In this document: one piece after another, positions 1-64,000 of the stretch
Numbering within the stretch: the first letter of the stretch is position 1
Layout of the letters: each line of letters starts with the position of its first letter
Origin: Epithemia pelagica
Taxonomy: Eukaryota; Protista; Bacillariophyta
Length of the DNA: 64,000 nt
Assembly (NCBI GenBank): GCA_946965045.2
Contig: OX337234.1
Location: 496,001-560,000 of the forward strand
Direction: 5' to 3'
The notes under the pieces: generated by a model
What the model was told of the DNA's origin: nothing
Database searches by the model: none
What the model saw: the letters and a program-made list of their open reading frames with translations, nothing else
Position numbers and translations under genes: made by a program

Positions 1-352
1 TTGTTGTTGTTGTTTCGTTCCGTTGTCGATTGTATTCGCTCGTTGTTCTCTCTCTGTTCGGGTGAGCCATGCCGAACTCGTCGCTTTTGGCTTTTTTTTT
101 TTCCGCAAAAGACACGCTCGTTTGTCTAAACGTGCAAGAACTTCCATGACGTGTGTCATCTTTCACTCTCGAGCGGTTGATAGTTCACATTCAATAATTT
201 TCCTTCAAACGAATTCTTTTTCCGACCGATGAGAAACCATTCCGCGAGCCGACCATCTGCCGATGCCCCGAAGAAGGAGCGCAATGTTTTCTGTCGCGGA
301 ACTACATCAGCTGCGCGACCAATCCTCTGTGGTGCTTCAGTCGCAGGAAGAT

Positions 353-1734
353 TCCCTCGGTATCAGTGTCCACTGCTTAGCTGTTTTTTGTCTGTGCCAC
401 CTTCACAGGTTCCCAAGTGGACACAGACAGCATTTTTCGCTTTTGATGCAAATAGAAATTATCCAATTGCAAATTGGCACGCATGCCCAGCTGATTTTTT
501 CGACGTTTGAAACGGACGCAAGCCCAACAAGCGTCCCCTGGGTGGATGACGGTTGGTTGTTGCATAATTCGGGGCAAGCTCACATTCTCTTTTCTTTTGC
601 CAAAGCACATCGTACTTACTACTTACGAATGTTACTGGCTTTCCAGGTGAGTTTGATCCATTGCCAATTGCCATGTTGTCAATGACATCACTCATGCTCA
701 CTGCCACTTGCCACTTTTGTTTGCTCTGCTCGTGGGAGACGCTACTCATCTGTTTAGTCGCTGGGCAGCTCATTACTTGCCATTGTTCATTCTTGTCGAA
801 CAGAAACGACTGGTTTTTGCTGAGCGCCATAACTATGATTGCATTAAAAAAAACTCTATACTCTAGACATTCTTTTGTTTATTTACCAGTAGTAGAACGC
901 CAGTGCTTGTCATCCATGAGACTTTTGAGCCTTGTGAATTCGTGAATTCGTTGCAGCTTTGTTCTTTGTTGTGAGCACGACGATGACCCTCAGTTTCGCT
1001 ATGAAAACACAACAGAACAGCTCTCACAAGCTTGTACCGCTCACTTTGAGCACTTTGTGTTGACTACCTAGGTAGGATATGATAATTGGTCAGTAGGGTG
1101 TGGCAAGATGGCTTCCCATCTATTTGATTCAAAAACAACAGCGTTGAGAAATGATTGAGAATGACGCTATGATGAGAGACGAGAGAGAATAATCTATCCT
1201 ATAGAGCATATGACAGTAGCCAAAAAACAATCAAACAACAAACGATTACGACAAGGGAAAGATATTCCAGTTGACATCTGGCGGCTTGTCATCTACTCGT
1301 ACAAAATGAGACAAAAGTAAAGGATCATGCAAGAACAATAGGAAAGACAGCTGAAGCAGTGATGCGTGAGAAAAAGGGAAAAGAGACAACAAGATAAGTA
1401 ATAAGCAGCAATAGAGAGAAACGGTTCAGTCCAGAATGATCCATCCATTGTTCTCACCTCACCCCCGTCATGGTCAAGCATTTGGCTCGGTTTTGGGTTT
1501 TTGTGACAGGTGTCGAGATGATGATGGATGCCCAAATTTGAATCGTGGTGACCCGGCGAGGACAACCACCAACCGTCAACTGTCACTTGCACGCTGGCAT
1601 TGCTTCAACCCTGAGGAATTTTAATGGTTAGACAGACAGACGAAAAACGAAAAATGCTGTCTGTGTCCACTTGGGAACCTGCAAAGGTGGCACAGACAAA
1701 AAACAGCTAAGCAGTGGACACTGATACCGAGGGA
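353..1734. repeat. 87-bp inverted repeat pair (353-439 and 1648-1734) enclosing ~1.2 kb of non-coding DNA; possible non-autonomous TIR element
   Basis: TCCCTCGGTATCAGTGTCC...CAGCATTTTTCG at 353-439 is the reverse complement of 1648-1734 with 2 mismatches; no target-site duplication recognised. Confidence 0.8.
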
Positions 1735-2094
1735 TATCAAAATAAGAGTTCCAAATGGCAAAATCTACCAGAATAAAGGATTCAAAATGATATGACGTCA
1801 ATAATGAGTATCATACAAAGAGAGGAAGATATGGGAGTAGTGTATTTTACTACTCGACTTTATCGGAGTAGTGTATTTACTACTCGATTACGAATGGCGT
1901 TAACCATTAACGGTTAGTCCCGATTCTGGGCTTACCTCGACGACGGATGACAAATGACTTTCTTTGACGACTGTCATTTCGCAAGGTACCAGTAACCTCT
2001 GCAAAAGAATAGCAATCTACCTAGTCAGCAATTGACTAAATAATGTCATATTGCGTCACTGACGACACTTGACCGTAGGACCCTTCTTACTTCA

Positions 2095-2536
2095 GGCTGA
2101 CCCTTAAGCCTCTACGAAACGAAAGTTGAGAGCTGACATTTCGTTTTGGCGGGATTTTGCTTCCTTACGCGTCTGCGAAACGAAAACTAGAACCGCGCCT
2201 TGTCCCCCATTCATCCCCCATTTCCCCCCCATTTTCACTTGAATAAATTGAATACTTAAATAATTCTCATAGAATTGTGACGTACACAGGACGCACCGAC
2301 CGTTGGAGCTGAACGCCAGTCCATCAATACTCTTGAGCGTTATGAACAACTTCACATTCATACATTGTCTAAACGATTTGCACATCTGAAACGCCTTCTA
2401 CTTTCGTTGGCCTACGAAAGTTGGCGCTAACTTTCGTAGCCCCGAAAGCTGAAGAGCAAGAGTACCCGGATATAAGAGGTAAAATGATGACGTGTCAGCT
2501 TTCAACTTTCGTTTCGTAGAGGCTTAAGGGTCAGCC
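2095..2536. mobile_element. PIF/Harbinger-like MITE, 442 bp
   Basis: 43-bp TIRs GGCTGACCCTTAAGCCTCTACGAAACGAAAGTTGA(G/A)AGCTGAC with 1 mismatch; 3-bp TSD TCA at 2092-2094 and 2537-2539; no coding capacity. Confidence 0.85.
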
Positions 2537-2639
2537 TCATACAATACAAAATACTACGGCCGGATGTTTGATGTTCGAGAACTAAGAACTACAGTACTAC
2601 TGACCCCTTCGAGATTCTTGATATTTACTATGATTCGGT

Positions 2640-3010
2640 ACTCGGTCATCCGCTCCTAAGTACAAAAGAACGTTCTGTCCAAAAAGTTTGCCTGGTAACC
2701 AGGCTTGTGAAGTACCAAGTACCCATTTTTCGCCAAAACGGTACTTTTTCAGTACTTTTGCCTTTGCCTTTGTCCAAGTCCCTTCGATCAATACCAATTC
2801 CTTTACTTTTCGCAAGGCCTTCTTCATCAAGTACCGTCTCTTTTTTTTTCCACCTTAAGTACCCTTAATGAAGTACCACTTCCCTCACCCTCATCCTTTA
2901 AGTACCCTTATCAAGTACCATTACTCCTCACCGGCACCTTAAGTACCCCTATCAAGTACCTTAGCTCCTCTCTTCGTACTTAAAGCTCTATCGGTAAGTA
3001 CTATTATTTG
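2640..3010. repeat. Cluster of AAGTAC(C) motifs; probable left subterminal region of the hAT element
   Basis: Many AAGTACC/AGTAC copies upstream of the transposase; matching cluster at 9120-9490. Confidence 0.55.
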
Positions 3011-3142
3011 TATATATCTACTTCTAAGTCCATAAGTACATCACAGTATGGAGCAAGTAGCCTCTCCACTCTCTCATTCATCTCCAAAACTCGCTTGCAC
3101 CTATATCTTTCAATCCATGTCTCATGCCAACATGGATGAATG

Positions 3143-3325
3143 TTGTTGCCTCTCGGTCCCTTGTAACTTGTTGTCCTCTCATAATCTACAACAACAGGAA
3201 CAAGTCTCTCTTGTCCATCAGTGCTTCCTTCAATTGTTGCCTCTCGGTCCCTTGTAACTTGTTGTCCTCTCATAATCTACAACAACAGCAACAAGTCTCT
3301 CTTGTCCATCAGTGCTTCCTTCAAT
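3143..3325 (+). repeat. Tandem duplication of a 91-bp unit just upstream of the transposase ATG
   Basis: TTGTTGCCTCTCGGTCCC...CTTCCTTCAAT at 3143 and 3234, near-identical. Confidence 0.9.
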
Positions 3326-3337
3326 CATTATATCATC

Positions 3338-6300
3338 ATGCCCATCCGTCAAAAGAAAAAGAAAGCTGACCGTGATGCTGAGAGAAAGAAATCGGAGAAA
3401 GTAATTGCTGCACAACAGAAGTCTCTCCGGTCGTTCATCCTACAAGAAAAGGAGATTGTTCCCAAATGTCAAGAGCTACCTTCCGACCACTTTGGACATC
3501 ACAATGTGTCGCCCCTTTGGAAATTTGCTGTCCACATTGACTGGGTACAGTTCTCGGCCTTTGTGAGTTCTCACGATCCACAGAATTTGACCATGTATAA
3601 AGGTTTCCAACGCATCAACGAAGCTTTCAAGGCTGCCCAAAAAGAACAAGCCTCAGCAGCAAAGAAGTTTCCTAACAAGGCCGACTACAAAACTCCGTTT
3701 TCCTTCATTGCCAAGCGATGTGTTCTATGCCCGTTGTGTATGAAGGACCCAGAGACTCCATTGTCTAATGCAGTTGTCATGCTGACCGGCAAGCCCTCCA
3801 ATATAAAACAGCATACTGACGGAAAGCACAAAGACTTCGTCATCCCAGGAACAAAGGACGATCCGAACGCACCAGAACAACCTAGTCCGACGCAAACGAC
3901 AATGACGATGTATCGTGGCGATGGATCTGGAATGATCACGAAGAGAAACATTCGACAACAAATGCAGCAACACATATACCAGTGCGTCAACGACTGTTGC
4001 CTACCCGCTTCTATTGTGGAGAAGCCAGAGTTCCGCAAGATGATCGACTTTGCTATCAAAAATGCAAATCTTCTTCGTGAATCCAGGCCTGAGGTGATCA
4101 GTCGTCGCGAAGTAACATCCATGCGTGTTGCTTCGTATCAAGATTTCATCAGAACAGTGTCCAAGCTTTCCTACCGTGTCCGGCAACACTACAAAAAGGT
4201 TTGCCGACAGGAAATCCCTTTCGCCACTGTATGCCATGATGTGTGGCAGGCTAAGAAGTACGATGTACTTGGGGTCACTGTCATGTTCTGTGATCCTCGC
4301 AATTGTGCCGTGTATCGCATCCCAATTGGTTTGGCACAGACTAAAGGTCACACTGCTGTACAAGTTGCGCGACTGACTCACTCTTTACTACAGACAGTGG
4401 GCTTTCACAAAAGTGATCTCTGCTCGTCCGTCAACGACAACACGGCTTCGGCTGTGCTTGCAGGGAAATATATAACGGGTTCGTCCAATGTGGGCAAATG
4501 CGACATGCATAAGGCCGAATTGGTCTTGAAACACGCCACAGGGTTGGTTGTCCGGACGAGAGATAAGAGAGTGGTGGACGACAACAAGGCTTTTGTGGAG
4601 CTGTACTCAGTTTTCAAAAAATTTGCAGCGTGGTTGATGTCCAAGAAGGCAAACCACCGGTTTGATACTGTTCGCACAGAAATGGAACGTATGAACCAAA
4701 GCGTAGTCCAGATTCCGCTACCTAATGAAACACGTGTTTCTGGATGTGTGCTTACCATCCAGTATTTGTTGAGGAACAAATGGTGCTTTGACGACTACGC
4801 CTCACGTCACTTTGGTACCGACCCTGACTTCAAAGAGAGTTATCCACAGCAGGAACAATGGGAAACACTGGCCCAATACGAGGCAATCTTGGTCGTACTA
4901 CAGGAGGTTTCCATCTCCATTCAGTCCGACGAACCAGGATCCTCTTCCGCTGCCCTAATGCAAATTTATCTCGCTCGGTCTTATGCTCATCGAATGAAGA
5001 ATACAGTCAATTCCATTGGTTGTCTTCCAGTGAAACTTACAACACCAGTCAACAAACGATGGAATGGAGACATAACCATTTCCCAATTAGATTGCCAACG
5101 GGATCCCATGTCTTTTGGGGAGTTGAAAGCAGGTCCACGGACTCTTATTCGACGTATCATTGCTGAGTTCAAGACCTTGTTGGCGGAACGGCGTAGAGTC
5201 CGCGACGATGGTGGTTCCATCAATGATGACTCCGAAAAGGCTCTTATGGCCCATCCATTGATGACGAACATCTTTGTTAAGTTCTTCCAATCATTGGGAG
5301 TGTATGATCAGAACGATGGCGCCCGTGTGAAGGAACTTTTTCTCAGGGACATGATCAAAAAATTCTCGAACAAGTCGTACTCCAGAATTGGTTCGTTGAT
5401 GGCAACACAACAACAGAGCAGCACTCCTACAACCCAAAGCAATACGACGCAAGAGACCAACTCTCTTCCAACTGCAAATGTACCGTTCAAAAAGTTCAAT
5501 GCTTTCCGCAACTTTCGAGAATCTCAGGAACTGAACGAGAGAGCATTATTGAACATTACTGGTAAGGCGTCTGCTGCTGAGGAAGAAGCACGTGTGGCCA
5601 AGGTCTTGAGACAAACATGCGAAGATAGTCTCCGAGATTTCCGTCGTGCATGTAAAAGAGAAATCGATGGTCGATGGCAAGAGGCGATCACTAAATACCC
5701 CACTGAGGCATACACTACCGAGTCCAAGAAATGGAAAGGGCCGGAAAAAGCCCAGTTCATTGCGGCATGCCAAGATACAGATTTCCTTGTTGTGGGAAAG
5801 TATTTCGATGTCATGGGATGGTGGGAGAAAAACAAGGACAACTACCAACATGTCTTCCCAACAGCTGTCATATGGCTCACGAAGCCCGCCACAAACGCCT
5901 TCCAAGAGCGTGTGTTTTCCCTTGGTTCGTGGTTTCAACAAAACAAGTTGCAGACCAAAACTACCGCCAAGAACTTCGAGATGAGGGCGATGGAGAAGCT
6001 GACACGAAAAATCCGATTGGATATTGTTCAAAGGGAGATTGCCTTAGAAAATCAAAAGAAGGAACAAGATGTGATTGTCATTGAGGACGACGAAGACAAC
6101 GATAACAATGGCAATACTACTAATGAAACGATCGGAAACGACTCGCGAGAGGGGGGAGACAACCAAGCAACAACAAGGCAAGATGCCACCGGTACAAACA
6201 CAACAGCGAATGAAGCACCTTCGGTAGCGGACGAACACAATCCAGATGCAACAAGTTTGCCGTCGACAGAAGTTGGGGCAGAAACACACTCGGGTCCTGG

Positions 6301-7192
6301 CAAGAAGCGGGCTCCACAGTTGTTCGAGAACACAGAGCAGGCAGAATATCTGAGAAACATGTTGTTGAAGGAAGCGACTAAAGAATTGGAAGATTTCAAC
6401 GCAAAGAAAAATCCGCCGACCGATATTCTCGCAAGTAGCACACCGGAACCTGTGTACGAGTACTATCCAGACTTGGGAGACGACAACAACGACGACACAG
6501 TACCGATGCCAGCAGACGACATACAGCCAGTATCATTGGACTTGTCTGATGTCAGTGATGACAATGAGGAAAGTGATGTCGAAGAAGACATTGACACAGA
6601 TGAAGCCATCACAGTTCATCTACAGGAAGAAATGGACCGTCTTGAATCACTAGAAAGATCAAGGAAACAAGCAGTCGAGGAACGAAAGAGAAAAGCGATG
6701 AGCCAAAAAAAGGACGATACGGCAGGACCTGAATCCGGGTCAAAGAAGAAGAGGAAGGCCAACCAAACACCAACAACTTCGAGTCAGAAGAAGGCCAAGC
6801 AGTCCAAAATTAGAACAACATCCAGTTCCAAGTCAACGACAAAGAAGACAAATCCACCACCAGCGAGAAAAAGGTCATCAGGAAGCGAAGAATTGAGGCG
6901 GTCTCCTAGACAGAAGAAGAAGAAAGAGAACAAACAACGATTGACTCAATCAGGTCGGAGCGATGAACAATCGGACAATATGGAAAAAGAGAGCAACTTC
7001 TCTCGTAGATTGCTTGATGCCTTGTCAGATAACGATAAAGATGAAAATTCAGAGCATGAGGAGAATGAGGATGAAGAGGAAGAAGAGGAGTTCCAGGATG
7101 CCAATGAGGAGGAAGAAGAAGAGGAGGTGGGAGACGACGACTCCAATGAGGACGATGAGGAGACCAATGAAGACGACGAGGAAAACCATTGA
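3338..7192 (+). CDS. hAT-superfamily transposase with long acidic/basic low-complexity C-terminal tail
   Basis: Uninterrupted ORF (first ATG 3338, MPIRQKK). BED-like finger (CxxC...HxxxxH), CHDVW first catalytic Asp, CDMH (CxxH), ETRVSG, and hAT C-terminal motif DVMGWW...YQHVFPTAVIWLTKPATNAFQERVFS. Confidence 0.85.
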   Translation: MPIRQKKKKADRDAERKKSEKVIAAQQKSLRSFILQEKEIVPKCQELPSDHFGHHNVSPLWKFAVHIDWVQFSAFVSSHDPQNLTMYKGFQRINEAFKAAQKEQASAAKKFPNKADYKTPFSFIAKRCVLCPLCMKDPETPLSNAVVMLTGKPSNIKQHTDGKHKDFVIPGTKDDPNAPEQPSPTQTTMTMYRGDGSGMITKRNIRQQMQQHIYQCVNDCCLPASIVEKPEFRKMIDFAIKNANLLRESRPEVISRREVTSMRVASYQDFIRTVSKLSYRVRQHYKKVCRQEIPFATVCHDVWQAKKYDVLGVTVMFCDPRNCAVYRIPIGLAQTKGHTAVQVARLTHSLLQTVGFHKSDLCSSVNDNTASAVLAGKYITGSSNVGKCDMHKAELVLKHATGLVVRTRDKRVVDDNKAFVELYSVFKKFAAWLMSKKANHRFDTVRTEMERMNQSVVQIPLPNETRVSGCVLTIQYLLRNKWCFDDYASRHFGTDPDFKESYPQQEQWETLAQYEAILVVLQEVSISIQSDEPGSSSAALMQIYLARSYAHRMKNTVNSIGCLPVKLTTPVNKRWNGDITISQLDCQRDPMSFGELKAGPRTLIRRIIAEFKTLLAERRRVRDDGGSINDDSEKALMAHPLMTNIFVKFFQSLGVYDQNDGARVKELFLRDMIKKFSNKSYSRIGSLMATQQQSSTPTTQSNTTQETNSLPTANVPFKKFNAFRNFRESQELNERALLNITGKASAAEEEARVAKVLRQTCEDSLRDFRRACKREIDGRWQEAITKYPTEAYTTESKKWKGPEKAQFIAACQDTDFLVVGKYFDVMGWWEKNKDNYQHVFPTAVIWLTKPATNAFQERVFSLGSWFQQNKLQTKTTAKNFEMRAMEKLTRKIRLDIVQREIALENQKKEQDVIVIEDDEDNDNNGNTTNETIGNDSREGGDNQATTRQDATGTNTTANEAPSVADEHNPDATSLPSTEVGAETHSGPGKKRAPQLFENTEQAEYLRNMLLKEATKELEDFNAKKNPPTDILASSTPEPVYEYYPDLGDDNNDDTVPMPADDIQPVSLDLSDVSDDNEESDVEEDIDTDEAITVHLQEEMDRLESLERSRKQAVEERKRKAMSQKKDDTAGPESGSKKKRKANQTPTTSSQKKAKQSKIRTTSSSKSTTKKTNPPPARKRSSGSEELRRSPRQKKKKENKQRLTQSGRSDEQSDNMEKESNFSRRLLDALSDNDKDENSEHEENEDEEEEEEFQDANEEEEEEEVGDDDSNEDDEETNEDDEENH

Positions 7193-7238
7193 CACCAGTG
7201 AAGAACTAAAGTAGTATTTTAATGAACATTCAACCAAC

Positions 7239-9044
7239 TTAGTATTTACCGTAAGCTTTCAGAATAAGGCGAATCATAGATTGTAGCATGTCAGAGCCGT
7301 TCTCGTCCAATAATGCTAGCAATTGCGGACGTTTTTCCGGATTTTGTATCAGCTGACCAATTCCACCAAACAGGGGATTGATTATTCCCCATTTTGATGG
7401 AGGCAGCCATTGTTCTATGCACTTCGAACAGAGTAGACCGTCGTTTGAAAGTGGCGGTGTCCATTTCAGTGCCTCGCACCAACGCATAACATGGACGTCA
7501 GATGGGATGCCATCTATTCGGTCAAATGCAGTGGATACAACAATTTGTGCTGTCTTGTATCCAATTCCAAACAAGGAGGTCAACTCTCGTATGGATATGT
7601 CCTTGGGGATCCTGCCGTTATATCTGGTGACAAAGTACGATGCCGAATGGACAATCCTTTCGGCATTTTGATGGAAACGGCCAACTGGAGAAATTAGTGC
7701 ACAAAAGGAGTCAATTCCAATGCGATCTACCACTTCGAGAACACCATCAGCGGAGGTAACACCGGCAGAGAATATTTTGGGAATGAATGCCGCTAATTGA
7801 CTGTCTGTTGTACTCGAGCTCATAAGAATGATTATGAGACACATGAAGGCCTTGTCCGCTAGTTTGTCATCACCTGCCACCATGTCCATCCATTCTTCCC
7901 AGGCATCACGAGGAGAATGGAGTCCAGAACTTTTAAGCACGTTGTGGAAGGCTTGTAGTTCGTCAAGGAAAGCTTCTCGATCTGCGATAGTTGTTGCGGA
8001 TGGCCGGAGTGGTAAATTCGGGCATGTAATGCGACTTGGGGATATTTTGAATGGGTCGCCATGCATGAACCGACGTGGTCCTTTCCCATCATTGTATTGT
8101 ACTTTGTTGCGAGATTTTGACCCAAGAACGATTTCTCTCGAAAGTAAAGAATTCTGTTTCCGAGTTTGGTACTTGTGGCGGGATGGACTGAGCTTTTTAG
8201 GAGAAGATGTTTTCGTATTCTGCACAGAGTTCGTGGATTGAGATAATGAGGATGTGGTGGAATCGTCAGAGGCTTTTTTGGATACATCTTGGATGGACAC
8301 GGGTGGTGTGCTTAGGGGGTCTGGTGGAGTCGGTAATTGAGTTATCTTTTCCGATATATAATTCAGTAGAATTTCCATTACCGTTTCAATTGAGTTGGGA
8401 ACAGTGGAGACACCTGTTAGGGTATCAGTGACAACGAATTGGGCTTGATTGCGCTGTATCCATGCAAGAACAATACTCAGCAAAGAGTCGTCGGGATATT
8501 CCTTGATTTCGTCAATGACAAAGGAGGTGCACAGGGAACAACCCATACATGGGGAGATTGAGAACTTCGGTGTGCATTTTACTTCAAGATAAAGATCGGT
8601 TGTTTCGTCATGTGATGTGATGGAAATAAGGTTGTGTTCGTCTGTTCCATTTAGCCATTGGAGAATAAGGGAGCTAACTTGAAAAAGGAGTTGTTCGAAA
8701 GAAAATCTGGGTATAATACAATGGTGACTTGCTTGACATTCCGAGAGAGTCTGAAGTTTTATCGAATGCTGATTACGGTTCAGCCAGGAGGCAGAGGCAG
8801 TAACAACCGCATGTAATTGTTCCTCGTGCGGAGCCAGAATGCATGAAGTAATACTGTCCGCAATGAAAAGAGAATATGAGTCACAGCATGACAGAGACCA
8901 CTCGATGTGACAAGTTGATGTGAATTGCAGAAGAGAATTGTCATCTATGAGAGAATCCATCGACATGGTGAATGGGGATGTCTCATTACTTGGATTGGAA
9001 AATGGGATTGGAATTGGGCAAGGAACACAGGATGCACTATGCAC
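7239..9044 (-). CDS. 601-aa protein with C-terminal endonuclease III (Nth)-like HhH-GPD DNA glycosylase/AP-lyase domain, no 4Fe-4S motif
   Basis: AFMCLIIILMSSSTTD, VGRFHQNAERI...YNGRIPKD, LFGIGYKTAQIVVSTAF (HhH with Lys), IPSDVHVMR (catalytic Asp) align by eye to E. coli Nth motifs; N-terminal ~390 aa not recognised. Confidence 0.8.
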   Translation of the reverse strand: MHSASCVPCPIPIPFSNPSNETSPFTMSMDSLIDDNSLLQFTSTCHIEWSLSCCDSYSLFIADSITSCILAPHEEQLHAVVTASASWLNRNQHSIKLQTLSECQASHHCIIPRFSFEQLLFQVSSLILQWLNGTDEHNLISITSHDETTDLYLEVKCTPKFSISPCMGCSLCTSFVIDEIKEYPDDSLLSIVLAWIQRNQAQFVVTDTLTGVSTVPNSIETVMEILLNYISEKITQLPTPPDPLSTPPVSIQDVSKKASDDSTTSSLSQSTNSVQNTKTSSPKKLSPSRHKYQTRKQNSLLSREIVLGSKSRNKVQYNDGKGPRRFMHGDPFKISPSRITCPNLPLRPSATTIADREAFLDELQAFHNVLKSSGLHSPRDAWEEWMDMVAGDDKLADKAFMCLIIILMSSSTTDSQLAAFIPKIFSAGVTSADGVLEVVDRIGIDSFCALISPVGRFHQNAERIVHSASYFVTRYNGRIPKDISIRELTSLFGIGYKTAQIVVSTAFDRIDGIPSDVHVMRWCEALKWTPPLSNDGLLCSKCIEQWLPPSKWGIINPLFGGIGQLIQNPEKRPQLLALLDENGSDMLQSMIRLILKAYGKY

Positions 9045-9119
9045 TGCACTGAACGCTGCACAATTACCTTGGAGCTTGGAGAGCAGTAGTATGTAACAGA
9101 CTGTAACAGGTAAGTGATA

Positions 9120-9490
9120 AATTGATGCGTGAAGTAGGTACTTTGATTACTTGAAAGTACGTACTTAATGTTTTAAATTAAGTACTTTGGGTTAGACAGC
9201 AAGGTACTTACTTGGAGTAAGTAAGGCGAGGGAAACTCTCATGATGTGGTACTTGTTGATATTAAAGTACCAGCACAGTATCGGCAACAGATACTTTTGC
9301 TAAGTAAAGTAAGTCTGGTTAGATTGTTGTACTTACTTATCTAAAGTTAAGTACGTTAATTAATCAGCACAGACAACTAATCTTGTAAGTATCACAAGAA
9401 AAGTACATGCTTTCATTAGACGTACTTAAAGTACTAAGAGTAAAGTAACAGCTACTAGTTTTAGTGTACTTAAGGACTAGTAGTCAAGTA
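9120..9490. repeat. Cluster of AAGTAC/GTACTT motifs; probable right subterminal region of the hAT element
   Basis: AT-rich stretch dense in AAGTA(C)/GTACTT, like 2640-3010. Confidence 0.5.
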
Positions 9491-9672
9491 CAAGGTGTGA
9501 GTGTGCGTACTTCACAACCCTGCTGGTAACTGGTAACAGTAATTGAAAGTTACACACGTGCGCTCTTATCCCGCGGCCCCCCACGCAAATTTTAGCGCCA
9601 CGGGAACGCCGCTGTAAGAAGCAGCACGCTGCGCTATAACAACGAAGAAGCAGCACGCTCCAGCCAACCAAG

Positions 9673-11448
9673 TCACCGAGAAGACGCCGTGTCGGTGCCT
9701 TGCGGACCACCACCATGGTGTTGGTGCTGTTGCCGATGCTGCTGCTCCTGAATGCTCTTGAGAAACTCGGGAAGATGATGCTCCTTCATTCGAACAAGCT
9801 GGTACTGAACCTTGATACCACCCAAGCTCTGTTCCACCATGGATGTGGCTCTCGCAACAAGACTTTCCATGCTGGAGCACTCTTCTTCTGGTGCCTGTAG
9901 AGGCCATAGGTTAGTCGAATACCCTAGAGTAGGGGGAGGAGGAGGAGGCAGTGAACCCTGTGGAGGAGGAGGAGGAGGATAGTTGTTAACTGTAGTTGGA
10001 GTCTGAGGTGGTGGCATAGGCGAAGGATAATTTATAGGTGCTGGAGCAGTGGGCCGATGTGGGACAGGGACCGGTGCTGGAGGAGCAACATGCTGCTGCA
10101 GCGGGAAATTGGGCCCTGGAAATGGATGACATGAACTGTCTTGTTGATGCTGCAACGGAGGATGATAGGTTCCATGCGACTGCTGTGGCGGAGGGGGCTG
10201 TTGTTGTGGTGGTGGAGGTGGTGGTGGTGCCTGTGATGTATTAGGCTTTTTGACTTTGACTGGAGGCCAACCAAACTGTGGAAAGAACCATGTTTCGTTG
10301 CTCCCTGCTGCATCCGTAGGCATACTTGTGGGGTGCTTCTCACTCGTTTGGTTTTGAGTTGAATCTTGTGGACCTTGGTGCTTCGGTTGCAGCAGTTCAA
10401 TGGACGTGGTAGGTCTTTGACTTGTGCGGCTTTCTTCGAGTACATCCCTTTCGTTCTCTTCAAACGAACGTCTTCTCTTCCTTTCAACAGCAAGGGGAGG
10501 ATACTGCTCATAGCGTTTCTTTCGCCTCTCTTTCTTTTCTTCTTGCTTTTTCAAGTAGCGGCGGCGACGGAGACGGCGTCTCTGTTCCGAACGTTCTTTC
10601 CTCCAAAGCTTTATTTCCCGCGCATATCGCTCTTGGTCTCGTTTGGCCCGATGGACATAGGATGCTCGATCTTCTTTGGTCATTTCCTGCCATTCGCCTC
10701 CAATCAATTTCCCAATCGTAGAAAAGGTTAGTGGAGATTCCTTGTCCCGGCCACGACATACCAGTTGCTTGCGCTTCCATTGAAAAAAGTAGTTGTAGGC
10801 CGAAAGAGGCCGTTTGGGACGCGCCGACTCGTGATCATCGTCATCGTCTTCATCGGTGCTACTACTGTCGTGGTCCGAAATTTCCGAAATCTCGCTTTCT
10901 CGATCCGCAGCACTTTGAGAGTGCTTCTTCTTGGCTTTCATGCCACAAGAAGGACGTTTTGAAGCCCTGCGTTTGGAGTCGGAGCGACGTTTCGACTTGG
11001 TGTCGCTCGTCGGTGCCGCTCCTCCTCCTCTTCTGGTGGTTCCGACAGCTTTCGCAACAAAGGACACTGATTCTTCGGCTGCTGTTGATTCCGTGACTTC
11101 TTCTTCATCATCTTCGTCGGTGTAGCTGCTGCTGTCACTTTTTTCTCCAATGGCTGGAGAGGAGACAGCCGTAATGCTTGTGGCGCTGTAATCATACTCT
11201 TCCGGGTCCTCCCTATCTCCCTCCGTTTGAGTCGCATGCTGCAAGTCGTCTCGTGTCGTCGGTGTGGTATCTTGTTCTTCTTCTACGTCAAACGAGTTTG
11301 GTAGGAATGAGACTGCTAGCTGTAAAAAGTTCTCCTCTTCCTCCAGGTTCCGATGGTGGTGGTGGTGGTCGTCATGCGTATAGGTGTCCCCCGCATGCAC
11401 CTCGGCATCCGTTGGACGTGTTGCATCCATGAAAGAAGATATCCGCAT
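9673..11448 (-). CDS. HMG-box protein with acidic N-terminus and Pro/Gln-rich C-terminus
   Basis: RPKRPLSAYNYFF...FSTIGKLIGGEWQEMTKEDRASYVHRAKRDQERYAREIKLW is a canonical HMG box; single 591-aa ORF. Confidence 0.9.
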   Translation of the reverse strand: MRISSFMDATRPTDAEVHAGDTYTHDDHHHHHRNLEEEENFLQLAVSFLPNSFDVEEEQDTTPTTRDDLQHATQTEGDREDPEEYDYSATSITAVSSPAIGEKSDSSSYTDEDDEEEVTESTAAEESVSFVAKAVGTTRRGGGAAPTSDTKSKRRSDSKRRASKRPSCGMKAKKKHSQSAADRESEISEISDHDSSSTDEDDDDDHESARPKRPLSAYNYFFQWKRKQLVCRGRDKESPLTFSTIGKLIGGEWQEMTKEDRASYVHRAKRDQERYAREIKLWRKERSEQRRRLRRRRYLKKQEEKKERRKKRYEQYPPLAVERKRRRSFEENERDVLEESRTSQRPTTSIELLQPKHQGPQDSTQNQTSEKHPTSMPTDAAGSNETWFFPQFGWPPVKVKKPNTSQAPPPPPPPQQQPPPPQQSHGTYHPPLQHQQDSSCHPFPGPNFPLQQHVAPPAPVPVPHRPTAPAPINYPSPMPPPQTPTTVNNYPPPPPPQGSLPPPPPPTLGYSTNLWPLQAPEEECSSMESLVARATSMVEQSLGGIKVQYQLVRMKEHHLPEFLKSIQEQQHRQQHQHHGGGPQGTDTASSR

Positions 11449-11830
11449 TCGCTATGAATGAATGATTCGCTCCGTCCTTCTTTTATGATTCCTCTTTTTT
11501 TCTTTTGGTCGGTTAGGCGACAAGGACAAAGGAAACACAGTGACCCATAGGAGTCATCAACCGAGAAACCTTTTCTTCTTGTAGAGTGCTGCGCGTGTTC
11601 CCTCTACTAGGAGTTAGGAGTAGCTAGGAGCAGTCTTGTTCTCTTGGTGTTGTGTACTCCTAAGAAAAAAATTACACCTCTAACTAATAATAGAATTTTA
11701 CAAAAGGTTGGATCAAACCCGTACGCCAACGAGCGTCCAACGGTCGAGAGGAGTGTAGTATTAGTATAGATAGAGGACGTAAGTAGACTAGAGACTCTAG
11801 GTACCTCGGTAGCGGTATGCTTAATGCTTA

Positions 11831-12674
11831 GGGCCTGTGTCCAGGGAATGTGTTTTTGAGTTCTGAAATCGAGTTCCGAGTTTCGAGGTTGAGCCAATAG
11901 GTTATGGTCCCCTTGAAAACTCGAAAACACAACCTCGAATCCCCCAAATCTTGGCAATCCCCCAACGACCTTGCCAAGATTCTGAAATCGAGTTTCGAGT
12001 TTCGAGGTTTGCAAAGAGCACCACGCGCTCCTACAAAACCCACCTTTTCAGCCGGGCTCTCTGTCTCTCGTTTCGATTTCTCGCAGACGGGAGGTACCCC
12101 CGCAATCGGAGGGAAAATCACATCTATTGCACCATCCGTTGAAATTTTCAGGCTCGCGTTCTATATGCACAATGTGTACCACCTAACGGATTGGTGGTTA
12201 ATTCTCCGAATCAATTATAGATTATTTCCGAATTATGTTTGAATGTATAACATCATAAGCATTTCTAATTGAACAATCTTGAGAAGCTCATTCGAAAGAG
12301 CTCGTCAGGCGCTTTCCAAATCACTGCGGTTCGTGAAAATCGGACTTACCCTTCCCATCGACGATTGAAAATTCGTCAGTGTTCGTGCGAAAGATAAGGA
12401 TTTTTTGTCATGGCTTCTCCCCCCACCCTCTCCACCACGATGGCAATGCTCCGTGGTGGAGGGAGTGGGGCTCTGTTGGAGGGAGAGGCACGCGATTTTT
12501 GGGTAGGGCGCGCTCATTCTACAGGTAAATCGTGCGTTTTCTGCACCAATACGATGGTGCAATAGATGTGATTTTTACGGTAGTTGTTTCAAGGTAGGGA
12601 CAGAGCCCCACCTCAAAACTCGAAAGTCGATTTCAGACCTCGAAAACACCCATACCTACCCTGGACACAGGGCC
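11831..12674. mobile_element. PIF/Harbinger-like MITE, 844 bp
   Basis: 16-bp TIR G(G/G)(G/C)CCTGTGTCCAGGG-type ends (11831-11846 and 12659-12674, 1 mismatch) extending into ~60 bp of imperfect inverted similarity (TCTGAAATCGA..CGAGTTT); flanks TTA and TCA; internal repeat of the subterminal motif near 11981-12009. Confidence 0.7.
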
Positions 12675-14324
12675 TCAAGCCTTTTGGGTGACAACAGCGA
12701 ATACGAGACGACGAAGGAGAAGGAGGTGGTAGTGGTAGTGGTAGTGGTAGTGGTAGAGAAAGAGGCCTATCTAGAGGAGTAGTATTGAATATTGAATATT
12801 CTATTTTCTATTGCAAATTGCAACTCTCCTACAAGTACAAGAGCACGAGCATGATGGGCCTATGAAATGACACGAGTATGGACCAAACGAAGGGGCTCAG
12901 CTCGGATACCTTTGATATAATATTGTTCATTCAACAAGATCATGATGGAAACGACACACTAGTCCCACCGCGACTGGATGTGTTCGCAGGTCGCATTCCA
13001 GGGATTGGTCTTCTCTTCCATCTCCGCCTACCGACGAAGGTACCTACCTAGGTAGACTTCCGGCTTCCGAGTCGAGTAGCTGCCACCTTGACCGAAAGAA
13101 ACGGGGGTCTTCTGTACTGTTGTGTCTGTGCACGAGTGTGTGGATGAGATATGAGATCCCAAAAGCTACTACGTGTATAATGTGTGTAGAGCCATGGGAC
13201 AATCGCCCTCCTCCTCCTCCACATTCCACATGCATGGGTGTCGTGGTCGTGGTGAACAATTAGCTGCGCCAGCACCGAAAGAAACGGGTGGTGTGGTCTG
13301 GGGGTCTTGCTGTTGTTGTTGTTTCTCGAGTAGTGTTTCTCGACACAAACGTGTGGGTGTCTGTGTCGAACGCTCGACGCCTCTCCCTCACCTACGTGTC
13401 AATTCACGTGATAGCCCGTGTAAAAACATTTTGGTCCAAATTAGTACGGGCTATCGCGGTGCCAAATTGTCAGGTAGACCAGATATTTGCCTGAATCCAG
13501 AAATCCAGAAAATCCTGAATAACTCGACCGGGTGTTGATCTTTTTCAAAACAAAGATTATCAGCAGATAGAGCTCATCGAGCTCTGTCGATTCCGCTGCT
13601 TAAAGTTGGAAAAGGGCAACATGGTCGTGACTCAGGAATTATGGCGTGACTCATGCGCCAAACCGTCAGGTTGCCTCTAGCTATGAAAGCTAGCTCTCCG
13701 AGTGGTCGGAGCATTCGGAAGCACTGACTGTCTGTCTGTGGTCCGCCGGAAACCGCCGAGGTGCGACTGCTGTATGTGATGACGGATTTTCCAGCTGCCA
13801 ACACTGTCATTCGACGCTCCAGCGAGTGTCGGTGTGAATGGTATGATGCAAATTGTTGTCTGTCAGTATTTTTGACGATGGGTAGTAAGGAACGGGGATG
13901 TCAGCGATGCTGCGAGTCTTCTGTATGTAGTACTGTACACGTGTCTGTGTCACAGCTTGCCCTCGTGTTGCACAACACCAAAAAGTGAGACAAGGCGCAA
14001 ACCTCAAAAACGTGGTGAGAAAAACAAAACCAGCGATTGGCCATTCCAATAGTCAAACTACAACTACAACAACAACAACAACAACAACAACAACAGCAAG
14101 ACAATCTTCTTCTTACGACTGCATCAGAGAAAGTGTTCCTGGTAGAGGAGCGACAACGAGTCACTCGTTGAAAACGAGTCACTCGTTGAAATCGATACAG
14201 AGCGAAACAAAGCATTACATCGATTCTCGCAATTCTCTTCTTTTCACTGTGCCAAACCCAACCTACCACAACCACAATCGATACAGTCATTGTCCCCACA
14301 CTGTTTTGTGATTTGTGCTCGAAT

Positions 14325-17308
14325 ATGAATGGGAGTGAAACCAACTTGTCGTCGTCATCGTCGACATGGCCGCAACGCATTGCAGCCGCCTTGAGTGGTA
14401 CCTTGCAGCATCGCCACGAGGACGAGCATGGCAATCTACAACAGTACTACAGCAACCCCAACGAGAATAATAATCATCTCGTCTCACTCTTGCACGACGA
14501 AATGGATACCAATGGCGATGGAACGGTCAGTTTGCACGAATTGTGGTCCTGGACGCAACGGACCTTGGCCACGGGCCACAACGACGAACATGAGAATGAA
14601 TTGTTGTCCACCACGTATTCCTTGTCCACCTGGCTGATCAAAACACTTCATGTATTGTGGCATTCCTGTACCTCGTGGAGTCGTTCCAATGTCTTGCTGT
14701 GGTTGGCCGCGCTGTGGGTCGTGTCCATTATTCCCGGTCGCTTGCATGGATGGTCCGGCAAGGTGTTGAAATGGCCCATTTTGGTGCTCACCTATGCCAT
14801 GATTACCCTGGAATTGCTCGTCTACATTGGCATTCGACTCGCCATTCGCGTCGCCGAAGCGACGGTCGCCACTCCCAAACATCGACAGTTGCGGCGGGCC
14901 ATGGCCCAAGCGCAATCCTATGCCGAATGGTACCAATTGGCGACCGCCTTGGATCGATCCCAAAATCGACACGTGTGGTTGCAGCAGCAACACGAACCAC
15001 AACCCGAACAACCACCCAAACACCACAACATCCACAAACACCACAGAAGCAACGAAACCACCACCACCAGCTCCTTGGCTGGCACGTCGTCTGACAAGGA
15101 TCCAACCACCACCACCCGAACGACGACGGACTCGTCGTCGTCGTCGTCCCACAATTACAATTGGCGTTTGGTGCAAGAATTGCAAAAGGAATTGCAAGAG
15201 GCGCGACACCATCACGCGTCCCTGTCGTCCACGCATCAATTGCACACGACCTTGGCCGTCTTGCAACAATGTACCCGCGGCCCCAATGTCGGCGGTATCA
15301 TGAGCAGTGACTTGTTTTCCTATTCCAATACCGGACAACCCAAACAAGCCGTGTCCGACTTTTTGCATCACGTCATTGAAACCTTGCACTTTGTCACCAA
15401 TCAAACCCTACATCTCCAACAACAGCAACAACATGAACAACAAGAGCAACAACAAGCCAACCATGGAGGATCCATTTCCGATGATTGGTCTCTGGAAGAG
15501 GCACCATCGGTACCACATTCCGCTTCGTCGTCCTCCTCTTCCTCTTCGGCCTCTTCCTCCTTTTCCAATGTCATTGATTCTCATCCTTTTGCCACGGCTT
15601 CCGAACCACAACCCGAGATGGGGTTGTCCGACGAACCCAAAGATGCACAGCATCACAACCAACACACCAACAATCCCCATGCCTTGGTCTTGTCCGTCTT
15701 GAAACGGGCTCGAGCCTCGTACGGTCGGACCGCCCTGTGTTTGAGTGGCGGCGCGACCATGGGCCTCTATCATTTTGGCGTCTTGTTGGGATTGGCTCAT
15801 CAAGGACTGTTGCCGCGCATTATATCCGGCACGAGTGCCGGCAGTGTCGTGGCGGCCATTGTCTGTACCCGGACCAATGCCGAATTAAATGACGTCTTGC
15901 AACCCTATTTGGTGGCCTCGCACATGACGTGCTTTGATCGACCCTGGATGCAACGACTCCGGAGTCTCTATGAAAATGGATTCATGTTTGATCCGGCCGT
16001 GTGGGCCGAAAAAATCAAATGGTACGTGGACCAAATCTGTGCGTGTGCGTGTGCGCCCTCTCGTTCTCTTGGATTCTCATGGTTCGCATTTTCAACCAAC
16101 AACCTTTTGTGGAATGAAACCAACCAACCAAACAAACAAACAAACATACTGCAGGTTTACCAATGGCGACATGACCTTTGAAGAAGCCTATCGACGAACG
16201 GGTCGTATCTTTTGCATTACCCTGTCCAGTACCTGCCAAAAGGCGCCGCCCGTGCTCATTAATTACTTGTCGGCCCCCCATGTCACCATTGCCAGTGCCG
16301 TCTTGGCGTCCAGTGCCGTGCCGGGCTTTATTCCACCCGTCCGACTCCAATACAAGGATTCCAAGGGCGTGATTCGAAACTATGGACAACACGATCAAAC
16401 CTATTACGATGGTACGTGTGTCGTTCAGTTCAGTCCGTCAGCTGTTTTATTCTTGTGCTTGTCGAAATGTGGGATGGACACTTACCAGAAAGCAACTGTT
16501 TGTCGTGTTCTTCTTCTTCTTCGTTTTTGTGTTTTGTTCCATTCTACTACGATCATCTATAGGTTCCATTCGACAGGACATTCCCACCAGTGGCTTGGCG
16601 GAAACCTTGAATTGTCACTTTTTTATTGCCTCGCAATGCAATCCACACATTGTTCCCTTTTTCTTCAATCCCAAGGGCGGTGTGGGTCGTCCCAGTCGAT
16701 GGTCCAGTGGAGAACAAGAACATTCCTGGCGCGGTGGCTTTTTGTTGGCCGCCTTGGAAATGTATCTCAAGGTACGTATTACAGTGTGTCTACAAACAAA
16801 AAGACTGGAGCGCGCGGATTCCCAGAAAGCAACTCACAGGTACCATTGTTTGTTTGTTTCATGTCGTGACTATAATAGAATGATATGAAATCCAAGTGTG
16901 TCTTTCTCAAAGACTTGGAAGCTGCGGTGGGTTTCACGTCTACCATGATGACACAGGAATTTGAGGGATCGACCACCATTGTGCCACAAGTGTCCATCAA
17001 AGACTACTACATGGTACGTATAGTATGTTTTGTGTTCTTGACGTCATATGTTGGAACATGATCTCATGTTGGTTCCTTCTTGCGTAATTGTTTCTACCTA
17101 TATTACCTAGTTATTTTCGGATCCCTGTCCCCACGATGCCAAACGCTACTTCCAGGCTGGGAAAGTGGCTGCCTACGAACACATGGAATTGATCAAGTTG
17201 CATTTTAGCATTTCCGATGCCTTGGAAGATTGCATTGCCAAACTCGAAGGAAGACCCACCACCATTGGCGGTGGTGAGTCGTCCCAACGGGACGGAATTG
17301 GGCCTCCC

Positions 17309-17345
<37 letters not shown>

Positions 17346-18004
17346 CCAAGCCACCTTCTTCCATTCGTCGTCGTCGCGAAGAACGATGTGCCTCCTTTGT
17401 CAGCCGAGCGAGTAGTAGTAGTAGTAGCAGTCCTAGTTGTGATTCCGTCTTGGAACCAGGCCGTCGGTCGGAGGAGGCTCGTACCTGCGACACTTCCACA
17501 ACGTCTTCGGCTCGTGGAGGAGGAGGAGTTTTGGATATTCCGTCCGAAAAAGAACCAGAGAACGAATCCTCCGTGTCGGAGGAGGCACCCGCAACAACAT
17601 CCCGTCGAATCGTGGTGGATGAGGACAAGCCACACAAGTGTCCGGCCGACAAGGCACAATTGGAACAAATGGTGACCCAAGCCATTCAACAACAATCCCG
17701 TGGCTCCAAGAATAATAACAACAACAATGCGGGAGCCATTGCGTTTCGAGCCATTCGACGGGAGGAACCACAACGACGATGCTCGAAGGAGAAGGACGAT
17801 GTGGAATGGGCCAGTCGTCCATCGCCCTCGTCTCCACTGAGTGTGGCCGTGGGTTTTGAACAATGGGTGACCGAAGCCATTCAGGTCAAGAAAGGACGGG
17901 GTGATAATACCCTTGCCTTTGAAACCTTGGCGGTAGATGACGACGATGATTTTGTGCCCATTACACCCATTGTATCATCGTATGGAAAGATACCGTCGTC
18001 GTAA
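14325..18004 (+). CDS. Patatin-domain triacylglycerol lipase (SDP1/TGL4-like), 5 exons
   Basis: DUF3336-like AQSYAEWYQLATALD, GRTALCLSGGATMG, IISGTSAGS (GxSxG), DG motif. GT-AG introns 16022-16154, 16412-16562, 16772-16878 and 17014-17110 splice to one frame (..IKW|FTNGDMTFEEAY..YYDG|SIRQDIP..YLK|NDMKS..YYM|LFSDP..). Confidence 0.9.
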
Positions 18005-18281
18005 ACGGACTACCTACTCGATGGGAAAGGCACGGCATGTGGAATCCTTCTTGCACAAAACAAACTTGTACATTCCCTCTAGCGACCACGCTAAGATAGG
18101 GCTGTTGGAGAGAGTCGAGCCGATCACTTGTTGTATATAGCTACCGAGACACGTGTTCCTTGGTTCTTCAAACGGTTGTTCCTTCGAGAAACCTACGCGC
18201 AACCTACGCGCATGTACTCTGGCAAAATGGGAAACACCACCACCACCGGTTGGAGAAAAATACAACTGGATGGGGGGTCTA

Positions 18282-18721
18282 TAGTATCGAAACTAGAATG
18301 AAACTGAGTGCACTACTAAAATAGAAAACTAAAGAATGTGATTGGTTGCGTGTGCGCGGTACGTGGATACACGCATTATATATACGGATGGAGCGAGGAA
18401 CGAGAGTGCTCGACAGGACGGCCGAACAACAACGAGGAACCCTAAGTACGAAGTGTTGCATCCACGAATCCGAGAACCTCTTCTTGTCGTATCTATAGGT
18501 CATGTGTAGTATCGAAACTAGAATGAAACTGAGTGCACTGCTACTGATATGTAAACTAAAGAGTTGTATGATGTGATGGATCGAGTGTGTGTGCAGTACT
18601 CGGATACACGCCGTAGAGTCGTCCCATTCCATGTAGATACGGATGGAACGAGTGGTTGACAGGACAGTTGAACAGCGAGGGAACCCAACGTGTTCCATCC
18701 ACGAATCCAGCGACCTCTTTT
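18282..18721 (+). repeat. Imperfect tandem duplication, ~225-bp period, in the lipase/sppA 3' intergenic region
   Basis: TAGTATCGAAACTAGAATGAAACTGAGTGCACT at 18282 and 18507, followed by degenerate similarity. Confidence 0.75.
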
Positions 18722-21432
18722 TAGGCCCACCGACGCGAGTCCAAGGACTGTGGCAAGGAGGAGGATGGACGGTGTGCTTGTTGTTGCGACAACAAGGCTT
18801 GGAGGGCCGACGTTTCGTCCACGGTCAGGAAAATGCCCGACCAAGCCGTCCTTGTGGATGGCACGGAGTTCTTTTTTTGGTTCAACAGGGGTTGCATCCA
18901 CCACAACAAGGACAAGGGAGATGCGGCAGCTGTGGGAGTTCCCCCCAATCCGTCCCACCAAAATTCCTGGTCCGTACTGCTGGCTTCGTCGTCCCCCCAC
19001 ATCCAACGACTGGCCAGGGCCAAGAGTGTCTCGGGACTATTCTTCTTTGGGGGGCCCGAAAACCAGCTCGACCAATCACCACCACTACTTTCTTCGTTCG
19101 AATTGTGATTCACGCTCCTCACCGCCGCCGAGGGCGCTGTCGACGCGGTCCAGGGCGTGACTTCAATCGCGTCCGGGTCGTCGTCGGAACAATACGTGCG
19201 CTTGGCATAGGCCACGGCACGTTCGTAGCCACCGACTTCATCGAGCAATCCAACTTCCTTGGCTTGTCGACCGGTCCACACCTTGCCTTGGGCCACGTGA
19301 TGGACCGTTTCCGGGGACAATCGCCGTCCGTGTTGGACGACGTGTTGAAAGACATCGTAATAGCGATCGACGGATCCAGCCATGTTTTGTTGCATGCGGG
19401 CCGTCCATGGCGCAAACGCACTGTAGGACGGCGCCAAGGATCCCGACGACACGTGTTCGACGCGAATCCCTTGTTGCTGCGCCCATTGCGTGAAATCGGC
19501 CCGCACACCAAAGACGCCAATACTCCCCGTCAAGGTCTTGTGCAAGCCAAAAATGCGATGGGCATGGGCGGCAATGTAATAGCCGCCACTGGCGGCGACA
19601 TGACCCAAGGATACCACCACGGGCAGGGGCAGGGCTTGCAATTCTTGCGATACTTGTTCGCAGGCAAAAATGGAACCGCCCGGACTGACAATCCTCAAGA
19701 CCAAACACTGAATGGTGGGATCCTTGTTGCTATTGTTGTTGGCCAATTGTTGCTGTTGTTGCTGTTGTTGAACGTAATGATGAAGGGCTCGCACCTTGGC
19801 CACAATGGATTGGGCCTTGGCATCGTCAATGGTACCAATCACATTCAGGGACACGATGCGTTCCCGCGGTGCCGGTTTGGCACCCATCAACAAGGAGGGT
19901 GGCGGCAGTCCGACCGTTTGGGTAATCCAGTGATGGTACCAGGCGGCCCACTGCTGGCGTTTCCGCTTCCACAGTTGCAGCGACTGTTGCTGGTCGTGAT
20001 AGTCAGCCACGGAAATGGCGTGCGTGGCCGTACCAAAATGATCAAAATCCGTCTCGTGGGGATCCCACTGCGATTGAATGGCGGTGGCCTGGTCGAGGCG
20101 ACCTTGCGCCGTGGCGCGATTGACGGCCAACAAATCGTGCAAGGGATGCCGCCGCGTGACACAATCGACCAATCCCGCCTTCCAGGCCGTATGGGCTGGA
20201 AAGGTGCCCGATTCGTGAATCCGATGCCACAAGTGCAACCATTTGGCATTGGTCCAATCAGCCGACGTGGCCACGGTGGATGACTGCTTGGTTTTGGACT
20301 TGTGGTGGTTGGAGTGATTGGTGGCCGCCAGGGTACTGTGCGGTTGCAATCCCGTCGTGGGTGTCGGTGCAACGGCGGGAGCTTCGGATTCGGTGGTCCG
20401 CGGCACGGCCTTGCCGCCACTGCCCTTGCTGGCCAACCAGGCCGTCAAGAGTGCCTTGCTCCGGGCCTGGGTAATTTCCAAACACAAATTGGCATCGAGT
20501 TCGGAAATGAGCGTCGTGACAGCTTCCTTGTGCGGTTTGGTCCAAGTCGATTCCGACACGACATTGGGAGCCGTCTTGTAGGCGCCCTGCTTGACGACAT
20601 GACAGTAAACGCCATACTTTTGCAAGAGGGGTCGAATAAAGACGGTGGGTTGCCACACACCGAGCAATTCCAATTCGCCATGGGATTGCAAATGAATCCG
20701 GTCAAAGACACTGGCCAAATAATACGTGGGATTGCCCGAATGCGCGGCACTGCCCAAATGCGGCGCAAAGCAATACAAGGGCTTTTTGGGAACCCGGGGG
20801 ACCATGGTGGGATGGTGGGTGGTGGTTCCACTTGCACCACTGCTGTTAGAGTTTGGCTCGTAGTGTCGCCGATGCGATTGGCGAAAGACGGTCAAGGCAT
20901 TGCGAATTTCTTCCCAATCGGACCAGCCCAAATTATTGCCCGACGATTTGGTGGGATGTCCCATGCCATTGCCAAAAGTGCCAAACAAGCTGACAATCTG
21001 TGCATCTTGCGCGGCGGTGTGAATCAAGTGCACCAATTCCACCACCGACAGGGTACACGCTTCGGGGGAAGACGAACCCAGCCATGAATTCGATTCCGAG
21101 TCATTGCCCCGTTTCCAATGTTGCAACCATCGTCGAAAGGCTTGCCGTTGTCGAGTACTGGCACTCGGTGCTTGTTGCGTCAATTCCAATTGATCAAAGG
21201 CAATCGACAAGCACTTCTTTTTGGTTTCGTTGGATGATTGCGTTTCGTGGTCGTGGAGGCGTTGCAATTGGCGCACTTCGTTCGCCAGGTACGCAATGCC
21301 GGCCACCGAGGCCACAACGGCCGATGCCCGAAACGTTTTTGGCACTCGAGACCAGATACTACTAGTACTACTACTACTACTCGAAGCAGCAGGAGGAGAG
21401 GGAGTGGCGGAGGAAGGGGATGGAGATGCCAT
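18721..21432 (-). CDS. sppA: Signal peptide peptidase A / protease IV (S49 family, long two-domain form)
   Basis: YYLASVFDRIHLQ..GELELLG, VVVSLGHVAASGGYYIA..IF...TLTGSIGVFG, VAQGKVWTGRQAKEVGLLDEVGG. Confidence 0.9.
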   Translation of the reverse strand: MASPSPSSATPSPPAASSSSSSTSSIWSRVPKTFRASAVVASVAGIAYLANEVRQLQRLHDHETQSSNETKKKCLSIAFDQLELTQQAPSASTRQRQAFRRWLQHWKRGNDSESNSWLGSSSPEACTLSVVELVHLIHTAAQDAQIVSLFGTFGNGMGHPTKSSGNNLGWSDWEEIRNALTVFRQSHRRHYEPNSNSSGASGTTTHHPTMVPRVPKKPLYCFAPHLGSAAHSGNPTYYLASVFDRIHLQSHGELELLGVWQPTVFIRPLLQKYGVYCHVVKQGAYKTAPNVVSESTWTKPHKEAVTTLISELDANLCLEITQARSKALLTAWLASKGSGGKAVPRTTESEAPAVAPTPTTGLQPHSTLAATNHSNHHKSKTKQSSTVATSADWTNAKWLHLWHRIHESGTFPAHTAWKAGLVDCVTRRHPLHDLLAVNRATAQGRLDQATAIQSQWDPHETDFDHFGTATHAISVADYHDQQQSLQLWKRKRQQWAAWYHHWITQTVGLPPPSLLMGAKPAPRERIVSLNVIGTIDDAKAQSIVAKVRALHHYVQQQQQQQQLANNNSNKDPTIQCLVLRIVSPGGSIFACEQVSQELQALPLPVVVSLGHVAASGGYYIAAHAHRIFGLHKTLTGSIGVFGVRADFTQWAQQQGIRVEHVSSGSLAPSYSAFAPWTARMQQNMAGSVDRYYDVFQHVVQHGRRLSPETVHHVAQGKVWTGRQAKEVGLLDEVGGYERAVAYAKRTYCSDDDPDAIEVTPWTASTAPSAAVRSVNHNSNEESSGGDWSSWFSGPPKKNSPETLLALASRWMWGDDEASSTDQEFWWDGLGGTPTAAASPLSLLWWMQPLLNQKKNSVPSTRTAWSGIFLTVDETSALQALLSQQQAHRPSSSLPQSLDSRRWA

Positions 21433-21969
21433 GGTGGTAGTTGTGGTCCCACTCTAGAGAAGATTGCCAGAGAACAAACGAACGCGAGATTCAATCTCGA
21501 AGCAAAGAGGTAACGAATCCAAACAACCACAATCAGAACAAGAACAACCACAAGGGTCTCGATCTCTCGAATACGTGGGAAATGCGGAAGAAGGAAGATT
21601 TGGAATGCGAGAAATGAGACAAACGTGTGATGTGTGTGGAATGAGAAAAAAGTTCCACCAACCGCCCACTGTCGGGCGCGCGCGCGAATCCGCGCGGGAA
21701 ACCAGCGCGACGGACGATCCACCGCGGGAAACATGGGATGCCCGCGCCAGACACTCAAACGCGCCGGCGTGACACACGAGCGTTCCGTCGTTGCCACAAT
21801 TTCTCAAACGCAAACTACCTACTTTGTTTCTATAGTTCATTTCTGTGTGAAAAGACATAAAGATTGATATACGATATGTCCCCATTGTACAAGCCGCAAC
21901 TCAAAAGCTGGACCCACTGAGGCTTATCTTCCGGTGAGGCTTAACTAACGCTATTTACGGTAATTCACC

Positions 21970-23128
21970 TTTCAAGAGGAAGTCGCTCTGCTGGAAAAGG
22001 ACCGACGGAACAGACACATCCGCCGACACACATTTCAAAAGACCGACTGTGCTGGAACCCAAACACAAACTATATAAAATCCCAAGACGAAGCCGCTCTG
22101 CTTGAACAGGACCGATGAAAAAGACACATGCGCCGACACTATTCAGTGCCCAGCAGTGTGCTGGAAAGGGGAATGGAATAATAAAACACGCAGGACAGTG
22201 CAAACACAACCATCCAACGTTTCTCCCTGTTACTTGGCAGTGCGACTCCAGACAATATACAAACATCTATAATCTATCCTTTGATTCTTGGCGACGTTGA
22301 GGATTCTTGGCAATGGATTCGCTCCATATCCAACGCTAGCTTTTGTTTCTCCACAGTGCCACAATTCTCCAAAGGCAACCTATACATTGCCAAGAAGAAG
22401 CCGCTCTTGAAACTAGAAAAGGACCAGCGGAAATGGCAAATGCACCGACACTTTTTCAGTGACCAGCCTTGCAGGAAAGGAGAATGGAATGAAACACAGG
22501 ACATTGCAGACACGACAATCCAACGTTTCTCCCAGTTCCTTGGCAGTGAGACTCGAGACAATCTACGAACATTTGATCTATCCTTTGATTCTTGGCGTCG
22601 TTTCGGATTTTTTGGCAATCATCCATCCACCAACTCTCCAAACGCAAACTACCTATCAAGTCCCACAGGATCCAACCAACTGCTGCCACCATGGAGTATC
22701 ATGAGGGTACAACCGTCTGTTCGTTGCCTCGAGAGGAACTGCCAGGCATCAACATGGTGGTGGAAGGAGGACGATGCCAGCAAATATACTATATCGTCGT
22801 CTCTATGATTTCGCTTGTCGCGCCGAAAAACCTCGACTGTCTGGTGCGGACTCAAACCAAATTTCTAGAGTTTTATTGTAAAAAGTACTGATAGAGCGCA
22901 AACCTCCATCCTCTCTCTCTCTTCCCTCTTCCGTTTATCCACATGGCCACAATGAAACAAACGCAAGCAAGTCTGAAGATTGAAAAGGACAAGCGGAAAA
23001 GACAAATGTGCTGACACTTTAAAGCGCCCAGCTTTGCTAGAAAGGACTGGAATGAAACACATGACACACTGTAGACTCCAACTTTCTCCAAGTATAGAGA
23101 CAATGACAGACAACAATCTATCCTCTGA
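21970..23128. repeat. Degenerate repeated blocks downstream of the PPR gene
   Basis: Recurring GAAGCCGCTCT..AAAAGGACC..GACAC and ATCTATCCTTTGATT blocks; related sequence in reverse complement after 62805. Confidence 0.6.
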
Positions 23129-26100
23129 TTAGCGCCGCACCTGCCGTCGTTTAGCATTTTTCGTAATGGATTCGATTCGTTCCAAATCCAACTTTAGCAA
23201 CTTGACATCTTTGAAGCGACTTGATTCAAACGCGCGACGCAATTTGCGCATCAGTCGAGGAACATCCATGTCTCGATCTTGCCAAAAGGAAGCCTCCTTC
23301 GATAAGAGCTCTCGAAAAAGATTACGAATCGCTTCCTCCCCCTCCTGAATCTGCATCGAACTCAAGCACGCAACCAGGACCTCAACATACAATAAGAGAT
23401 GGGGATCTAGTGATCGATCATTTTTCTCACGAAACAAACGTTTCAGCTCTTCCAGTAATTCAAGAGCCCTTTTCCCTGCTTCTTTTGATTTAGACTTGGC
23501 ATAGGCCGAGATCACAACTGAAAAGGAATGGCAGCTAGGAAAGCATTGAAATCTCCCTGTTGAAGCAAGGTCCATCATTTGTTGCAAGCCTCTGTGAGCC
23601 TTTTCGGCAGCATCGGAACGATTCGATCGGAGCCATGCTGTCAAAACCGCATTGAAAGCCTTGGTCTCTGGCATGTCATGAAAGGATTCCTCCTCACCAG
23701 CAGCAATCCAGTCATTCAGTGCCTCTGACGTCTTTTCGGGATTGCCTGCTTTGGACCAGGACTGGAGACGGACTGTGTAGGTTTCAGGTGCTGGTTTTAG
23801 GGCTTCGTTCCCAGAAGTGTATCCAACTTTCATCTCTTCAAACAATGCTTCCACTTTTTCGGGTCGTAAATGTCGCATCCAACCGGACATCAATGAGGTG
23901 TACATGCGAAAGTTTCGTTGTACTTCATCTTGTTCACATTCATGCAGCAGTCGTTCAGCTTGTTCCAGCATTTTTGGATCGCTTGACCATCCAAGACTCC
24001 ATATCACTGCATTGTAAGTATACTCTGTCGGCTTTGCAAACTTATCACCATCTCTCTCTTGCTTCTTCATCTTTTCAAATAGCTTCAATACAATCTCGCA
24101 TTTATCAGACTGTTTCGTTCTCGACAAAGCCAAGATCAACGAGGTGTAGCTAACAACATCTGGCTTGATGTTCTGTGATTCCATAAGATTGAACACACCC
24201 ATTGCTTTAACCGTTTGTCGAGAATCTTGAGACGAGGACCATGCATCAATCACAAGATTGAAATGACGATGGTCGATCACCGACGCATCCAAACTCTGTT
24301 CACGTACTCTTGTACAAAAGCTACGCAAAGCAATCTCAGCTTGATCCGGTTTGCCAGCCTTGCACCATGCCAAAATCTGATGGTAATAGCTATCGCCATC
24401 TGGTTTCAAAGCAGCATTGTCTTGGTTTTCCATCCATTCACATAAAGCTTCTGTCGACTGGGCTCCCTCGAATGTTCCCATTAATGCGTAACACTCCAAG
24501 AGTTTATTCAGCGTTGTTGTGGTGACCATTTCAGGAACATGGTTTTCTTCCCCATATTTGATTAGTCGCTGAATCCATTTAGATGTATACACAGCCGCGT
24601 CGGTATGTCCTGATTGTGCCCATGCGACGAGAACACCATCCCATACTCGCGACTCTTCGAGCTCTGCAAATGATATGTTTCCGATTTCCATTTCCTCAAA
24701 AATTTTGTTTGCAATCACTTCCGCGCGAAAAGTGTCTCCAACTTTGGCGAAGGCCCAGAGGAGGGCCGAGTAGCAAATCGCTGTTGGTCGCAAACCGTCA
24801 GCTCCCGTTTCGTGTGCAAGTTGTTTCATTTCATTGAACAATTTCTCCGCCTTATCTGGGTTTCCCAATTGCCCGTAAGCGGTAATCAGAGTGTTGAACA
24901 TATAACTGGTGGGCATCGGAGTTACGTTGTTTTTCTGAATAACTGCGTAGCACATATCGTTCAGGATTGTGTGAGCAGCCAAAACTGCTTCTTGAGACTT
25001 ACACTCCACCAAAGCATGACATACTCGGTTGTAGCTCCTAACGTCAAGTTCTTCTGAAGAACAGGTTTGTTTCATTTCGTCAAACAATTGCTGAATTCGT
25101 TTCAACGCCGCTCTTGATTCATTCAAGCGACTATGAGCTTCCATAACAGCACAGTATAGATGGGGGTCGGGTCTCTGGTCGTGACGATTGCTGTACTTAT
25201 ACCATTCTTTCAATGATATCAGATAGTCTTCTACACGGTCGATACTGCCCGGAAGCCAACTCTGGCCCCAAATGTCAACCATGTCATTGACAATGAATAC
25301 GTTTGGATGAAACGACATGTCATTCGGATCGCCTTTGCTTTTCTCAATCAACAGGTTGTAAATTTTGTCGGCCTCGTAAGGAGCATATTTTGGATCGTCG
25401 AGCCTGTTCATTGCACGCAGAATAATGGAGTATGATGTCGTGTTTGGCTTGAACAAACCCACATGAAAGTATCGATTAACTTTTGAAAGGATCGATTTTG
25501 TTCCAGAGAGACTGGAACGTTGCCTGAATTCCATTGCCCACCACGCGCACGTTGCTTCTTAGCATACAAGAGATTTGCCATGCTTGCTGTTCCACTTTTT
25601 GCTTTGATATGGTCAAGCCAAGGATCCAACGTATGATTCAACAAGTTTGTCTTCAACTCAGGTTTTCTATCGGAACTGTTTTGTTTGATCCATTCCATCT
25701 CTTCGGCGAGTCGATCTAGTACATCAAACATGTATTCCACTCGTTTTGGGACAGTGTCATCGGATAGTTGCGGGTTTGTCCGTAGTGCATTGAGAAGTTC
25801 TTGGGCTTCCATCCAGTGTTGCGAGTCGAAGGTTCCTGGTTCCATGGATAACAAGCGGTCTTTGGTAGAAATCCACGATTTGACGAAGCTGGAGTCATTT
25901 GAAACTCCCACTTTCCCTCCGACACCTTCTTGTTCATCATTTGTTGACAGGAAACGAATTGCTTCTCGATCGTGAAAATGAGGAGTGATCAACGATAACC
26001 AAGGTCGAGTAGGATTTCCCAGTAGACCGGATTTCATGCGCACATGTTGGAAAGTCCATTGCGGCCCAGATGTGACTCTTGTGATTCGTCTCAACGAACG

Positions 26101-26142
26101 AGACAAGAGATGCTTTGATGCCACATTCAATGTATTGACCAT
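23129..26142 (-). CDS. Pentatricopeptide-repeat (PPR-like) protein, probably organelle-targeted; 2 exons
   Basis: Repeated units such as TSYMFNTLITAYGQLGNPDKAEKLFNEM and PDVVSYTSLILALSR. The two ORFs join in frame through a 44-nt GTATGC..TTCAG intron (25524-25567). Arg/Ser-rich N-terminus from ATG 26142. Confidence 0.8.
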
Positions 26143-26446
26143 GTTGAAGAACCGAGATGTGAATGGGTAGTTGTCTCTACCACCGAACCATGTGCTCCCT
26201 CCGTGACCATGTGCGTGGACACGCTTCCAAACGCGGACGTCGTGGTGATTGCTTCGAAGGCTGTCATTGTCTCGTTCTCTGCAGCTGCAAGGAGGCGGAT
26301 GCAAAACAAATGGGGGGGAGTCTCTTGATCCACAGAAAGAGGGGGTTAAATGTGGGGGTAGCTACCGTCAGTCGGTGGGTTTGGGGGGGGGGAAGGTTTG
26401 TTGGCGTGAGAAATGAATCTTTGGTTTCCATAATACTCTGATTACG

Positions 26447-28057
26447 ATGACGACCTCGAACCATCACGAAATCACCACCAAACCTTGGTACGGCTCGTTG
26501 TGGAATTCTGCTGCCGCGCCCAGCACGATACCAGCAGCAGAGCCAAGGAGGAATACTGTCTCGCCGCTTCCTTTTCTCTCACGCGTCTTCTTGGTGGGTG
26601 TCGGATGGTGGATTCTTGTTGTGGTGATGGTGGTTGGTTCCGGCATGTATTATTCCTTGAATGACGGTTTCCATGCACGGAGCTTTTCCTTTTCGGCACG
26701 AAATAAAATTGTTCCAGGGAAGACGGTATGGAACAAGAACGACAACAACGACGACAACAACAAAGATGATAGTAGTTGGCTGCCCAATGTGGGAAATTAT
26801 TCTCTGCCCATTACGGTGGGCAACGGACCAGCAAATCTCAAAGTCCAACGACTCTTTGATACGGGTTTGATGCACTGCTATGGATTTGCGCAACGACAAG
26901 CGCAAGAAATGGCAAAGCAAGCACTGCACGATACGAATGCTAATGCAGCCGCAACATGTCCCATGTGTTTTTGGTTGGCTGCCATGGCACGAGCTCCCTT
27001 CCTCAATCATCCCATCTTGTCCAACGACACGTTCCGGGAGGCTCGCCATGTCGCACAACAAGCCGTACAAGCCGCAGCGCAGCATCGTGCCGTGTTGACG
27101 GCCAAAGAATCCGCATTGATTCACTCCTTGAGCGTACGATTTGACACTATCGAGAATCCTACGGCAGGTTACCAAGCCTATCGTGAGGCTCTGCGCAACG
27201 TCTTGCAACAACCACAATTGTGCAACGACACGGATCTCCTGGCATTTTATGCCGATTCGATCATGGTGTTGCATTGTGACGACAATGGATACCACTTTTA
27301 TCAAGACGACAATCGAACGCCACTGCCCGACATTGTCGAGGCCATGGACGTGTTGGAGCACTGCTTGGCTATGTCCTTTCATCCACTCTGCGCACACTTG
27401 TATATTCACGTGACGGAACCCAGTCTCCAGCCCGAACGAGCGTCGGCCGTTGCCCCAAAATTATCCAACTCGTTTGCTGATACCCAAGCCCAGCATTTGC
27501 AACACATGCCCTCGCACACAGCCTTAAGGGTTGGATCCTACCATCAAGCCGTACAAGCCAATGTACAGGCCCGTGCCTCGGACCAAGTCTGGATACAGCA
27601 CGATCAATGGCCATACGGGCCGGCCCATGACCTGGCCTTTTTGATTCACGCGGCCAGTTTATCGGGAGAACGAGACGTGGCCTATCACTATGCCGACCAA
27701 TTGCGACAGCACTATGCCGACCATCCCAATCAACCCGATGGACCCGGTCCCGAACAGGGATGGCATATTTGGCGCACAACGCGGTTGCGCTTTGGTGATT
27801 GGCAAGCCGTCCTGGACGATTCGGGTCACCACGAGCAAGCCATGGCACTCTTTGAACAGGATGCAACAACACTTGTCAAAGACAGTCGTTTTGCCTTGTA
27901 TGGGTTGTTACAGAGCATGAGAGCCTCGGGTCGTTCTTCGGCACCCGAGATTGCGGCTGTCGAAGCACGATATCAAGAGGCTTCCAAGTGGGCAAGACAA
28001 CAAGATGATCCACCCCAAACCGTTTGTCCTGCCTTTGAATCATGGTCCTTTCCATGA
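26447..28057 (+). CDS. Membrane-anchored TPR-like protein (HMPSH-motif family)
   Basis: Hydrophobic N-terminal segment; HPLCAHLYIHVTE, HLQHMPSHTALRVGSYHQAVQAN, YGPAHDLAFL resemble a bacterial/fungal TPR family (recognised by eye). Confidence 0.6.
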   Translation: MTTSNHHEITTKPWYGSLWNSAAAPSTIPAAEPRRNTVSPLPFLSRVFLVGVGWWILVVVMVVGSGMYYSLNDGFHARSFSFSARNKIVPGKTVWNKNDNNDDNNKDDSSWLPNVGNYSLPITVGNGPANLKVQRLFDTGLMHCYGFAQRQAQEMAKQALHDTNANAAATCPMCFWLAAMARAPFLNHPILSNDTFREARHVAQQAVQAAAQHRAVLTAKESALIHSLSVRFDTIENPTAGYQAYREALRNVLQQPQLCNDTDLLAFYADSIMVLHCDDNGYHFYQDDNRTPLPDIVEAMDVLEHCLAMSFHPLCAHLYIHVTEPSLQPERASAVAPKLSNSFADTQAQHLQHMPSHTALRVGSYHQAVQANVQARASDQVWIQHDQWPYGPAHDLAFLIHAASLSGERDVAYHYADQLRQHYADHPNQPDGPGPEQGWHIWRTTRLRFGDWQAVLDDSGHHEQAMALFEQDATTLVKDSRFALYGLLQSMRASGRSSAPEIAAVEARYQEASKWARQQDDPPQTVCPAFESWSFP

Positions 28058-28516
28058 AATTATAAATTCCGTTTGTGTGTAGAGGTGATGAAACGACTGG
28101 ATGATTCCGCAGGAATCCGTTCTACCTCCATTGAACGAGAGAGAGAGAGAGAGAGAGAGAGAAGCCAATTCCATGACTAAAGAAAAGGAGGAGAAAGAGG
28201 AGGTATATTCCATTCATCCGATCCATTGAATGCTCCTGTGAGTTGCTGCTGCTGTTTGTGGGATGTGCATAAGGAAAAGGAATGGGATATTTTTTACTCG
28301 AATGATAAAAAGATTGATTAAACGGGCCAAAGGACAGGACTACATGGATGTCGTTGTTGTCGTTGCTTTGTTGTCATTAACGTTTTTTCCGTGTAAAAAA
28401 GTCTGGCCTTCGAAGCACCTAGTTCACCTTAAAGTCCGAGTTTGGAAGTGCGTTCAACACACATGGCCAATGGAGCTGGTCGGGACAATTGCACATCCAT
28501 ATCTCGTTTCTTCACC

Positions 28517-30573
28517 ATGGTAAATACAATCAACGTAGTATCGAAGAGTCTGATGTCTCCTTCGCTGCGACGAATCCCAAGAGTCACATATCAACCGCAA
28601 CGGACGGTCCAACATGTGTGCAGGAATTCCTGTCTACTGGAAAAACCTACCCGACCTTGGTTATCGTTGATCACTCCTCGTTTTCAGTATCGAGAAGCAA
28701 TTCGTTTCCTGTCAACAAATGATGACCGAGGTGACCGAGGGAGAGTGGGAGTTTCAGATGGCTCTAGTTTCGTCGAATCGTGGATTTCTACCAAGAACCG
28801 CTTGATATCCATGGAACCAGGAACCTTCGACTCGCAAAACTGGATGGAAGCGCAAGAACTTCTCAATGCACTACGGACAAACCCGAAACTCTCCGATGAC
28901 GCTGTCCCAAAACGAGTAGAATATATGTTTCATGTACTAGATCGACTCGCCGAAGAAATGGAATGGAACAAACAAAACTGTTCAACAAACACAGACGACA
29001 GAAAACCTGAGTTGAAGACAAACTTGTTGAATCATACGTTGGAACTTTGGCTTGACCATATCAAAGTACGAACTGGAACAGCAAAGATGACAAATCTCCT
29101 GTATGCTAAGAAGCAACATGCGCGTGGAGGACAATGGGATAAAGGCAACGTTTCCGTCTCCCTTGGAACAAAATCGATCCTTTCAAGTGTTAATCGATCC
29201 TTTCATGTCGGTTTGTTAAAGCCAGACACGACATCATACTTCAGCAATTGTTTGACGAAATGAAACAAACATGTTCTTCAGGCGAACTTGATGTTAGAAT
29301 CTACAACCGAGTATGCCATGCTCTGGTCGGGTGCATGTCTCAAGAAGCGGTTTTGGCTGCTCACACAATCCTGAACGATATGTGCAACGCAGTTATTCAG
29401 AAAAACAACGTAACTCCGATGCCCACCAGTTATATGTTCAACACTCTGATTACCGCTTACGGGCAATTGGGAAACCCAGATAAGGCGGAGAAATTGTTCA
29501 ATGAAATGAAACAACTGGCATATGAAACGGGAGCGGACGGTTTACGACCAACAGCGATTAGCTACTCGGCCCTCGTCTGGGCCTTCGCCAAAGTTGGAGA
29601 CAGCTTTCAAACCGAAGTGATTGCAAATAAAATTTTGGAGGAACTGGAAATCGGAAATATATCATTTGCAGAGCTCGAGGAGACGGCAATATGGGATGGT
29701 GTTCTTGTGGCATGGGCACAATCAGGACATACCGACGCGACTGTCTATATATCTAAATGGATTCAGCGATTAATCAAATATGGGGAAGAACACCATGTTC
29801 CTGAGATGGTGACCACATCAACGCTGAATAAACTCTTGGAGTGTTACTCCTTAATGGGAACAGTCGAGGGAGCCGAGTCGACAGAAGCCTTGATTGAATG
29901 GATGAAAAACCAAGACAATGCTGCATTGAAACCAGATGGTGATAGCTATTACTGTCAGATTTTGGCATGGTGCAAGGCTGGCAAACCGGATCAAGCTGAG
30001 ATTGCTCTGCGTCGCTTTTGCAGAAGAGTACATGAACAGAGTTTGAATGGGTCGGCGATCGACCATCGTTATTTCAATATTGTGATTGATGCATGGTCTT
30101 CGTCTCAAGACTCTCGACAAGCGGAAAAGGCAATGAGTGTGTTCATTCTTATGGAATCACTGAACATGAAGCCGAATTTTGTTAGCTACAACTCGTTGAT
30201 CTTGGCTTTGTCGAGAACGAAACAGTCGGATAAATGCGAGAGTGTATTGAAGCTGTTCGAAAAGATGAAGAAGCAAGCGAGAGATGGTGATGAGTTTGCA
30301 AAGCCGACAGAGTATACTTACAATGCAGTGATATGGAGTCTTGGTTGGTCAAGTGAGTCAAAAAAGCTAGAGCAAGCTGAAGAATTGCTTCATAAATGTG
30401 AACAAGATGAAGTACAACGAAACTTTCGCATGTACACCTCATTGATGTCTGGTTGGATGCGACATGGACGACCTGAGAAAGTGGATGCATTGTTTGAAGA
30501 GATGAAAGATGGGTACATTTCCGGGAACGAAGCTCTGAAACCAACAGCTGAAACATACACAGTACGTCTCCAG
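28517..30573 (+). pseudogene. PPR paralog, 5' part (inverted copy of 23129-26142), frameshifted, internally deleted and interrupted
   Basis: Colinear with copy 1. One extra base after the intron gives an early stop; ~334 nt are missing relative to copy 1; similarity ends at ...CGTCTCCAG (RLQ). Confidence 0.85.
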
Positions 30574-31017
30574 GCCTCCCAGCGCATCGCGATGATCGAG
30601 GATCTCGACGGCGACGAAGCCGTCGGCGCCTACTGGGGCGAGGTCAACACCACAGTGCACAAGGGGCTTGGCGTTGACGGTGCCATCACCAACGGCCTGA
30701 TGCGTGACCTCGGTGACCTGGCGCCGGATTTCCAGGTGCTCGCGGCCGGCATCGGCCCCAGTCACGCCTTCGTGCACGTGGTCGAGATCGACGGCCCGGT
30801 CAGCCTGTTCGGCATGCGTGTGGAGCCCGGTGAGTTCCTCCATGCCGACCGCCACGGCGCCGTTGTCGTCCCCGACGACGTGTTGCCCGAACTGCCGCAG
30901 GCGATTGCCAGGATGCAGGCCAGCGAGCGGCTGATCCTGGAGCCGGCCCGCCAGCCCGGATTCGACTACGAGGCCTTCGAAGCGGCCTGGGCGGCCTTTG
31001 AAAAGGCACGGGTGTAA
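30574..31017 (+). pseudogene. Bacterial RraA/HMG-aldolase-family gene, 3' fragment
   Basis: Abrupt GC rise; AMIEDLDG..AVGAYWGEVNTTVHKGLGVDGAITNGLMRDL..GEFLHADRHGAVVVP. Confidence 0.8.
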
Positions 31018-31090
31018 TCGGGCCCTGGACATTGCAAAGCCGGCTTGTTGCTCAGACGGTTTTGCACGCTAATATTGGCCCTTCGTGCCC

Positions 31091-31800
31091 AACCTCTCGC
31101 GCTACACGCACCGTGTCGCCATCGCCAACTCGCGCCTCCTCGCCTTTGACCAGCACAGCGTGACCTTCAGATACAAGGACTACCGGGCCAAGGGCCGCTA
31201 CCGTCCCAAGACCATGCGGCTGGCCACCGGCGAGTTCATCCGCCGCTTCCTGCTCCACGTCCTGCCCAGCGGGCTACACCGCATCCGACACTACGGGCTC
31301 TTTGCCAATCACCTGCGCGCCGATAACCTCAACCGCGCCCGTGAGCTACTCGCCGTCAAGACAACTCCCGAAGAGGTAGCGCCCAGCGACGACGATCTCA
31401 ACACACCCACTTGTCCTAACTGCGGTGCACCCCTGATCGTCATCGAAACGCTTCTGCCCCGCTACCTGCCGCCGCCGCCGACCCCCTGTATGGGTGATCC
31501 ACCATGACCCCATCGCCTCACCGACAATCGAACTCTCCACACCGTTGGTCGACAACCGGCGACGAACTGATGTTGTCCTCCGACACCTCACCGGCTCCAA
31601 TCCGTCCAACCGAGCACCCGAGTGACGCGCTGGCGCCAACCACCAGCGCTCGGCAACACCTCAAAAACCTCATCAGCACCGTCTCCGATGCGCTGTCACT
31701 CGCTCCTATCCGACAACGCACTCATCAAATCCCCATAGCACACACCGATCATCAACCGCCGCGCCTCTCCCCCGCGCTTTCCTCCTTGTAGGCTTGTCAG
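31091..31800 (+). mobile_element. IS91-family transposase 3' fragment (to 31507) with downstream element end
   Basis: LSRYTHRVAIANSRL..VTFRYKDYR..EFIRRFLLHVLPSGLHRIRHYGLFAN and CPNCG, typical of the IS91 Y2 transposase C-terminus. Confidence 0.85.
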
Positions 31801-31967
31801 TCGCCTACCACCGATCGCCGTACCCGCCGCTCACCACCCCTGCGCCGGCAGGCGACTGACAACCCTGAAACGTAACGGACTTTTTGCAACTGGGGTGACG
31901 AGCGCTTTTGCTGCGCTGCGGCAGAGATTCTATCGGAAGTGGACGGCTGCAAATCGAACCAGCAAGG

Positions 31968-32445
31968 TTACCGGAGGAGTTCCAGGACCCTTCCGAACTC
32001 CTCGATTGCATTCATGCCCGCAGATTCCAGTGTGATCTGTATATGAGAGATACCCTCAGCGTGGTAAGACTTGAGCTCGGTAGCAATCTCTTCGGGTGTC
32101 CCAGTCAGGGGATCAGGCTCATCGTCGCCGGATCCTGACGCGGAGTCTCTGCTACCGACCAGCACGGTTGCGGTCCGTTCGAGAGTGTGCGGGTTGCGAC
32201 CGACTTCTAGACATGCCTCGTCCACCAGTCGACGCAAGTCCGGAATCGCGTTAGCACTGTTGTCAGTGTCGAACCAGTAAACATTCCAGAGGTCTGCGTA
32301 CCTGGCAGTCAGTCTAAGCATCTTTGGCCCAAGGCAGCCGATCAGAATCGGTGGGCCTCCGACGGTGGGACCACGGGGGCGCAACTCGCAATCACGCGCT
32401 TGATGGTAGACGCCCTCGAAATCTATCGCTCCGGCACGCAACATC
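31968..32445 (-). pseudogene. Bacterial LLM-class flavin-dependent oxidoreductase, 3' fragment
   Basis: FEGVYHQ..PRGPTVGGPPILIGCLGPKMLRLTARYADLWN..LTGTPEEIATELKSYHAEGISHI. Confidence 0.8.
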
Positions 32446-32565
32446 CCCACCGAAGAGAGCGCCGAGCTCGCGCTCAGAACGCAGCAGATCGTTGCCTATG
32501 AATCCGGCATCGCCAAGACGGTCGATCCCCTGGGCGGCAGCTATTACGTCGAATGGCTGACCGAG
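32446..32565 (+). pseudogene. 120-bp internal fragment of a bacterial methylmalonyl-CoA mutase-family gene
   Basis: Manual translation [40 protein letters not shown] matches the conserved ALRTQQ..DPLGGSY motif; not in the ORF track. Confidence 0.85.
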
Positions 32566-35500
32566 TTTCAGACATAATGGACCGGTAATAAAAGCAAGAA
32601 TGAACACATGCCTCTTCTCTAAGAGCAAGTTGCTTACATGAACATTTCTGGTAGTGGTTCTACGTGCTGACATTTTGCACAACAGTCACAAGCTACGTGG
32701 ATAGACAGATGACTCACGTGGATGTGCAATCATCTCATCATCTGCATGGCATCCACTTGCATATGGATGAAGCAAATGTACGTGAAGTTTTTGCATGAGG
32801 AGTGGCCAGACATAGCTCTTGATTTGTGCACAGGAGCTGCCCAGAACAATCAAGTGAACATGCAGGAGTTCCTCATCAGAGAAAAAGTGCCTTTGCTTGA
32901 AGTCATCAATGAAGAAACATTTGTTGAGGCGGTGTCAGGAAGCAATGACAAGCACATCCTGGTAACGTTCAAGTGCTCATTGGAAGAAAGTGATGGGGAA
33001 ACAAGCACAAATCTTTTCCTAGTTATGGCAAGGTTTGTCAAGCAGCGGCATTGGATGGCAACATGGAGTGCCTTCCTGTGGCTATTGGTTGAATGGCTAA
33101 AGAAATCAATAGGTCAGCCTGACTTCCAGAATGAGGCGGGTGCATCCATCTGAGACACTTCTTCCTTCCGATATTCCAAGCCTGATCCCTACAGTGCAAC
33201 CGTCCGAATCCGCTCTGCCGAGTGACTTACCAAGTTTGATGCCGAGTCCGCGCTGATACATACAAAATCCGTTCTCGGCTAAAAACATGTGGAAAATTGC
33301 AGGTTTGCTTAACGTTGAACATGCATGAACCAGACAATGACGGCCTATGGTGGTTCAACGACAAGACTCCCAAGTAATCCCAGTGAAACTCAGAAATGGT
33401 TGCTGCGTTCTCTACCGAAAACCCAAAAGGCACAATTCAGCATCTCGTAGAAACCAAACAGAATTGTTGGCATTAACTTTTGGTCATTAATGTAATTACA
33501 GCATATTTCGGGAAATGAACTTGTTCGATTTTCATGGCTTCCTTGTGGCTCGCGCCATTGTGGATGCAACGTATGTAAGGAGAAATTGAGGCTCTAAAAA
33601 CGATCGTGAACTAACAATAAGTTGCACTAATTAACTGATAGGAAGACTCACTTCAGCGCCGCAGCACGGTTGTACAGAAATCAATTGGAGCGGAAAGCAT
33701 CTGAAAGGGAGAAGGGATTACTGTGACACTCCTGGCTCTTAGTCAATAAGTTGGAGTCCCTTCATCACACTACCCTTTCAATCAAGCTTCATCAGCACCA
33801 AGTCAAGCCACCAATAGTAACCAGCATGAGGAAATCAAAGTGCAAGGAGTCATGTCAAGTCTCAAGTGTATTTGCCCGAGCGGCAGAAAATTTCGCTCCT
33901 CGTGCGCGCATGCCTGCATTTGAAGCGTAGGCACCCGTACCGTTCCTACTGCTGACCAGCTGCCGGTCAGCGCTGACCGCAATCTGGTAGCGCTGACCGC
34001 AAGCTGACAGCCGCACGTGACGAGAGTTGCGCGTCGTCTTGTGGTCCAGGTTTGCTCGACCATTCAATTCGAAGAATCCTATCTAGTGAAAGCCGCACCC
34101 TGGGCACTGTTGTGCACATTGACTTTGAACTTGAAAAGATACAGAGTATCGCGTGATATATTTTATACTCATTTCGGAAGCGAACTAGTTGTACGCTTGA
34201 AGAAGGATATAGGGATAAGACCATCAAAACCAATGGCAAGCTATCATTCAGACTATAACACACAAGTTTCGGATGAAACTGGAATGCTAGTGTCGCAAGA
34301 CTAGAATCACCTATTAAGCTGAGAGGATAGAGAGAACAAGCAAGCAAGAGCTACATTCTTTAGTTCGTTTTGGCCGGTTCCCCGTTTTGGACAATAAAAC
34401 CAGAGGAGGTCCACAGCCCCTTATTAGAAGTCCTTTCATCTTGCATTCCGTTTTAGCAGTCTGCATGGCATGAGAGGTGCTTAGAGATTATTTAGATGGA
34501 GAAACCTCACTCCTTAAGGATTTTGCATCATCATGAGGCAGACCAATCTTCTGTATGCTTTGTGCCATGGAGAATTTACCTGCAGTAGGTCTAATAAATG
34601 GCATCGTCTGGACTACTGTCCATAGCTAGGTCACGTCAACCGAAATGCCGCATACCACTTCGCGTTGCGGTTGTTATACTAGAGGATAATATGTAGGATA
34701 TTCGGTGGTCATACTGTCGGTGCTCTTTTAACATCGATTTTATTGAATTGGTTCGGCGGACCACCTCCCGATGACCGCGGTTTCCGATTTTGACGAGTCC
34801 CTGCTTTTGTACGAAAATTGGTTCCATTTTTTGCTTCTGTTTCGTCTTCGTCTTCATCGTCATTATTATGCCGTCAACCATTGTATCTCCTCCTTCACTA
34901 CTAGTAGTTATCGTGACCATACCGGGTAACGTCCCGGGCAGGGAGGACAACGTATGCGGATTGGGACGAGATTCGTTTTTGGAATTTTGGTTGGCCTGCG
35001 CTGCGAACAAATTCGATCCGCTTATGACTTCGCGTCACAAGGTTTTCATTTTTTGGGGTATCGTTTCTCCCATTACTGCTTGGATCCGTTCCACTTTTTG
35101 GGTGCAGATTGCCTACGAACATTCATGCCGTTCAGTTCCTTTCCAACTTCCCACGTTTTTTCCCTAGTGCATCGTAGAATTCGCGGTTCAATCCGTCCAA
35201 CGTTGACTTGGTGTACAGCGTCCCCTCCAACATCCTTGTCGTTCCGCCTTCGATGACGACGTCCCTTCACGAAAATGGTTCGGGGAATTGCAAATCGAAA
35301 GAAATGCCACGCGGTCGATTCTTCTTCATGTCGTCGTCATTTTCCCCTCCAGATACTGCCACCTTCCCCGAACCACCGTACACAGGACTCGTAACTGCGC
35401 CGTTTTCGCCGGTGAAACTGACTGTATCCGAACGCGACTATGATGTAGTGGTGGTCGTCGTTGTCACCGTAATCTCCTCCCTCCACCTACCCTCTTCCCC

Positions 35501-35893
35501 CCACAGAATACATGTCGAATAAAGCGCAAGTTGAGAAAACTGTTGACATCTAAATCATACTCCGTTGACTACGTTTGTTCTGTGGGTGTGAAAAAGAGCT
35601 GCGTCCCCTGCGTTGTCTCCCCACCACAGTACCATTTATAGTAGCCTGGCCTGTCGTTCTTGGTCGCTTTGCTCTCTGGCAAGGCGCCACTCACGTAGTG
35701 AACCGGCTGTGTTGCGGCTTTCATTTTTCTCTTTCTTGTGATCGCTGGAATGTCGAGGAGGAGCAACCCGGCGAAGATTGCTCGTCGTCGTCGGCCTCAT
35801 TTCGGAAGCTGCTCCACCGACAGTTGTGATGATGGTGCCGTCGTGAGCCCTCCAGGCTGTCGTCATCATCATTGTAGTCGACAACAGATCATC

Positions 35894-37078
35894 CTAGCAT
35901 GCAAGCCCGCCACGGTTCAAGGAATCCGCAAGGAAAGAGGCACGTTCGGTATCGGACACACATGTGTCGTTTAAGCCGTCATCCACGCCTTGTGTAGTGT
36001 TTGGTGGCTCCTCCTCATCTTCCAGAGGGGGGCATGCTGGCATTAGTTTTGTGTCGCGAGACGCGGAGTAGTTGATTGCGCTTTTAACCAACAGCAGCCA
36101 CGGATCGGGCAGGGAATTTCCCAATGTCATTCGGACCTTTCCAACATGTACTGGGTTGCTTACTTCGCCTGTGTAGATGGTCGGGATCCCAATTTGTGAT
36201 GCTGGGTTTGCCTTAATTTCGTCAACAAGCTTCTTCCAACGGAAAAGCGATACATTCTTTGGATTGTTGAGCTCTTTGTGCTTGAAAGACTCGAAGACCT
36301 CGTTACCCTTGACACAACCGGCAACGCCCCTGATGAACGTACAGAGTAGTTTTCGGGCCTCTTCAATGTCATGTACCGAACACTCTCCCGGCACCATTGA
36401 TAGAACAGACTTCGAGGCCCGTCTTCTCTTTGCCCCAAAGGTGATTGCAAGGCAGTCATATTCGGTTGCCGTTTCCTCGCTGCTGGCCCAATTCATCACT
36501 TCATCAAAACTCAAGCAGGGAACCAAAATCATGGACGGATCCTCTGAGTCAAAATATGTCTTCTGCGCGGAGCAATACAGTTTGTTGAATTTGTGGCCCT
36601 TGAGAGACGTGAAGCGTTTCCCGGCTTTCACGCCCACAAGAATCTTCCGCCTTTTGAGGTTTGAAGCCCCTGGTACATTCTCGAATAGGGCATCAGTTTC
36701 GACGTTCACTCCAACTGCTGCTTCGCCGAGATAACCGAAAGCCTTGTGACATGTTTCTGCATGTGATAGAAGGTGTGCTGCCTCTGCATCAGTGTTACCA
36801 AAACAGTCGAGTTTGAGACGGTTATTTTTGTGGTTTGCCGTGCCAGAGCTGTAATCTGGATTTCGAATCCCAGATTTGAGGTTTTCGTAGCAAGTCTTGT
36901 AAAGCCTTCCCTGATCATTTGTGCGTTTGATCACGTCAAAGTCATTGGCGGCTATGGTGATAAAGGAGTCGGCATCCCACACTGACTCCATGAACGTGAA
37001 ATATGTGCCAGCACCCCTGAGCTCCAACTCCTCCCTGGAAAGGGAAGCTCTAAAAGCAAGATCTTCATTGGCGATCAT
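35894..37078 (-). CDS. Uncharacterised eukaryotic protein, possibly HNH-nuclease-like
   Basis: Open frame from ATG 37078; C..GNTDAEAAHLL..H..NKL..QKTYFD resembles AAH(I/L) HNH_2-type motifs; assignment tentative. Confidence 0.4.
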   Translation of the reverse strand: MIANEDLAFRASLSREELELRGAGTYFTFMESVWDADSFITIAANDFDVIKRTNDQGRLYKTCYENLKSGIRNPDYSSGTANHKNNRLKLDCFGNTDAEAAHLLSHAETCHKAFGYLGEAAVGVNVETDALFENVPGASNLKRRKILVGVKAGKRFTSLKGHKFNKLYCSAQKTYFDSEDPSMILVPCLSFDEVMNWASSEETATEYDCLAITFGAKRRRASKSVLSMVPGECSVHDIEEARKLLCTFIRGVAGCVKGNEVFESFKHKELNNPKNVSLFRWKKLVDEIKANPASQIGIPTIYTGEVSNPVHVGKVRMTLGNSLPDPWLLLVKSAINYSASRDTKLMPACPPLEDEEEPPNTTQGVDDGLNDTCVSDTERASFLADSLNRGGLAC

Positions 37079-37383
37079 GTCGTCGCTCTTTCCCGTTGCA
37101 GACCAAACAAAAGGAACAGGCGCCATTCCTCGATGCGGTACGGTAATGTCTGATCGAGAGAGAAGAGGGGAAGAGTGTCATCGTCGTCGCCACTTTGAAA
37201 GGTTCCGAACGCGCCCCGAGAAGTTCAGAAAGACATAGCAGCGGGGTCACAATTTCGCTGTCGCTGTTGCCCGTCCGTCCGTCATCGTTCATGTTTTGAT
37301 TTTTGTGTGAATGAATACGGTCGACAAGCAGACCTGTGTTGCAAAGTCTAAAACGTAGTACAGACAGACTACCAAACAAATTA

Positions 37384-37945
37384 CTCCCTCCTGAAAGAAA
37401 ATAGTGCACGATTTTTTTTTTGGTTATTTTAGTCGCGTTAAAAACTCTCGTAGGCTCTGGTACAAACCTACAGGAGGACGGCTGGCTCATTCGGAGTCGA
37501 ACTCCACCCTGATTTCGTAGATGAACATATGCGCGAGTCTACACTATTATAGGAAAAGTACAACTTTTGTGTGCGACGAGTGAGCAGAACCATGGCCAAA
37601 GGTGCCGTCGTTGACCATGGAATTCAGCATGGAAATGGCACGAATCTTGTCAGTTGCACGCATATTCCTACTCTTTGATGCCCTGGGGGGCCGCCCTGAA
37701 GAGGACGTGTTCATAGGCGCCATAAAAGTCTCAACCGGTGGGCACTGAAAAGCAAAGCTCGAAATGGCGCCTTTTGAACGGTCATATCTCATCCCCTTGC
37801 AAGAATCGAACATATAAGTAATACACCAATATAGAGCTAATGAGTAGAGCTTTCTAGGGAAAAAAATTTTAGGAAAAAAGGACGTTTGCTCGTTGAGATA
37901 TCGTTTTTTTTCTATAATCGTGCACTATTTTCTTTCAGGAGGGAG
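37384..37945. mobile_element. Tc1/mariner (Stowaway-like) MITE, 562 bp
   Basis: Perfect 30-bp TIRs CTCCCTCCTGAAAGAAAATAGTGCACGATT; TA TSD at 37382-37383 and 37946-37947. Confidence 0.9.
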
Positions 37946-38103
37946 TACGTCCTATCTTAGATTGTGAGACTATCTATCCAAACCACAAAGATCGATCTCA
38001 TCGATCTTTGACCCTTTTAGTCTTGTCGACCTGTCGGTTGAATCCATTGAAGATCCCGTCACCATTGTCGACCCTTTTCATTCTGCCGTTGACCACTCTC
38101 ATC

Positions 38104-39327
38104 TCATGTTCCCGATGTGAACTCAAAGATGATCTTGCGGAAGATGTTGGAGTCAGCCGTCTTGCACATGTCTCTCAGACTCTTGTTCTCTCCGGCGTTG
38201 TCACACCTTGTTTTCTTGACTTCCGTTTTGTCGTCTTTCAGGTCTCGCATCAACGACATGACTTCATGCGGTGCATCCGACTTGGCTTTAAGGAGTCTAC
38301 TCCATGTCCTTCCCATGCAGTCGTCCACGATGCATAACCACACCTTGGCTCCTCCCAAGGATCTGTGCTCGGCTACTGTCGACGAGTCAATGAACAAACG
38401 TTCGCCGCAGATCTCACTCTGTGCCTTCGTGGTCTTCTTGACTGCCTTCTGCTGCATGTTGCTCATTTGACATTCTTCACATGCCTCGAGAGTCCCAGTC
38501 AGCTTAATTCCATGCTTCTTCGCTGTTACCTCCATCGAATCCTTGCTAGCTTGGCCCACAATCCGATGGAATCTGTTAATGTCGACGCATTCATTTGGTT
38601 TTGGTTTCTTCTTTGCTTGTTGCTTCTTCACTTCATTTGACCATGTAACTTTTCTTGTAGGCTTCTCTTGGCCCATCTCTTCAATTTCATCTTCCGAGTC
38701 TTCGTCATCTGCATCTTCATCTGTTACGCAGTTGACGTTCTTGGTTGGTTGAGGTGCATCTTTCACACATGCCACCTCCCCCTCCGATGGTTCCGACATC
38801 CTTGGAACCAAATCGACACCAACCAAAACGCCATCCTTTGTTCTGATGACTCGATCGAACGATAACGTCGCCCCGTCCTTGGTTAGCGTGATCGTTACCC
38901 CATTATTTGTTATTTGCCAGCCACTCTCCAGAGCTTTTGTCAGGCTAAATAACGGTTTTGGCTGACGCGGTGAAAGCTTGTTTGGCAAATTCATCATGTT
39001 GCGACGAAGATGTTCCATCAGCCTTCCTTGTGACGGCTTGGATAGATAGTCTCCCGTCATTTCGTTAGTTGGCTTGCACTCTGGCTGCATTAATCCCTTG
39101 CTTACTTGATCTGTAACAAAGAAATGCCTCATGTCCACATGACGAGTCCTTTTTCCGGTGCTCGCTCTTCCATTTTTGATCCATTTGAGGGTACTTTTGT
39201 TGTCCTGTTGTAATCGACACAGTGCAACGTTGCATCCTTGCTTTTCGAGAAATTTTCTCATCCATAAAATGTGCGACATTGCGTCGTCCACTGCTAATCG
39301 CTTCTTCGATGCGCCTGTGCGTTGCAT
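38104..39327 (-). mobile_element. Degenerate Ty1/copia pol fragments: RNase H followed by GAG-pre-integrase/integrase
   Basis: QDNKS..KRTRHVDMRHFFVTD..PTNEMTGDYLSKP (RNase H); HRIVGQAS..CEEC, GERLFIDS, IVDD, RCDNAGEN (integrase); no LTRs seen. Confidence 0.85.
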
Positions 39328-39469
39328 GAAATGTTGGAACGTGCTGTTTCCTAGCTACGTTTGCACAGGTTCTAGCTCAAACTGTTAGGTTCCCTCACTA
39401 GTGTGAGACTATTGCCCTATCTAGCGCATAGATTGTTCTTTCATGCAAAGTATGAGCCCATCGTTAACA

Positions 39470-39603
39470 CGTCGCTCATGTCGTCGACTTCATTGAACGC
39501 GCTCGGCAAACCCTGGTCCCAGTTCGTTGATCCGCTCCAGCATGTCGACATGGGCGGGCCGGAAGCGGGAGGTGTCGTAGTAGTCGCGAAAGGTCAGCTT
39601 CAT
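39470..39603 (-). pseudogene. 5' fragment of the bacterial gene downstream of the NicX-like gene (possibly acyl-CoA dehydrogenase-like)
   Basis: ATG overlaps the upstream stop (ATGA); MKLTFRDYYDTSRFRPAHVDMLERINELGPGFAER; homology boundary approximate. Confidence 0.4.
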
Positions 39604-41839
39604 GCCAGGTCCCCCTGAAGAACGCCATTGATGACAACCGGCGTGCCGTCGAGCGTGATGGTGCAGCCGCGCATGGGCAGGTCGAAATGGCCGAGCGTGA
39701 AACGGCCGGCATACTGGTTGGAGCCGGTGGACCACAGGAAATTGCCGGCAAAGGCGCGAAACTCGGTGCCTTGCACATCGCGCTTGTCATACAGCGCCAT
39801 GCTCTCCCAGCGGGCATGCGGATTCATGCCCCAGCCCACATGGGACAGGCCGTAGGCCACCGGGTCATCCCAGGCCGCCAGGTATTCGCGAAACAGTTCG
39901 GCGTCGACATTGTCGCCGGTTATCGCGCTGACAAAATCGTTCTCGACGACAAATCCGATCGTGTTCTGCAGGTAGGTCTTGAAGGTCAGGTTCATGTCGC
40001 CCGGCGCCATGACGATCTGCCCGTTGATGGTATTCTCGCCCGGAAAGCACAGGCACAGCCCGCCGGGCCAGTGAGCAACGCCGCCCTTGGCAGTGGTGAA
40101 GCCGGGCGTACCGCCACAAGGCGCGTCGCGCACGTCGATCACCAGGTCCGTGCCGGCTGCACTGGTCACCCGTATTTCGGATGCAGCCTTCAGCATGTCG
40201 ATGCCGAGCTGCACCTTGGGGCCGAGTTCGCCCTGCGGTTCCGTGCGCTCGAGGATTTCCGGATGCTCGTTGCAGATCACGAAGAGCCGCGCGCCGGCCT
40301 CCTCGATTTCCGGCCACTCCTCGGCGTGCAGCAGGCCCTCAACGGTGACGTCGACCACCACCTCGACCCGTTTCAGCGCTTCCACCACGTGGCGGATGCC
40401 GGCGATGGCGTTGGAGGCACCGGTGGACTTGACCGGCACCGGGGCGGTCTGCGGCGGGGTCTGCAGCACAATGGTCGAGTAGACGGCGCCCAGTTCATGG
40501 AGCGCCAGGGCACACAGCTGCTGCAACACGGGCCGGGACTGGCTTTCCGCCACGATCGCCACCTGCGTGCCGGCGCCGATGCCGTTCAGCGCCAATGCGC
40601 GCTTGGCATCTCCTCCGTCCGGCTCACTCCTTAGTTCACTTCCTTGCACCTACTCGTATGGCATTGGTCACAAAAACACGAAGAGAGAATGGGCGCGCAT
40701 CTGTACGTATAGTACTGACTACGTACAATTTACTGATAGGGGAACTCCGACCCACAGGAGCAAAACGGCCGCTTGGGAAGCGTAACCATTCTTTCAAATC
40801 GACGCACGCTCAGTAGCTGTCGGTTACCAAGCATGCTCTTGCTGACCGTAGATTCTTCGCCCGAGTACCGTTCTAGCCCCCGCAAGCACGGGTTGGCACG
40901 CAGGGCGAACCGCTGCAAAATACCATTTGCCAAAATCCTCACATGCCACTGCGAGAATTTTGCCAAAGCCTTCACATGTCCACGGTTTCCGAAATCCATC
41001 AGCCAACTCGTAAACGACGAACAAGCGACATGAAGTCATCTTATCCTTATCCAGGGAGGGAGGGTGGGAAAAAACTAAAACTCAGAGCAATACAAACTCA
41101 ATAGATGCTGGACCTGCAGGGAAGAGCACCTTCTCGAATAGATCAATCTGAAGACAGTGTGACCAAGACGATTGTCCCAATCCGTGGTTCAGAACTCTTG
41201 GTGAATTCTCACACACGTACTCGGATCTTTCTTCAATCGTCTGAATCTTGTAGTGTAGGTGAAGGTCTGTGAACTAAGTGACTGACACCGTCCGTTGTCG
41301 CCACCGGATTAGCTTGAGCACATGTAGGCATCTCCTCCGTCCGGCTCACTCCTTAGTTCACTTCCTTGCACCTACTCGTATGGCATTGGTCACAAAAACA
41401 CGAAGAGAGAATGGGCGCGCATCTGTACGTATAGTACTGACTACGTACAATTTACTGATAGGGGAACTCCGACCCACAGGAGCAAAACGGCCGCTTGGGA
41501 AGCGTAACCATTCTTTCAAATCGACGCACGCTCAGTAGCTGTCGGTTACCAAGCATGCTCTTGCTGACCGTAGATTCTTCGCCCGAGTACCGTTCTAGCC
41601 CCCGCAAGCACGGGTTGGCACGCAGGGCGAACCGCTGCAAAATACCATTTGCCAAAATCCTCACATGCCACTGCGAGAATTTTGCCAAAGCCTTCACATG
41701 TCCACGGTTTCCGAAATCCATCAGCCAACTCGTAAACGACGAACAAGCGACATGAAGTCATCTTATCCTTATCCCCCACCTTGCCTCATCTGCCGTATTT
41801 CGATAGCAAAGACGTTCTGTCAAATCGTCTTTGAGAAAA

Positions 41840-43558
41840 TTACAATTCTTCCGAATATTGCAACAAGGTTCGTAGCGCTGCAACAACGTCGGTGTATACC
41901 TCTAGCATTTCAGATTCCGCGAATCTGTTACCAGCGTGATCCTGTTTTCTCCATCGGTTGTTCAGAACCACAACATCTTTTGGGATCCGTTGGTTTCTGG
42001 CTTGCGTTGTGGACCCTCGTCTGAGCGATCGTCTTACACTAAAAGATGCTCCCGATTCCGTCAGATCTGGGACCAGAGATGAATGGGCAATCTGCATCAC
42101 ATACAAACTCTTGTGCCATAGGATGTCCAGCTCTCTTATGCTTGCGGCTTGATCACTTCGGGGTCTCAGTCGAATTAACGGCCCCTCTTCCACACCAATC
42201 AACGAGTATAAATTGAGTAGCCTTGTCATCCAAACGGCATTCTTGATGCCTGACTTGGTCTCTGCCGCTAACGGAATTTTGTGGCGTCTAAAACCAGTCA
42301 TGTTCTTGAATCTGCCTTGCAATGCCAACACCACATGCGGTTTCTTTGGGTGCTTCAAACCCAAGTTCGTGTACAGCTTGGATTCACCCAACCTGATATG
42401 TCCCAACTCCTCCCCTCGTAGCGCCGAGGAGAAGCCCAACATAAGTGCCGCACCCATCACGACCGTCTCAAACTTCGACAATGAGTATCCCACCGTCATC
42501 TCTTCTTCCCGAGCCCATGCCTTCTCGTAGAAACCTTGTAGGGCCAACAACAATTCAATGGATACCGCGGCATCTTGCAGTTTGACATCACCCATCCGTT
42601 CATGGCTGCCAATCATAAATTTCTTGAACCACATCGAATTGGTTGAACTGGTGGTTATATGTGTGGATCTCTTTCCGTCTGACATGATGGCTCCATCCGT
42701 ACCTTTAGGAGTGGTATGAATAAAATTGCTAATTCCAGAGCGAATCCCTCGCATAGTATCCCACTGGATAGTCTTCGAGTTTCTTCCGTGATCCATGGAG
42801 CGCTGAAGAGACACCATTGCAGGCACCATGCCCTGCACATCCTCCACCGGAAATGGTCCCCTGGGAGTGTCAGGACAAGGGTTTTCGATTCGTAGATCTT
42901 TCAGGATCTTCATCACTCTAATCACCTCTAACAGGTTTCCCTTTACCGTACTGGAACGCCTCGCCCAGAACGCATCCAAGTTGGCCCGGGTGATACAAAG
43001 CTGCGCCCATTTGTCTTCTCGAGACTCGTATACCGGATCTCTCTTGTAAATATTCCGAAAATGACATAGAGTACATTGGAACGTGGTAAGAAGATGGTCA
43101 CCTGCTCTTGCGCAAGTGTACCAGTCGTCCATATCCTTACGTTCCTTTTCCGTTGCTTCCCAGCCTTCTGTTTCCTCCACCCACTCTCCGTTTTCGTTAA
43201 GTTCCATCTTCCTCGGCTGTAAGTCACGAGGAAACGGATCGGGCTTCGCTGTCACCTCGTAACAGTGAGGGTGGTACGCCGAACGGCACGGTTCCCAATG
43301 TCCACGCGCGTGCCCATAGTTGGCACAGATGATGCCCCGCGAATGGGATAGATTGCCTGTGCAACGTGCGCACGTAATGGCCTTGGTCTCGAAAAAATGG
43401 CTCGAACTTAACTCGCCAAGGCACTCTGTGTAGAAGAGGGAAAATAAAAGCGAGAGTGAGAGGCTCAAACTCCGACTCACGAGGCCACCATTGCTCGCCG
43501 AACGGAAGAACACAGATAACATCAGATATTTTGAAAAGCATCTTTCTCCACTTTCCAC
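41840..43558 (-). CDS. Tyrosine recombinase of the retroelement (true start uncertain)
   Basis: ALRGEE (Arg I), FKN, RSLRRGSTTQA, NRWRK, EVYTD; N-terminal Cys/His cluster; overlaps pol. Confidence 0.8.
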   Translation of the reverse strand: MESGERCFSKYLMLSVFFRSASNGGLVSRSLSLSLSLLFSLFYTECLGELSSSHFFETKAITCARCTGNLSHSRGIICANYGHARGHWEPCRSAYHPHCYEVTAKPDPFPRDLQPRKMELNENGEWVEETEGWEATEKERKDMDDWYTCARAGDHLLTTFQCTLCHFRNIYKRDPVYESREDKWAQLCITRANLDAFWARRSSTVKGNLLEVIRVMKILKDLRIENPCPDTPRGPFPVEDVQGMVPAMVSLQRSMDHGRNSKTIQWDTMRGIRSGISNFIHTTPKGTDGAIMSDGKRSTHITTSSTNSMWFKKFMIGSHERMGDVKLQDAAVSIELLLALQGFYEKAWAREEEMTVGYSLSKFETVVMGAALMLGFSSALRGEELGHIRLGESKLYTNLGLKHPKKPHVVLALQGRFKNMTGFRRHKIPLAAETKSGIKNAVWMTRLLNLYSLIGVEEGPLIRLRPRSDQAASIRELDILWHKSLYVMQIAHSSLVPDLTESGASFSVRRSLRRGSTTQARNQRIPKDVVVLNNRWRKQDHAGNRFAESEMLEVYTDVVAALRTLLQYSEEL

Positions 43559-46500
43559 TCATCAACGAGGGAATCAACATGACGTGCACATTCCATGGAC
43601 GGATATGCCACGCTTCGCTCATCATGTATATGGCGACATCGGCTAGACAGGGAGGGGGCTCCCAGATGAAGATTCCATCAGTATCCTGAGGAGCAGTGAA
43701 CCAATCTTGCGGTTCCATTCTCAGTGCTTGATTGAAACGGTCACCCATGATGCGCCTGAGCAGTGTCGATGTTCCTTGAGGCTGTCTTTCACCTGCCGAT
43801 AGATGTAACGGCACATAATCCAACATGCTCTGTCCCCTCAGCACGCCACTGGTGAGGTCGGATCGGGACAGTCCGTCACTGCCCTGTGCTATCATCCGCT
43901 TGCCCGCCACCCAGATTACGTGTATGAAGGCGTTGCCCTTCATAAGGATTTTATGAAGGCGAAACATCAGATGCAACACCTCAGGGGATCTCGCCGATCC
44001 TCGATAGAACGCCGCTTCGGCATGAATATTATCTGTGAAGATAAAATACTCTGTTTCAGCGTTGACTCGCCCTTGGCGGTCAAGTTCCTCGATCTTCATG
44101 ACGATGTTTGCTAATTCTCTGAAATTGGAAGAGGATCCCACCATCGCCGACGCCTCCCAGGCCCCAAAATCTACTTCAATTTCTTTGTCGCCTGGAGTCC
44201 ATCCCGACATTCCGAATCCTGCTCCAGAGGCATCGCCAAAGTAGTAACGAGCTTTGGCGACAGCTTTGTCCGGTCTAAGAAATCGTTCGGGAGGTTCTGT
44301 TGCTGAAGTGAGCGATTCCATCGCTTCAATATCAAAGATCATTCGATCGACCAACTGAACGCGTGCTGGGGCGTCTTTGTAACTGCCACTATATCGCAAA
44401 TCCGACGCATGGTTATTCACCTTCCATCCGTCATCATCGCGATCCGGCCGCCAGATGTTGATCGTTGCATACACTCCATTCAGATACAAGAGCAACGTTG
44501 GATACGCTCGACCCACGTGGTTGATGAAGCCGGCAACCTCCTCCAGTACTTTTCGTCGCACTGTACCTTTTGGAGACGCGTTCCCGACTTCGTCGATTTC
44601 GCTTCGCAGTCTTCTTATTTCGCTCTGGGTTTTTTCCCACTTTTCTTGTGTGACCGAAATGAAAGGCCGGTCGGGGGCCGTCCCGCACACTACTCCAGCC
44701 CAGGCTCCGGGACGTTGAGTTTGCTCCCGTCTTTTTCGCGCCGCGTCTTGGACGCCATAGAAAGAAGCGGTTTTCGCAATAACCGAACTTATACGCCAGG
44801 CATCATTCGACGTCGGTCCCGTTCCCCGTAGATCGTCTACGTAATCGTGGGCATCCGCTGCTAAAGCTCCGTTTTGCCTTCTCTTCGCGATCCAAGGTTC
44901 ACCCGGGCGGTATTCGACAGTGCCAGGTAAGTTGATTACCACTCGGTACCATCTAAACACGTTCGCTCGCTTTTTCCGATCGCCTAACATGAGCCGTTTC
45001 AAGCGACGAGTTTGCTGGACAGTCGTGAAGGGTGAAGGACTCTGACCCATAGCACACCTCGTCCATCCTTCGATCCATAACTCGCCGTTCTCCTTCCTAC
45101 CATAGATAGGCGTAAAATCCATGGCGCTAAATTCTTGTAACTCCGGATGGATCCAGAAGTTTAAGAACATTTCCCCGTAGTCGTTGTCTACGCACCAGTA
45201 GCCGGTGTCGAGAGTACGAACTAAAACTTCTGCGTCCGGTAACGGGAACCACGGAGCGTACAAGCAGTCATTAAGACCACTCTTGGTTCCATCGTATACC
45301 ATCCGCACGTCGTCTTCACCCTTTGGGACCGCAAAATAATTCATTGTGGCTTTCCAGTTGCCGTCCTCTCCGACATACCGTTTTGCGCGCACATCATCTA
45401 TCTTTTCCGCAATTTGCTTTATAGTGTTGTCATCACCAAGGCCACCTTGGCGAACGATTTGTTGTTTTGGCATGCCAGTCCAACAAGGCGGGACGCCAAT
45501 CGCCAGATCTCGCATGTACTCGCTTGGCCACCGCCAAAAGAATACACTCGACCCTGCGGGCCACGCCCAAAAAGTGGCCTCACAAGCATGTCGACACGCT
45601 TCTTTGCCTCGCTGCTCTATGAGCTTCCACCAGTTTGGTTCTTCGGCCTTCAGTTGCCGATTGTTCTGCCGCCACCAAGTCAGCCATGACCGAACCACAT
45701 TGTGTCTCCATCTTGATAGCATCGCTTCTCGTACTAGATTGAACGCTCGACGGTGCCGATCTGACAAACTATCTTGGTCTAACAGGAAACGGATTCGATC
45801 ATCCCACAAATCAGTGGGTACGGCCGCCTTGTCATGTTTGACTGCTTTTTCGGAGGCAGTGGTTGTCAAAGCCAGCTTGATGTAGCCCGACATGCGCTCC
45901 TCTTCCTCGATTTTCGACTCTTCACATTCCGATGAAAGGAGTCCGTTAAGACTTTGGGACACTTCTTCGCTGTCTTTGAGAATATGAATCCCTTTTGGTG
46001 TATCCGCCGGTAATTTGACGTCGTTCGCGGTGTCCGATAGCGTTTGCATCAGCCAAGCTCGCAAACACATCCCTAAGCATGACACGACCTTGATTGGCTT
46101 GGTGCATGCTATGACGACGGCTTTGAGTGTGGCGTCATTCCAACTTTGCACTACCGACACCGGCAAATCAATACACGAAGACAACTCTTTGAGAGTAAGT
46201 TGTCTCATCACGCGGACATTCTGTCCATACACTGTTGGTAAGACGAGTCGCTTCTTTTGAAACATAGCTACATCTTTCCATGGTAGCAGATCCTTGTTTG
46301 GATCCAACAAATCGTCTTCCAGACTCGATCTCACTCGTTTCCCAGTGACAGTGCGATCCACGAGATTTATCAGATGGTTTGGAGCCCCAATAATGAATCT
46401 TGCATCGAATACAGCGGAAGCATCATTGGGTTTACTTCCGTGGTGGCTCGATTTTGCGAACCAGTGAGAGCGGCCCCGCCAATCCGTCACACCTCCTGTT

Positions 46501-46976
46501 TCGGCATGAGTGAGACCCTGGGAAAGCGTCCACCATCCTTCCGGTGGCCTTCCCCGCAAACCCCGATCCGACAGAACCAGTTGAGTCCTTCCAAACCACA
46601 GAGGATGAGATGCTTTGGGCGGACGACACGTGCCTTCAAAAACGACTACGTCAACTGAGTCCTCATAATACGGAGTGTAGTCTTCCATGCTGCAAGGTGA
46701 CTCCGGATCAATCCAGGTCACCTTTGTTCCCGACGCGACCAAGTGGGTGCAGCAATTTCTCAAGCGTTTCGACGTGACCAACCAATTAATTCTGCATCCC
46801 ATCAAGTTTTCAGGCAAGAATAGCCAACTCGAAAGACCCGTAGAAACAATACCCATAGAGAACGGTGCTTCTTCGATAGGTACCTTGCGACTGATCCATG
46901 CTGAACATGTTTCCAACTTTTCCCGTTTTTCTCGGCCGAACCTTTTGGGCTCAACACTTCTCTCCCTCTTTCGCAT
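43224..46976 (-). CDS. Pol: reverse transcriptase + RNase H, with N-terminal extension
   Basis: NYFAVPKG..VRMVYDG, DYGEMFLNF, MGQSPSP, YVDDLR (RT); FGDASGAGFG, SSNFRELAN, FTDN, HVIWVAG..QGSDGLSR (RNase H). Confidence 0.9.
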   Translation of the reverse strand: MRKRERSVEPKRFGREKREKLETCSAWISRKVPIEEAPFSMGIVSTGLSSWLFLPENLMGCRINWLVTSKRLRNCCTHLVASGTKVTWIDPESPCSMEDYTPYYEDSVDVVVFEGTCRPPKASHPLWFGRTQLVLSDRGLRGRPPEGWWTLSQGLTHAETGGVTDWRGRSHWFAKSSHHGSKPNDASAVFDARFIIGAPNHLINLVDRTVTGKRVRSSLEDDLLDPNKDLLPWKDVAMFQKKRLVLPTVYGQNVRVMRQLTLKELSSCIDLPVSVVQSWNDATLKAVVIACTKPIKVVSCLGMCLRAWLMQTLSDTANDVKLPADTPKGIHILKDSEEVSQSLNGLLSSECEESKIEEEERMSGYIKLALTTTASEKAVKHDKAAVPTDLWDDRIRFLLDQDSLSDRHRRAFNLVREAMLSRWRHNVVRSWLTWWRQNNRQLKAEEPNWWKLIEQRGKEACRHACEATFWAWPAGSSVFFWRWPSEYMRDLAIGVPPCWTGMPKQQIVRQGGLGDDNTIKQIAEKIDDVRAKRYVGEDGNWKATMNYFAVPKGEDDVRMVYDGTKSGLNDCLYAPWFPLPDAEVLVRTLDTGYWCVDNDYGEMFLNFWIHPELQEFSAMDFTPIYGRKENGELWIEGWTRCAMGQSPSPFTTVQQTRRLKRLMLGDRKKRANVFRWYRVVINLPGTVEYRPGEPWIAKRRQNGALAADAHDYVDDLRGTGPTSNDAWRISSVIAKTASFYGVQDAARKRREQTQRPGAWAGVVCGTAPDRPFISVTQEKWEKTQSEIRRLRSEIDEVGNASPKGTVRRKVLEEVAGFINHVGRAYPTLLLYLNGVYATINIWRPDRDDDGWKVNNHASDLRYSGSYKDAPARVQLVDRMIFDIEAMESLTSATEPPERFLRPDKAVAKARYYFGDASGAGFGMSGWTPGDKEIEVDFGAWEASAMVGSSSNFRELANIVMKIEELDRQGRVNAETEYFIFTDNIHAEAAFYRGSARSPEVLHLMFRLHKILMKGNAFIHVIWVAGKRMIAQGSDGLSRSDLTSGVLRGQSMLDYVPLHLSAGERQPQGTSTLLRRIMGDRFNQALRMEPQDWFTAPQDTDGIFIWEPPPCLADVAIYMMSEAWHIRPWNVHVMLIPSLMSGKWRKMLFKISDVICVLPFGEQWWPRESEFEPLTLAFIFPLLHRVPWRVKFEPFFRDQGHYVRTLHRQSIPFAGHHLCQLWARAWTLGTVPFGVPPSLLRGDSEARSVSS

Positions 46977-47030
46977 GGCTGAAATTTCTTGTTCATCGAT
47001 ATCGTAAGAGGTCTTTTCTTCATTTCCGTC

Positions 47031-49583
47031 TCACGATGGTGATTCGGCCCCTTCAGGTTTTGCTTTTCCCTTCTTGGATGGGAGTCTTGACTGCATATTT
47101 TTTATTTGACTTTCCAGCGCATCTAACTTGCGTTTTGCTTGACCCGCCTCAGTCACCGCCTTTTGTACGTCTTTTATCAGCGGATCGACATCGTCGTGGA
47201 AGCTCACTACATCTAACAAGAAGTGAGTTAGCATTGGTCCGACTTTCGGATGGTTCTTGAATTCATGATCTAAGAACTCGCGCTGCAGCCTGTTTGCTTG
47301 TAACACAGCCCACAGAAGATCATGTGCACGTTCAGGACTCGTCGCTTGTTTTATTGTGATTTCGCTGCACACCCTACGTGGCTGGTTTATCACTTCGAAA
47401 ACGATCCGGACAATGTTCTGAACCAAATCCCACCGACGGACCTCGCTCAGGTTCGTGTCAGAGCCATACTCCTCCACCTGGTCTTTCATATAGATCAGGA
47501 GAGTATCAAGGAAGTGTTTGGCGTCTGTCAACAAAGCGTGAGCTACTGACTTGGCTCCTTGGGACATTTCGGAAGTCCGAATCTCTTTCAGGACGGCCGA
47601 ATGTTTGTCATTCAGCAATTTCCGAATTTCACTGGCCGCTCCCGAGTCACGGGCACCGGATCCCTTGAACCGTTGATATGTATCGAGTTTGCACAATTTG
47701 CGTAGGTTTGTGCGAGCCTGGTCTGGTGTTCCTGCCATGACTGTAGGAGCCATGAGTTGGAACGAGTACAATGCCTTTTGATCACTAGGTCTTTCCATCG
47801 ACGACCTGCTTCCTTTGTATTGCACCTCAATGTTATCTGTATAACTTTGAGATACCGTCGTGGCCATTTCAATGAATGACATTGCGTCAACAAACTTTAA
47901 CACTTCTCCTGAAACGTTGTTGGAGATGACAAACGCCTTTACCTGAGCGGGGGAGCTAAACTGAACTCCCTCAATCTCCACAGCTTGCATCTCCGATCTT
48001 GCTTCTAGATCCGTTATGCGTATCTGCTGAGTTTTCTCTTGTTCTTCCATCTTGCTCAGCAGACGTTTCATTTCGACTATTTCCTGAGCGTCAACTCCCG
48101 AACCTGCCAAGTGAGATGTACTAGGTCGTCCTTGTTGAAATACCGAGTGCAAAGTGTCGGTCAAGTACCGAATATGATTCTCTAACTCGACACGTCCACC
48201 TCCCTGGAAGTAATCATTAGCATCAATGATAGTGTTCTCCACCTTTTTCAACTCGTGCCAGATCAAGTTCTTGACTTCCTCAGGTAGAAGCTTGAGCATC
48301 TTGCGGTCCTGCTCAAAGTCGTCGGATTTTCGTTTGGCATCGTCCAATTCGGTGGTTAGAGCCTGGATCTTCTGGTGCAAGTCCATCATTTCGATGCGCC
48401 AATCCTTTGACTCCTCAGAGTGGTTGTCTGGCTGTTGACTCGAGTCTTGCAGTTCTGACAAAGCTTGCCACACTGAAACCGTACCTGCCCCAGCAGGGGG
48501 CGCTCCCAATAGGCCACTCATTACGTTTACTTTGTTCACCAGAGTATTCAACAGCTTGTTTTGCTCGAGCTGTCGAGCGCGAAGTGTGACAAGTTGATTC
48601 GACGAGGCTTGAGCGACTTGCCCTAAGAGCGTCGTATTATGAACCAAGATCTCTCTCACGTTTGTGGTGTCAGCGGAAACCGGCTGCAAATCGAGGGGTT
48701 CCATCGGCGAGGGTAATTCCACGTCTTCCAACCGCAGCCCTTTCGCCGGAGTATGAGCGACGTGAACTGCCTTGTTCTTGAGAGCAGCCATGGTCGCTAA
48801 CTCCAAATCATCATCTTCGGCGACGGACCATGAATCCGCTTCGATCCTCGCATCCACTTCGCCAATGGCTTCCAGGGCCGCTCCAATGTTTTTCTTCGAG
48901 GGCTCAAAATCGGTCTGAGTCTCACTTTTAATCAAAGAAAACAAAGATGTCCAGACCAACACAGGTTGAATCTTAGCCGACAACAACTCTTCGACCTTGG
49001 ATAAGTCAAGGGAAGCAGCGTCCAAATAAGGATCTTGGAACGCTTGCGAAGGAGCATCTTCTTTTCCTTGCTGGGCCTTGCTCATGGGGGCGTTAATGAA
49101 CAGGACCTTGGACAATCCTTTATTCTTGAGAGAGTCTAGGAAAGAAGATCCTTTCTTGTGGTGTGATTTTGTTTTGCAATAGATCTTAAGGAGAGTACAA
49201 AATTTTCCCGACGATCCTACCGTGCTGCCGCACAACTCATGCTCATTCACATCAACGCAACGCACAGACACAAGATTGTTAGAAATAGGGTGCTCACCAT
49301 GAAGTTGAGTGTTCTCCGGCTTTGAAGGGAACCCCCCAGGAAAACGATCCGAACCAAAAGTCTCTGCGATCGACGCGACTGCTCCAGGTTTGCGTCCAGC
49401 TGGCTTGGTGTCTTCATCCATCGGCGTTCCAGATTCCGAGAGATTCTTCCCGGAAACACCCCGAGTTTTCAAGTACCAAGCCTCGCTTTCCCGATCAGCT
49501 TTGGCCCAAGCCGTGGCCAGTCGTTCTTGCGAAGAGAGAGGCGGCCCGCCGCCCTGAGTGTTCGCGTCTTCACGTTCAGTCAA
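47031..49583 (-). CDS. Gag-like ORF1 of the retroelement
   Basis: 850-aa ORF in first position; CGSTVGSSGKFC..C..KSH cluster and coiled-coil segments; assigned mainly by position. Confidence 0.7.
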   Translation of the reverse strand: MTEREDANTQGGGPPLSSQERLATAWAKADRESEAWYLKTRGVSGKNLSESGTPMDEDTKPAGRKPGAVASIAETFGSDRFPGGFPSKPENTQLHGEHPISNNLVSVRCVDVNEHELCGSTVGSSGKFCTLLKIYCKTKSHHKKGSSFLDSLKNKGLSKVLFINAPMSKAQQGKEDAPSQAFQDPYLDAASLDLSKVEELLSAKIQPVLVWTSLFSLIKSETQTDFEPSKKNIGAALEAIGEVDARIEADSWSVAEDDDLELATMAALKNKAVHVAHTPAKGLRLEDVELPSPMEPLDLQPVSADTTNVREILVHNTTLLGQVAQASSNQLVTLRARQLEQNKLLNTLVNKVNVMSGLLGAPPAGAGTVSVWQALSELQDSSQQPDNHSEESKDWRIEMMDLHQKIQALTTELDDAKRKSDDFEQDRKMLKLLPEEVKNLIWHELKKVENTIIDANDYFQGGGRVELENHIRYLTDTLHSVFQQGRPSTSHLAGSGVDAQEIVEMKRLLSKMEEQEKTQQIRITDLEARSEMQAVEIEGVQFSSPAQVKAFVISNNVSGEVLKFVDAMSFIEMATTVSQSYTDNIEVQYKGSRSSMERPSDQKALYSFQLMAPTVMAGTPDQARTNLRKLCKLDTYQRFKGSGARDSGAASEIRKLLNDKHSAVLKEIRTSEMSQGAKSVAHALLTDAKHFLDTLLIYMKDQVEEYGSDTNLSEVRRWDLVQNIVRIVFEVINQPRRVCSEITIKQATSPERAHDLLWAVLQANRLQREFLDHEFKNHPKVGPMLTHFLLDVVSFHDDVDPLIKDVQKAVTEAGQAKRKLDALESQIKNMQSRLPSKKGKAKPEGAESPS

Positions 49584-50553
49584 GCCAGCATACTACCCGA
49601 CGTCCGAAGCACGAGAACTGGTGGAACTCCTGCCCGCAGCGACACTCCCCGCACGATCACGGGAAAAGAAGAGCGGAGGAGGAGGAGGTGCAAGTGCACC
49701 TCCCCCGGGAGAAGCCACGGGCGTCGCGCTAGAGTCCAATCCGCCACGATCGACACCAAACACCGTACCAACTCCTTCTTGAAAATCCCCCCCATGTCCG
49801 ACAAAACCGGGGCGAGGCCCGACAAAGTCGACACAGGGACCCGCAACGTAGACGTTCCAACTCCCACACCGAGGCCCGACGAAAGAGTCAACCCGTCCTC
49901 CGAGGGAGGACGCGAAGACGCAGCGGGAGGGCGAGGACCCAGAGACACGCGCTCGCGAGGAGCAGACGAAAAACGCGACGAAAAGCCAGACGACGACATG
50001 GGAGCGAGGCAAGGAACGACTACAAAAAACTAAAACTCAGAGCAATACAAACTCAATAGATGCTGGACCTGCAGGGAAGAGCACCTTCTCGAATAGATCA
50101 ATCTGAAGACAGTGTGACCAAGACGATTGTCCCAATCCGTGGTTCAGAACTCTTGGTGAATTCTCACACACGTACTCGGATCTTTCTTCAATCGTCTGAA
50201 TCTTGTAGTGTAGGTGAAGGTCTGTGAACTAAGTGACTGACACCGTCCGTTGTCGCCACCGGATTAGCTTGAGCACATGTAGAAACTGGCGATCCATTTT
50301 CCCTCGGGGATTTCCTGAAGCAAGGTTATCTCCAAAAAACTTTACTACACGGTTTAGTAAAGCAGCATGATGCAGATTGGGCAATGGATCGTCAACTCGG
50401 GCAGGGGACAAAGTCTGCAGGGACGCAACAGGCGGTAGAGGTCGCCCGGGCAGGGGCATGCCACGCAAAGCCATTCCATTGCAGGCCTTCGCAACCCGCT
50501 TGCGGGCGGCCAATTTTGCTTGACGCAGTGACGGTAGGTGGCAAATTGAAGCG

Positions 50554-51294
50554 ATGACCACGCCGGAACTGACCTCACAAGACCTGTTGCTGTTTGATGA
50601 AACGCTTCCCTTTGATGCGGATGGCCCGGCAACGTTCCGCAGCGAATGCCCGCCGGACAAGAAGGTCAAGGTCGAGGATCTGTTCAAGTTTTCACGCGGC
50701 CGAGGCGACCTGCAGGTTTCCTTTGTTTTCGGCTGCCTGGCGCTGTTTTTCCTGGCGTTTTTCTGGAGCCAGACCGGCTGGGAAGACCGCAAGCTTCCGG
50801 ACAATTTTGGCAGCTACATCGCCTATCAGTTCGGACTGGTCGACATCGAGGGGCGTGTGACGCGGCTTGGCCGCATCCTCAAGCAGTCATGGATCGCGCC
50901 GCTTCTTTGCCTCGCCGTTTTTGTACCTTCAGCGCTGTGGAACCTGCAATCGTCCTGGAAGGAACATCGCTGGCGCAAGCGTTTCCTGCTGCCGACCAGC
51001 GCCTATTTCGAACTGACCAAATATGCCGCGGCGCTGGAGTTCGTCGCCTATTTCATCGGCTACACATTGCTTGTGCCGGTTCTTGGCTACCTCGTTTCAA
51101 CGCTGCTGCTGGGCACCTACCTGACCTGGCGCCTGGGCTATCGCAGCCGCGCGTGGCTGCTGCGCGGCCTGGTTGCCAGTTTTGCGGTCGTCATCGTGTT
51201 CCGCACCTTCCTGCAGATCAAGACCCCGGTCAGCATCTGGCTCTACGATCAGCTGCCCGCGGCGCTGCGCGCTTTCATGTTGACGTATTTCTGA
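50554..51294 (+). CDS. tctB: Bacterial tripartite tricarboxylate transporter small subunit (TctB-like)
   Basis: Multi-TM protein ending LVPVLGYLVSTLLLG..WRLGYR..VVIVFRTFLQIKTP, directly upstream of tctA; frame intact. Confidence 0.75.
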   Translation: MTTPELTSQDLLLFDETLPFDADGPATFRSECPPDKKVKVEDLFKFSRGRGDLQVSFVFGCLALFFLAFFWSQTGWEDRKLPDNFGSYIAYQFGLVDIEGRVTRLGRILKQSWIAPLLCLAVFVPSALWNLQSSWKEHRWRKRFLLPTSAYFELTKYAAALEFVAYFIGYTLLVPVLGYLVSTLLLGTYLTWRLGYRSRAWLLRGLVASFAVVIVFRTFLQIKTPVSIWLYDQLPAALRAFMLTYF

Positions 51295-51304
51295 GGGGGA
51301 AGGC

Positions 51305-52801
51305 GTGGAGGCATTTGTAACCGGACTGGCAAGCTTGATGGACCCGGCGGTGCTGGTGGCAATCCTGATCGGCTCCGTCGGCGGGCTCATCATCGGCGCC
51401 GTGCCCGGCATCGGGCCGGCCATCGCCATTGCCATCCTGCTGCCGGCAACGGTGTTTCTCGACGATCTTGTCAGCCTGGTGCTGCTGCTTGGCGTCTATG
51501 GCTCATCCATGTATGGCGGCGCGATCCCGGCCATCCTGATCAACACGCCCGGCACGCCGGTCAACGCGCTGACCACCTATGACGGTTATGCCATGACCCG
51601 GCGGGGGGAGGCGTCGCGCGCCCTGTCCCTGGCCTATTCGGCCTCGTTCTTCGGCGGATTCTTCTCGATTTCCATGGCGCTGATCGCGCTGTTCGTTTTC
51701 GGCCCCTACCTGCGTGACCTGGGCGCCCTGTTCGGCCAGCGCGACATCCTGATGGCGGCGATCCTCGGCGGGGTGCTGTTGATCGCGGCCCACCGCCAGA
51801 CCATGGGGATCGCCGCCATGCTGTTCGGATTCGGTTTCCTGATCGCCATCATCGGCAAGCAGTCCTCCCGCAAGGTGGATCGCTACACCTTCGACATCGA
51901 GTATCTTTACGCCGGCTTCAACCTGATCGTCGTGATCGTTGGCATCCTTGCACTCAGCCAGGCGCTCTTCCTGATGATCGGCAAGGATGACGACCCGCCC
52001 GAGGCACGCATCACCGGCGGGCTGTTGAGCGGATTCCGGGAGCTGGCCAGCAAGCGACTGATCGCCGTTCTGTCCGCCGCCTACGGAACGATCATGGGCA
52101 TCATTCCGGGTGTCGGAGAGTTCGTGGCCCAGTTCTTCAGCTATTCCACCGCGCGGTCACTGTCGAAGAATCCGGCCCGTTTCGGCCATGGTTCACCCGA
52201 GGGGCTGGTGGCGTCCGAGACCGCCAACAACGCGGTACCGTCCGCGGCCATGATCCCGCTGCTTGCACTGGGGGTGCCCGGCGAGGCGCTCACCGCCATG
52301 ATGATGGTGGTCTTCTTCGATGCCGGCATCAAGCCCGGGCCGGATGTGTTTGAAAACAATCCGGACTTCCTGTTCAGCCTGTTCACCGCAATGCTGATCA
52401 TCAACGTCCTGGTGCTGCTGACACTGCTGGTATCGACAAAGTATATTGCCCGCATGATCTACATACCCAACCGCATCCTGGGCGCCTTCATCATGATCTT
52501 GTCCTTTGTCGGGGTCTATTCGATCCGCAACAGCCTGACCGACTGTATTTTCGCGGTGCTGTTCGGGTTCATCGGCCTGGTGCTGCGGCGCCTCAACTGG
52601 CCGCTGGTGCCGATCGTCTAGGGGCTTGTGCTCGGATCCATTATCGTCGAACGTCTGACGGCCGGGGCAGGACAGATCAAATCCGCGGTCGATTTTGTCA
52701 ATCGGCCGGTTTCCGGAACGCTTTTTGTGGTGATCCTGTTGGTCACGGGATACATCATCTGGTCGTCGGTCAGGAACCGGCGCACGGAATATCAACAATG
52801 A
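51305..52801 (+). pseudogene. tctA: Bacterial TctA permease with premature stop
   Basis: GLIIGAVPGIGP..GGAIPAILINTPGTP..ASETANNA..IPLLALGVPG; TAG at 52619-52621 interrupts PLVPIV*GLVLG and the frame continues to TGA at 52799-52801. Confidence 0.9.
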
Positions 52802-52976
52802 CCAAACGATCATGGGAGGAACCAATGAAAAAACTTGCAATGGCGGCCGCGCTGGCCGCCACCGTGGCCGTCTCCGGCGCCATGCCGGCGGCCGCTGAAT
52901 ACCCCGAATCGCCGGTCCAGTTCGTGGTGCCGTTCCCGCCGGGGGATTTCGAGGACATCCTGACCCGCATGATCGC

Positions 52977-55900
52977 TAGGGTCTTCAAACTTAGGTAAAT
53001 GAAATTTTTGCTTAACTTGCTATGAAATTTAGGCTAAGTTTAGGTTTTGAAGTTTAGGTAGTTTAGGTGGCTATGGAATACGGCTATGGAGTCTCATTTT
53101 TTTCAATACATAGAAATCGAACCAAACAAGTCATCATCACAATGATCCACAACTTGTTCATTCGTTGCTTTATGGACAGTGGATCTTACCTTCATTAAAT
53201 ACCGTAAGTTCAGCCTAGCTCGCAGACAGACTTCCGCCTTGTCTTGCCCAAGATTACTGCGCAACTTACTCCAAACGTTGTTTTTGAGTGGCTTGGCAAC
53301 TCGCTCGACAGAGATAGAGCCAGTCGAACGAACCGAAAGAAGTGGTTCAATCACAAGATCGTACAACTTACTTGGAGGAGCAATGCTAAAAAACTCCAGC
53401 CTCCCTTGGTGGCCACCTGTGGTACTCACCCACTGACTCACCATTTGGATCGTGAGTTCGCGCTCTTCCTGGAATCGATCAGAAGGTGGACGTGGGCTCT
53501 CTGTGGGGAAGAGATCAATCCACTTCCCTGTGTGACCAAGATAGGACCTGAACTCCTGATCCACAATCAACCTGATGTCCCTTGTGTCCGGAGCTTCGAC
53601 CCTTCCCCACACAGTGGGACGCATATTGGGTGGCTCGACAGGTCCAGCATTCGGTGGTGGGGGTGGAGGTGGTTCCTGTGCAGGAATCACAAAGAACTCA
53701 ATTGCATCCTGCATGCAACGAGCAATTGATGGGTGAATGATAGGTCGCTTGGGGATTCTGGACCTGAAGGGATCCACGAGAAAAGCCCAGATTTGGTACT
53801 TGTCTAAGAGACCAACTTTCCGTCCAGGTGGTTCCGATCCATCATAGTTGAACCGATTGTCGCAGAACTCAACAATGGAGTTCCGTGCCCCACGGAGATT
53901 GAAGATTGCATCAATGGATCTGCTGCCACTTGCTGTTCCTGAACCCAATACACCATTCAACTCGTTGCGCATGGCAACAATCACGGGGTAGTACGCGGAG
54001 ATTGGAAAGTCATCGTCCGACACAAGCTTTGTTGCATGTTCAATCACAGCATAAATCTTGGCAACAACTTCCACCTTAGCCCATAGATCACGTGTAACTA
54101 GTCGAAGGGTTGCATCAATCTTTTCCTTACGCCTCTGTGTTCGCGAGTTGTAGTATTGCTCAAACATGGGATGGTGCCCGTTGCACCATTCATAAAAAGG
54201 CTTTTGGTTCAGAACCGACTCCAAGGTCATACCAACCTTGTTGAACCTTGTCTCAGAGTAGTTGGAGACATTGCCACAGGTTGCTGGTAGATCGCCAGTT
54301 CGGACTAGCTCATGTCGAATCCCATCTACATTGTCTGTGGTTGAAAACTCCATCAGCATGGCAATGTCTGACAGGAGTGAATCAATACATGGGACCTTGG
54401 CCACATCCTTTGCCAACAGGTCAATACAATGAGCACAGTCACGATTGCTCAGTATGTTGGGCTCTTTGGGGTTGTTGGACTTGTAGATTGCACATGCCTC
54501 TTTCACAACTTTCGTGGCAGCGTTGTCTGTTGCAACACAGCACAAGGGAGAATTGTACTCACGTCGCGTCTTCACCATGAAATCAACCATGTCTTGCGTC
54601 TCAGCCTCTGTTGCATGGGCGAGGTTGCGAAGACGAGAGGCCTTTGCAAATAAAGTAACACTACCTTTCGCAATGGTGGAGAGAATGGTGCTGGTACCGT
54701 TGCAGGTGACACCATCAGCTGCAATGGTCATGCCTCCTGGAATCTTTTGCATCATGGTGTTCAGCTCTAGTTGACACTGTTTGTCAATCACCATGACGTA
54801 GCGCTTGTAGATTGTGTCTGGGTGGTGGGGCACAAACTTCATAATACCCTTACCAAACCGTGTGACGAGTTCGTCTTGGACGAACGGGTCCAACAGACGT
54901 TGCATGGGCTCGAAGCGTGCGAGGGTTGTTTCGACAGACTTCATGATGAGACGATTGGCCATCTGTTCTGTCAGAACAGTACCAAAACTCTGTATGGACG
55001 ACTGCTGGTGTTTCTTGCGACCTGCTTTGTCTCCTGGTTTGGACCTGGCCTTGTCTCGTAAACTTGTTGACAGCGAGGATACAGAACTTGATGCACCTGA
55101 AGACTCTGATGCCATCACCCTCTCTTGGCTGAGTGGACCACCAACAATCAAACCCAATTGTTTCTTGGCACGCTTACTAGCTTGAGTTTGGCCATCACAG
55201 AGTTGGCGAATTTCAGTAGGAGCGCTCTTGCATTTCTGAATGATGTGATCAGATGCAACACTTGCATTGAAAGTCTTCCAATTTTTGTACATCTTGCAAT
55301 GGATGCACACAATCTTCAAGTATCCTTCTCGATCCGGGTCAGGGGAAATCTCAAACTGCTCTCGGATGTATTGGTTGGCTTTCTTTTTGGGTGGCTTTCG
55401 CTTATTTTGCGACAACGTCGTTGAGTCGTTGGTCGTAGTATCGTCTTCATCGTTGGCGTCACTTCGTCCCGTAGCCACTTCGAATGGTTCATCCTGCTCC
55501 TCGTCGCCTTCCGTCGTCGTCGTCGAAACCATGGCCGTCGTCGTGCCTTCTTGTTGTTGCTGTTCCTCGTCTTGTCCTTGTCGTTGTTGTGTTGCAGCTG
55601 TCAACGGTGACAGATCTTGGAACGTCACAACAGTAGTATTCGGCTGCTCGTCAGCAGTACTTTCGTTCTCCATTGCAACTTCTGCTGATCCTGTCTCCAA
55701 CAAATGTGATCGGAGTTTGTTTGATTGCTGAATCGTTTGTTGTTGTTCATCGTTCATGTGTCATCATTGTTGTTGTTCTTGCAAAGATCCCAAAGATATC
55801 AGCCTGTCAAGATCTCATGCCAACTGCCAACATCAACGGTTGGATACCTACGGTACCTATGCCTAGTTAACAAAAGGGCCTACCTAAACTTCGGTGGACA

Positions 55901-55983
55901 TGGCGTTGAGTCTTGTAAGTTACGAAAACTTAGGCCCCTAAATTTAGGCGGAGAAACTTCGGCTAAGAAACTTGAAGACCCTA
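52977..55983 (-). mobile_element. Complete hAT DNA transposon, 3007 bp
   Basis: 12-bp perfect TIRs TAGGGTCTTCAA; 8-bp TSD ATGATCGC (52969-52976, 55984-55991); subterminal TTAGG/CCTAA repeats. Confidence 0.95.
53103..55757 (-). CDS. hAT transposase (BED finger, DUF659-like core), intact 884-aa ORF
   Basis: CIHC..DHIIQKC, IAADG, NRDCAHCIDLLAKD, SETRFN, SVERV. Confidence 0.9.
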   Translation of the reverse strand: MNDEQQQTIQQSNKLRSHLLETGSAEVAMENESTADEQPNTTVVTFQDLSPLTAATQQRQGQDEEQQQQEGTTTAMVSTTTTEGDEEQDEPFEVATGRSDANDEDDTTTNDSTTLSQNKRKPPKKKANQYIREQFEISPDPDREGYLKIVCIHCKMYKNWKTFNASVASDHIIQKCKSAPTEIRQLCDGQTQASKRAKKQLGLIVGGPLSQERVMASESSGASSSVSSLSTSLRDKARSKPGDKAGRKKHQQSSIQSFGTVLTEQMANRLIMKSVETTLARFEPMQRLLDPFVQDELVTRFGKGIMKFVPHHPDTIYKRYVMVIDKQCQLELNTMMQKIPGGMTIAADGVTCNGTSTILSTIAKGSVTLFAKASRLRNLAHATEAETQDMVDFMVKTRREYNSPLCCVATDNAATKVVKEACAIYKSNNPKEPNILSNRDCAHCIDLLAKDVAKVPCIDSLLSDIAMLMEFSTTDNVDGIRHELVRTGDLPATCGNVSNYSETRFNKVGMTLESVLNQKPFYEWCNGHHPMFEQYYNSRTQRRKEKIDATLRLVTRDLWAKVEVVAKIYAVIEHATKLVSDDDFPISAYYPVIVAMRNELNGVLGSGTASGSRSIDAIFNLRGARNSIVEFCDNRFNYDGSEPPGRKVGLLDKYQIWAFLVDPFRSRIPKRPIIHPSIARCMQDAIEFFVIPAQEPPPPPPPNAGPVEPPNMRPTVWGRVEAPDTRDIRLIVDQEFRSYLGHTGKWIDLFPTESPRPPSDRFQEERELTIQMVSQWVSTTGGHQGRLEFFSIAPPSKLYDLVIEPLLSVRSTGSISVERVAKPLKNNVWSKLRSNLGQDKAEVCLRARLNLRYLMKVRSTVHKATNEQVVDHCDDDLFGSISMY

Positions 55984-56836
55984 ATGATCGCGGCCAAGAT
56001 GCAGGAAATGACCGGCGTTTCGGCCTCGGTGGTCAACCGCCCGGGCGGCGGCGATGGACCGTTCCCGGGCGCCCTTGAGGTGCTGGACGGCCCCACCGAC
56101 GGTTCGGTTGTGGGTTCCTTTGTCATCGATGTGCCGATCGTCGGCCCGTTGATTGATATCGGCATGGAAAACGACAGTTTTACGCCGGTCGGCATTTTCC
56201 TGACCTACCCGTTCGTGCTCGCGGCCAAGGGTGACGCACCTTACAAGAACATGGCAGAACTCGCCGCCCACGCCCAGGACAATGACGTGGTTCTTGGTCA
56301 TTTCGGAGCCGGACTGACCCCGACACGCGCGACGTTCGTGGCGGCCAAGCTCATGGACTTCGAGTTTGCCGACGATTCGGCCTTTGACCTTCTGGACTGC
56401 AACTCGCTGTCCTCCGGTGATGCCGACGTCATTAACACGACCCTGGCGCTGATCGAACCGTGCCTCGGCGACGTGACAATCCTCGCCAATATCGGTTCGG
56501 AGCCGATCGGCAAGCTGCCCGGCGTGGAAACCCTGTCCTCGCAATCCGGCGCCAGCGATCTGGAGCTGTGGAACGGTCTCTTCGTGAAGAAGGGCACACC
56601 GCAGGAGGTGATCGACAAGCTCGCCGAAATCTCGGCCGCCACCATGGCCAGTGAGGAAGCACAGGAACTCATGAAGGCAACCGGCGCCCGGGTCTATTGG
56701 CAGGGCACGGAGGAATCCATTGCCCGCATCGAGGCCGACCGGGTCAAGAGCGCCGAAATGGACAAGATCATCGAAGAGTGATCGCCAACCCGCGGTGACC
56801 GCCCGGCGCGGTCACCGCTTCGTTCCGGGAAAATTC

Positions 56837-57049
56837 ATGCAGCGCATCAGACTTGGCATCTTGCAAACCAACCACGACAAGTCGGTGGAAGTCGGGGACG
56901 CCTTTCCCGACGATGCCCACCGGTTTCGCGACATGTTCGATGCACAGGAAGACCGCTTCCAGTATCGCATTTACATGACGATTGGCGGTGAGGTGCCGCA
57001 GGACTTGGATGAGCAGGATGCGTTCATGATCACCGGTAGCCCGCTGAGC
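56837..57049 (+). pseudogene. Bacterial class I glutamine amidotransferase-like gene, 5' fragment
   Basis: MQRIRLGILQTNHD..YMTIGGEVPQDLDEQDAFMITGSP, truncated after ITGS. Confidence 0.75.
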
Positions 57050-57274
57050 CGCCTTGCCACGTGACAATCCCGTGACACTGGTCCTGACACGGTTGCGGGC
57101 CGAGTCGTTCGGATTGGAGCACACTGCTTCGTCAGTTTTCCGGGGGCGTTGACATGCCGTCGAAGTCACTCCAGTTTGCCGAAGCTTTGCGCTGCAACCT
57201 TGCCGCCGTTCCCAGCAGCGAGCCCGCCGCTTTTGAACACGCCAGCAAGGTCATTTTCAGCCGACAGGTGTTGC

Positions 57275-58192
57275 TTGGACACAATCAGAAAATCCTCGAT
57301 CGCCGATCTTCTGCTGGTCGTTCTGACAGCCGTGATCTGGGGTTCATCATTTGTCGCAATCAAGGTGGCGGTGCCCGAAACCGGCCCCTACTGGCTGGCG
57401 ACCATCCGCGTCACCATCGGTTTCCTGGTCCTCTTGCCCTACGCGATATGGCGCGGCCTTGTATTTCCGAGAACGGCCAGGACCTGGCTCCTGCTGTTGT
57501 TGATGGCCGCTTTCAACGTTGTTGTCCCCTTTCTCCTCATCTCCTGGGCCGAACTGTTCATCGATGCCGGCGTCACCTCCCTGCTCATGGGGACAGGGCC
57601 TTTCCTGGCGCTGATCGGCAGCCACATATTCACCCACGATGACAAGCTTACACCGACCAAGGCGCTGGGCGTCCTTCTGGGTTTCCTGGGCGTTTTGACC
57701 ATTGTCGGGTTTGACGCCATTGCCGGGCTCGGGCGTTCCAACCTCGCGGCCCAGCTGGCCTGTTTTCTGGCATCCCTGTCCTATGTTGTCAGCGGCCTGC
57801 TGGTTCGCATGATCGATATTCCACCCGGCCGCCTTGCCTGCCTTGCGCTGGGCGTATCCAGCCTGGCCCTCATCGCCATCTCGTTGGTCGCCGACGGCCG
57901 GCCATCGTTTGACCTGTCGGCCAATGCGGCCTTGGCGCTGGTCTATCTCGGTTTGGTACCGACGGGTCTTGCCTACCTTCTGCGCTTTCACCTGATACGC
58001 AAGATCGGCTATTCCACTTTCGCAATCGGCTTCAATCTGATCCCTGTGTCCGGCATTGTTCTGGGCGTGCTGTTGCTCGGTGAAACCTTGTCATTGCATA
58101 TCATTCTTGCCCTGATGCTGGTCGTCTGTGGCCTGTTCGTGACCAGGCTCGGCAGCAAACCGCAAACCACGGGAACAACAGCCCATGACTGA
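57275..58192 (+). CDS. Bacterial DMT/EamA-family transporter, apparently intact
   Basis: LTAVIWGSSFVAIKVAV..PFLLISWAE..LGVLLGFLGV..LVYLG..TGLAYLL..GVLLLGETLS; probable TTG start at 57275. Confidence 0.9.
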   Translation: MDTIRKSSIADLLLVVLTAVIWGSSFVAIKVAVPETGPYWLATIRVTIGFLVLLPYAIWRGLVFPRTARTWLLLLLMAAFNVVVPFLLISWAELFIDAGVTSLLMGTGPFLALIGSHIFTHDDKLTPTKALGVLLGFLGVLTIVGFDAIAGLGRSNLAAQLACFLASLSYVVSGLLVRMIDIPPGRLACLALGVSSLALIAISLVADGRPSFDLSANAALALVYLGLVPTGLAYLLRFHLIRKIGYSTFAIGFNLIPVSGIVLGVLLLGETLSLHIILALMLVVCGLFVTRLGSKPQTTGTTAHD

Positions 58193-58810
58193 CACGTTGT
58201 CCGACGGCCGTTCCACCCAACGCCTGCCGCTCATCGATGTCGCAAGGGGTGGCGCACTGGTTGCGATGGCGATCTATCACTTCACGTGGGACCTGGAGTT
58301 CTTCGGCTACGTTGAACGGGGCACAACGGCCATCGGCGGCTGGAAACTCTTTGCCCGCCTGATTGCCGGCAGCTTCCTGTTTCTCGTTGGCGTCAGCCTG
58401 GTTCTCGGACATGGCAGGGGCATAAGGTGGAGGTCATTCGGCAAGCGGTTTGCCATGATCGCCGTGGCGGCGGGACTGATCACCCTCGCCACCTATTTTG
58501 CCACGCCGGATCGATTCATATTCTTCGGCATTCTTCACAACATCGCCGTCTCGAGCGTATTCGGCCTGTTGTTTGTCCGGTTGCCGGCCCCGATCAGCCT
58601 TTTGGTCGGACTGGTGATCCTGTTTTCCGGACCCTTCATCACCGGACCCGCTTTTGATCACAGCCTGCTGCTGTGGCTGGGGCTTTTCACCGTTCCCGTC
58701 ATGTCCAATGATTTTGTTCCGTTTTTCCCCTGGACCGGGTGCGTTCTGCTTGGCATCAGTGCGGCAAAACTGGCGACTGACCAGGGCATGGTCCCGCGTG
58801 TGGCTGACCT
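58185..58810 (+). pseudogene. Bacterial DUF1624 / heparan-alpha-glucosaminide N-acetyltransferase-like gene, 3'-truncated
   Basis: RLPLIDVARGGALVAMAIYHFTWDL..FLFLVGVSL..IFFGILHNI..DFVPFFPW; overlaps the EamA stop; end approximate. Confidence 0.85.
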
Positions 58811-59040
58811 CTATATGAACGTCTCTGTGCAATTCATCGTCGGTCGCTCTCTGCCCACGCCGGAGATGCTGCACCTGATCGCTGAGGCCTACGCCCGCGA
58901 GGTGATCTACCTCGAGGATGACGAGTGGTGGGATGCCAACTATCAGTACTTCGAGCAGCCCACCCAGGGCGAGGCCAAGGGCTACCTGATCGACTACAAC
59001 CACAAGCACACCATGATGAACGCTGTCCTGCCACATCACA
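58811..59040 (+). other. GC-rich coding-like fragment of unknown origin
   Basis: YMNVSVQFIVGRSLPTPEMLHLIAEAYAREVIYLEDDEWWDANYQYFEQPTQGEAKGYLIDYNHKHTMM; strong GC3 bias; not DUF1624-like. Confidence 0.4.
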
Positions 59041-61164
59041 GCGTGCAGCTAACTGAGCTTCTAAACTTGCTCGTTCTTGCTCGTAACGAGGAAGGATCGG
59101 ACCTACTAGCTAGTTTAAGAAAGTACGGTACGATTCTAATTATAATAACATGGTCGTTGATTGTTCAAGGCTGGAGACTAGGCAAGTCATCCTAAGCCAA
59201 CTAAAAGCTGATACAACGAGATGACGATTTCAACTGTGTTTCTAAAACTAAACATTCCATTCATGCAATTAAAAAGTCGCTTTCATCGTTGCATTCATCG
59301 TCATCATCACTTCCGTTGTACTCGTCGTCGTCGTCCAACGCACTTGGTTGTTAGACGAGCAAGACGCTCTGCATCACTTGGCGGGACCTTCGTCCGATGC
59401 CGTTGGTTCGGCAAAGAACACTCTCACGAGCCTTTCCGGAAACATTTTGTTGGTAGCATCGATGAAGGATGAGGTCATTAGGCCTACCCAAAGCGCTTTT
59501 TTCAGTCGGGCTGTGGCCGTCCCAAGGAACTGGAATCAGGAGGATCTGTTTGGTCCGCATCGAGACCCGGAACAGCTGCTGGCTATTTGCGATACAGATC
59601 TATGGCTGCGTGACACCATTGGCCTTCGATCCCTTTGGAACCAACAACGGGTCTTTGTCTATCGCAGTCCCACCCATCATGAACCCTTGCCCACGGAAGA
59701 ATATGTGAACATTGTGGCCCGGTTTCTTCGTGGGGTAGTGGGGAACAATGCTAACTCCACCGCCGTGCGAGTCGTTTTGGAATCCATTTGCCATGAAGAA
59801 GTCGACATGCAAGTATTGGTGTTGTAGGGGGAACTGGGAGAGAATGCTGCCTGTGTTATCATGACTATCTTTGCATGCTTACTTTTTGAGACTTTCTAGT
59901 CCCTGGTCTCCTTGATTCCTGTTTCGCAACTCTTGATCCTTAAACTCGTGAGTTTTATCTATACATTCTAATCTCTCTCGTCGCATTGGAATACCACATC
60001 ACTCCAGCTCAACTGGCTGGGACACACTAGCTCTGACAAACTAGGCTCTGTCAGACTCAAGGATGACCAGAGATCCTAAGCTGCATCAACAATTAAAGCA
60101 GGCTATCAACAACATGCGGCTTACATATCTATGACAGGTGACTGGCTCATCGTTTGGTGCCTTAATTAGAGGATATTCAAGTAGGAATGCTTCAACCACA
60201 TGAACCCAAAGAAAAGCCGGAGGCAGCGCTTGCTACCCACATTCGAACATGTATTAGCTAGCTAGGGGCTTGATTCTTACGGTAACGTTCAATTGTGCAC
60301 ATGCAGCAGACACGAGAAACGACTGGAATCACCCCTTTGATTCCTGTTGCTCATACTAGCTAGGCCGCCCTTTCACAGCCACTACGTTTCTGCGCGTTGA
60401 TTATTTGACTTCGAGTCCCAACTTTGTCCTTCAAGGAGTTCTTTTTGGGCTGCAATGTGTCTTCGCCAAGCCATATCTTTTTGCTCGGTTCACTTGGTGG
60501 TCAATGACTCTCGGATTGCTAACCTCCTCGGTATACGGTTGCTTCTATTGCGCTCGAGAGGATGGGAGAATGCAATAGCCACGCTCTCCTCAGGCAGAGC
60601 AACAAGAGTTACAGTAAGTTGTTTATTTTTCTTCCTTCCACTGTGGAACTAAAAAGTTAAGAGTCCAAGGGGCAAAGCTGGAAGCCCGAACCGTACCTCG
60701 TTTCTTTTAAGAGAGGTGGACCATCGTCAGACCACGACGATCCTAGCTATTCTAACTATAACTAGCAATTTTTTGAGGGTGGTTTTGCTGTGGCAGTCAT
60801 GATGATCACTTCCAACGTCGCATGGGCGTGGGCTCCCAATGAAATGCCTCGACCAATGAAAGAACTCAAGTTCTCGATGAAGTAAGGTGACGCATAAAGA
60901 CCAATCACAACGTCTCCGATGATGAAGCTCCAATAGAGGCTTGCAACGTAGGTGTAAGAGAAATGGAGCATATGAGTGCTTTAGATGATCTCTCCTTCAG
61001 CTGCTAGTGCAACTCGGAAACGACAAAGGCAATTTCTGGGTCCGTGTCGCTCAGCAAAACAAGACGACGAGCGAGGAGCCAGGTATGATCCTTGGTTGGT
61101 GTGCATGTCTGGGCAATGCAGGAGCAGCTGTCGTTGGCCACACTAGTGCTTCTATTGCCTTGCC

Positions 61165-61735
61165 CGTCCGCCAGGACCAGCCGGGCCTCGAAGCTGTCGT
61201 CACGCGGGGTCTTCAGCGTGGCAACGAGCTGCCAGTATTCCTCGCTGACGAAGCGCTCGATTTCGCTTTCCCGGTCACAGATGAGACGCAGTGCCACGGA
61301 CTGAACGCGGCCCGCGGAACGGGCGCCCGGCAGTTTGCGCCACAGGACGGGCGACAGGTTGAAGCCGACCAGATAGTCGAGCGCGCGGCGAGCGAGGTAG
61401 GCATCGACCAGCGGTTCGTCGATGTCGCGCGGATGGGCCATGGCGTCGAGCACGGCCTGTTTCGTGATGGCGTTGAACACCACCCGTTTGACCGGCTTGT
61501 CGTCCAGGACACCACGCTTCTTGCGCAGCACCTCCAGCACGTGCCAGGAAATCGCCTCACCCTCGCGGTCCGGGTCCGTGGCCAGGATCAGGCCATCCGA
61601 GTCCTTGACGGCATCACTTATTTCCTTGAGCCGCTTGTTGGAAGCGGTGTCGACCTGCCAGGTCATGTCGAAGTCTTCGTCCGGCTTTACCGATCCGTCC
61701 TTTGCCGGCAAATCACGGACATGGCCAAAGGACGC
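61165..61735 (-). pseudogene. topA: Internal fragment of bacterial DNA topoisomerase I
   Basis: ASFGHVRDLP..LATDPDREGEAISWH..RRALDYLVGFNLSPVLWRKLPGARSAGRVQSVALR..EEYW. Confidence 0.95.
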
Positions 61736-62023
61736 CTGTTCGTCATCTATACCGGCTTCTGGGGCTTCTACGTGGCCTGCAACGTGCCGCTGATCGACCC
61801 GGCAACCATTGACGGCCTGATCACCGGAGAAACCTGGACGGCGACGACCATCTACCTGACACCGACGACGCTCGGTGCGATCACCATGAACTTCCTGATG
61901 TCGCTGTCGGGTGGCATGCTGGTGGCCTTCATGGTGTCCAAGGGCAACGCCTTCTGGACCTATTCAGGCGGTCCTGCCGGCATCATCACGGCATCAGCCG
62001 GCAACGACATCTATCACCCGATC
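61736..62023 (+). pseudogene. Internal fragment of a bacterial ammonium transporter (Amt family)
   Basis: IYTGFWGFYVACN..TTLGAITMNFLMSLSGG..WTYSGGPAGIITASAGNDIYHP. Confidence 0.7.
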
Positions 62024-62187
62024 TATAAACCATTTGTTACAAACAAAATGTCCTAAAATAGCTTGTGTACCATGATAAAGAGGTAAACAATAGTAAGTAT
62101 CAGATTTATCAACCTTCATTTGCTGTGCCACATTTGCTTGGGATATACATTCTGGTTGCAGTGTAAGTGAAACATTTGTATGGAAAA

Positions 62188-62805
62188 TCCGGAGCAGGCA
62201 ATCCCGAAAAGACTTCTGAGGCACTGAACGACTGGATTGCTGCTGGTGAGGCGAAATCCTGTGAAGATATGCCAGAGACGAAGGGTTTCACCGCGGTTTT
62301 GAGATCATGGCTCCGATCCAACCGTTCCGATGCCGCTGAAAAGGCTCACAGAGGCTTGCAACAAATGATGGACCTTGCTTCAACAGGGAGATTTCAATGC
62401 TTTCCTGACCGCTATTCCTTTTCAGTTGTGATCTCGGCCTATGCCAAGTCTAATTCCAAAAAGGCCGGGAAAAGAGCTCTTCAATTACTGGAGGAGCTTA
62501 AGAGTTTGTTTCGTGAGAAAAATGATCGAGCACTAGATCCGGATCTCTTCATGTATGTAGAGGTCCTGGTTGCGTGCTTGAGTTCGATGCAGATTCAGGA
62601 GGGGGAGGAAGCGATTCGTAATCTTTTTCGAGAGCTCTTATCGAAGGAGGCCTCTTTTTGGCAAGAGGCAGACATGGATGTTGTGCCTCGATGGTTGCGC
62701 AGATTGCGTCGCGCGTTTCAATCAAGCTGCTTCAAATATGACGAGTTGCTAGAGTTGGATTTGGAGCGAATCGAATCCATTGCGAAAAATGCTGTGCGCC
62801 GCTAA
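62188..62805 (+). pseudogene. PPR paralog, 3' part (continuation of 28517-30573)
   Basis: S.AGNPEKTSEALNDWIAAGE...LERIESIAKNAVRR* matches the copy-1 C-terminus, starting where the 5' part stopped. Confidence 0.9.
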
Positions 62806-63229
62806 TGGATGGATAGATTGTTGTCTGTCGTTGTCTCTATACTTGAAGAAAGTTGGTTCCATCCCTTTCAAGCAAAGCTGGTCACCGAAAAGTGTCTTCA
62901 TTTGTCTTTTCCGTAGGTCCTTTTCAGAGCGGCTTCGTCTTGGGACTTGGGATTTTGTAGTTTGCCTCTGGAGAATTGTGGCAAGTGGCAATAGCGATAG
63001 GAGTAAAATGGAAGAGAGAATGGAACTATGATATGGACTATACCTAATACCTACCTACTCTCATCTCTCATATATGGCTATCATTATGGATATTGGATAC
63101 ATGCATAAAATATACAGAGTTCTACGATACAAACAACCACATAAGACATAAGTAATAAGTACTCATCTAGTGTGAATTGTGTTGGGCCAGTCATTCATAT
63201 GACTGGTCGTGAACTGGTCATGAAGGATC

Positions 63230-63844
63230 TGAGGATGACATGGCCTATCAACAAAGTTTTGGGTTCTTCACCATGACGAATGGACATTGATGCGGCATCA
63301 TGTGCAAGAGCTGCTACCCAATAACTCTCCCCACTGTGGTGGAGGCAATGCCCCTGGCGCTTGGTTGTTTCAAAACAATTACGAACCAGAATTTGGCAGT
63401 CGTCATGAACGCCAGGTTGGGAGATTGGGGGATGGAGGCAAGTGGATCTGTGATCCTCATCGATTGCGACCAACCACAACAAAGGTGGAATCCTCTTTGC
63501 AGGAACAGCCACAGCCATGTTTGGTGTACAGTGTTGGATTTTTCATTTGAACAGGGTATTTGGGATGATATTGGTCCTCATTGTGAAATCCATACCTTTG
63601 ACATTACCAGTTACGAGACCACGGCAGCCAAAATTCGAGAAGGTCGTATTCCAAGTCCCAAACAACTCTTGCAACCCCATCATTATCCCCTACCCTTACA
63701 CTTTCATCCATGGGGCCAGAAGCAGCTCCGTTCACAACGGCAACAACACAAGCAAGAGGAAGGAACGGGGAGTCTTTCGCACTTTGCAAGAGACAGTGGA
63801 AATCTTGGGACATGTGGGTCGAACGATTCATATATTCAAAATTT
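63230..63844 (+). pseudogene. Methyltransf_22 (METTL24-like) pseudogene fragment
   Basis: AYQQSFGFF, WLFQNNYEPEF..ERQVGRLGDGGKWICDPHRL..CLVYSVG, FSFEQG..CEIHTFD, HFHPWG spread over shifting frames. Confidence 0.65.
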
Positions 63845-64000
63845 CAAATGAATCCGGTCAAAGACACTGGCCAAAAAAAGGTGGGATTGCCCGAATGCGC
63901 GGCACTGCCCAAATGCGGCGCAAAGCAATACAAGGGCTTTTTGGGAACGCGGGGGACCATGGTGGGATGGTGTGCTGTGGTTCCACTTGCACCACTGCTG
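63845..64000 (-). pseudogene. Diverged duplicate of an internal sppA segment (matches from ~20689), running off the window
   Basis: CAAATGAATCCGGTCAAAGACACTGGCC...CACCACTGCTG is near-identical to ~20689-20845. Confidence 0.85.

Follow-up and report, generated by a model that had tools for sequence, protein, structure and literature searches.

Results

An interrupted PPR gene

The DNA analysed here (the window) is a stretch of 64,000 nt from Epithemia pelagica (GCA_946965045.2, contig OX337234.1, 496,001–560,000 of the forward strand), and all coordinates below are positions in this window. It contains a diatom nuclear PPR gene, copy 2, whose 5' part (28442–30577, plus strand) ends at 30573–30577 and whose 3' part (62188–62860, plus strand), recognised by repeat match, alignment and paralog comparison, restarts at 62188 after an interval of 31.6 kb. 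In a repeat search of the window two minus-strand stretches of copy 1, 23758–25095 and 23261–23755, matched 29240–30577 and 62188–62682, respectively, both at 91%. In the alignment copy 2 tracks copy 1 through CGTCTCCAG and restarts at TCC(G/A)(G/A)AGCAGGCAATCCC. The preliminary description had placed the break at 30573 and the resumption, on the same strand, at about 62188, with about two codons of copy-1 sequence unaccounted for. These matches bear it out: just 6 nt (TCCTGG) are gone from copy 2 relative to copy 1 and three other paralogs, and the same comparison revealed no target-site duplication at the outer ends of the insert.

The sequences at the left end and the right start are contiguous in all four of the intact paralogs that could be reached. 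Identity to the paralogs is 89.5–91.2% for the left half of copy 2 and 88.2–89.5% for the right half; since the halves are about equidistant from every paralog, the fragment at 62188 does not come from another one and phases with copy 2. No copy 2 allele without the insert turned up; reading the event as an insertion, and not as a deletion in each of the other paralogs, depends on the paralog comparison. At the left junction the PPR 5' part continues in frame into an RraA fragment, forming a chimeric ORF of 589 aa (29248–31017), and the gene call P0027 bears both PPR and PF03737. The outer ends of the insert carry no terminal repeats, transposase or other element features, and the repeat search of the window found no repeats joining them. 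A cargo transposon or an integrating virus was rejected because the target is deleted rather than duplicated and transposase-type ORFs occur only in nested transposable elements (TEs) with their own ends.

Bacterial-type and alga-type pieces

At least nine bacterial-type pieces, one more than the minimum first proposed, lie in the interval. They range from 118 bp to 4.9 kb, are all truncated within genes and are mixed in orientation (+ + - + ... - + + ... - +). The GC content alternates between blocks of 57–67% and of 47–50%, with a single piece of 32%, and the GC-rich blocks are bacterial gene fragments by Pfam and NCBIfam profile matches. Represented are RraA, IS91, an LLM oxidoreductase, methylmalonyl-CoA mutase, an ACAD-NicX-TctBAC-GATase block, EamA-DUF1624, topA and Amt, together with one piece of no assigned origin.

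The left-hand series begins with P1 (30578–31060, plus strand, 67% GC), the 3' part of an RraA-family gene with its downstream spacer (PF03737, 2e-14); its DNA is about 66–73% identical to alphaproteobacterial RraA genes, the match beginning 5–10 nt past the junction. It is followed by P2 (31061–31880, plus strand; its borders with P1 and P3 are approximate), the 3' part of an IS91-family transposase with the IS end, which bears a 13-bp hairpin; the piece covers profile positions 240–355 of 356 (Pfam Y2_Tnp 1e-26, NCBIfam transpos_IS91 2.5e-31). P3 (31881–32447, minus strand) encodes the C-terminal half of a luciferase-like (LLM) oxidoreductase (Pfam Bac_luciferase 1e-12), and marine-metagenome reads match it identically over 32078–32296 and part ways at 32447. 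P4 (32448–32565, plus strand) is a 118-bp fragment of methylmalonyl-CoA mutase (PF01642, 1.2e-17; profile positions 338–378 of 512).

Host-type pieces had been expected in the interval as well, and two alga-type blocks do lie between the bacterial pieces. The first, E1 (32566–39493, 47% GC), contains a Stowaway-like MITE with perfect 32-nt TIRs (37382–37947), a Copia-like chimeric ORF (38104–39327, minus strand) and an intact, conserved ORF of 410 aa (35894–37126, minus strand) that belongs to a diatom gene family and whose best relative is just 66% identical. Such an ORF is odd for random filler and counts against the explanation that we favour below. A search of the window and of about 80 kb of host loci found no second copy of E1. 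The second block, E2 (59051–61186, 48% GC), contains a palmitoyl-protein-thioesterase-like fragment (59348–59827; PF02089, 1.5e-7). For neither block was a source locus recognisable.

The largest bacterial component is a contiguous 4.9-kb Rhodobacterales-like segment now divided into three parts. P5a (39494–40604, minus strand) comprises the 5' stub of an acyl-CoA dehydrogenase gene and most of a NicX-family gene, and is collinear with the bacterial contigs L082 (83%) and L014. P5b (50283–52976, plus strand) holds the 5' end of nicX, the intergenic spacer, tctB, tctA (Pfam TctA 3e-116; 500 aa in a single frame at 90% to the TctA of L014, tblastn) and the 5' end of tctC. P5c (55992–57048, plus strand) holds the remainder of tctC and about the first 83 codons of a glutamine-amidotransferase-like gene, truncated at 57048. 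This donor-like order of genes, ACAD-NicX | TctB-A-C-GATase, is also present in a bacterial contig. P6 (57049–58815, plus strand; Pfam and protein alignment) is a Hyphomicrobiales-like piece with eamA and a DUF1624/HGSNAT_cat gene truncated at about codon 210 of 322, and from 57049 on its DNA is 78.7% identical to L088. The junction between P5 and P6, judged against relatives on both sides, is blunt; it is the sole internal junction that can be resolved to the base, close donor genomes being lacking.

P7 (58816–59050, plus strand) is a GC-rich piece for which 1.8 billion representatives contained only its own gene call and one repeat match. To the right of E2 lie P8a (61187–61735, minus strand), a bacterial topA fragment with the Toprim domain and the start of the Topoisom_bac domain (Pfam), and P8b (61736–62020, plus strand), an ammonium transporter (Amt) gene fragment identified by tblastn. 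P9 (62021–62187, minus strand), a coding-like piece of 167 bp and 32% GC with neither a Pfam nor a viral match, adjoins the PPR 3' part.

The nearest relatives suggest donors of two orders, Rhodobacterales and Hyphomicrobiales, these calls being best matches of single genes. TctA is 91% identical to Rhodobacteraceae, and the nearest named relatives of EamA are Hoeflea/Hyphomicrobiales. In comparisons with a plasmid collection holding few chromosomes, the topA fragment shows 84–85% aa identity with topA of Rhizobiaceae, compared with 66% for a Rhodobacterales record, and the Amt fragment is 75–76% identical to Rhodobacteraceae ammonium transporters (tblastn). Pieces of both orders adjoin directly, and the two donor orders alternate (R|H ... 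H|R).

Later host transposons and nuclear residence

Two host transposons interrupt the bacterial genes. A 9.7-kb DIRS/Ngaro-type retroelement with split direct repeats (40605–50282, minus strand) is inserted precisely within nicX; its repeats are 100% identical and both bacterial flanks land on the same base of L082. Its Pol ORF groups with copies on other contigs and has an Atlas match of 0.95 to an RVT_1 cluster. A hAT transposon (52977–55983, minus strand) lies in tctC between the copies of an 8-bp duplication, ATGATCGC (52969–52976 and 55984–55991); the bacterial sequence is continuous across the site, and the hAT cluster has 19 members on at least nine contigs. Two more TEs, a pogo-like and a 6.5-kb TIR element, are polymorphic between assemblies or haplotypes. 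Subtracting the two later insertions leaves 18,917 bp, in agreement with the earlier estimate of roughly 19 kb, further TEs being present in one haplotype.

The junctions are carried by three contigs of the public assembly that represent both haplotypes (ctg1302l and ctg1288l on the left, ctg906l on the right) and that share the junctions while differing by SNPs. Two Logan k-mer contigs built independently from two runs, of 3570 nt (X1) and 2296 nt (X3), each pass from PPR through P1–P4 into E1 and so cover the PPR–bacterial junction and all left-side internal junctions; all host runs come from one study and possibly include the data behind the assembly. Their depth is 119.8 in X1, against 100–110 for the neighbouring copy-2-specific unitigs of that run, and 216 in X3. 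On the right side of the insert, 94–99% of the sampled words are present in three runs. The preliminary description had made its proposal depend on three points, and all three bear it out: the junctions are spanned, the bacterial segments have host-like depth and the 62188 fragment phases with copy 2. The mosaic is not an assembly artefact, and assignment to the assembly chimeras or contaminants was rejected since its junctions occur in independent data at host-like depth. Its residence in the nucleus is vouched for by multi-copy host TEs whose insertion points fall exactly within bacterial genes, in one case with a target-site duplication.

Decay of the insert

Both haplotypes bear all the pieces examined, and 19 sites within the insert differ between them, an allelic difference of about 0.14%. 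An in-frame TAG in tctA (52619–52621) occurs in this haplotype only, the other having TTG, and the allelic count of nonsynonymous plus nonsense to synonymous differences is 9:5. Judged by these signatures, the insert is non-functional and decaying neutrally. A domesticated, functional gene acquired by horizontal gene transfer (HGT) was rejected in view of the truncation of most genes, the allele-specific stop, the 9:5 count and the TEs interrupting nicX and tctC. The CpG observed/expected ratio in the bacterial pieces is still 1.06–1.12 and no frameshifts were found over about 1,700 of their codons, which points to a young insertion. The locus looks like gene transfer from bacteria to an alga at its raw stage, before any domestication. 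The earlier view of it as a snapshot of bulk bacterial DNA capture holds as regards capture but not as regards freshness, the insert being on both haplotypes with allelic differences already accumulated.

Discussion

The insert has one insertion point, a target loss of 6 nt and no duplication, and several non-adjacent fragments are joined directly in it in mixed orientation, as in end-joining capture. Probably, non-homologous end joining at one double-strand break in the second copy of the duplicated PPR gene ligated foreign DNA from a mixed pool into the break: random chromosomal pieces of at least two phycosphere bacteria (Rhodobacterales-like and Hyphomicrobiales-like) together with alga-type fragments. 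The net outcome would be a gain of about 19 kb for 6 bp of target lost. The insert, on both haplotypes, would since have evolved neutrally and been struck by the DIRS/Ngaro-type element, the hAT transposon and the MITE, plus the pogo-like and the 6.5-kb TIR element in one haplotype. Repair by ligation of many captured fragments, as originally proposed, is thus supported, while the arrival of all pieces in a single repair event, like the route of the bacterial DNA into the nucleus, is something that we infer; directly abutting pieces of two donor orders and the one blunt junction favour a single event but do not demonstrate it.

Stepwise accumulation, in which PPR copy 2 was inactivated by an initial insertion and, as a dead locus, went on to gather bacterial, alga-type and TE insertions, appears rather unlikely. 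The locus clearly goes on accepting insertions, as the Ngaro-like, hAT, MITE and two polymorphic elements testify; however, the recognisable later insertions are all host TEs with their own ends and target-site duplication, and the bacterial pieces have neither. Pieces as short as 118 bp abut directly, the alternation of donor orders would need repeated hits at piece ends, and all pieces examined are present on both haplotypes.

Distinctly unlikely is the entry into the PPR gene, as a block, of a mosaic pre-assembled on an extrachromosomal concatemer or element, at a different locus of the genome that was later copied, or in another eukaryote. Outside DNA would suit alga-type blocks that lack a source locus, one of them with a diatom-family ORF so distant from its best relative, and transfected DNA usually concatemerises before integration (10.1101/379644). 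Against such a block stand the featureless outer ends, the 6-bp target deletion and the protein clusters of the assembly, which show no second copy of any piece beyond the haplotype contigs. Concatemerisation followed by capture would in any case belong mechanistically to the same end-joining family as the repair event that we favour, and the two overlap to that extent.

Directed transfer by a bacterial mobile system (a conjugative plasmid, a T-DNA-like, IS91 or integron-borne system) rather than passive capture is very improbable. There is an IS91 fragment among the pieces, and conjugation of DNA from bacteria into diatoms is reported to be possible in the laboratory (PMC4411287). The IS91 copy is itself just a truncated fragment, however, the pieces come from ordinary genes of the chromosome (topA, mutase, transporters), matches to plasmids (64–67%) are weaker than those to chromosomes (77–87%), and neither an oriT nor a relaxase nor border-like repeats came to light. 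Misjoining of reads from culture bacteria to diatom reads can practically be dismissed: the culture is probably xenic and marine metagenomes hold reads near-identical to the bacterial pieces, but k-mer contigs from separate runs span the junctions at host-like depth, three assembly contigs that differ by SNPs have them in common, and multi-copy host TEs, one with a target-site duplication, lie inside the bacterial genes.

Raw, mostly non-functional bacterial DNA in a eukaryotic chromosome is familiar from Wolbachia-to-host nuclear transfers, where a single intracellular germline symbiont supplies the DNA, often in large, collinear tracts. The present locus shares the raw bacterial DNA with them and differs in being a multi-donor patchwork. 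Among known cases, mosaic insertions of organelle or endosymbiont DNA come closest, for example the NUDTs of Epithemia. NUDTs are integrations of diazoplast (endosymbiont) DNA in the nuclear genome of Epithemia clementina, each a mosaic of 8–42 non-adjacent fragments of the endosymbiont genome supported by long reads (PMC12377750). Our locus resembles them in the diatom nuclear host, the many non-adjacent bacterial fragments and the truncated, decaying, non-functional genes, whereas their donor is a single obligate intracellular endosymbiont and the donors here are nearest to free-living or algal-associated Rhodobacterales and Hyphomicrobiales (PMC12377750). At least two donors appear to be mixed here in one insertion with alga-type DNA interspersed, and an endosymbiont is neither known nor implied. 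Complex NUMTs and NUPTs likewise consist of unrelated donor fragments ligated and inserted at one chromosomal break, mainly by end joining; their donors are organelles of the same cell, while the bacterial DNA here had first to enter cell and nucleus (PMC6215612). Assignment to the NUMT/NUPT/NUDT class was rejected because the nearest relatives, Rhodobacteraceae and Hoeflea/Rhizobiaceae-type bacteria, belong to two orders and are not organelles or obligate endosymbionts.

Arrays produced by biolistic transformation of plants are also similar, with shattered foreign DNA joined in mixed orientation and a small target deletion (10.1101/379644). Their pieces measure from tens of bp to kilobases in random orientation, with blunt junctions or 1–4 nt of microhomology, displaced genomic fragments mixed in and sometimes a target deletion of only a few bp (10.1101/379644). 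Biolistic delivery is artificial, in contrast to the present natural event, which involves DNA of wild bacteria and both haplotypes of the sequenced material (10.1101/379644).

As DNA of at least two bacterial orders appears to be joined, neither an endosymbiont nor a dedicated transfer system is required as an explanation. Diatom genomes contain many genes of bacterial origin, and sceptics ascribe many HGT claims to contamination. To our knowledge, free-living algae have seldom been observed at the first step, with bacterial DNA sitting naked and without function in a chromosome. The strengths of this locus are its clean target site, its presence on both haplotypes and the host transposons inside bacterial genes. 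We tentatively suggest that a free-living diatom fixed the DNA of a mixed surface-associated bacterial community in its nucleus by one end-joining event and may do so repeatedly. If capture is repeated, the uptake of bulk, mostly useless bacterial DNA would be a standing process in diatoms that feeds their many bacterial genes. The frequency of capture, the pace of decay or silencing and how often expressed chimeras result become testable questions, and the PPR::RraA ORF, in frame across the left junction, indicates that capture can make host-driven chimeric genes at once.

Results and Discussion

Residence in the chromosome

The case for raw bacterial DNA that has become fixed in a diatom chromosome is genuine and well supported. 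Two sequencing runs of the organism, each on a different sample, gave Logan contigs that pass unbroken through the left junction and every one of the small pieces. The junction claimed in the preliminary description is carried on this side by contigs that run from the PPR gene into the first four pieces (P1-P4) and beyond: in run X1 a 3570-nt contig covers 30420-33989, and in run X3 two contigs cover 30420-32714 and 32713-33989 at depths of 216 and 214. The depth of the bacterial pieces in X1 is 119.8, against 100-110 for the neighbouring unitigs specific to PPR copy 2. The contig of a third sample (run X4) spans 31077-33825 and stops short of the PPR junction, and on the right side 94-99% of the sampled 31-mers are present in three runs.

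In the public assembly ENA ERZ21939226 the structure lies on three contigs: ctg1302l holds the whole insert, ctg1288l contains the PPR/RraA junction and ends within the LLM oxidoreductase piece, and ctg906l begins in tctB and continues through the right junction. Since ctg1288l and ctg906l differ from ctg1302l by point differences, they belong to the other haplotype. Positions 28137, 28592 and 31036 and one 748-nt retroelement repeat unit set the window itself apart from both ENA haplotype contigs, so it comes from another assembly version.

The interrupted PPR gene

The target belongs to an inverted pair of host PPR genes, with copy 1 at about 23.1-26.3 kb on the minus strand and copy 2 starting at about 28.4 kb on the plus strand. 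A repeat search of the window pairs 23758-25095 with 29240-30577 and 23261-23755 with 62188-62682, at 91% identity each. In a three-way alignment copy 2 tracks copy 1 to ...CGTCTCCAG and picks up again at TCCGGAGCAGGCAATCCC; its sole loss is TCCTGG and no target duplication is present, which bears out the earlier description of a gene that is interrupted and resumes on the same strand at 62188 with about two codons missing. Further PPR paralogs lie just outside the window and on a second contig. The two halves of copy 2 are adjacent in all four intact paralogs and have similar identities to them (89.5-91.2% for the left half and 88.2-89.5% for the right), so both halves represent one gene that is distinct from all the other copies, and the fragment at 62188 does not come from a different PPR paralog.

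No empty allele was evident, with neither a branch nor a loose end at 30577 in the read contigs. The contig ctg906l was considered as such an allele and ruled out, because the insert is present on it and the intact PPR genes found there belong to other paralogs. Beyond approximately 63.8 kb in window coordinates the identity of this contig to the primary one is no more than about 90%, pointing to a structural difference between the haplotypes.

The PPR genes are part of a larger duplicated block, and the PPR paralogs number at least four or five altogether; the block was seen at window positions 18721-21432 and 20685-20845 / 63841-64000 and at loci L085 and L084. A 903-aa S49 peptidase ORF occupies 18721-21432, and a gene call likewise of 903 aa lies past the window end. 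At the left junction the host 5' part of copy 2 is in frame with the bacterial RraA fragment, giving a chimeric ORF of 589 aa (29248-31017, plus strand) that gene callers predict as P0027, PPR plus PF03737. This predicted ORF would be a ready-made fusion under a host promoter.

Composition of the insert and its donors

Across the insert, blocks of 57-67% GC alternate with blocks of 47-50%, and one piece has 32%. Piece identities were assigned by profile searches and comparison with bacterial loci. From the left, the insert contains the 3' part of an RraA-family gene (30578-~31060, plus), the 3' part of an IS91 transposase with the IS end (~31061-~31880, plus), the C-terminal half of an LLM oxidoreductase (~31881-32447, minus) and a 118-bp methylmalonyl-CoA mutase fragment (32448-32565, plus). 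After the alga-type block E1 (32566-39493) comes P5, a contiguous bacterial segment (39494-57048; 4.9 kb without its two transposable elements) with an acyl-CoA-dehydrogenase stub, nicX, tctB, tctA, tctC and an amidotransferase-like gene that breaks off after its first ~83 codons. It is followed by P6 (57049-~58815, plus), consisting of eamA and a DUF1624 gene truncated near codon 210, the GC-rich piece P7 (to ~59050) and the alga-type block E2 (to 61186), which includes a palmitoyl-thioesterase-like fragment. The right end is made up of a topA fragment (P8a, 61187-61735, minus), an ammonium-transporter fragment (P8b, 61736-62020, plus) and a 167-bp AT-rich piece (P9, 62021-62187). Bacterial-type DNA sums to about 9.7 kb. 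Without the two large elements the insert measures 18,917 bp, in agreement with the roughly 19 kb proposed to have existed before these later insertions.

A bacterial contig from a public run carries ACAD-NicX / TctB-TctA-TctC-next gene in the same order and orientation at 83-87% DNA identity, which makes the 4.9-kb segment a single natural piece; its TctA shares 91% identity with proteins of Rhodobacteraceae. For EamA the closest named relatives come from Hoeflea and other Hyphomicrobiales (70-76%), in which the operon partner DUF1624 also lies next to it. The topA fragment shares 84-85% identity with topA of Rhizobiaceae, versus 66% with a Rhodobacterales record, and the adjoining ammonium-transporter fragment is 75% identical to Rhodobacteraceae. 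With Rhodobacteraceae-like best matches lying next to Hyphomicrobiales- or Rhizobiaceae-like ones, pieces of two orders thus abut twice, at P5/P6 and at P8a/P8b; judged against relatives of the piece on either side, the P5/P6 junction is blunt.

Reads of the marine metagenome run X5 match the LLM fragment at 32078-32447 over 219 and 133 nt with no more than 1 difference, so a very close relative of the LLM donor is still in the sea. One of these reads leaves the window sequence precisely at the border with the mutase fragment (32447). A search for the LLM donor among JGI metagenome contigs gave only a 52% relative. Plasmid origin or conjugation was rejected: plasmid matches are weaker than chromosomal ones, the LLM piece has no plasmid match, and on this basis the pieces resemble random DNA from chromosomes. 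Searches for a viral origin of P7 and P9 gave no match, and for P7 the 1.8 billion protein representatives yielded nothing beyond its own gene call and a repeat match that is spurious.

A search of the window, about 80 kb of neighbouring host loci and the 90% protein clusters found no source locus for E1 or E2; these blocks may be host DNA that was displaced, foreign DNA from a eukaryote or the debris of old TEs. E1 contains an intact 410-aa ORF (35894-37126, minus) of a family with 41-66% relatives in other diatoms, among them an Amphiprora transcriptome and a Bacillariaceae MAG, the best relative being at 66%. It has no Pfam domain, and a second copy was not found in the assembly's 90% protein clusters. 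The same block holds a 566-bp Stowaway-like MITE (37382-37947) with perfect 32-nt TIRs (TACTCCCTCC...). It also holds an ORF (38104-39327, minus) in which what resembles the C-terminal end of a Copia-type Pol is fused directly to a gag-pre-integrase/integrase start, in non-collinear order. This ORF had no match in Pfam or PDB sequence searches; an Atlas feature search led to gag-pre-integrase/rve/RVT_2 clusters at a score of just 0.79, which serves as a lead only.

Origin of the mosaic

The mosaic was probably formed when a single break was mended by end-joining with a mixed pool of DNA fragments. Such repair would fit the small target deletion without duplication, the arbitrary cuts within genes, the mixed orientation and the sizes of about 0.1 to 5 kb, as well as the finding that unrelated pieces of two donor orders lie directly side by side, with one blunt junction, and the interspersed alga-type fragments. 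Stepwise build-up at an already dead PPR locus is an unlikely route, and assembly of the mosaic beforehand elsewhere, which is mechanistically close to end-joining at the break, is less likely still. Published accounts of mosaic organelle insertions (PMC6215612), of the NUDTs that the diatom Epithemia received from its diazoplast (PMC12377750) and of transgene arrays after biolistic delivery (10.1101/379644) report the same signature. While this class of mosaic foreign-DNA insertions is known, the multi-donor, non-endosymbiont origin seen here is new.

Age and decay

The insert is present on both haplotypes with differences between them, and is therefore older than the divergence of the two haplotype copies compared. 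There are 17 differing sites in 50549-62187 and 2 in 30578-32324 (about 0.14%), and a single indel in about 9.1 kb of flanking PPR DNA (22075-30577 and 62188-62801). With 19 differences in about 13.4 kb, the insert has some ten times the density seen in the flanks, an excess with p about 5e-4 by our own binomial estimate. Allelic differences in the bacterial frames comprise 5 synonymous, 8 non-synonymous and 1 nonsense change, the last being a TAG that truncates tctA in the window haplotype, where the other haplotype has TTG and an ORF of 498 aa; purifying selection has left no sign in these frames. Frameshifts are otherwise absent from about 1,700 bacterial codons and CpG in the bacterial pieces is not depleted, so the insert is young. 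CpG-driven decay was rejected as an explanation, as 6 of the 19 allelic differences fall at CpG sites and the excess is unconvincing.

Host transposons

Host mobile elements are placed with base-level precision inside bacterial genes. A hAT element is flanked by the 8-bp duplication ATGATCGC at a site across which tctC is continuous in bacteria, and a 9.7-kb DIRS/Ngaro-type element (40605-50282) lies within nicX, both of its flanks mapping to the same base of the bacterial contig. The transposase and Pol ORFs of the two elements fall into clusters (90% or more) together with copies from other assembly contigs. The split repeats of the Ngaro-like element, of 448 and 259 nt, are 100% identical, and the 748-nt repeat unit at its left end (40788-41535) is missing from ctg1302l. 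Its ORFs, including a 1250-aa Pol (43224-46976, minus), had no Pfam or PDB sequence match; an Atlas feature search placed the Pol near RVT_1 clusters (score 0.95) and near DNA-methylase clusters (0.91-0.92), which fits a DIRS-type element carrying a methyltransferase.

TE traffic at the insert is ongoing. Two extra elements absent from the window are carried by ctg1302l, namely a 2.1-kb pogo-like element (DDE_1) at 34902/34903 (L083:12226-14331) and a 6.5-kb element at 33987-33989 (L086:14731-21236) that has a TA duplication and the TIR CAATAGGAGCACTT. Among the read contigs site 33988 occurs in filled as well as empty form, and the 6.5-kb element is visible in them as loose ends.

Follow-up and report, generated by a model that had tools for sequence, protein, structure and literature searches.

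A complete split-direct-repeat tyrosine-recombinase retrotransposon, very probably inserted base-exactly into bacterial DNA already resident in a diatom chromosome

The window analyzed here is a stretch of 64,000 nucleotides from the diatom Epithemia pelagica (assembly GCA_946965045.2, contig OX337234.1, positions 496,001 to 560,000), and all coordinates below refer to it. Positions 40605-50282 hold a complete split-direct-repeat retrotransposon of 9.7 kb, which reads in sense along the minus strand and is arranged as A1-[ORF1-3]-B1A2-16 nt-B2. The 5' terminal repeat A1 (50024-50282, 259 nt) starts with a C (sense) at 50282, abuts bacterial flank at 50283, and is 100% identical, without a mismatch, to its internal copy A2 (41069-41327, 259 nt). 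The 3' terminal repeat B2 (40605-41052) ends with the same shared C (sense) at 40605 and matches its internal copy B1 (41327-41774) equally perfectly; both are 448 nt long by direct comparison, where the repeat tool had given 300 nt. B1 and A2 overlap in one base, a G on the plus strand at 41327, and their junction mirrors the joined ends of the element. A pyrimidine-rich spacer of 16 nt (41053-41068, minus strand) separates A2 from B2 and is kept in relatives at 78% and 70% identity. A repeat search found no inverted repeats in 39000-52000. On the plus strand the left flank ends in CGCTT before the G that opens the element, and the right flank resumes with AAACTGG after the G that closes it.

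Three genes, all open, occupy the interior, on the minus strand. ORF1 (47031-49421) encodes 796 amino acids from the first ATG, its frame being open from 49583; it is rich in coiled coil, a motif search detected no CCHC zinc knuckle and no CxxC pattern, and its position alone suggests a Gag-like function. ORF2, the pol gene (43224-46976, 1250 aa), comprises an N-terminal part of about 480 residues whose fold is unassigned, a reverse transcriptase with YVDD at 44832-44843, an RNase H with GDASG, including a DAS motif, at 44223-44237, and a C-terminal domain of about 200 residues. An AF2 model of residues 480-1250 (pLDDT 86.5) finds its best Foldseek matches in the reverse transcriptases of MMLV, foamy virus, HIV-1, CaMV and Ty3, with E-values down to 4e-15 over 510-680 columns, and the nearest Atlas clusters carry RVT_1 with or without RT_RNaseH and Dam; the protein is thus predicted to fold as a retroviral-type reverse transcriptase with RNase H. 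Its C-terminal 200 residues are modeled by AF2 as a folded extra domain, with Atlas neighbors (scores 0.88-0.89) of which 11-27% of members carry Dam; Atlas scores of 0.88-0.90 count here as leads only, and Pfam returned no Dam match in pol. ORF3 (41840-43207) encodes 455 amino acids from its ATG within a frame open from 43558 that overlaps ORF2 and bears a Cys/His motif at 43262-43372. In its AF2 model (pLDDT 80) it folds as a Cre-like tyrosine recombinase: the best 40-odd Foldseek matches are all Cre, XerH, lambda Int, Tn1549 Int or Flp, and the conserved R381, K418, R510-S-L-R513, W536 and Y555 form the catalytic R-K-R-W-Y pattern.

Sequence-based domain searches contributed little. Pfam, searched at E<=10 with the three ORFs, with parts of them and with 30 relatives of pol, gave nothing useful, nor did PDB searches of the element proteins with single sequences and profiles; NCBIfam, run on the bacterial-side ORFs, gave nothing useful for the element's proteins, and no Pfam match to rve, the DDE integrase, was found in any of the three ORFs. 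Because Pfam is blind to both the reverse transcriptase and the recombinase, placement of the family rests on predicted folds. The family occurs in diatoms and marine metagenomes with hundreds of homologs, of which 240 were listed, none with a Pfam domain on record; since standard domain searches miss it, such elements are probably under-annotated in algal genomes.

The element splits a NicX-like bacterial gene. The downstream part of that gene (39600-40604, minus strand, 335 codons) begins KRALALNG, is open, stops where its homologs stop, and shows 70-87% amino acid identity to 80 bacterial loci, the best being Planktomarina and Thalassobium; Pfam PF26233 (NicX) is assigned to the gene in a second assembly. 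The upstream part (50283-50365, minus strand) carries the first 14 codons, a ribosome-binding site and an operator-like motif that is also conserved upstream of bacterial homologs. Minus-strand positions 50282-50323 read as 14 codons, LLQEIPEGKWIASF; the start codon is TTG, GGAGAT stands ahead of it, and the shared base completes codon 14. Removing the element with one G kept restores the gene gap-free and colinear with Rhodobacterales homologs. Ten homologs, from Rhodobacterales and others, read MLQEIPEGKWVASF followed immediately by RRVLKLNG; their identical spacing means that the insertion contributed precisely one unit of the element and took nothing away, and the target site shows neither duplication nor loss. 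The bacterial homologs have TTT or TTC as their junction codon, so the target base at this copy is deduced rather than read. An initial annotation, made from the sequence alone, had described a eukaryotic tyrosine-recombinase retrotransposon with identical repeat copies and three open ORFs, whose removal rejoins a bacterial gene through a single shared base without target site duplication (TSD). The predicted folds, the repeat comparison, the reading frame restored exactly when set beside ten homologs and the one base common to target and B1/A2 junction bear out each of these points.

The bacterial gene lies in a diatom nuclear chromosome, as a laterally transferred fragment, and not in a bacterium. 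The locus lies at 0.54 Mb on a contig 3.86 Mb long, part of a eukaryotic assembly (60.5 Mb, 23 contigs); PPR, HMG, hAT and patatin genes occupy the left 35 kb of the window, genes and transposons of the host stand on either side of the locus, and the ORF adjoining the bacterial block forms part of a host repeat of more than 100 copies. Bacterial similarity is confined to four short blocks that total about 4.6 kb, in which nicX and tctBAC are arranged unlike every bacterial locus compared. Beside the target gene, tctC is split by a host hAT element, its bacterial similarity stopping at 52976 and resuming at 55978. With bacterial DNA already lodged in the diatom chromosome, no eukaryotic element need have entered a living bacterium. 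The initial annotation was right that bacterial DNA was a real target, hit with base precision, while the cross-domain transposition that this seemed to imply falls away: the gene was already a passenger in the diatom chromosome. Its further suggestion of a recent insertion agrees with the identical repeats and is tempered by the presence of the insertion in the second assembly, which differs at 8 sites inside the element. Together, the insertion and the neighboring hAT show that the transferred DNA is a genuine resident which host transposons are breaking apart.

Five other copies, on contigs C11, C3, C2, C10 and C6, have the same anatomy at 61-97% similarity. The initial annotation had proposed checking further copies for eukaryotic flanks and the same shared base; these copies sit in eukaryotic host DNA, and all five have the C (sense). 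Junction overlap is 1 bp in the studied copy and in those on C11, C3 and C6, and overlaps across the copies are 1, 2 and 3 nt. What had been called a 1-nt core is thus 1 nt of observed identity, reaching 2-3 nt in two copies, with the core itself an interpretation. All six copies that have both ends start and stop at exactly the same element bases. The C3 copy lies inside a 13-nt tandem repeat; joining flank, C and flank brings back its period, which confirms the shared base in a second reconstructed target, so that insertion is base-exact at two independently reconstructed targets. A search for paralogous empty sites using the flanks of the C11 and C2 copies found none; the 3' flanks of both are unique, and on its 5' side the C11 copy is flanked by a repeat present at least 40 times, whose similarity ends about 24 nt short of the insertion. 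Matches to the recombinase family number at least 94, spread over 17 contigs. An element 7 kb past the window end has neither DNA similarity to the studied element nor a recombinase match at E<=1e-10.

We consider it very probable that a full-length resident diatom element of the DIRS order, with Ngaro/PAT-type repeats, inserted into already transferred Rhodobacterales DNA, a nicX-like gene next to tctBAC. In the mechanism we propose, a transcript running from A1 to B2 would be reverse-transcribed by ORF2; the internal B1/A2 junction would template the joining of 3' to 5' end, yielding a closed unit with the junction ...GATGC-C-TACATG... (sense); and the ORF3 recombinase would then exchange strands between that junction and a target having only the single C in common with it. 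The scheme follows the known model of DIRS-type integration, except that the junction is 1 bp and not 3 bp. The parts that we infer are an intermediate in circular or joined form, ORF3 as the catalyst, and the sufficiency of a single base of identity. DIRS-1's extrachromosomal cDNA is mainly linear and single-stranded (PMC7192593), which leaves the circle as a model. About 44% of random junctions would show one-base identity by chance, and the case accordingly rests on recurrence across copies, not on the studied copy alone.

That same linear cDNA gives some footing to the foremost alternative, in which host end joining, and not the recombinase, put linear cDNA into the chromosome through 1-nt microhomologies; the overlaps of 1, 2 and 3 nt among copies also fall in the range of 1-3 nt typical of microhomology. 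End joining usually trims both ends and targets, however, whereas here the six two-ended copies share exact terminal bases, the inserted content is one junction-permuted unit, two reconstructed targets have lost no base, and the recombinase is maintained intact in the family, catalytic residues included. We regard this route as improbable.

An assembly chimera, in which a contaminant bacterial contig was misjoined to diatom sequence and the junctions are artifacts, is very unlikely, in keeping with the initial annotation's doubt about misassembly. Diatom cultures do carry Rhodobacterales, and GC content jumps between about 0.47 and about 0.61 along the window. Yet host repeat DNA, bacterial gene and element end are joined within one unitig, whose depth is that of a full single copy (127, against 126.6 on adjoining host DNA). 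Unitigs X16 and X18 (2716 nt) cover 37919-40634 and X17 (1456 nt) covers 39178-40633; this read check took in the left junction (40604/40605), and its runs are probably the data behind the assembly, hence probably not independent of it. The second assembly (ENA ERZ21939226), which may represent another haplotype or strain and may come from the same sample as the first, contains both 40-nt junction words exactly, and the 796-aa ORF1 gene is called there too. A misjoin, moreover, would have to restore a gene to the base on element removal, place the element ends exactly where those of other copies lie, and leave the adjacent tctC broken by a host hAT.

A staggered cut that duplicated 1 bp of target, making the C at both ends a copied target base, would account for the same base beside both ends and is about as unlikely as the chimera: all copies examined are flanked by C, which is also the single B1/A2 junction base in lineages 61-97% alike, and the bacterial frame requires one base there, not zero. 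Transposition into a living bacterial genome is the least credible reading, for all that the split gene, tctB and tctA are still open frames with bacterial signals, given a position deep in a eukaryotic contig between host genes and transposons, only four short bacterial blocks, and a gene arrangement that differs from all bacterial loci compared.

Insertion of a resident element into transferred DNA gives the locus its particular value. The transferred block serves as a natural empty-site reference, its original sequence readable from living relatives, and these bacterial relatives thereby offer a rare base-exact view of the pre-insertion target of a split-direct-repeat recombinase retrotransposon. 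To our knowledge, the integration step of such elements has never before been reconstructed so cleanly. Classical tyrosine recombinases usually work with 6-8 bp. It is a tentative proposal, to which we give slightly less than even weight, that this diatom lineage needs just one matching base, C, between junction and target; if so, its integration would demand less sequence than any other described for a tyrosine recombinase.

Among known systems, the arrangement A1-[ORFs]-B1A2B2 is the defining repeat layout of Ngaro and PAT elements (PMC8547959, PMC4157794), and the studied element has the features of the DIRS order: reverse transcriptase and RNase H, a tyrosine recombinase rather than a DDE integrase, and insertion without TSD. 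With Ngaro elements, such as those of Cafeteria burkhardae and zebrafish, it has in common the split direct repeats, with internal repeats downstream of the recombinase gene, the order gag-like, RT/RNase H, recombinase, the lack of a DDE integrase, and the occurrence of solo or collapsed repeat forms (PMC8547959). It differs from them in the extra N-terminal region of about 480 aa and the C-terminal domain of about 200 aa of its pol, and in proteins that Pfam does not recognize; Ngaro is moreover defined as lacking a methyltransferase, whereas the C-terminal domain of this pol has Atlas neighbors sometimes accompanied by Dam. PAT-like elements (Pat1, Toc3, kangaroo) likewise have split direct repeats, and the hosts of Toc3 and kangaroo are algae (PMC4157794); they carry after RNase H a methyltransferase-like domain, which the studied element may possess, and Pat1 has a zinc finger in Gag, unlike ORF1. 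DIRS1-like elements, Dictyostelium DIRS-1 and its relatives, combine RT/RNase H and a recombinase with an internal region mirroring the joined ends, as here, and have been proposed to integrate by recombination of a 3-bp junction with an identical target sequence, leaving no TSD (PMC3266345, PMC7192593). Their terminal repeats are inverted and their junction is 3 bp, usually NTT, in contrast to the direct repeats and 1-bp junction described here. LTR retrotransposons, with two LTRs, a DDE integrase and a 4-6-bp TSD, differ from the studied element in all these respects.

The element, a retrotransposon with its own tyrosine recombinase, occupies 40605-50282 and combines three long minus-strand ORFs with two direct-repeat pairs; a repeat search found no inverted repeats at the element. 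Read in gene sense, all on the minus strand, the order is A1 (50282-50024), ORF1, ORF2, ORF3, B1 (41774-41327), A2 (41327-41069, overlapping B1 by one base at 41327), a pyrimidine-rich spacer of 16 nt, and finally B2 (41052-40605). Direct comparison found the two copies of A (259 nt, 41069-41327 and 50024-50282) and the two copies of B (448 nt, 40605-41052 and 41327-41774, for which the repeat tool had given 300 nt) to be identical at every base, as they had looked in the initial annotation.

On the plus strand, the left boundary joins flanking ...CGCTT to GGCATC of the element, and the right boundary joins ...CATGTAG of the element to flanking AAACTGG. The internal junction of the element reads CATGTA-G-GCATC. 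Removal of the element was said to restore a bacterial gene, and comparison with homologs bears this out. On the minus strand, 50282-50323 supplies 14 codons with GGAGAT in front, and 39600-40604 supplies 335 further codons of the same split gene. A protein 70-87% identical is encoded at 80 bacterial loci, the best being from Planktomarina and Thalassobium, and in 10 of the 80, all colinear with the rejoined gene, the N-terminus runs from MLQEIPEGKWVASF straight into RRVLKLNG, the spacing found once the window sequence is rejoined. Because the spacing matches, the target held exactly one base where each end of the element has G, and the insertion into the bacterial gene duplicated no base and lost none, in agreement with the earlier proposal of a single shared G and no target site duplication. 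Homologs use TTT or TTC at the junction codon, and therefore we infer, rather than read, that the target base was G/C. The window also retains, at 50340-50365, an operator-like motif that is conserved in the upstream regions of the bacterial genes.

Identity at one base is expected at nearly half of random junctions, and the case therefore rests on its recurrence in six insertions and on two reconstructed targets. The repeats of the element match seven other places on five contigs of the assembly, and matches to its recombinase number at least 94, spread over 17 contigs and several subfamilies, mostly with open frames. In full copies on contigs C11 (78% identical) and C3 (70%), the anatomy is unchanged, the spacer is conserved, and B1|A2 again shares a single C (in sense orientation; G on the plus strand of the window). 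The C3 copy lies inside a 13-nt tandem repeat whose period is restored by flank plus C plus flank, an independent demonstration that this target contained a single C. A copy on C2 (97%) has lost A2 and one B, with ends unchanged and 2 nt of possible overlap. Two copies from a subfamily with 61% recombinase identity retain the junction ...GTGC-C-TTAATG, with a flank overlap of 1 nt in one and 3 nt in the other. The shared base sought in other copies is recurrent; apart from this C, the compared insertions show no target consensus.

Copies of a distant subfamily at C5:823000-836500, adjoining telomere-like CCCTAA repeats, and C13:1912500-1926000 have recombinases 33-35% identical and an internal junction overlap of 5-6 nt (CCTCA or CCCTCA). 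The 3' terminal repeat of each ends CCCCA, and the position at which it departs from the internal junction is the same in the two copies; the crossover region may here contain sequence derived from the target. A 40%-identity subfamily member at C18:2402000-2415500 has the junction ...GTA-CC-GCATCG, a 2-nt overlap. A 70% relative at C4:595000-611500, its 3' repeats collapsed, lies between two 3.6-kb direct copies of one sequence (99.3% identical), placed asymmetrically, with 158 nt between copy and element on one side and about 28 nt on the other. An isolated piece at C2:5290869-5291314, part of A joined at a single point to part of B in opposite orientation, is a rearranged remnant.

The anatomy fits the integration model proposed for the DIRS order, as outlined in PMC3266345 and PMC7192593 (citing Poulter and Goodwin 2005). 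The transcript would lack complete ends, the internal B1|A2 junction would serve as the template joining the 3' end to the 5' end, and the recombinase would carry out strand exchange between the joined junction and a short identical target sequence, leaving one copy of the shared sequence at each end and no duplication. The initial annotation invoked recombinase-mediated integration of a circular intermediate; anatomy and junctions agree with such integration, but for DIRS-1 itself most of the cDNA is linear and single-stranded (PMC7192593), which leaves the circle as a model. The main mechanistic rival, insertion of linear cDNA by end joining, is disfavored by the invariance of the element ends and by the intactness of the targets.

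Misassembly, already considered very unlikely, is further contradicted by unitigs across the left junction from three runs of one organism (X16-X18). Those from X16 and X18 cover 37919-40634 (2716 nt, one mismatch) and that from X17 covers 39178-40633, starting in host repeat DNA, crossing the bacterial gene and extending 30 nt into the element, the furthest reach of a 31-mer graph into a repeat. Their depth is 127.1 and 136.3, versus 126.6 and 142.6 on host DNA to the left. The assembly was probably built from these same runs, which hence provide consistency rather than independence. The same locus is present in a second public assembly, ENA ERZ21939226, on a 539-kb contig (ctg1302l) containing both 40-nt junction words exactly. 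Compared with the window, it shows eight base differences in the 11.7-kb block 41536-53207, all within the element and none in the block's 2.9 kb of bacterial flank; in place of the 3' repeats it has one collapsed B from which a further 26 nt are deleted (versus window 40788-41535), and it carries an extra 2.1-kb DDE_1 (pogo-like) transposon at 34902/34903, absent from the window. Because the junctions are the same despite these differences, it represents another haplotype or strain sharing the insertion. The insertion, proposed to be recent, is young, with 707 nt of repeat lacking any difference, but predates the split of the two alleles.

The bacterial gene truly was hit, but the suggestion that bacterial DNA was a target of a eukaryote-type retroelement needs amendment: the gene had already been transferred into the diatom nucleus, and this earlier transfer explains the element's location. 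In the window (C7:496001-560000, from an assembly of 60.5 Mb in 23 contigs), the left 35 kb encodes PPR, HMG-box, patatin-like and hAT proteins. A 407-aa ORF adjoining the bacterial block is host repeat DNA, since its N-terminus is common to more than 100 long ORFs across the genome; left of the block, at 37305-37948, unitig depth 15-90x that of the flanks and many loose ends mark a high-copy host repeat. Bacterial similarity is restricted to 39498-40605, 50282-50360, 50617-52976 and 55978-57056, the gap at 52976-55978 corresponding to a hAT transposon. At all bacterial loci compared, nicX and tctBAC share a strand and are separated by 3-4 kb, versus back to back in the window; therefore the fragment was rearranged or its donor is unsampled. 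Two fragments from a single donor, joined or inverted during integration, may make up the block (50361-50616; 39498-40605 versus 50617-57056). In an unrelated run (X2, organism A), one contig differs from the bacterial gene at 4 of 260 nt (39532-39791). Between 5% and 13% of the sampled words occur in marine, coral and sediment metagenomes, so close relatives of the donor occur in marine samples.

Searches of Pfam, NCBIfam and PDB sequences with ORF1, ORF2 and ORF3 returned no match even at E<=10, nor did profiles of 30 relatives. ORF3 has 163 homologs; no Pfam domain is recorded for any of the 120 listed, among which the sole named organism is the diatom Epithemia. Their alignment keeps R381 (in ALRGEEL), K418, R510-S-L-R513, W536 and Y555, and a model built from it (pLDDT 80) has only tyrosine recombinases as top PDB matches (Cre, XerH, lambda integrase, Tn1549 integrase, Flp). 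A Cys/His-rich motif (CxxC ... HxxC, weakly PHD-like) upstream of the recombinase ATG, at 43262-43372 on the minus strand, sits in the ORF3-ORF2 overlap, and longer relatives retain it; the recombinase may either be a fusion product or begin at an upstream start. ORF2 residues 480-1250 have 624 homologs; the 120 listed are likewise without a recorded Pfam domain, and those with a named source come from the diatoms Epithemia and Mayamaea. The model of this region (pLDDT 86.5) resembles MMLV, foamy-virus, HIV-1, CaMV and Ty3 reverse transcriptases, with E down to 4e-15 and RNase H included in the HIV-1 alignments (about 650-680 columns). By sequence features and structure, the nearest Atlas clusters carry RVT_1, often RT_RNaseH and sometimes Dam, a combination typical of DIRS-type pol proteins. 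A C-terminal folded domain of about 200 aa in ORF2, a possible methyltransferase, has only weak Dam-carrying Atlas neighbors and no match in a Pfam search. ORF1 is coiled-coil rich, has no zinc knuckle, and is gag-like by position only.

Ngaro-type repeats were already annotated in diatom and brown-algal genomes (bioRxiv 10.64898/2026.04.27.720831; PMC3145265); the remaining value here lies in a recombinase retrotransposon insertion reconstructed base-exactly and in a large element family missed by standard domain models. The predicted reverse transcriptase/RNase H and recombinase folds uphold the identification as a eukaryotic tyrosine-recombinase retrotransposon, and every feature tested for the DIRS order is present. 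Within that order the element is of the split-repeat type, Ngaro or PAT-like, sharing the A1-[ORFs]-B1A2B2 layout by which Ngaro and PAT-type elements are defined (PMC8547959, PMC4157794). It lacks the features tested for LTR elements and those tested for DIRS1-like elements, in which the shared sequence is 3 bp, compared with 1 bp here.

Follow-up and report, generated by a model that had tools for sequence, protein, structure and literature searches.

The 64-kb window analysed here, a stretch of 64,000 nucleotides from a contig of the diatom Epithemia pelagica, contains a bacterial-type tctC gene that is split in two by a transposable element. The question raised by this locus is whether the bacterial DNA belongs to the algal genome and, if so, what the interruption reveals about its history. 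It is very probable that a host hAT element inserted into the tctC gene of Rhodobacteraceae DNA already integrated in a nuclear chromosome of the alga, and that the bacterial genes are out of use.

Structure and termini of the element

The hAT-type element is 3007 bp in length, lies on the minus strand at 52977–55983 and has a GC content of 47.6%, compared to 60–62% in the flanks. It is bounded by a perfect 8-bp target-site duplication, ATGATCGC, located at 52969–52976 on the left and 55984–55991 on the right; given the positions of the inverted ends, a flanking repeat matching at 8/8 positions has a chance probability of approximately 1.5e-5. The terminal inverted repeat TAGGGTCTTCAA occupies 52977–52988 on the plus strand, at the element end that lies 3' of the transposase gene. 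Its reverse complement occupies 55972–55983 on the minus strand, and all 12 bp match between the ends. These are the sole two matches to the repeat within the window, even with one mismatch allowed, and the repeat is identical across all copies of the element examined. The ends begin with TAGGG, which fits the YARNG pattern of hAT elements. An element spanning 52969–55991 with its duplication inside tctC and inverted repeats on both sides had been described in the original prediction, and its coordinates and sequences were confirmed exactly.

Repeated AGTTTAGGT and AAATTTAGGC motifs are present in the subterminal regions at 52989–53095 and 55880–55971. These motifs are confined to approximately 100 bp at each end of the element, with none in its interior. 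Perfect 8-bp duplications were found at three independent loci, namely ATGATCGC at this locus and CCTCCGCC and GTCGGAGT around further copies on ctg1291l and ctg1293l. None of the three fits the published hAT target consensus of the Ac-type and Buster-type groups (nTnnnnAn or nnnTAnnn).

Transposase and superfamily assignment

The element encodes an 884-aa transposase in a single intronless gene (53103–55757, minus strand), identified from its ORF, family alignment and predicted structure. The protein has no Pfam match at E 0.01 or better; a loose threshold gives only DUF659 (E 0.07), and no match to the hAT C-terminal dimerisation domain (PF05699) was obtained up to E 10. DUF659 is matched by relatives (best 2.4e-6), and Dimer_Tnp_hAT (PF05699) by one of 82 relatives (E 7.9e-4). 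The nearest Atlas clusters are 95–100% eukaryotic hAT, BED or Ac-type families. Sequence profiles built from 16 and 82 relatives and searched against the PDB gave chance matches only, with no transposase among them and Hermes not reached.

The AlphaFold model of the transposase has a mean pLDDT of 80.5. All 12 of the top 12 Foldseek matches are to the Hermes transposase (E 3.4e-9 to 1.5e-6), and the next match exceeds 5e-3. In VIA-align, residues 277–856 of the model match residues 116–609 of Hermes with Z 17.2–19.9 and 394–408 residues aligned, approximately 10 Z units above the other folds, of which retroviral integrase cores score up to Z 9.4 and the P element transposase scores 8.7. The predicted structure has the architecture of Hermes, with a large all-helical domain inserted into an RNase-H-like core. 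The C-terminal helices of the model align with Hermes up to residue 609, so the missing PF05699 match reflects sequence divergence and not the absence of this region.

Candidate catalytic residues were located from motifs and aligned-range offsets as D348, D411 and E819, together with D440-x-x-H443. In the family alignment, D348, D411 and D440 show little or no variation, and E819 lies within the motif SVERVAK. The acidic triad of Hermes is reportedly numbered D180, D248 and E572; by aligned-range offset, which is not a residue-level superposition, E819 falls at E572 and D348 near D180. Toward the N-terminus, C151, C154, H171 and C176 form a putative BED-like zinc finger whose residues are invariant in 16 relatives. 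The finger region (residues 130–190) is folded confidently with pLDDT 95–97, and a zf-BED Pfam match was obtained in one relative only (E 0.004).

A real element from another superfamily that produces 8-bp duplications (P element, Zisupton or Merlin/IS1016-like) would suit the lack of a Pfam hAT domain above threshold, the profile searches that find no PDB relative and the duplications that depart from the hAT target consensus. This is very unlikely, however, as the similarity to Hermes extends over approximately 400 residues including the helical insertion domain, while the P element is far lower and nothing else is prominent. The TAGGG ends, the invariant C2HC residues of the putative BED-like finger, the hAT-like motifs RDCAHCIDL and SVERVAK, and the DUF659 and Dimer_Tnp_hAT domains found in relatives also argue against it. 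The assignment of the element to hAT made in the original prediction is therefore upheld through structure, the 8-bp duplication and the TAGGG ends, and without a Pfam hAT domain. The family is divergent enough to escape Pfam-based annotation.

Bacterial genes flanking the element

The flanks consist of Roseobacter-group (Rhodobacteraceae) DNA encoding tctB, tctA and tctC on the plus strand, with a best DNA match of 77–79%. The first gene is tctB-like (50554–51294) with a weak Pfam TctB match that falls below the cut-off (1e-4). The next gene is tctA (51305–52801; Pfam TctA 3e-116), the product of which is 91% identical to proteins of Rhodobacteraceae (HTCC2150, Litoreibacter). In this haplotype tctA contains a TAG stop codon at 52619–52621, which is TTG in the other haplotig, where the gene is full length at 498 aa. 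The 5' part of tctC, encoding the signal peptide and the start of the mature protein, occupies 52825–52976, as identified by its ORF and bacterial alignment, and the 3' part, which bears the Pfam TctC match (2.6e-13), occupies 55992–56781. Removal of 52977–55991 brings the two parts into a single open frame, which encodes 313 aa if translation starts at the ATG at 52825 and 322 aa if it starts at that at 52798. The 313-aa TctC that excision of the element and one duplication copy had been expected to restore is present as an open frame, in agreement with Pfam and the colinear alignment. The excised DNA gives one colinear match of 3430 bp (77.4%) to the uninterrupted tctB-tctA-tctC of a Litoreibacter genome. 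The bacterial alignments end at 52976 and restart at 55984 with an overlap of 8 bp in bacterial coordinates, and the 8-bp target is present once in bacterial relatives.

The bacterial segment has no introns, is unameliorated and has a GC content 13–15 points above its surroundings, and the adjoining genes are truncated at 39498 and 57049. The bacterial DNA is also continuous across a 9.7-kb insert at 40605–50282. The original prediction describes the hAT insertion as the second, independent one in this segment; the three long ORFs of the 9.7-kb insert gave no meaningful Pfam match that would support a classification of it.

Other copies and age of the insertion

At least four further copies of the element, 98.6–98.9% identical, are present beside eukaryotic genes on contigs of 180–690 kb in the same assembly, as anticipated for a host element. 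Two are the copies on ctg1291l and ctg1293l with their own duplications and two more are on ctg1314l and ctg1240l; the adjoining genes include RING, kinase, pseudouridine synthase and copia RT. Across five loci, each copy has 14–21 private changes against nine shared sites, a pattern that points to a star-like burst. The pN/pS values among copies range from 0.5 to 1.9 on small counts, which is consistent with neutral drift and uninformative on activity. The element had been called intact, which holds for its open frame and its ends only; the copies appear to drift neutrally (pN/pS about 1). The family is young, multi-copy and apparently autonomous.

The element is identical to that on ctg1302l of ENA assembly ERZ21939226 and differs at three sites from the alternative haplotig. 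With 14 private changes in this copy and only three between haplotigs, the insertion predates the divergence of the haplotigs. The bacterial DNA would have entered first, followed by the hAT burst at approximately 0.5% divergence, the haplotype split at approximately 0.14%, and decay that includes the tctA nonsense allele.

Integration into the host genome

Both haplotigs carry the insertion, with 16 of 11209 sites differing between them, and this divergence of 0.14% is spread across both the element and the flanks. The window also encodes PPR, HMG-box and patatin proteins, and the whole 31.6-kb block (30577–62187) that holds the tct segment divides the host PPR gene, with breakpoints at 30576/62188. 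The second haplotig and the split PPR gene further support a chromosomal location for the segment, in line with the proposed residence in host chromatin.

Short-read contigs from three runs extend 29–30 nt from each flank into the element, which is one or two nucleotides below the 31-nt rule of the tool, and these runs may be identical to the source data of the assembly. No short-read contig joins the two flanks directly, and no contig with an uninterrupted tctC was found at 90% likeness or better. The element has approximately 5.7 times the depth of its flanks. The read-derived contigs contain tctC in its interrupted form only, at the depth of neighbouring non-bacterial DNA, so an uninterrupted gene at bacterial coverage, which would have spoken against the original prediction, was not seen. 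A 6.4-kb short-read contig of single depth aligns at 55955–57100 and, judging from its length, would run on through the bacterial genes into DNA of 47% GC beyond about 59.2 kb.

Roseobacter-group bacteria live in diatom cultures and their co-assembly is a documented problem (PMC7466962), the flanks retain a bacterial GC content, and run X6, from another organism, has DNA 95–99% identical to the bacterial flanks, at low depth, but lacks the element. A misjoin between a diatom repeat and the genome of a culture bacterium, with no integration, would account for these points. It is nevertheless extremely improbable, as a misjoin does not duplicate an 8-bp target found once in bacteria, and two separately assembled haplotigs share the junctions, with divergence spread over element and flanks. 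The 6.4-kb contig inferred to pass from 55955 beyond the bacterial genes, the lack of an uninterrupted tctC contig and the interruption of the host PPR gene by the whole block weigh against it as well.

Proposed history and significance

Integration followed by transposition would give the following sequence of events. Recently acquired Roseobacter-group DNA with tctB, tctA and tctC would have come to reside in an algal nuclear chromosome, after which a host hAT element would have been cut and pasted into tctC. The transposase, with its putative BED-like finger and Hermes-like core, would bind the subterminal repeats and join the 12-bp ends to a target cut with an 8-bp stagger, after which gap repair would yield the ATGATCGC duplication. 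The insertion would belong to a single burst, from which at least five near-identical copies remain, and would be older than the haplotype split, with neutral drift since and the bacterial genes probably out of use. A working, domesticated transfer that was recently knocked out by the hAT with a phenotype is also extremely improbable: tctC is intact save for the insertion and tctA is full length on the alternative haplotig, but the insertion predates the divergence of the haplotigs that share it, the segment is intronless and unameliorated with cut-off adjoining genes, it carries a second insert and a tctA nonsense codon in one haplotype, and a eukaryotic cell offers no evident role for a transporter that depends on a periplasmic binding protein.

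A wider reading is about as likely as not. In it, a 31.6-kb patchwork of raw fragments from several bacterial loci, possibly with more than one donor, arrived at one break in the host PPR gene and afterwards accumulated host transposons, and the hAT insertion provides a time-stamp for one of its pieces. Should patchworks of this kind be common in the genome, the alga would be continuously acquiring DNA from phycosphere bacteria, most of it non-functional from the moment it arrives. The initial stages of the process that gave diatoms their bacterial genes would then be open to direct observation and datable with transposon clocks.

Elements of the hAT superfamily have already been listed in diatom genomes, and diatoms are well known to have received bacterial genes. 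The MULE preprint does not discuss hAT, and a literature search on the assembly accession returned nothing. What this locus adds is a divergent hAT family, together with a clean time-stamp for a bacterial insert that is very recent and apparently non-functional. Reports of bacterial DNA in protist genomes frequently turn out to be contamination, and a host transposon within a bacterial gene, with a clean target duplication and present in both haplotigs, is about the strongest proof of integration that sequence can offer and also orders the events. The divergent family is relevant to transposon annotation of algal genomes, and the element itself is a candidate tagging transposon for diatoms.

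Comparison with known systems

Bacterial-origin genes make up 3–5% of diatom genes; they are expressed, selected and within 2 GC points of native genes, and species-specific transfers lie closer to transposable elements (bioRxiv 10.1101/2020.01.24.918219). In contrast, the segment described here is 13–15 GC points richer than its surroundings, has been interrupted by two inserts, has a nonsense allele and gives no indication of being used.

The element shares with Hermes of Musca domestica and other Ac-type hAT elements an 8-bp duplication, short perfect YARNG ends, short subterminal repeats, and a single transposase that has a split RNase-H-like core, a C-terminal S-x-x-E-R motif and, putatively, a BED-like finger near its N-terminus. 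It differs in having only 11–14% sequence identity to Hermes and no Pfam hAT model above threshold, D-G-V in place of the usual D-x-W after the first aspartate, a long disordered acidic and Gln-rich N-terminus of approximately 120 residues, a diatom host and duplications off the target consensus.

In the nuclear Wolbachia inserts of insects, which are mostly decaying, host transposons are proof that the bacterial DNA is chromosomal. At this locus the donor is not an intracellular symbiont but a free-living or phycosphere Roseobacter-group bacterium, and a unicellular alga received the DNA; the segment, at approximately 4.9 kb, is part of a multi-fragment patchwork. The two cases, of which the former is treated in reviews on bacteria-to-eukaryote transfer (e.g. 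PMC3798261), have in common a host mobile element that lies within DNA transferred from bacteria.

Target-site duplication and restored tctC

Direct reading of the sequence places the octamer ATGATCGC at 52969–52976 and again at 55984–55991, and immediately inside these two copies lies the inverted end TAGGGTCTTCAA (52977–52988, with its reverse complement at 55972–55983). This 12-mer matches just these two ends in the 64-kb window when one mismatch is tolerated. The element between the octamers is 3007 bp long with a GC content of 47.6%, and its bacterial flanks have 60–62%. Excision of 52977–55991 in silico fuses two open frames into a single TctC of 313 aa (ATG at 52825) or 322 aa (ATG further upstream); the downstream part of tctC alone matches the Pfam family TctC (2.6e-13) and the preceding gene matches TctA (3e-116). 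The perfect 8-bp duplication with inverted ends on both sides is present at the coordinates given in the original prediction, and the 313-aa TctC expected on removal of the element and one duplication copy is recovered in frame.

In BLASTN alignments to bacterial tct loci, the left match ends at 52976 and the right match resumes at 55984 in all good relatives. In bacterial coordinates the two alignments share exactly 8 bases, such as 7664–7671 in loci L007 and L008, so the bacteria have the target octamer once. To judge from these alignments, the 8-bp repeat around the element is a real target-site duplication.

Transposase and assignment to hAT

The element encodes a transposase of 884 aa in a single intronless ORF on the minus strand (53103–55757). 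Pfam analysis of this protein gives nothing at an E-value of 0.01 or better, with DUF659 alone at 0.07. An exhaustive HMMER search identified 504 relatives, 49 of them below 1e-30, and among 82 aligned relatives Pfam detects DUF659 in six (best 2.4e-6) and zf-BED and the hAT dimerisation domain in one each. No PDB transposase was reached with profiles built from the relatives' alignments; sequence methods are nearly blind to this transposase. A BED-like motif (C151-x2-C154 ... H171-x4-C176) is invariant across 16 relatives, and hAT-type motifs are found as ADGVT (D348), TDNAA (D411), RDCAHCIDL (D440-x-x-H443) and SVERVAK (E819). The neighbours retrieved by a protein language-model search are solely eukaryotic BED, DUF659, Ac-transposase or ZBED clusters.

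An AlphaFold model based on the 82-sequence alignment has a mean pLDDT of 80.5 and is confident at residues 121–204 and 253–870. The top 12 Foldseek matches are all to the Hermes transposase (E-values of 3.4e-9 to 1.5e-6), the structural prototype of hAT, and the next match lies above 5e-3. VIA-align superimposes model residues 277–856 on Hermes 116–609 (Z 17.2–19.9, 394–408 residues aligned), compared with Z-scores of 8.7 for the P element transposase and 9.4 for retroviral integrase cores, which have the RNase-H part alone in common. From offsets in the aligned ranges, we infer that E819 would correspond to Hermes E572 and that D348 would fall near D180, with Hermes residues numbered after Hickman et al. 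2005. The predicted structure settles the element as a hAT. Its ends start with TAGGG, consistent with the YARNG rule for hAT ends, and short motifs including AGTTTAGGT recur several times in the outermost 100 bp or so at either end and are absent from the interior, a distribution that agrees with hAT subterminal binding sites. The assignment to hAT made at the outset is upheld by the Hermes-like predicted fold, and these ends, repeats and motifs agree with it.

Other copies and age of the family

All 19 proteins of the 90%-identity cluster come from the ENA assembly ERZ21939226. In that assembly the window corresponds to ctg1302l (539 kb; 10,655 bases at 100% identity), and the alternative haplotig ctg906l differs from it at 16 of 11,209 sites, three of them in the element, with the insertion and duplication in common. 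The further copies looked for in the host assembly were found at no fewer than four loci. Two independent copies are full length: that on ctg1291l measures 3005 bp and is flanked by the duplication CCTCCGCC, and that on ctg1293l measures 3008 bp, with GTCGGAGT as its duplication. The copy on ctg1314l (L002 2962–6779) is interrupted at element position 120 by a nested insertion of 811 bp and has unmatched flanking octamers, and that on ctg1240l (L005 2957–5934) is without its first 30 bp, inverted end included. Genes beside these copies include a RING finger, a kinase, a pseudouridine synthase and a copia reverse transcriptase.

The copies are 98.5–98.9% identical to one another. Across five loci there are 14–21 private changes per copy against only nine shared sites, the pattern of one burst. 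The copy in tctC lies 0.47% from the common source, and a pN/pS of about 1 between copies is consistent with neutral drift. A sister hAT family in the same assembly shows 54–58% protein identity, and the subterminal DNA of one member (L088 2672–5694, ctg1337l) is 76–81% similar. The window also contains a much larger hAT-like ORF of 1323 aa at 3221–7192 (Dimer_Tnp_hAT, 1e-5).

Sequencing-run contigs over the junctions

Three runs of one organism contain 85–89% of sampled words; the read evidence consists of contigs from these runs, which hide rare variants, and the assembly may have been built from these very runs. At the left junction, a 2752-bp contig aligns over 51300–53006 and enters the element by 30 nt; its length would place its start at about 50255, near the edge of a 9.7-kb insert in the bacterial tract. 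At the right junction, a 6379-bp contig aligns over 55955–57100, up to the end of the compared stretch, and includes the last 29 nt of the element. These overhangs of 29–30 nt are slightly below the tool's 31-nt rule. The 6379-bp contig should, by its length, continue at one depth to about 62.3 kb, and if so crosses tctC, an EamA and an HGSNAT gene, DNA of 47% GC and a topoisomerase fragment. Run contigs thus enter the element from each flank, and none among the three runs links 52976 to 55992 as an uninterrupted tctC would.

The element is covered about 5.7 times as deeply as its flanks, in agreement with the number of loci in the assembly, and loose contig ends at its termini correspond to sequence flanking the other copies. 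Two internally deleted derivatives of the element join 54632 to 55099 (466 bases skipped) and 53445 to 55875 (2429 bases skipped). By analogy with Ac/Ds, such derivatives would be non-autonomous. Run X6 (2020), from a different organism, contains bacterial flanks only (51300–52870 and 56339–57100), in short low-depth pieces that are 95–99% identical and may come from a bacterium close to the donor; nothing of the element was found in this run.

Bacterial tract and host context

One genome per bacterial species was scanned for TctA, giving 80 loci mostly from marine Rhodobacteraceae, with a top protein identity to the window TctA of 91% (HTCC2150, Litoreibacter). BLASTN matches between the window and these loci are confined to 39498–40594, 50549–52977 and 55977–57049. 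The in silico excised window gives one 3430-bp match of 77.4% identity to the Litoreibacter locus L020, spanning tctB, tctA and tctC. The bacterial tract, about 4.85 kb in sum, is unbroken across the 9.7-kb insert at 40605–50282, with window positions 40589 and 50283 corresponding to L020 11871 and 11854. This insert encodes three long ORFs (572, 1250 and 850 aa) with no Pfam match at an E-value of 0.1 or better. Seven relatives have both tct and a counterpart of the 1.1-kb piece at 39498–40594, and in each of them the two are 3.5–4.2 kb apart, with the piece in the opposite orientation; either the gene order of the donor was different or the DNA was rearranged on entry. In the window haplotype, a TAG stop at 52619–52621 shortens tctA from 498 to 438 aa; the alternative haplotig has TTG, and position 52620 is A in one read set and T in another. 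This stop is a segregating nonsense allele in a transferred gene.

Beyond tctC, an EamA-type transporter gene and an HGSNAT_cat gene (57149–59195, 60% GC) share an 8-nt overlap, and every one of the protein clusters nearest to them is bacterial. The pair is probably a separate bacterial fragment, because it is not colinear with the tct loci of the 80 relatives. Part of a bacterial type IA topoisomerase, comprising Toprim and the start of Topoisom_bac, lies on the minus strand at 61004–61711, in a 61% GC patch just before a PPR gene resumes.

Eukaryotic-type genes in the window encode two PPR proteins, an HMG-box protein, a patatin-like lipase and another hAT. Residues 147–592 of an intact 801-aa PPR paralogue (23129–25534) align with 29239–30576 (87%) and residues 594–797 with 62188–62802 (83%). 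As these halves align with successive parts of the intact paralogue, the 31.6-kb block at 30577–62187 that holds the bacterial DNA interrupts a host PPR gene. The upstream half continues in frame into an RraA-like fragment (ORF residues 452–540). Residence of the bacterial segment in host chromatin, as originally proposed, is supported by this split gene and by the insertion in both haplotigs.

Comparison with known systems

The inferred order of events is that the bacterial DNA was already chromosomal at the time of the hAT burst; it was most likely useless by then and has been decaying since. The main value of the insertion is as a clean time-stamp for a very recent, apparently non-functional transfer. 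In insects with Wolbachia inserts, integration has classically been proved by host transposons lying inside the bacterial DNA. In diatoms, genes of bacterial origin make up 3–5% of all genes, are expressed and lie less than 2 GC points from native genes (bioRxiv 10.1101/2020.01.24.918219). The transposon superfamilies recorded from diatoms already include hAT, as in Cyclotella cryptica (PMC7466962). What is new here is a transposon that has diverged strongly within a known superfamily; the situation in which it is found is itself of a known kind.
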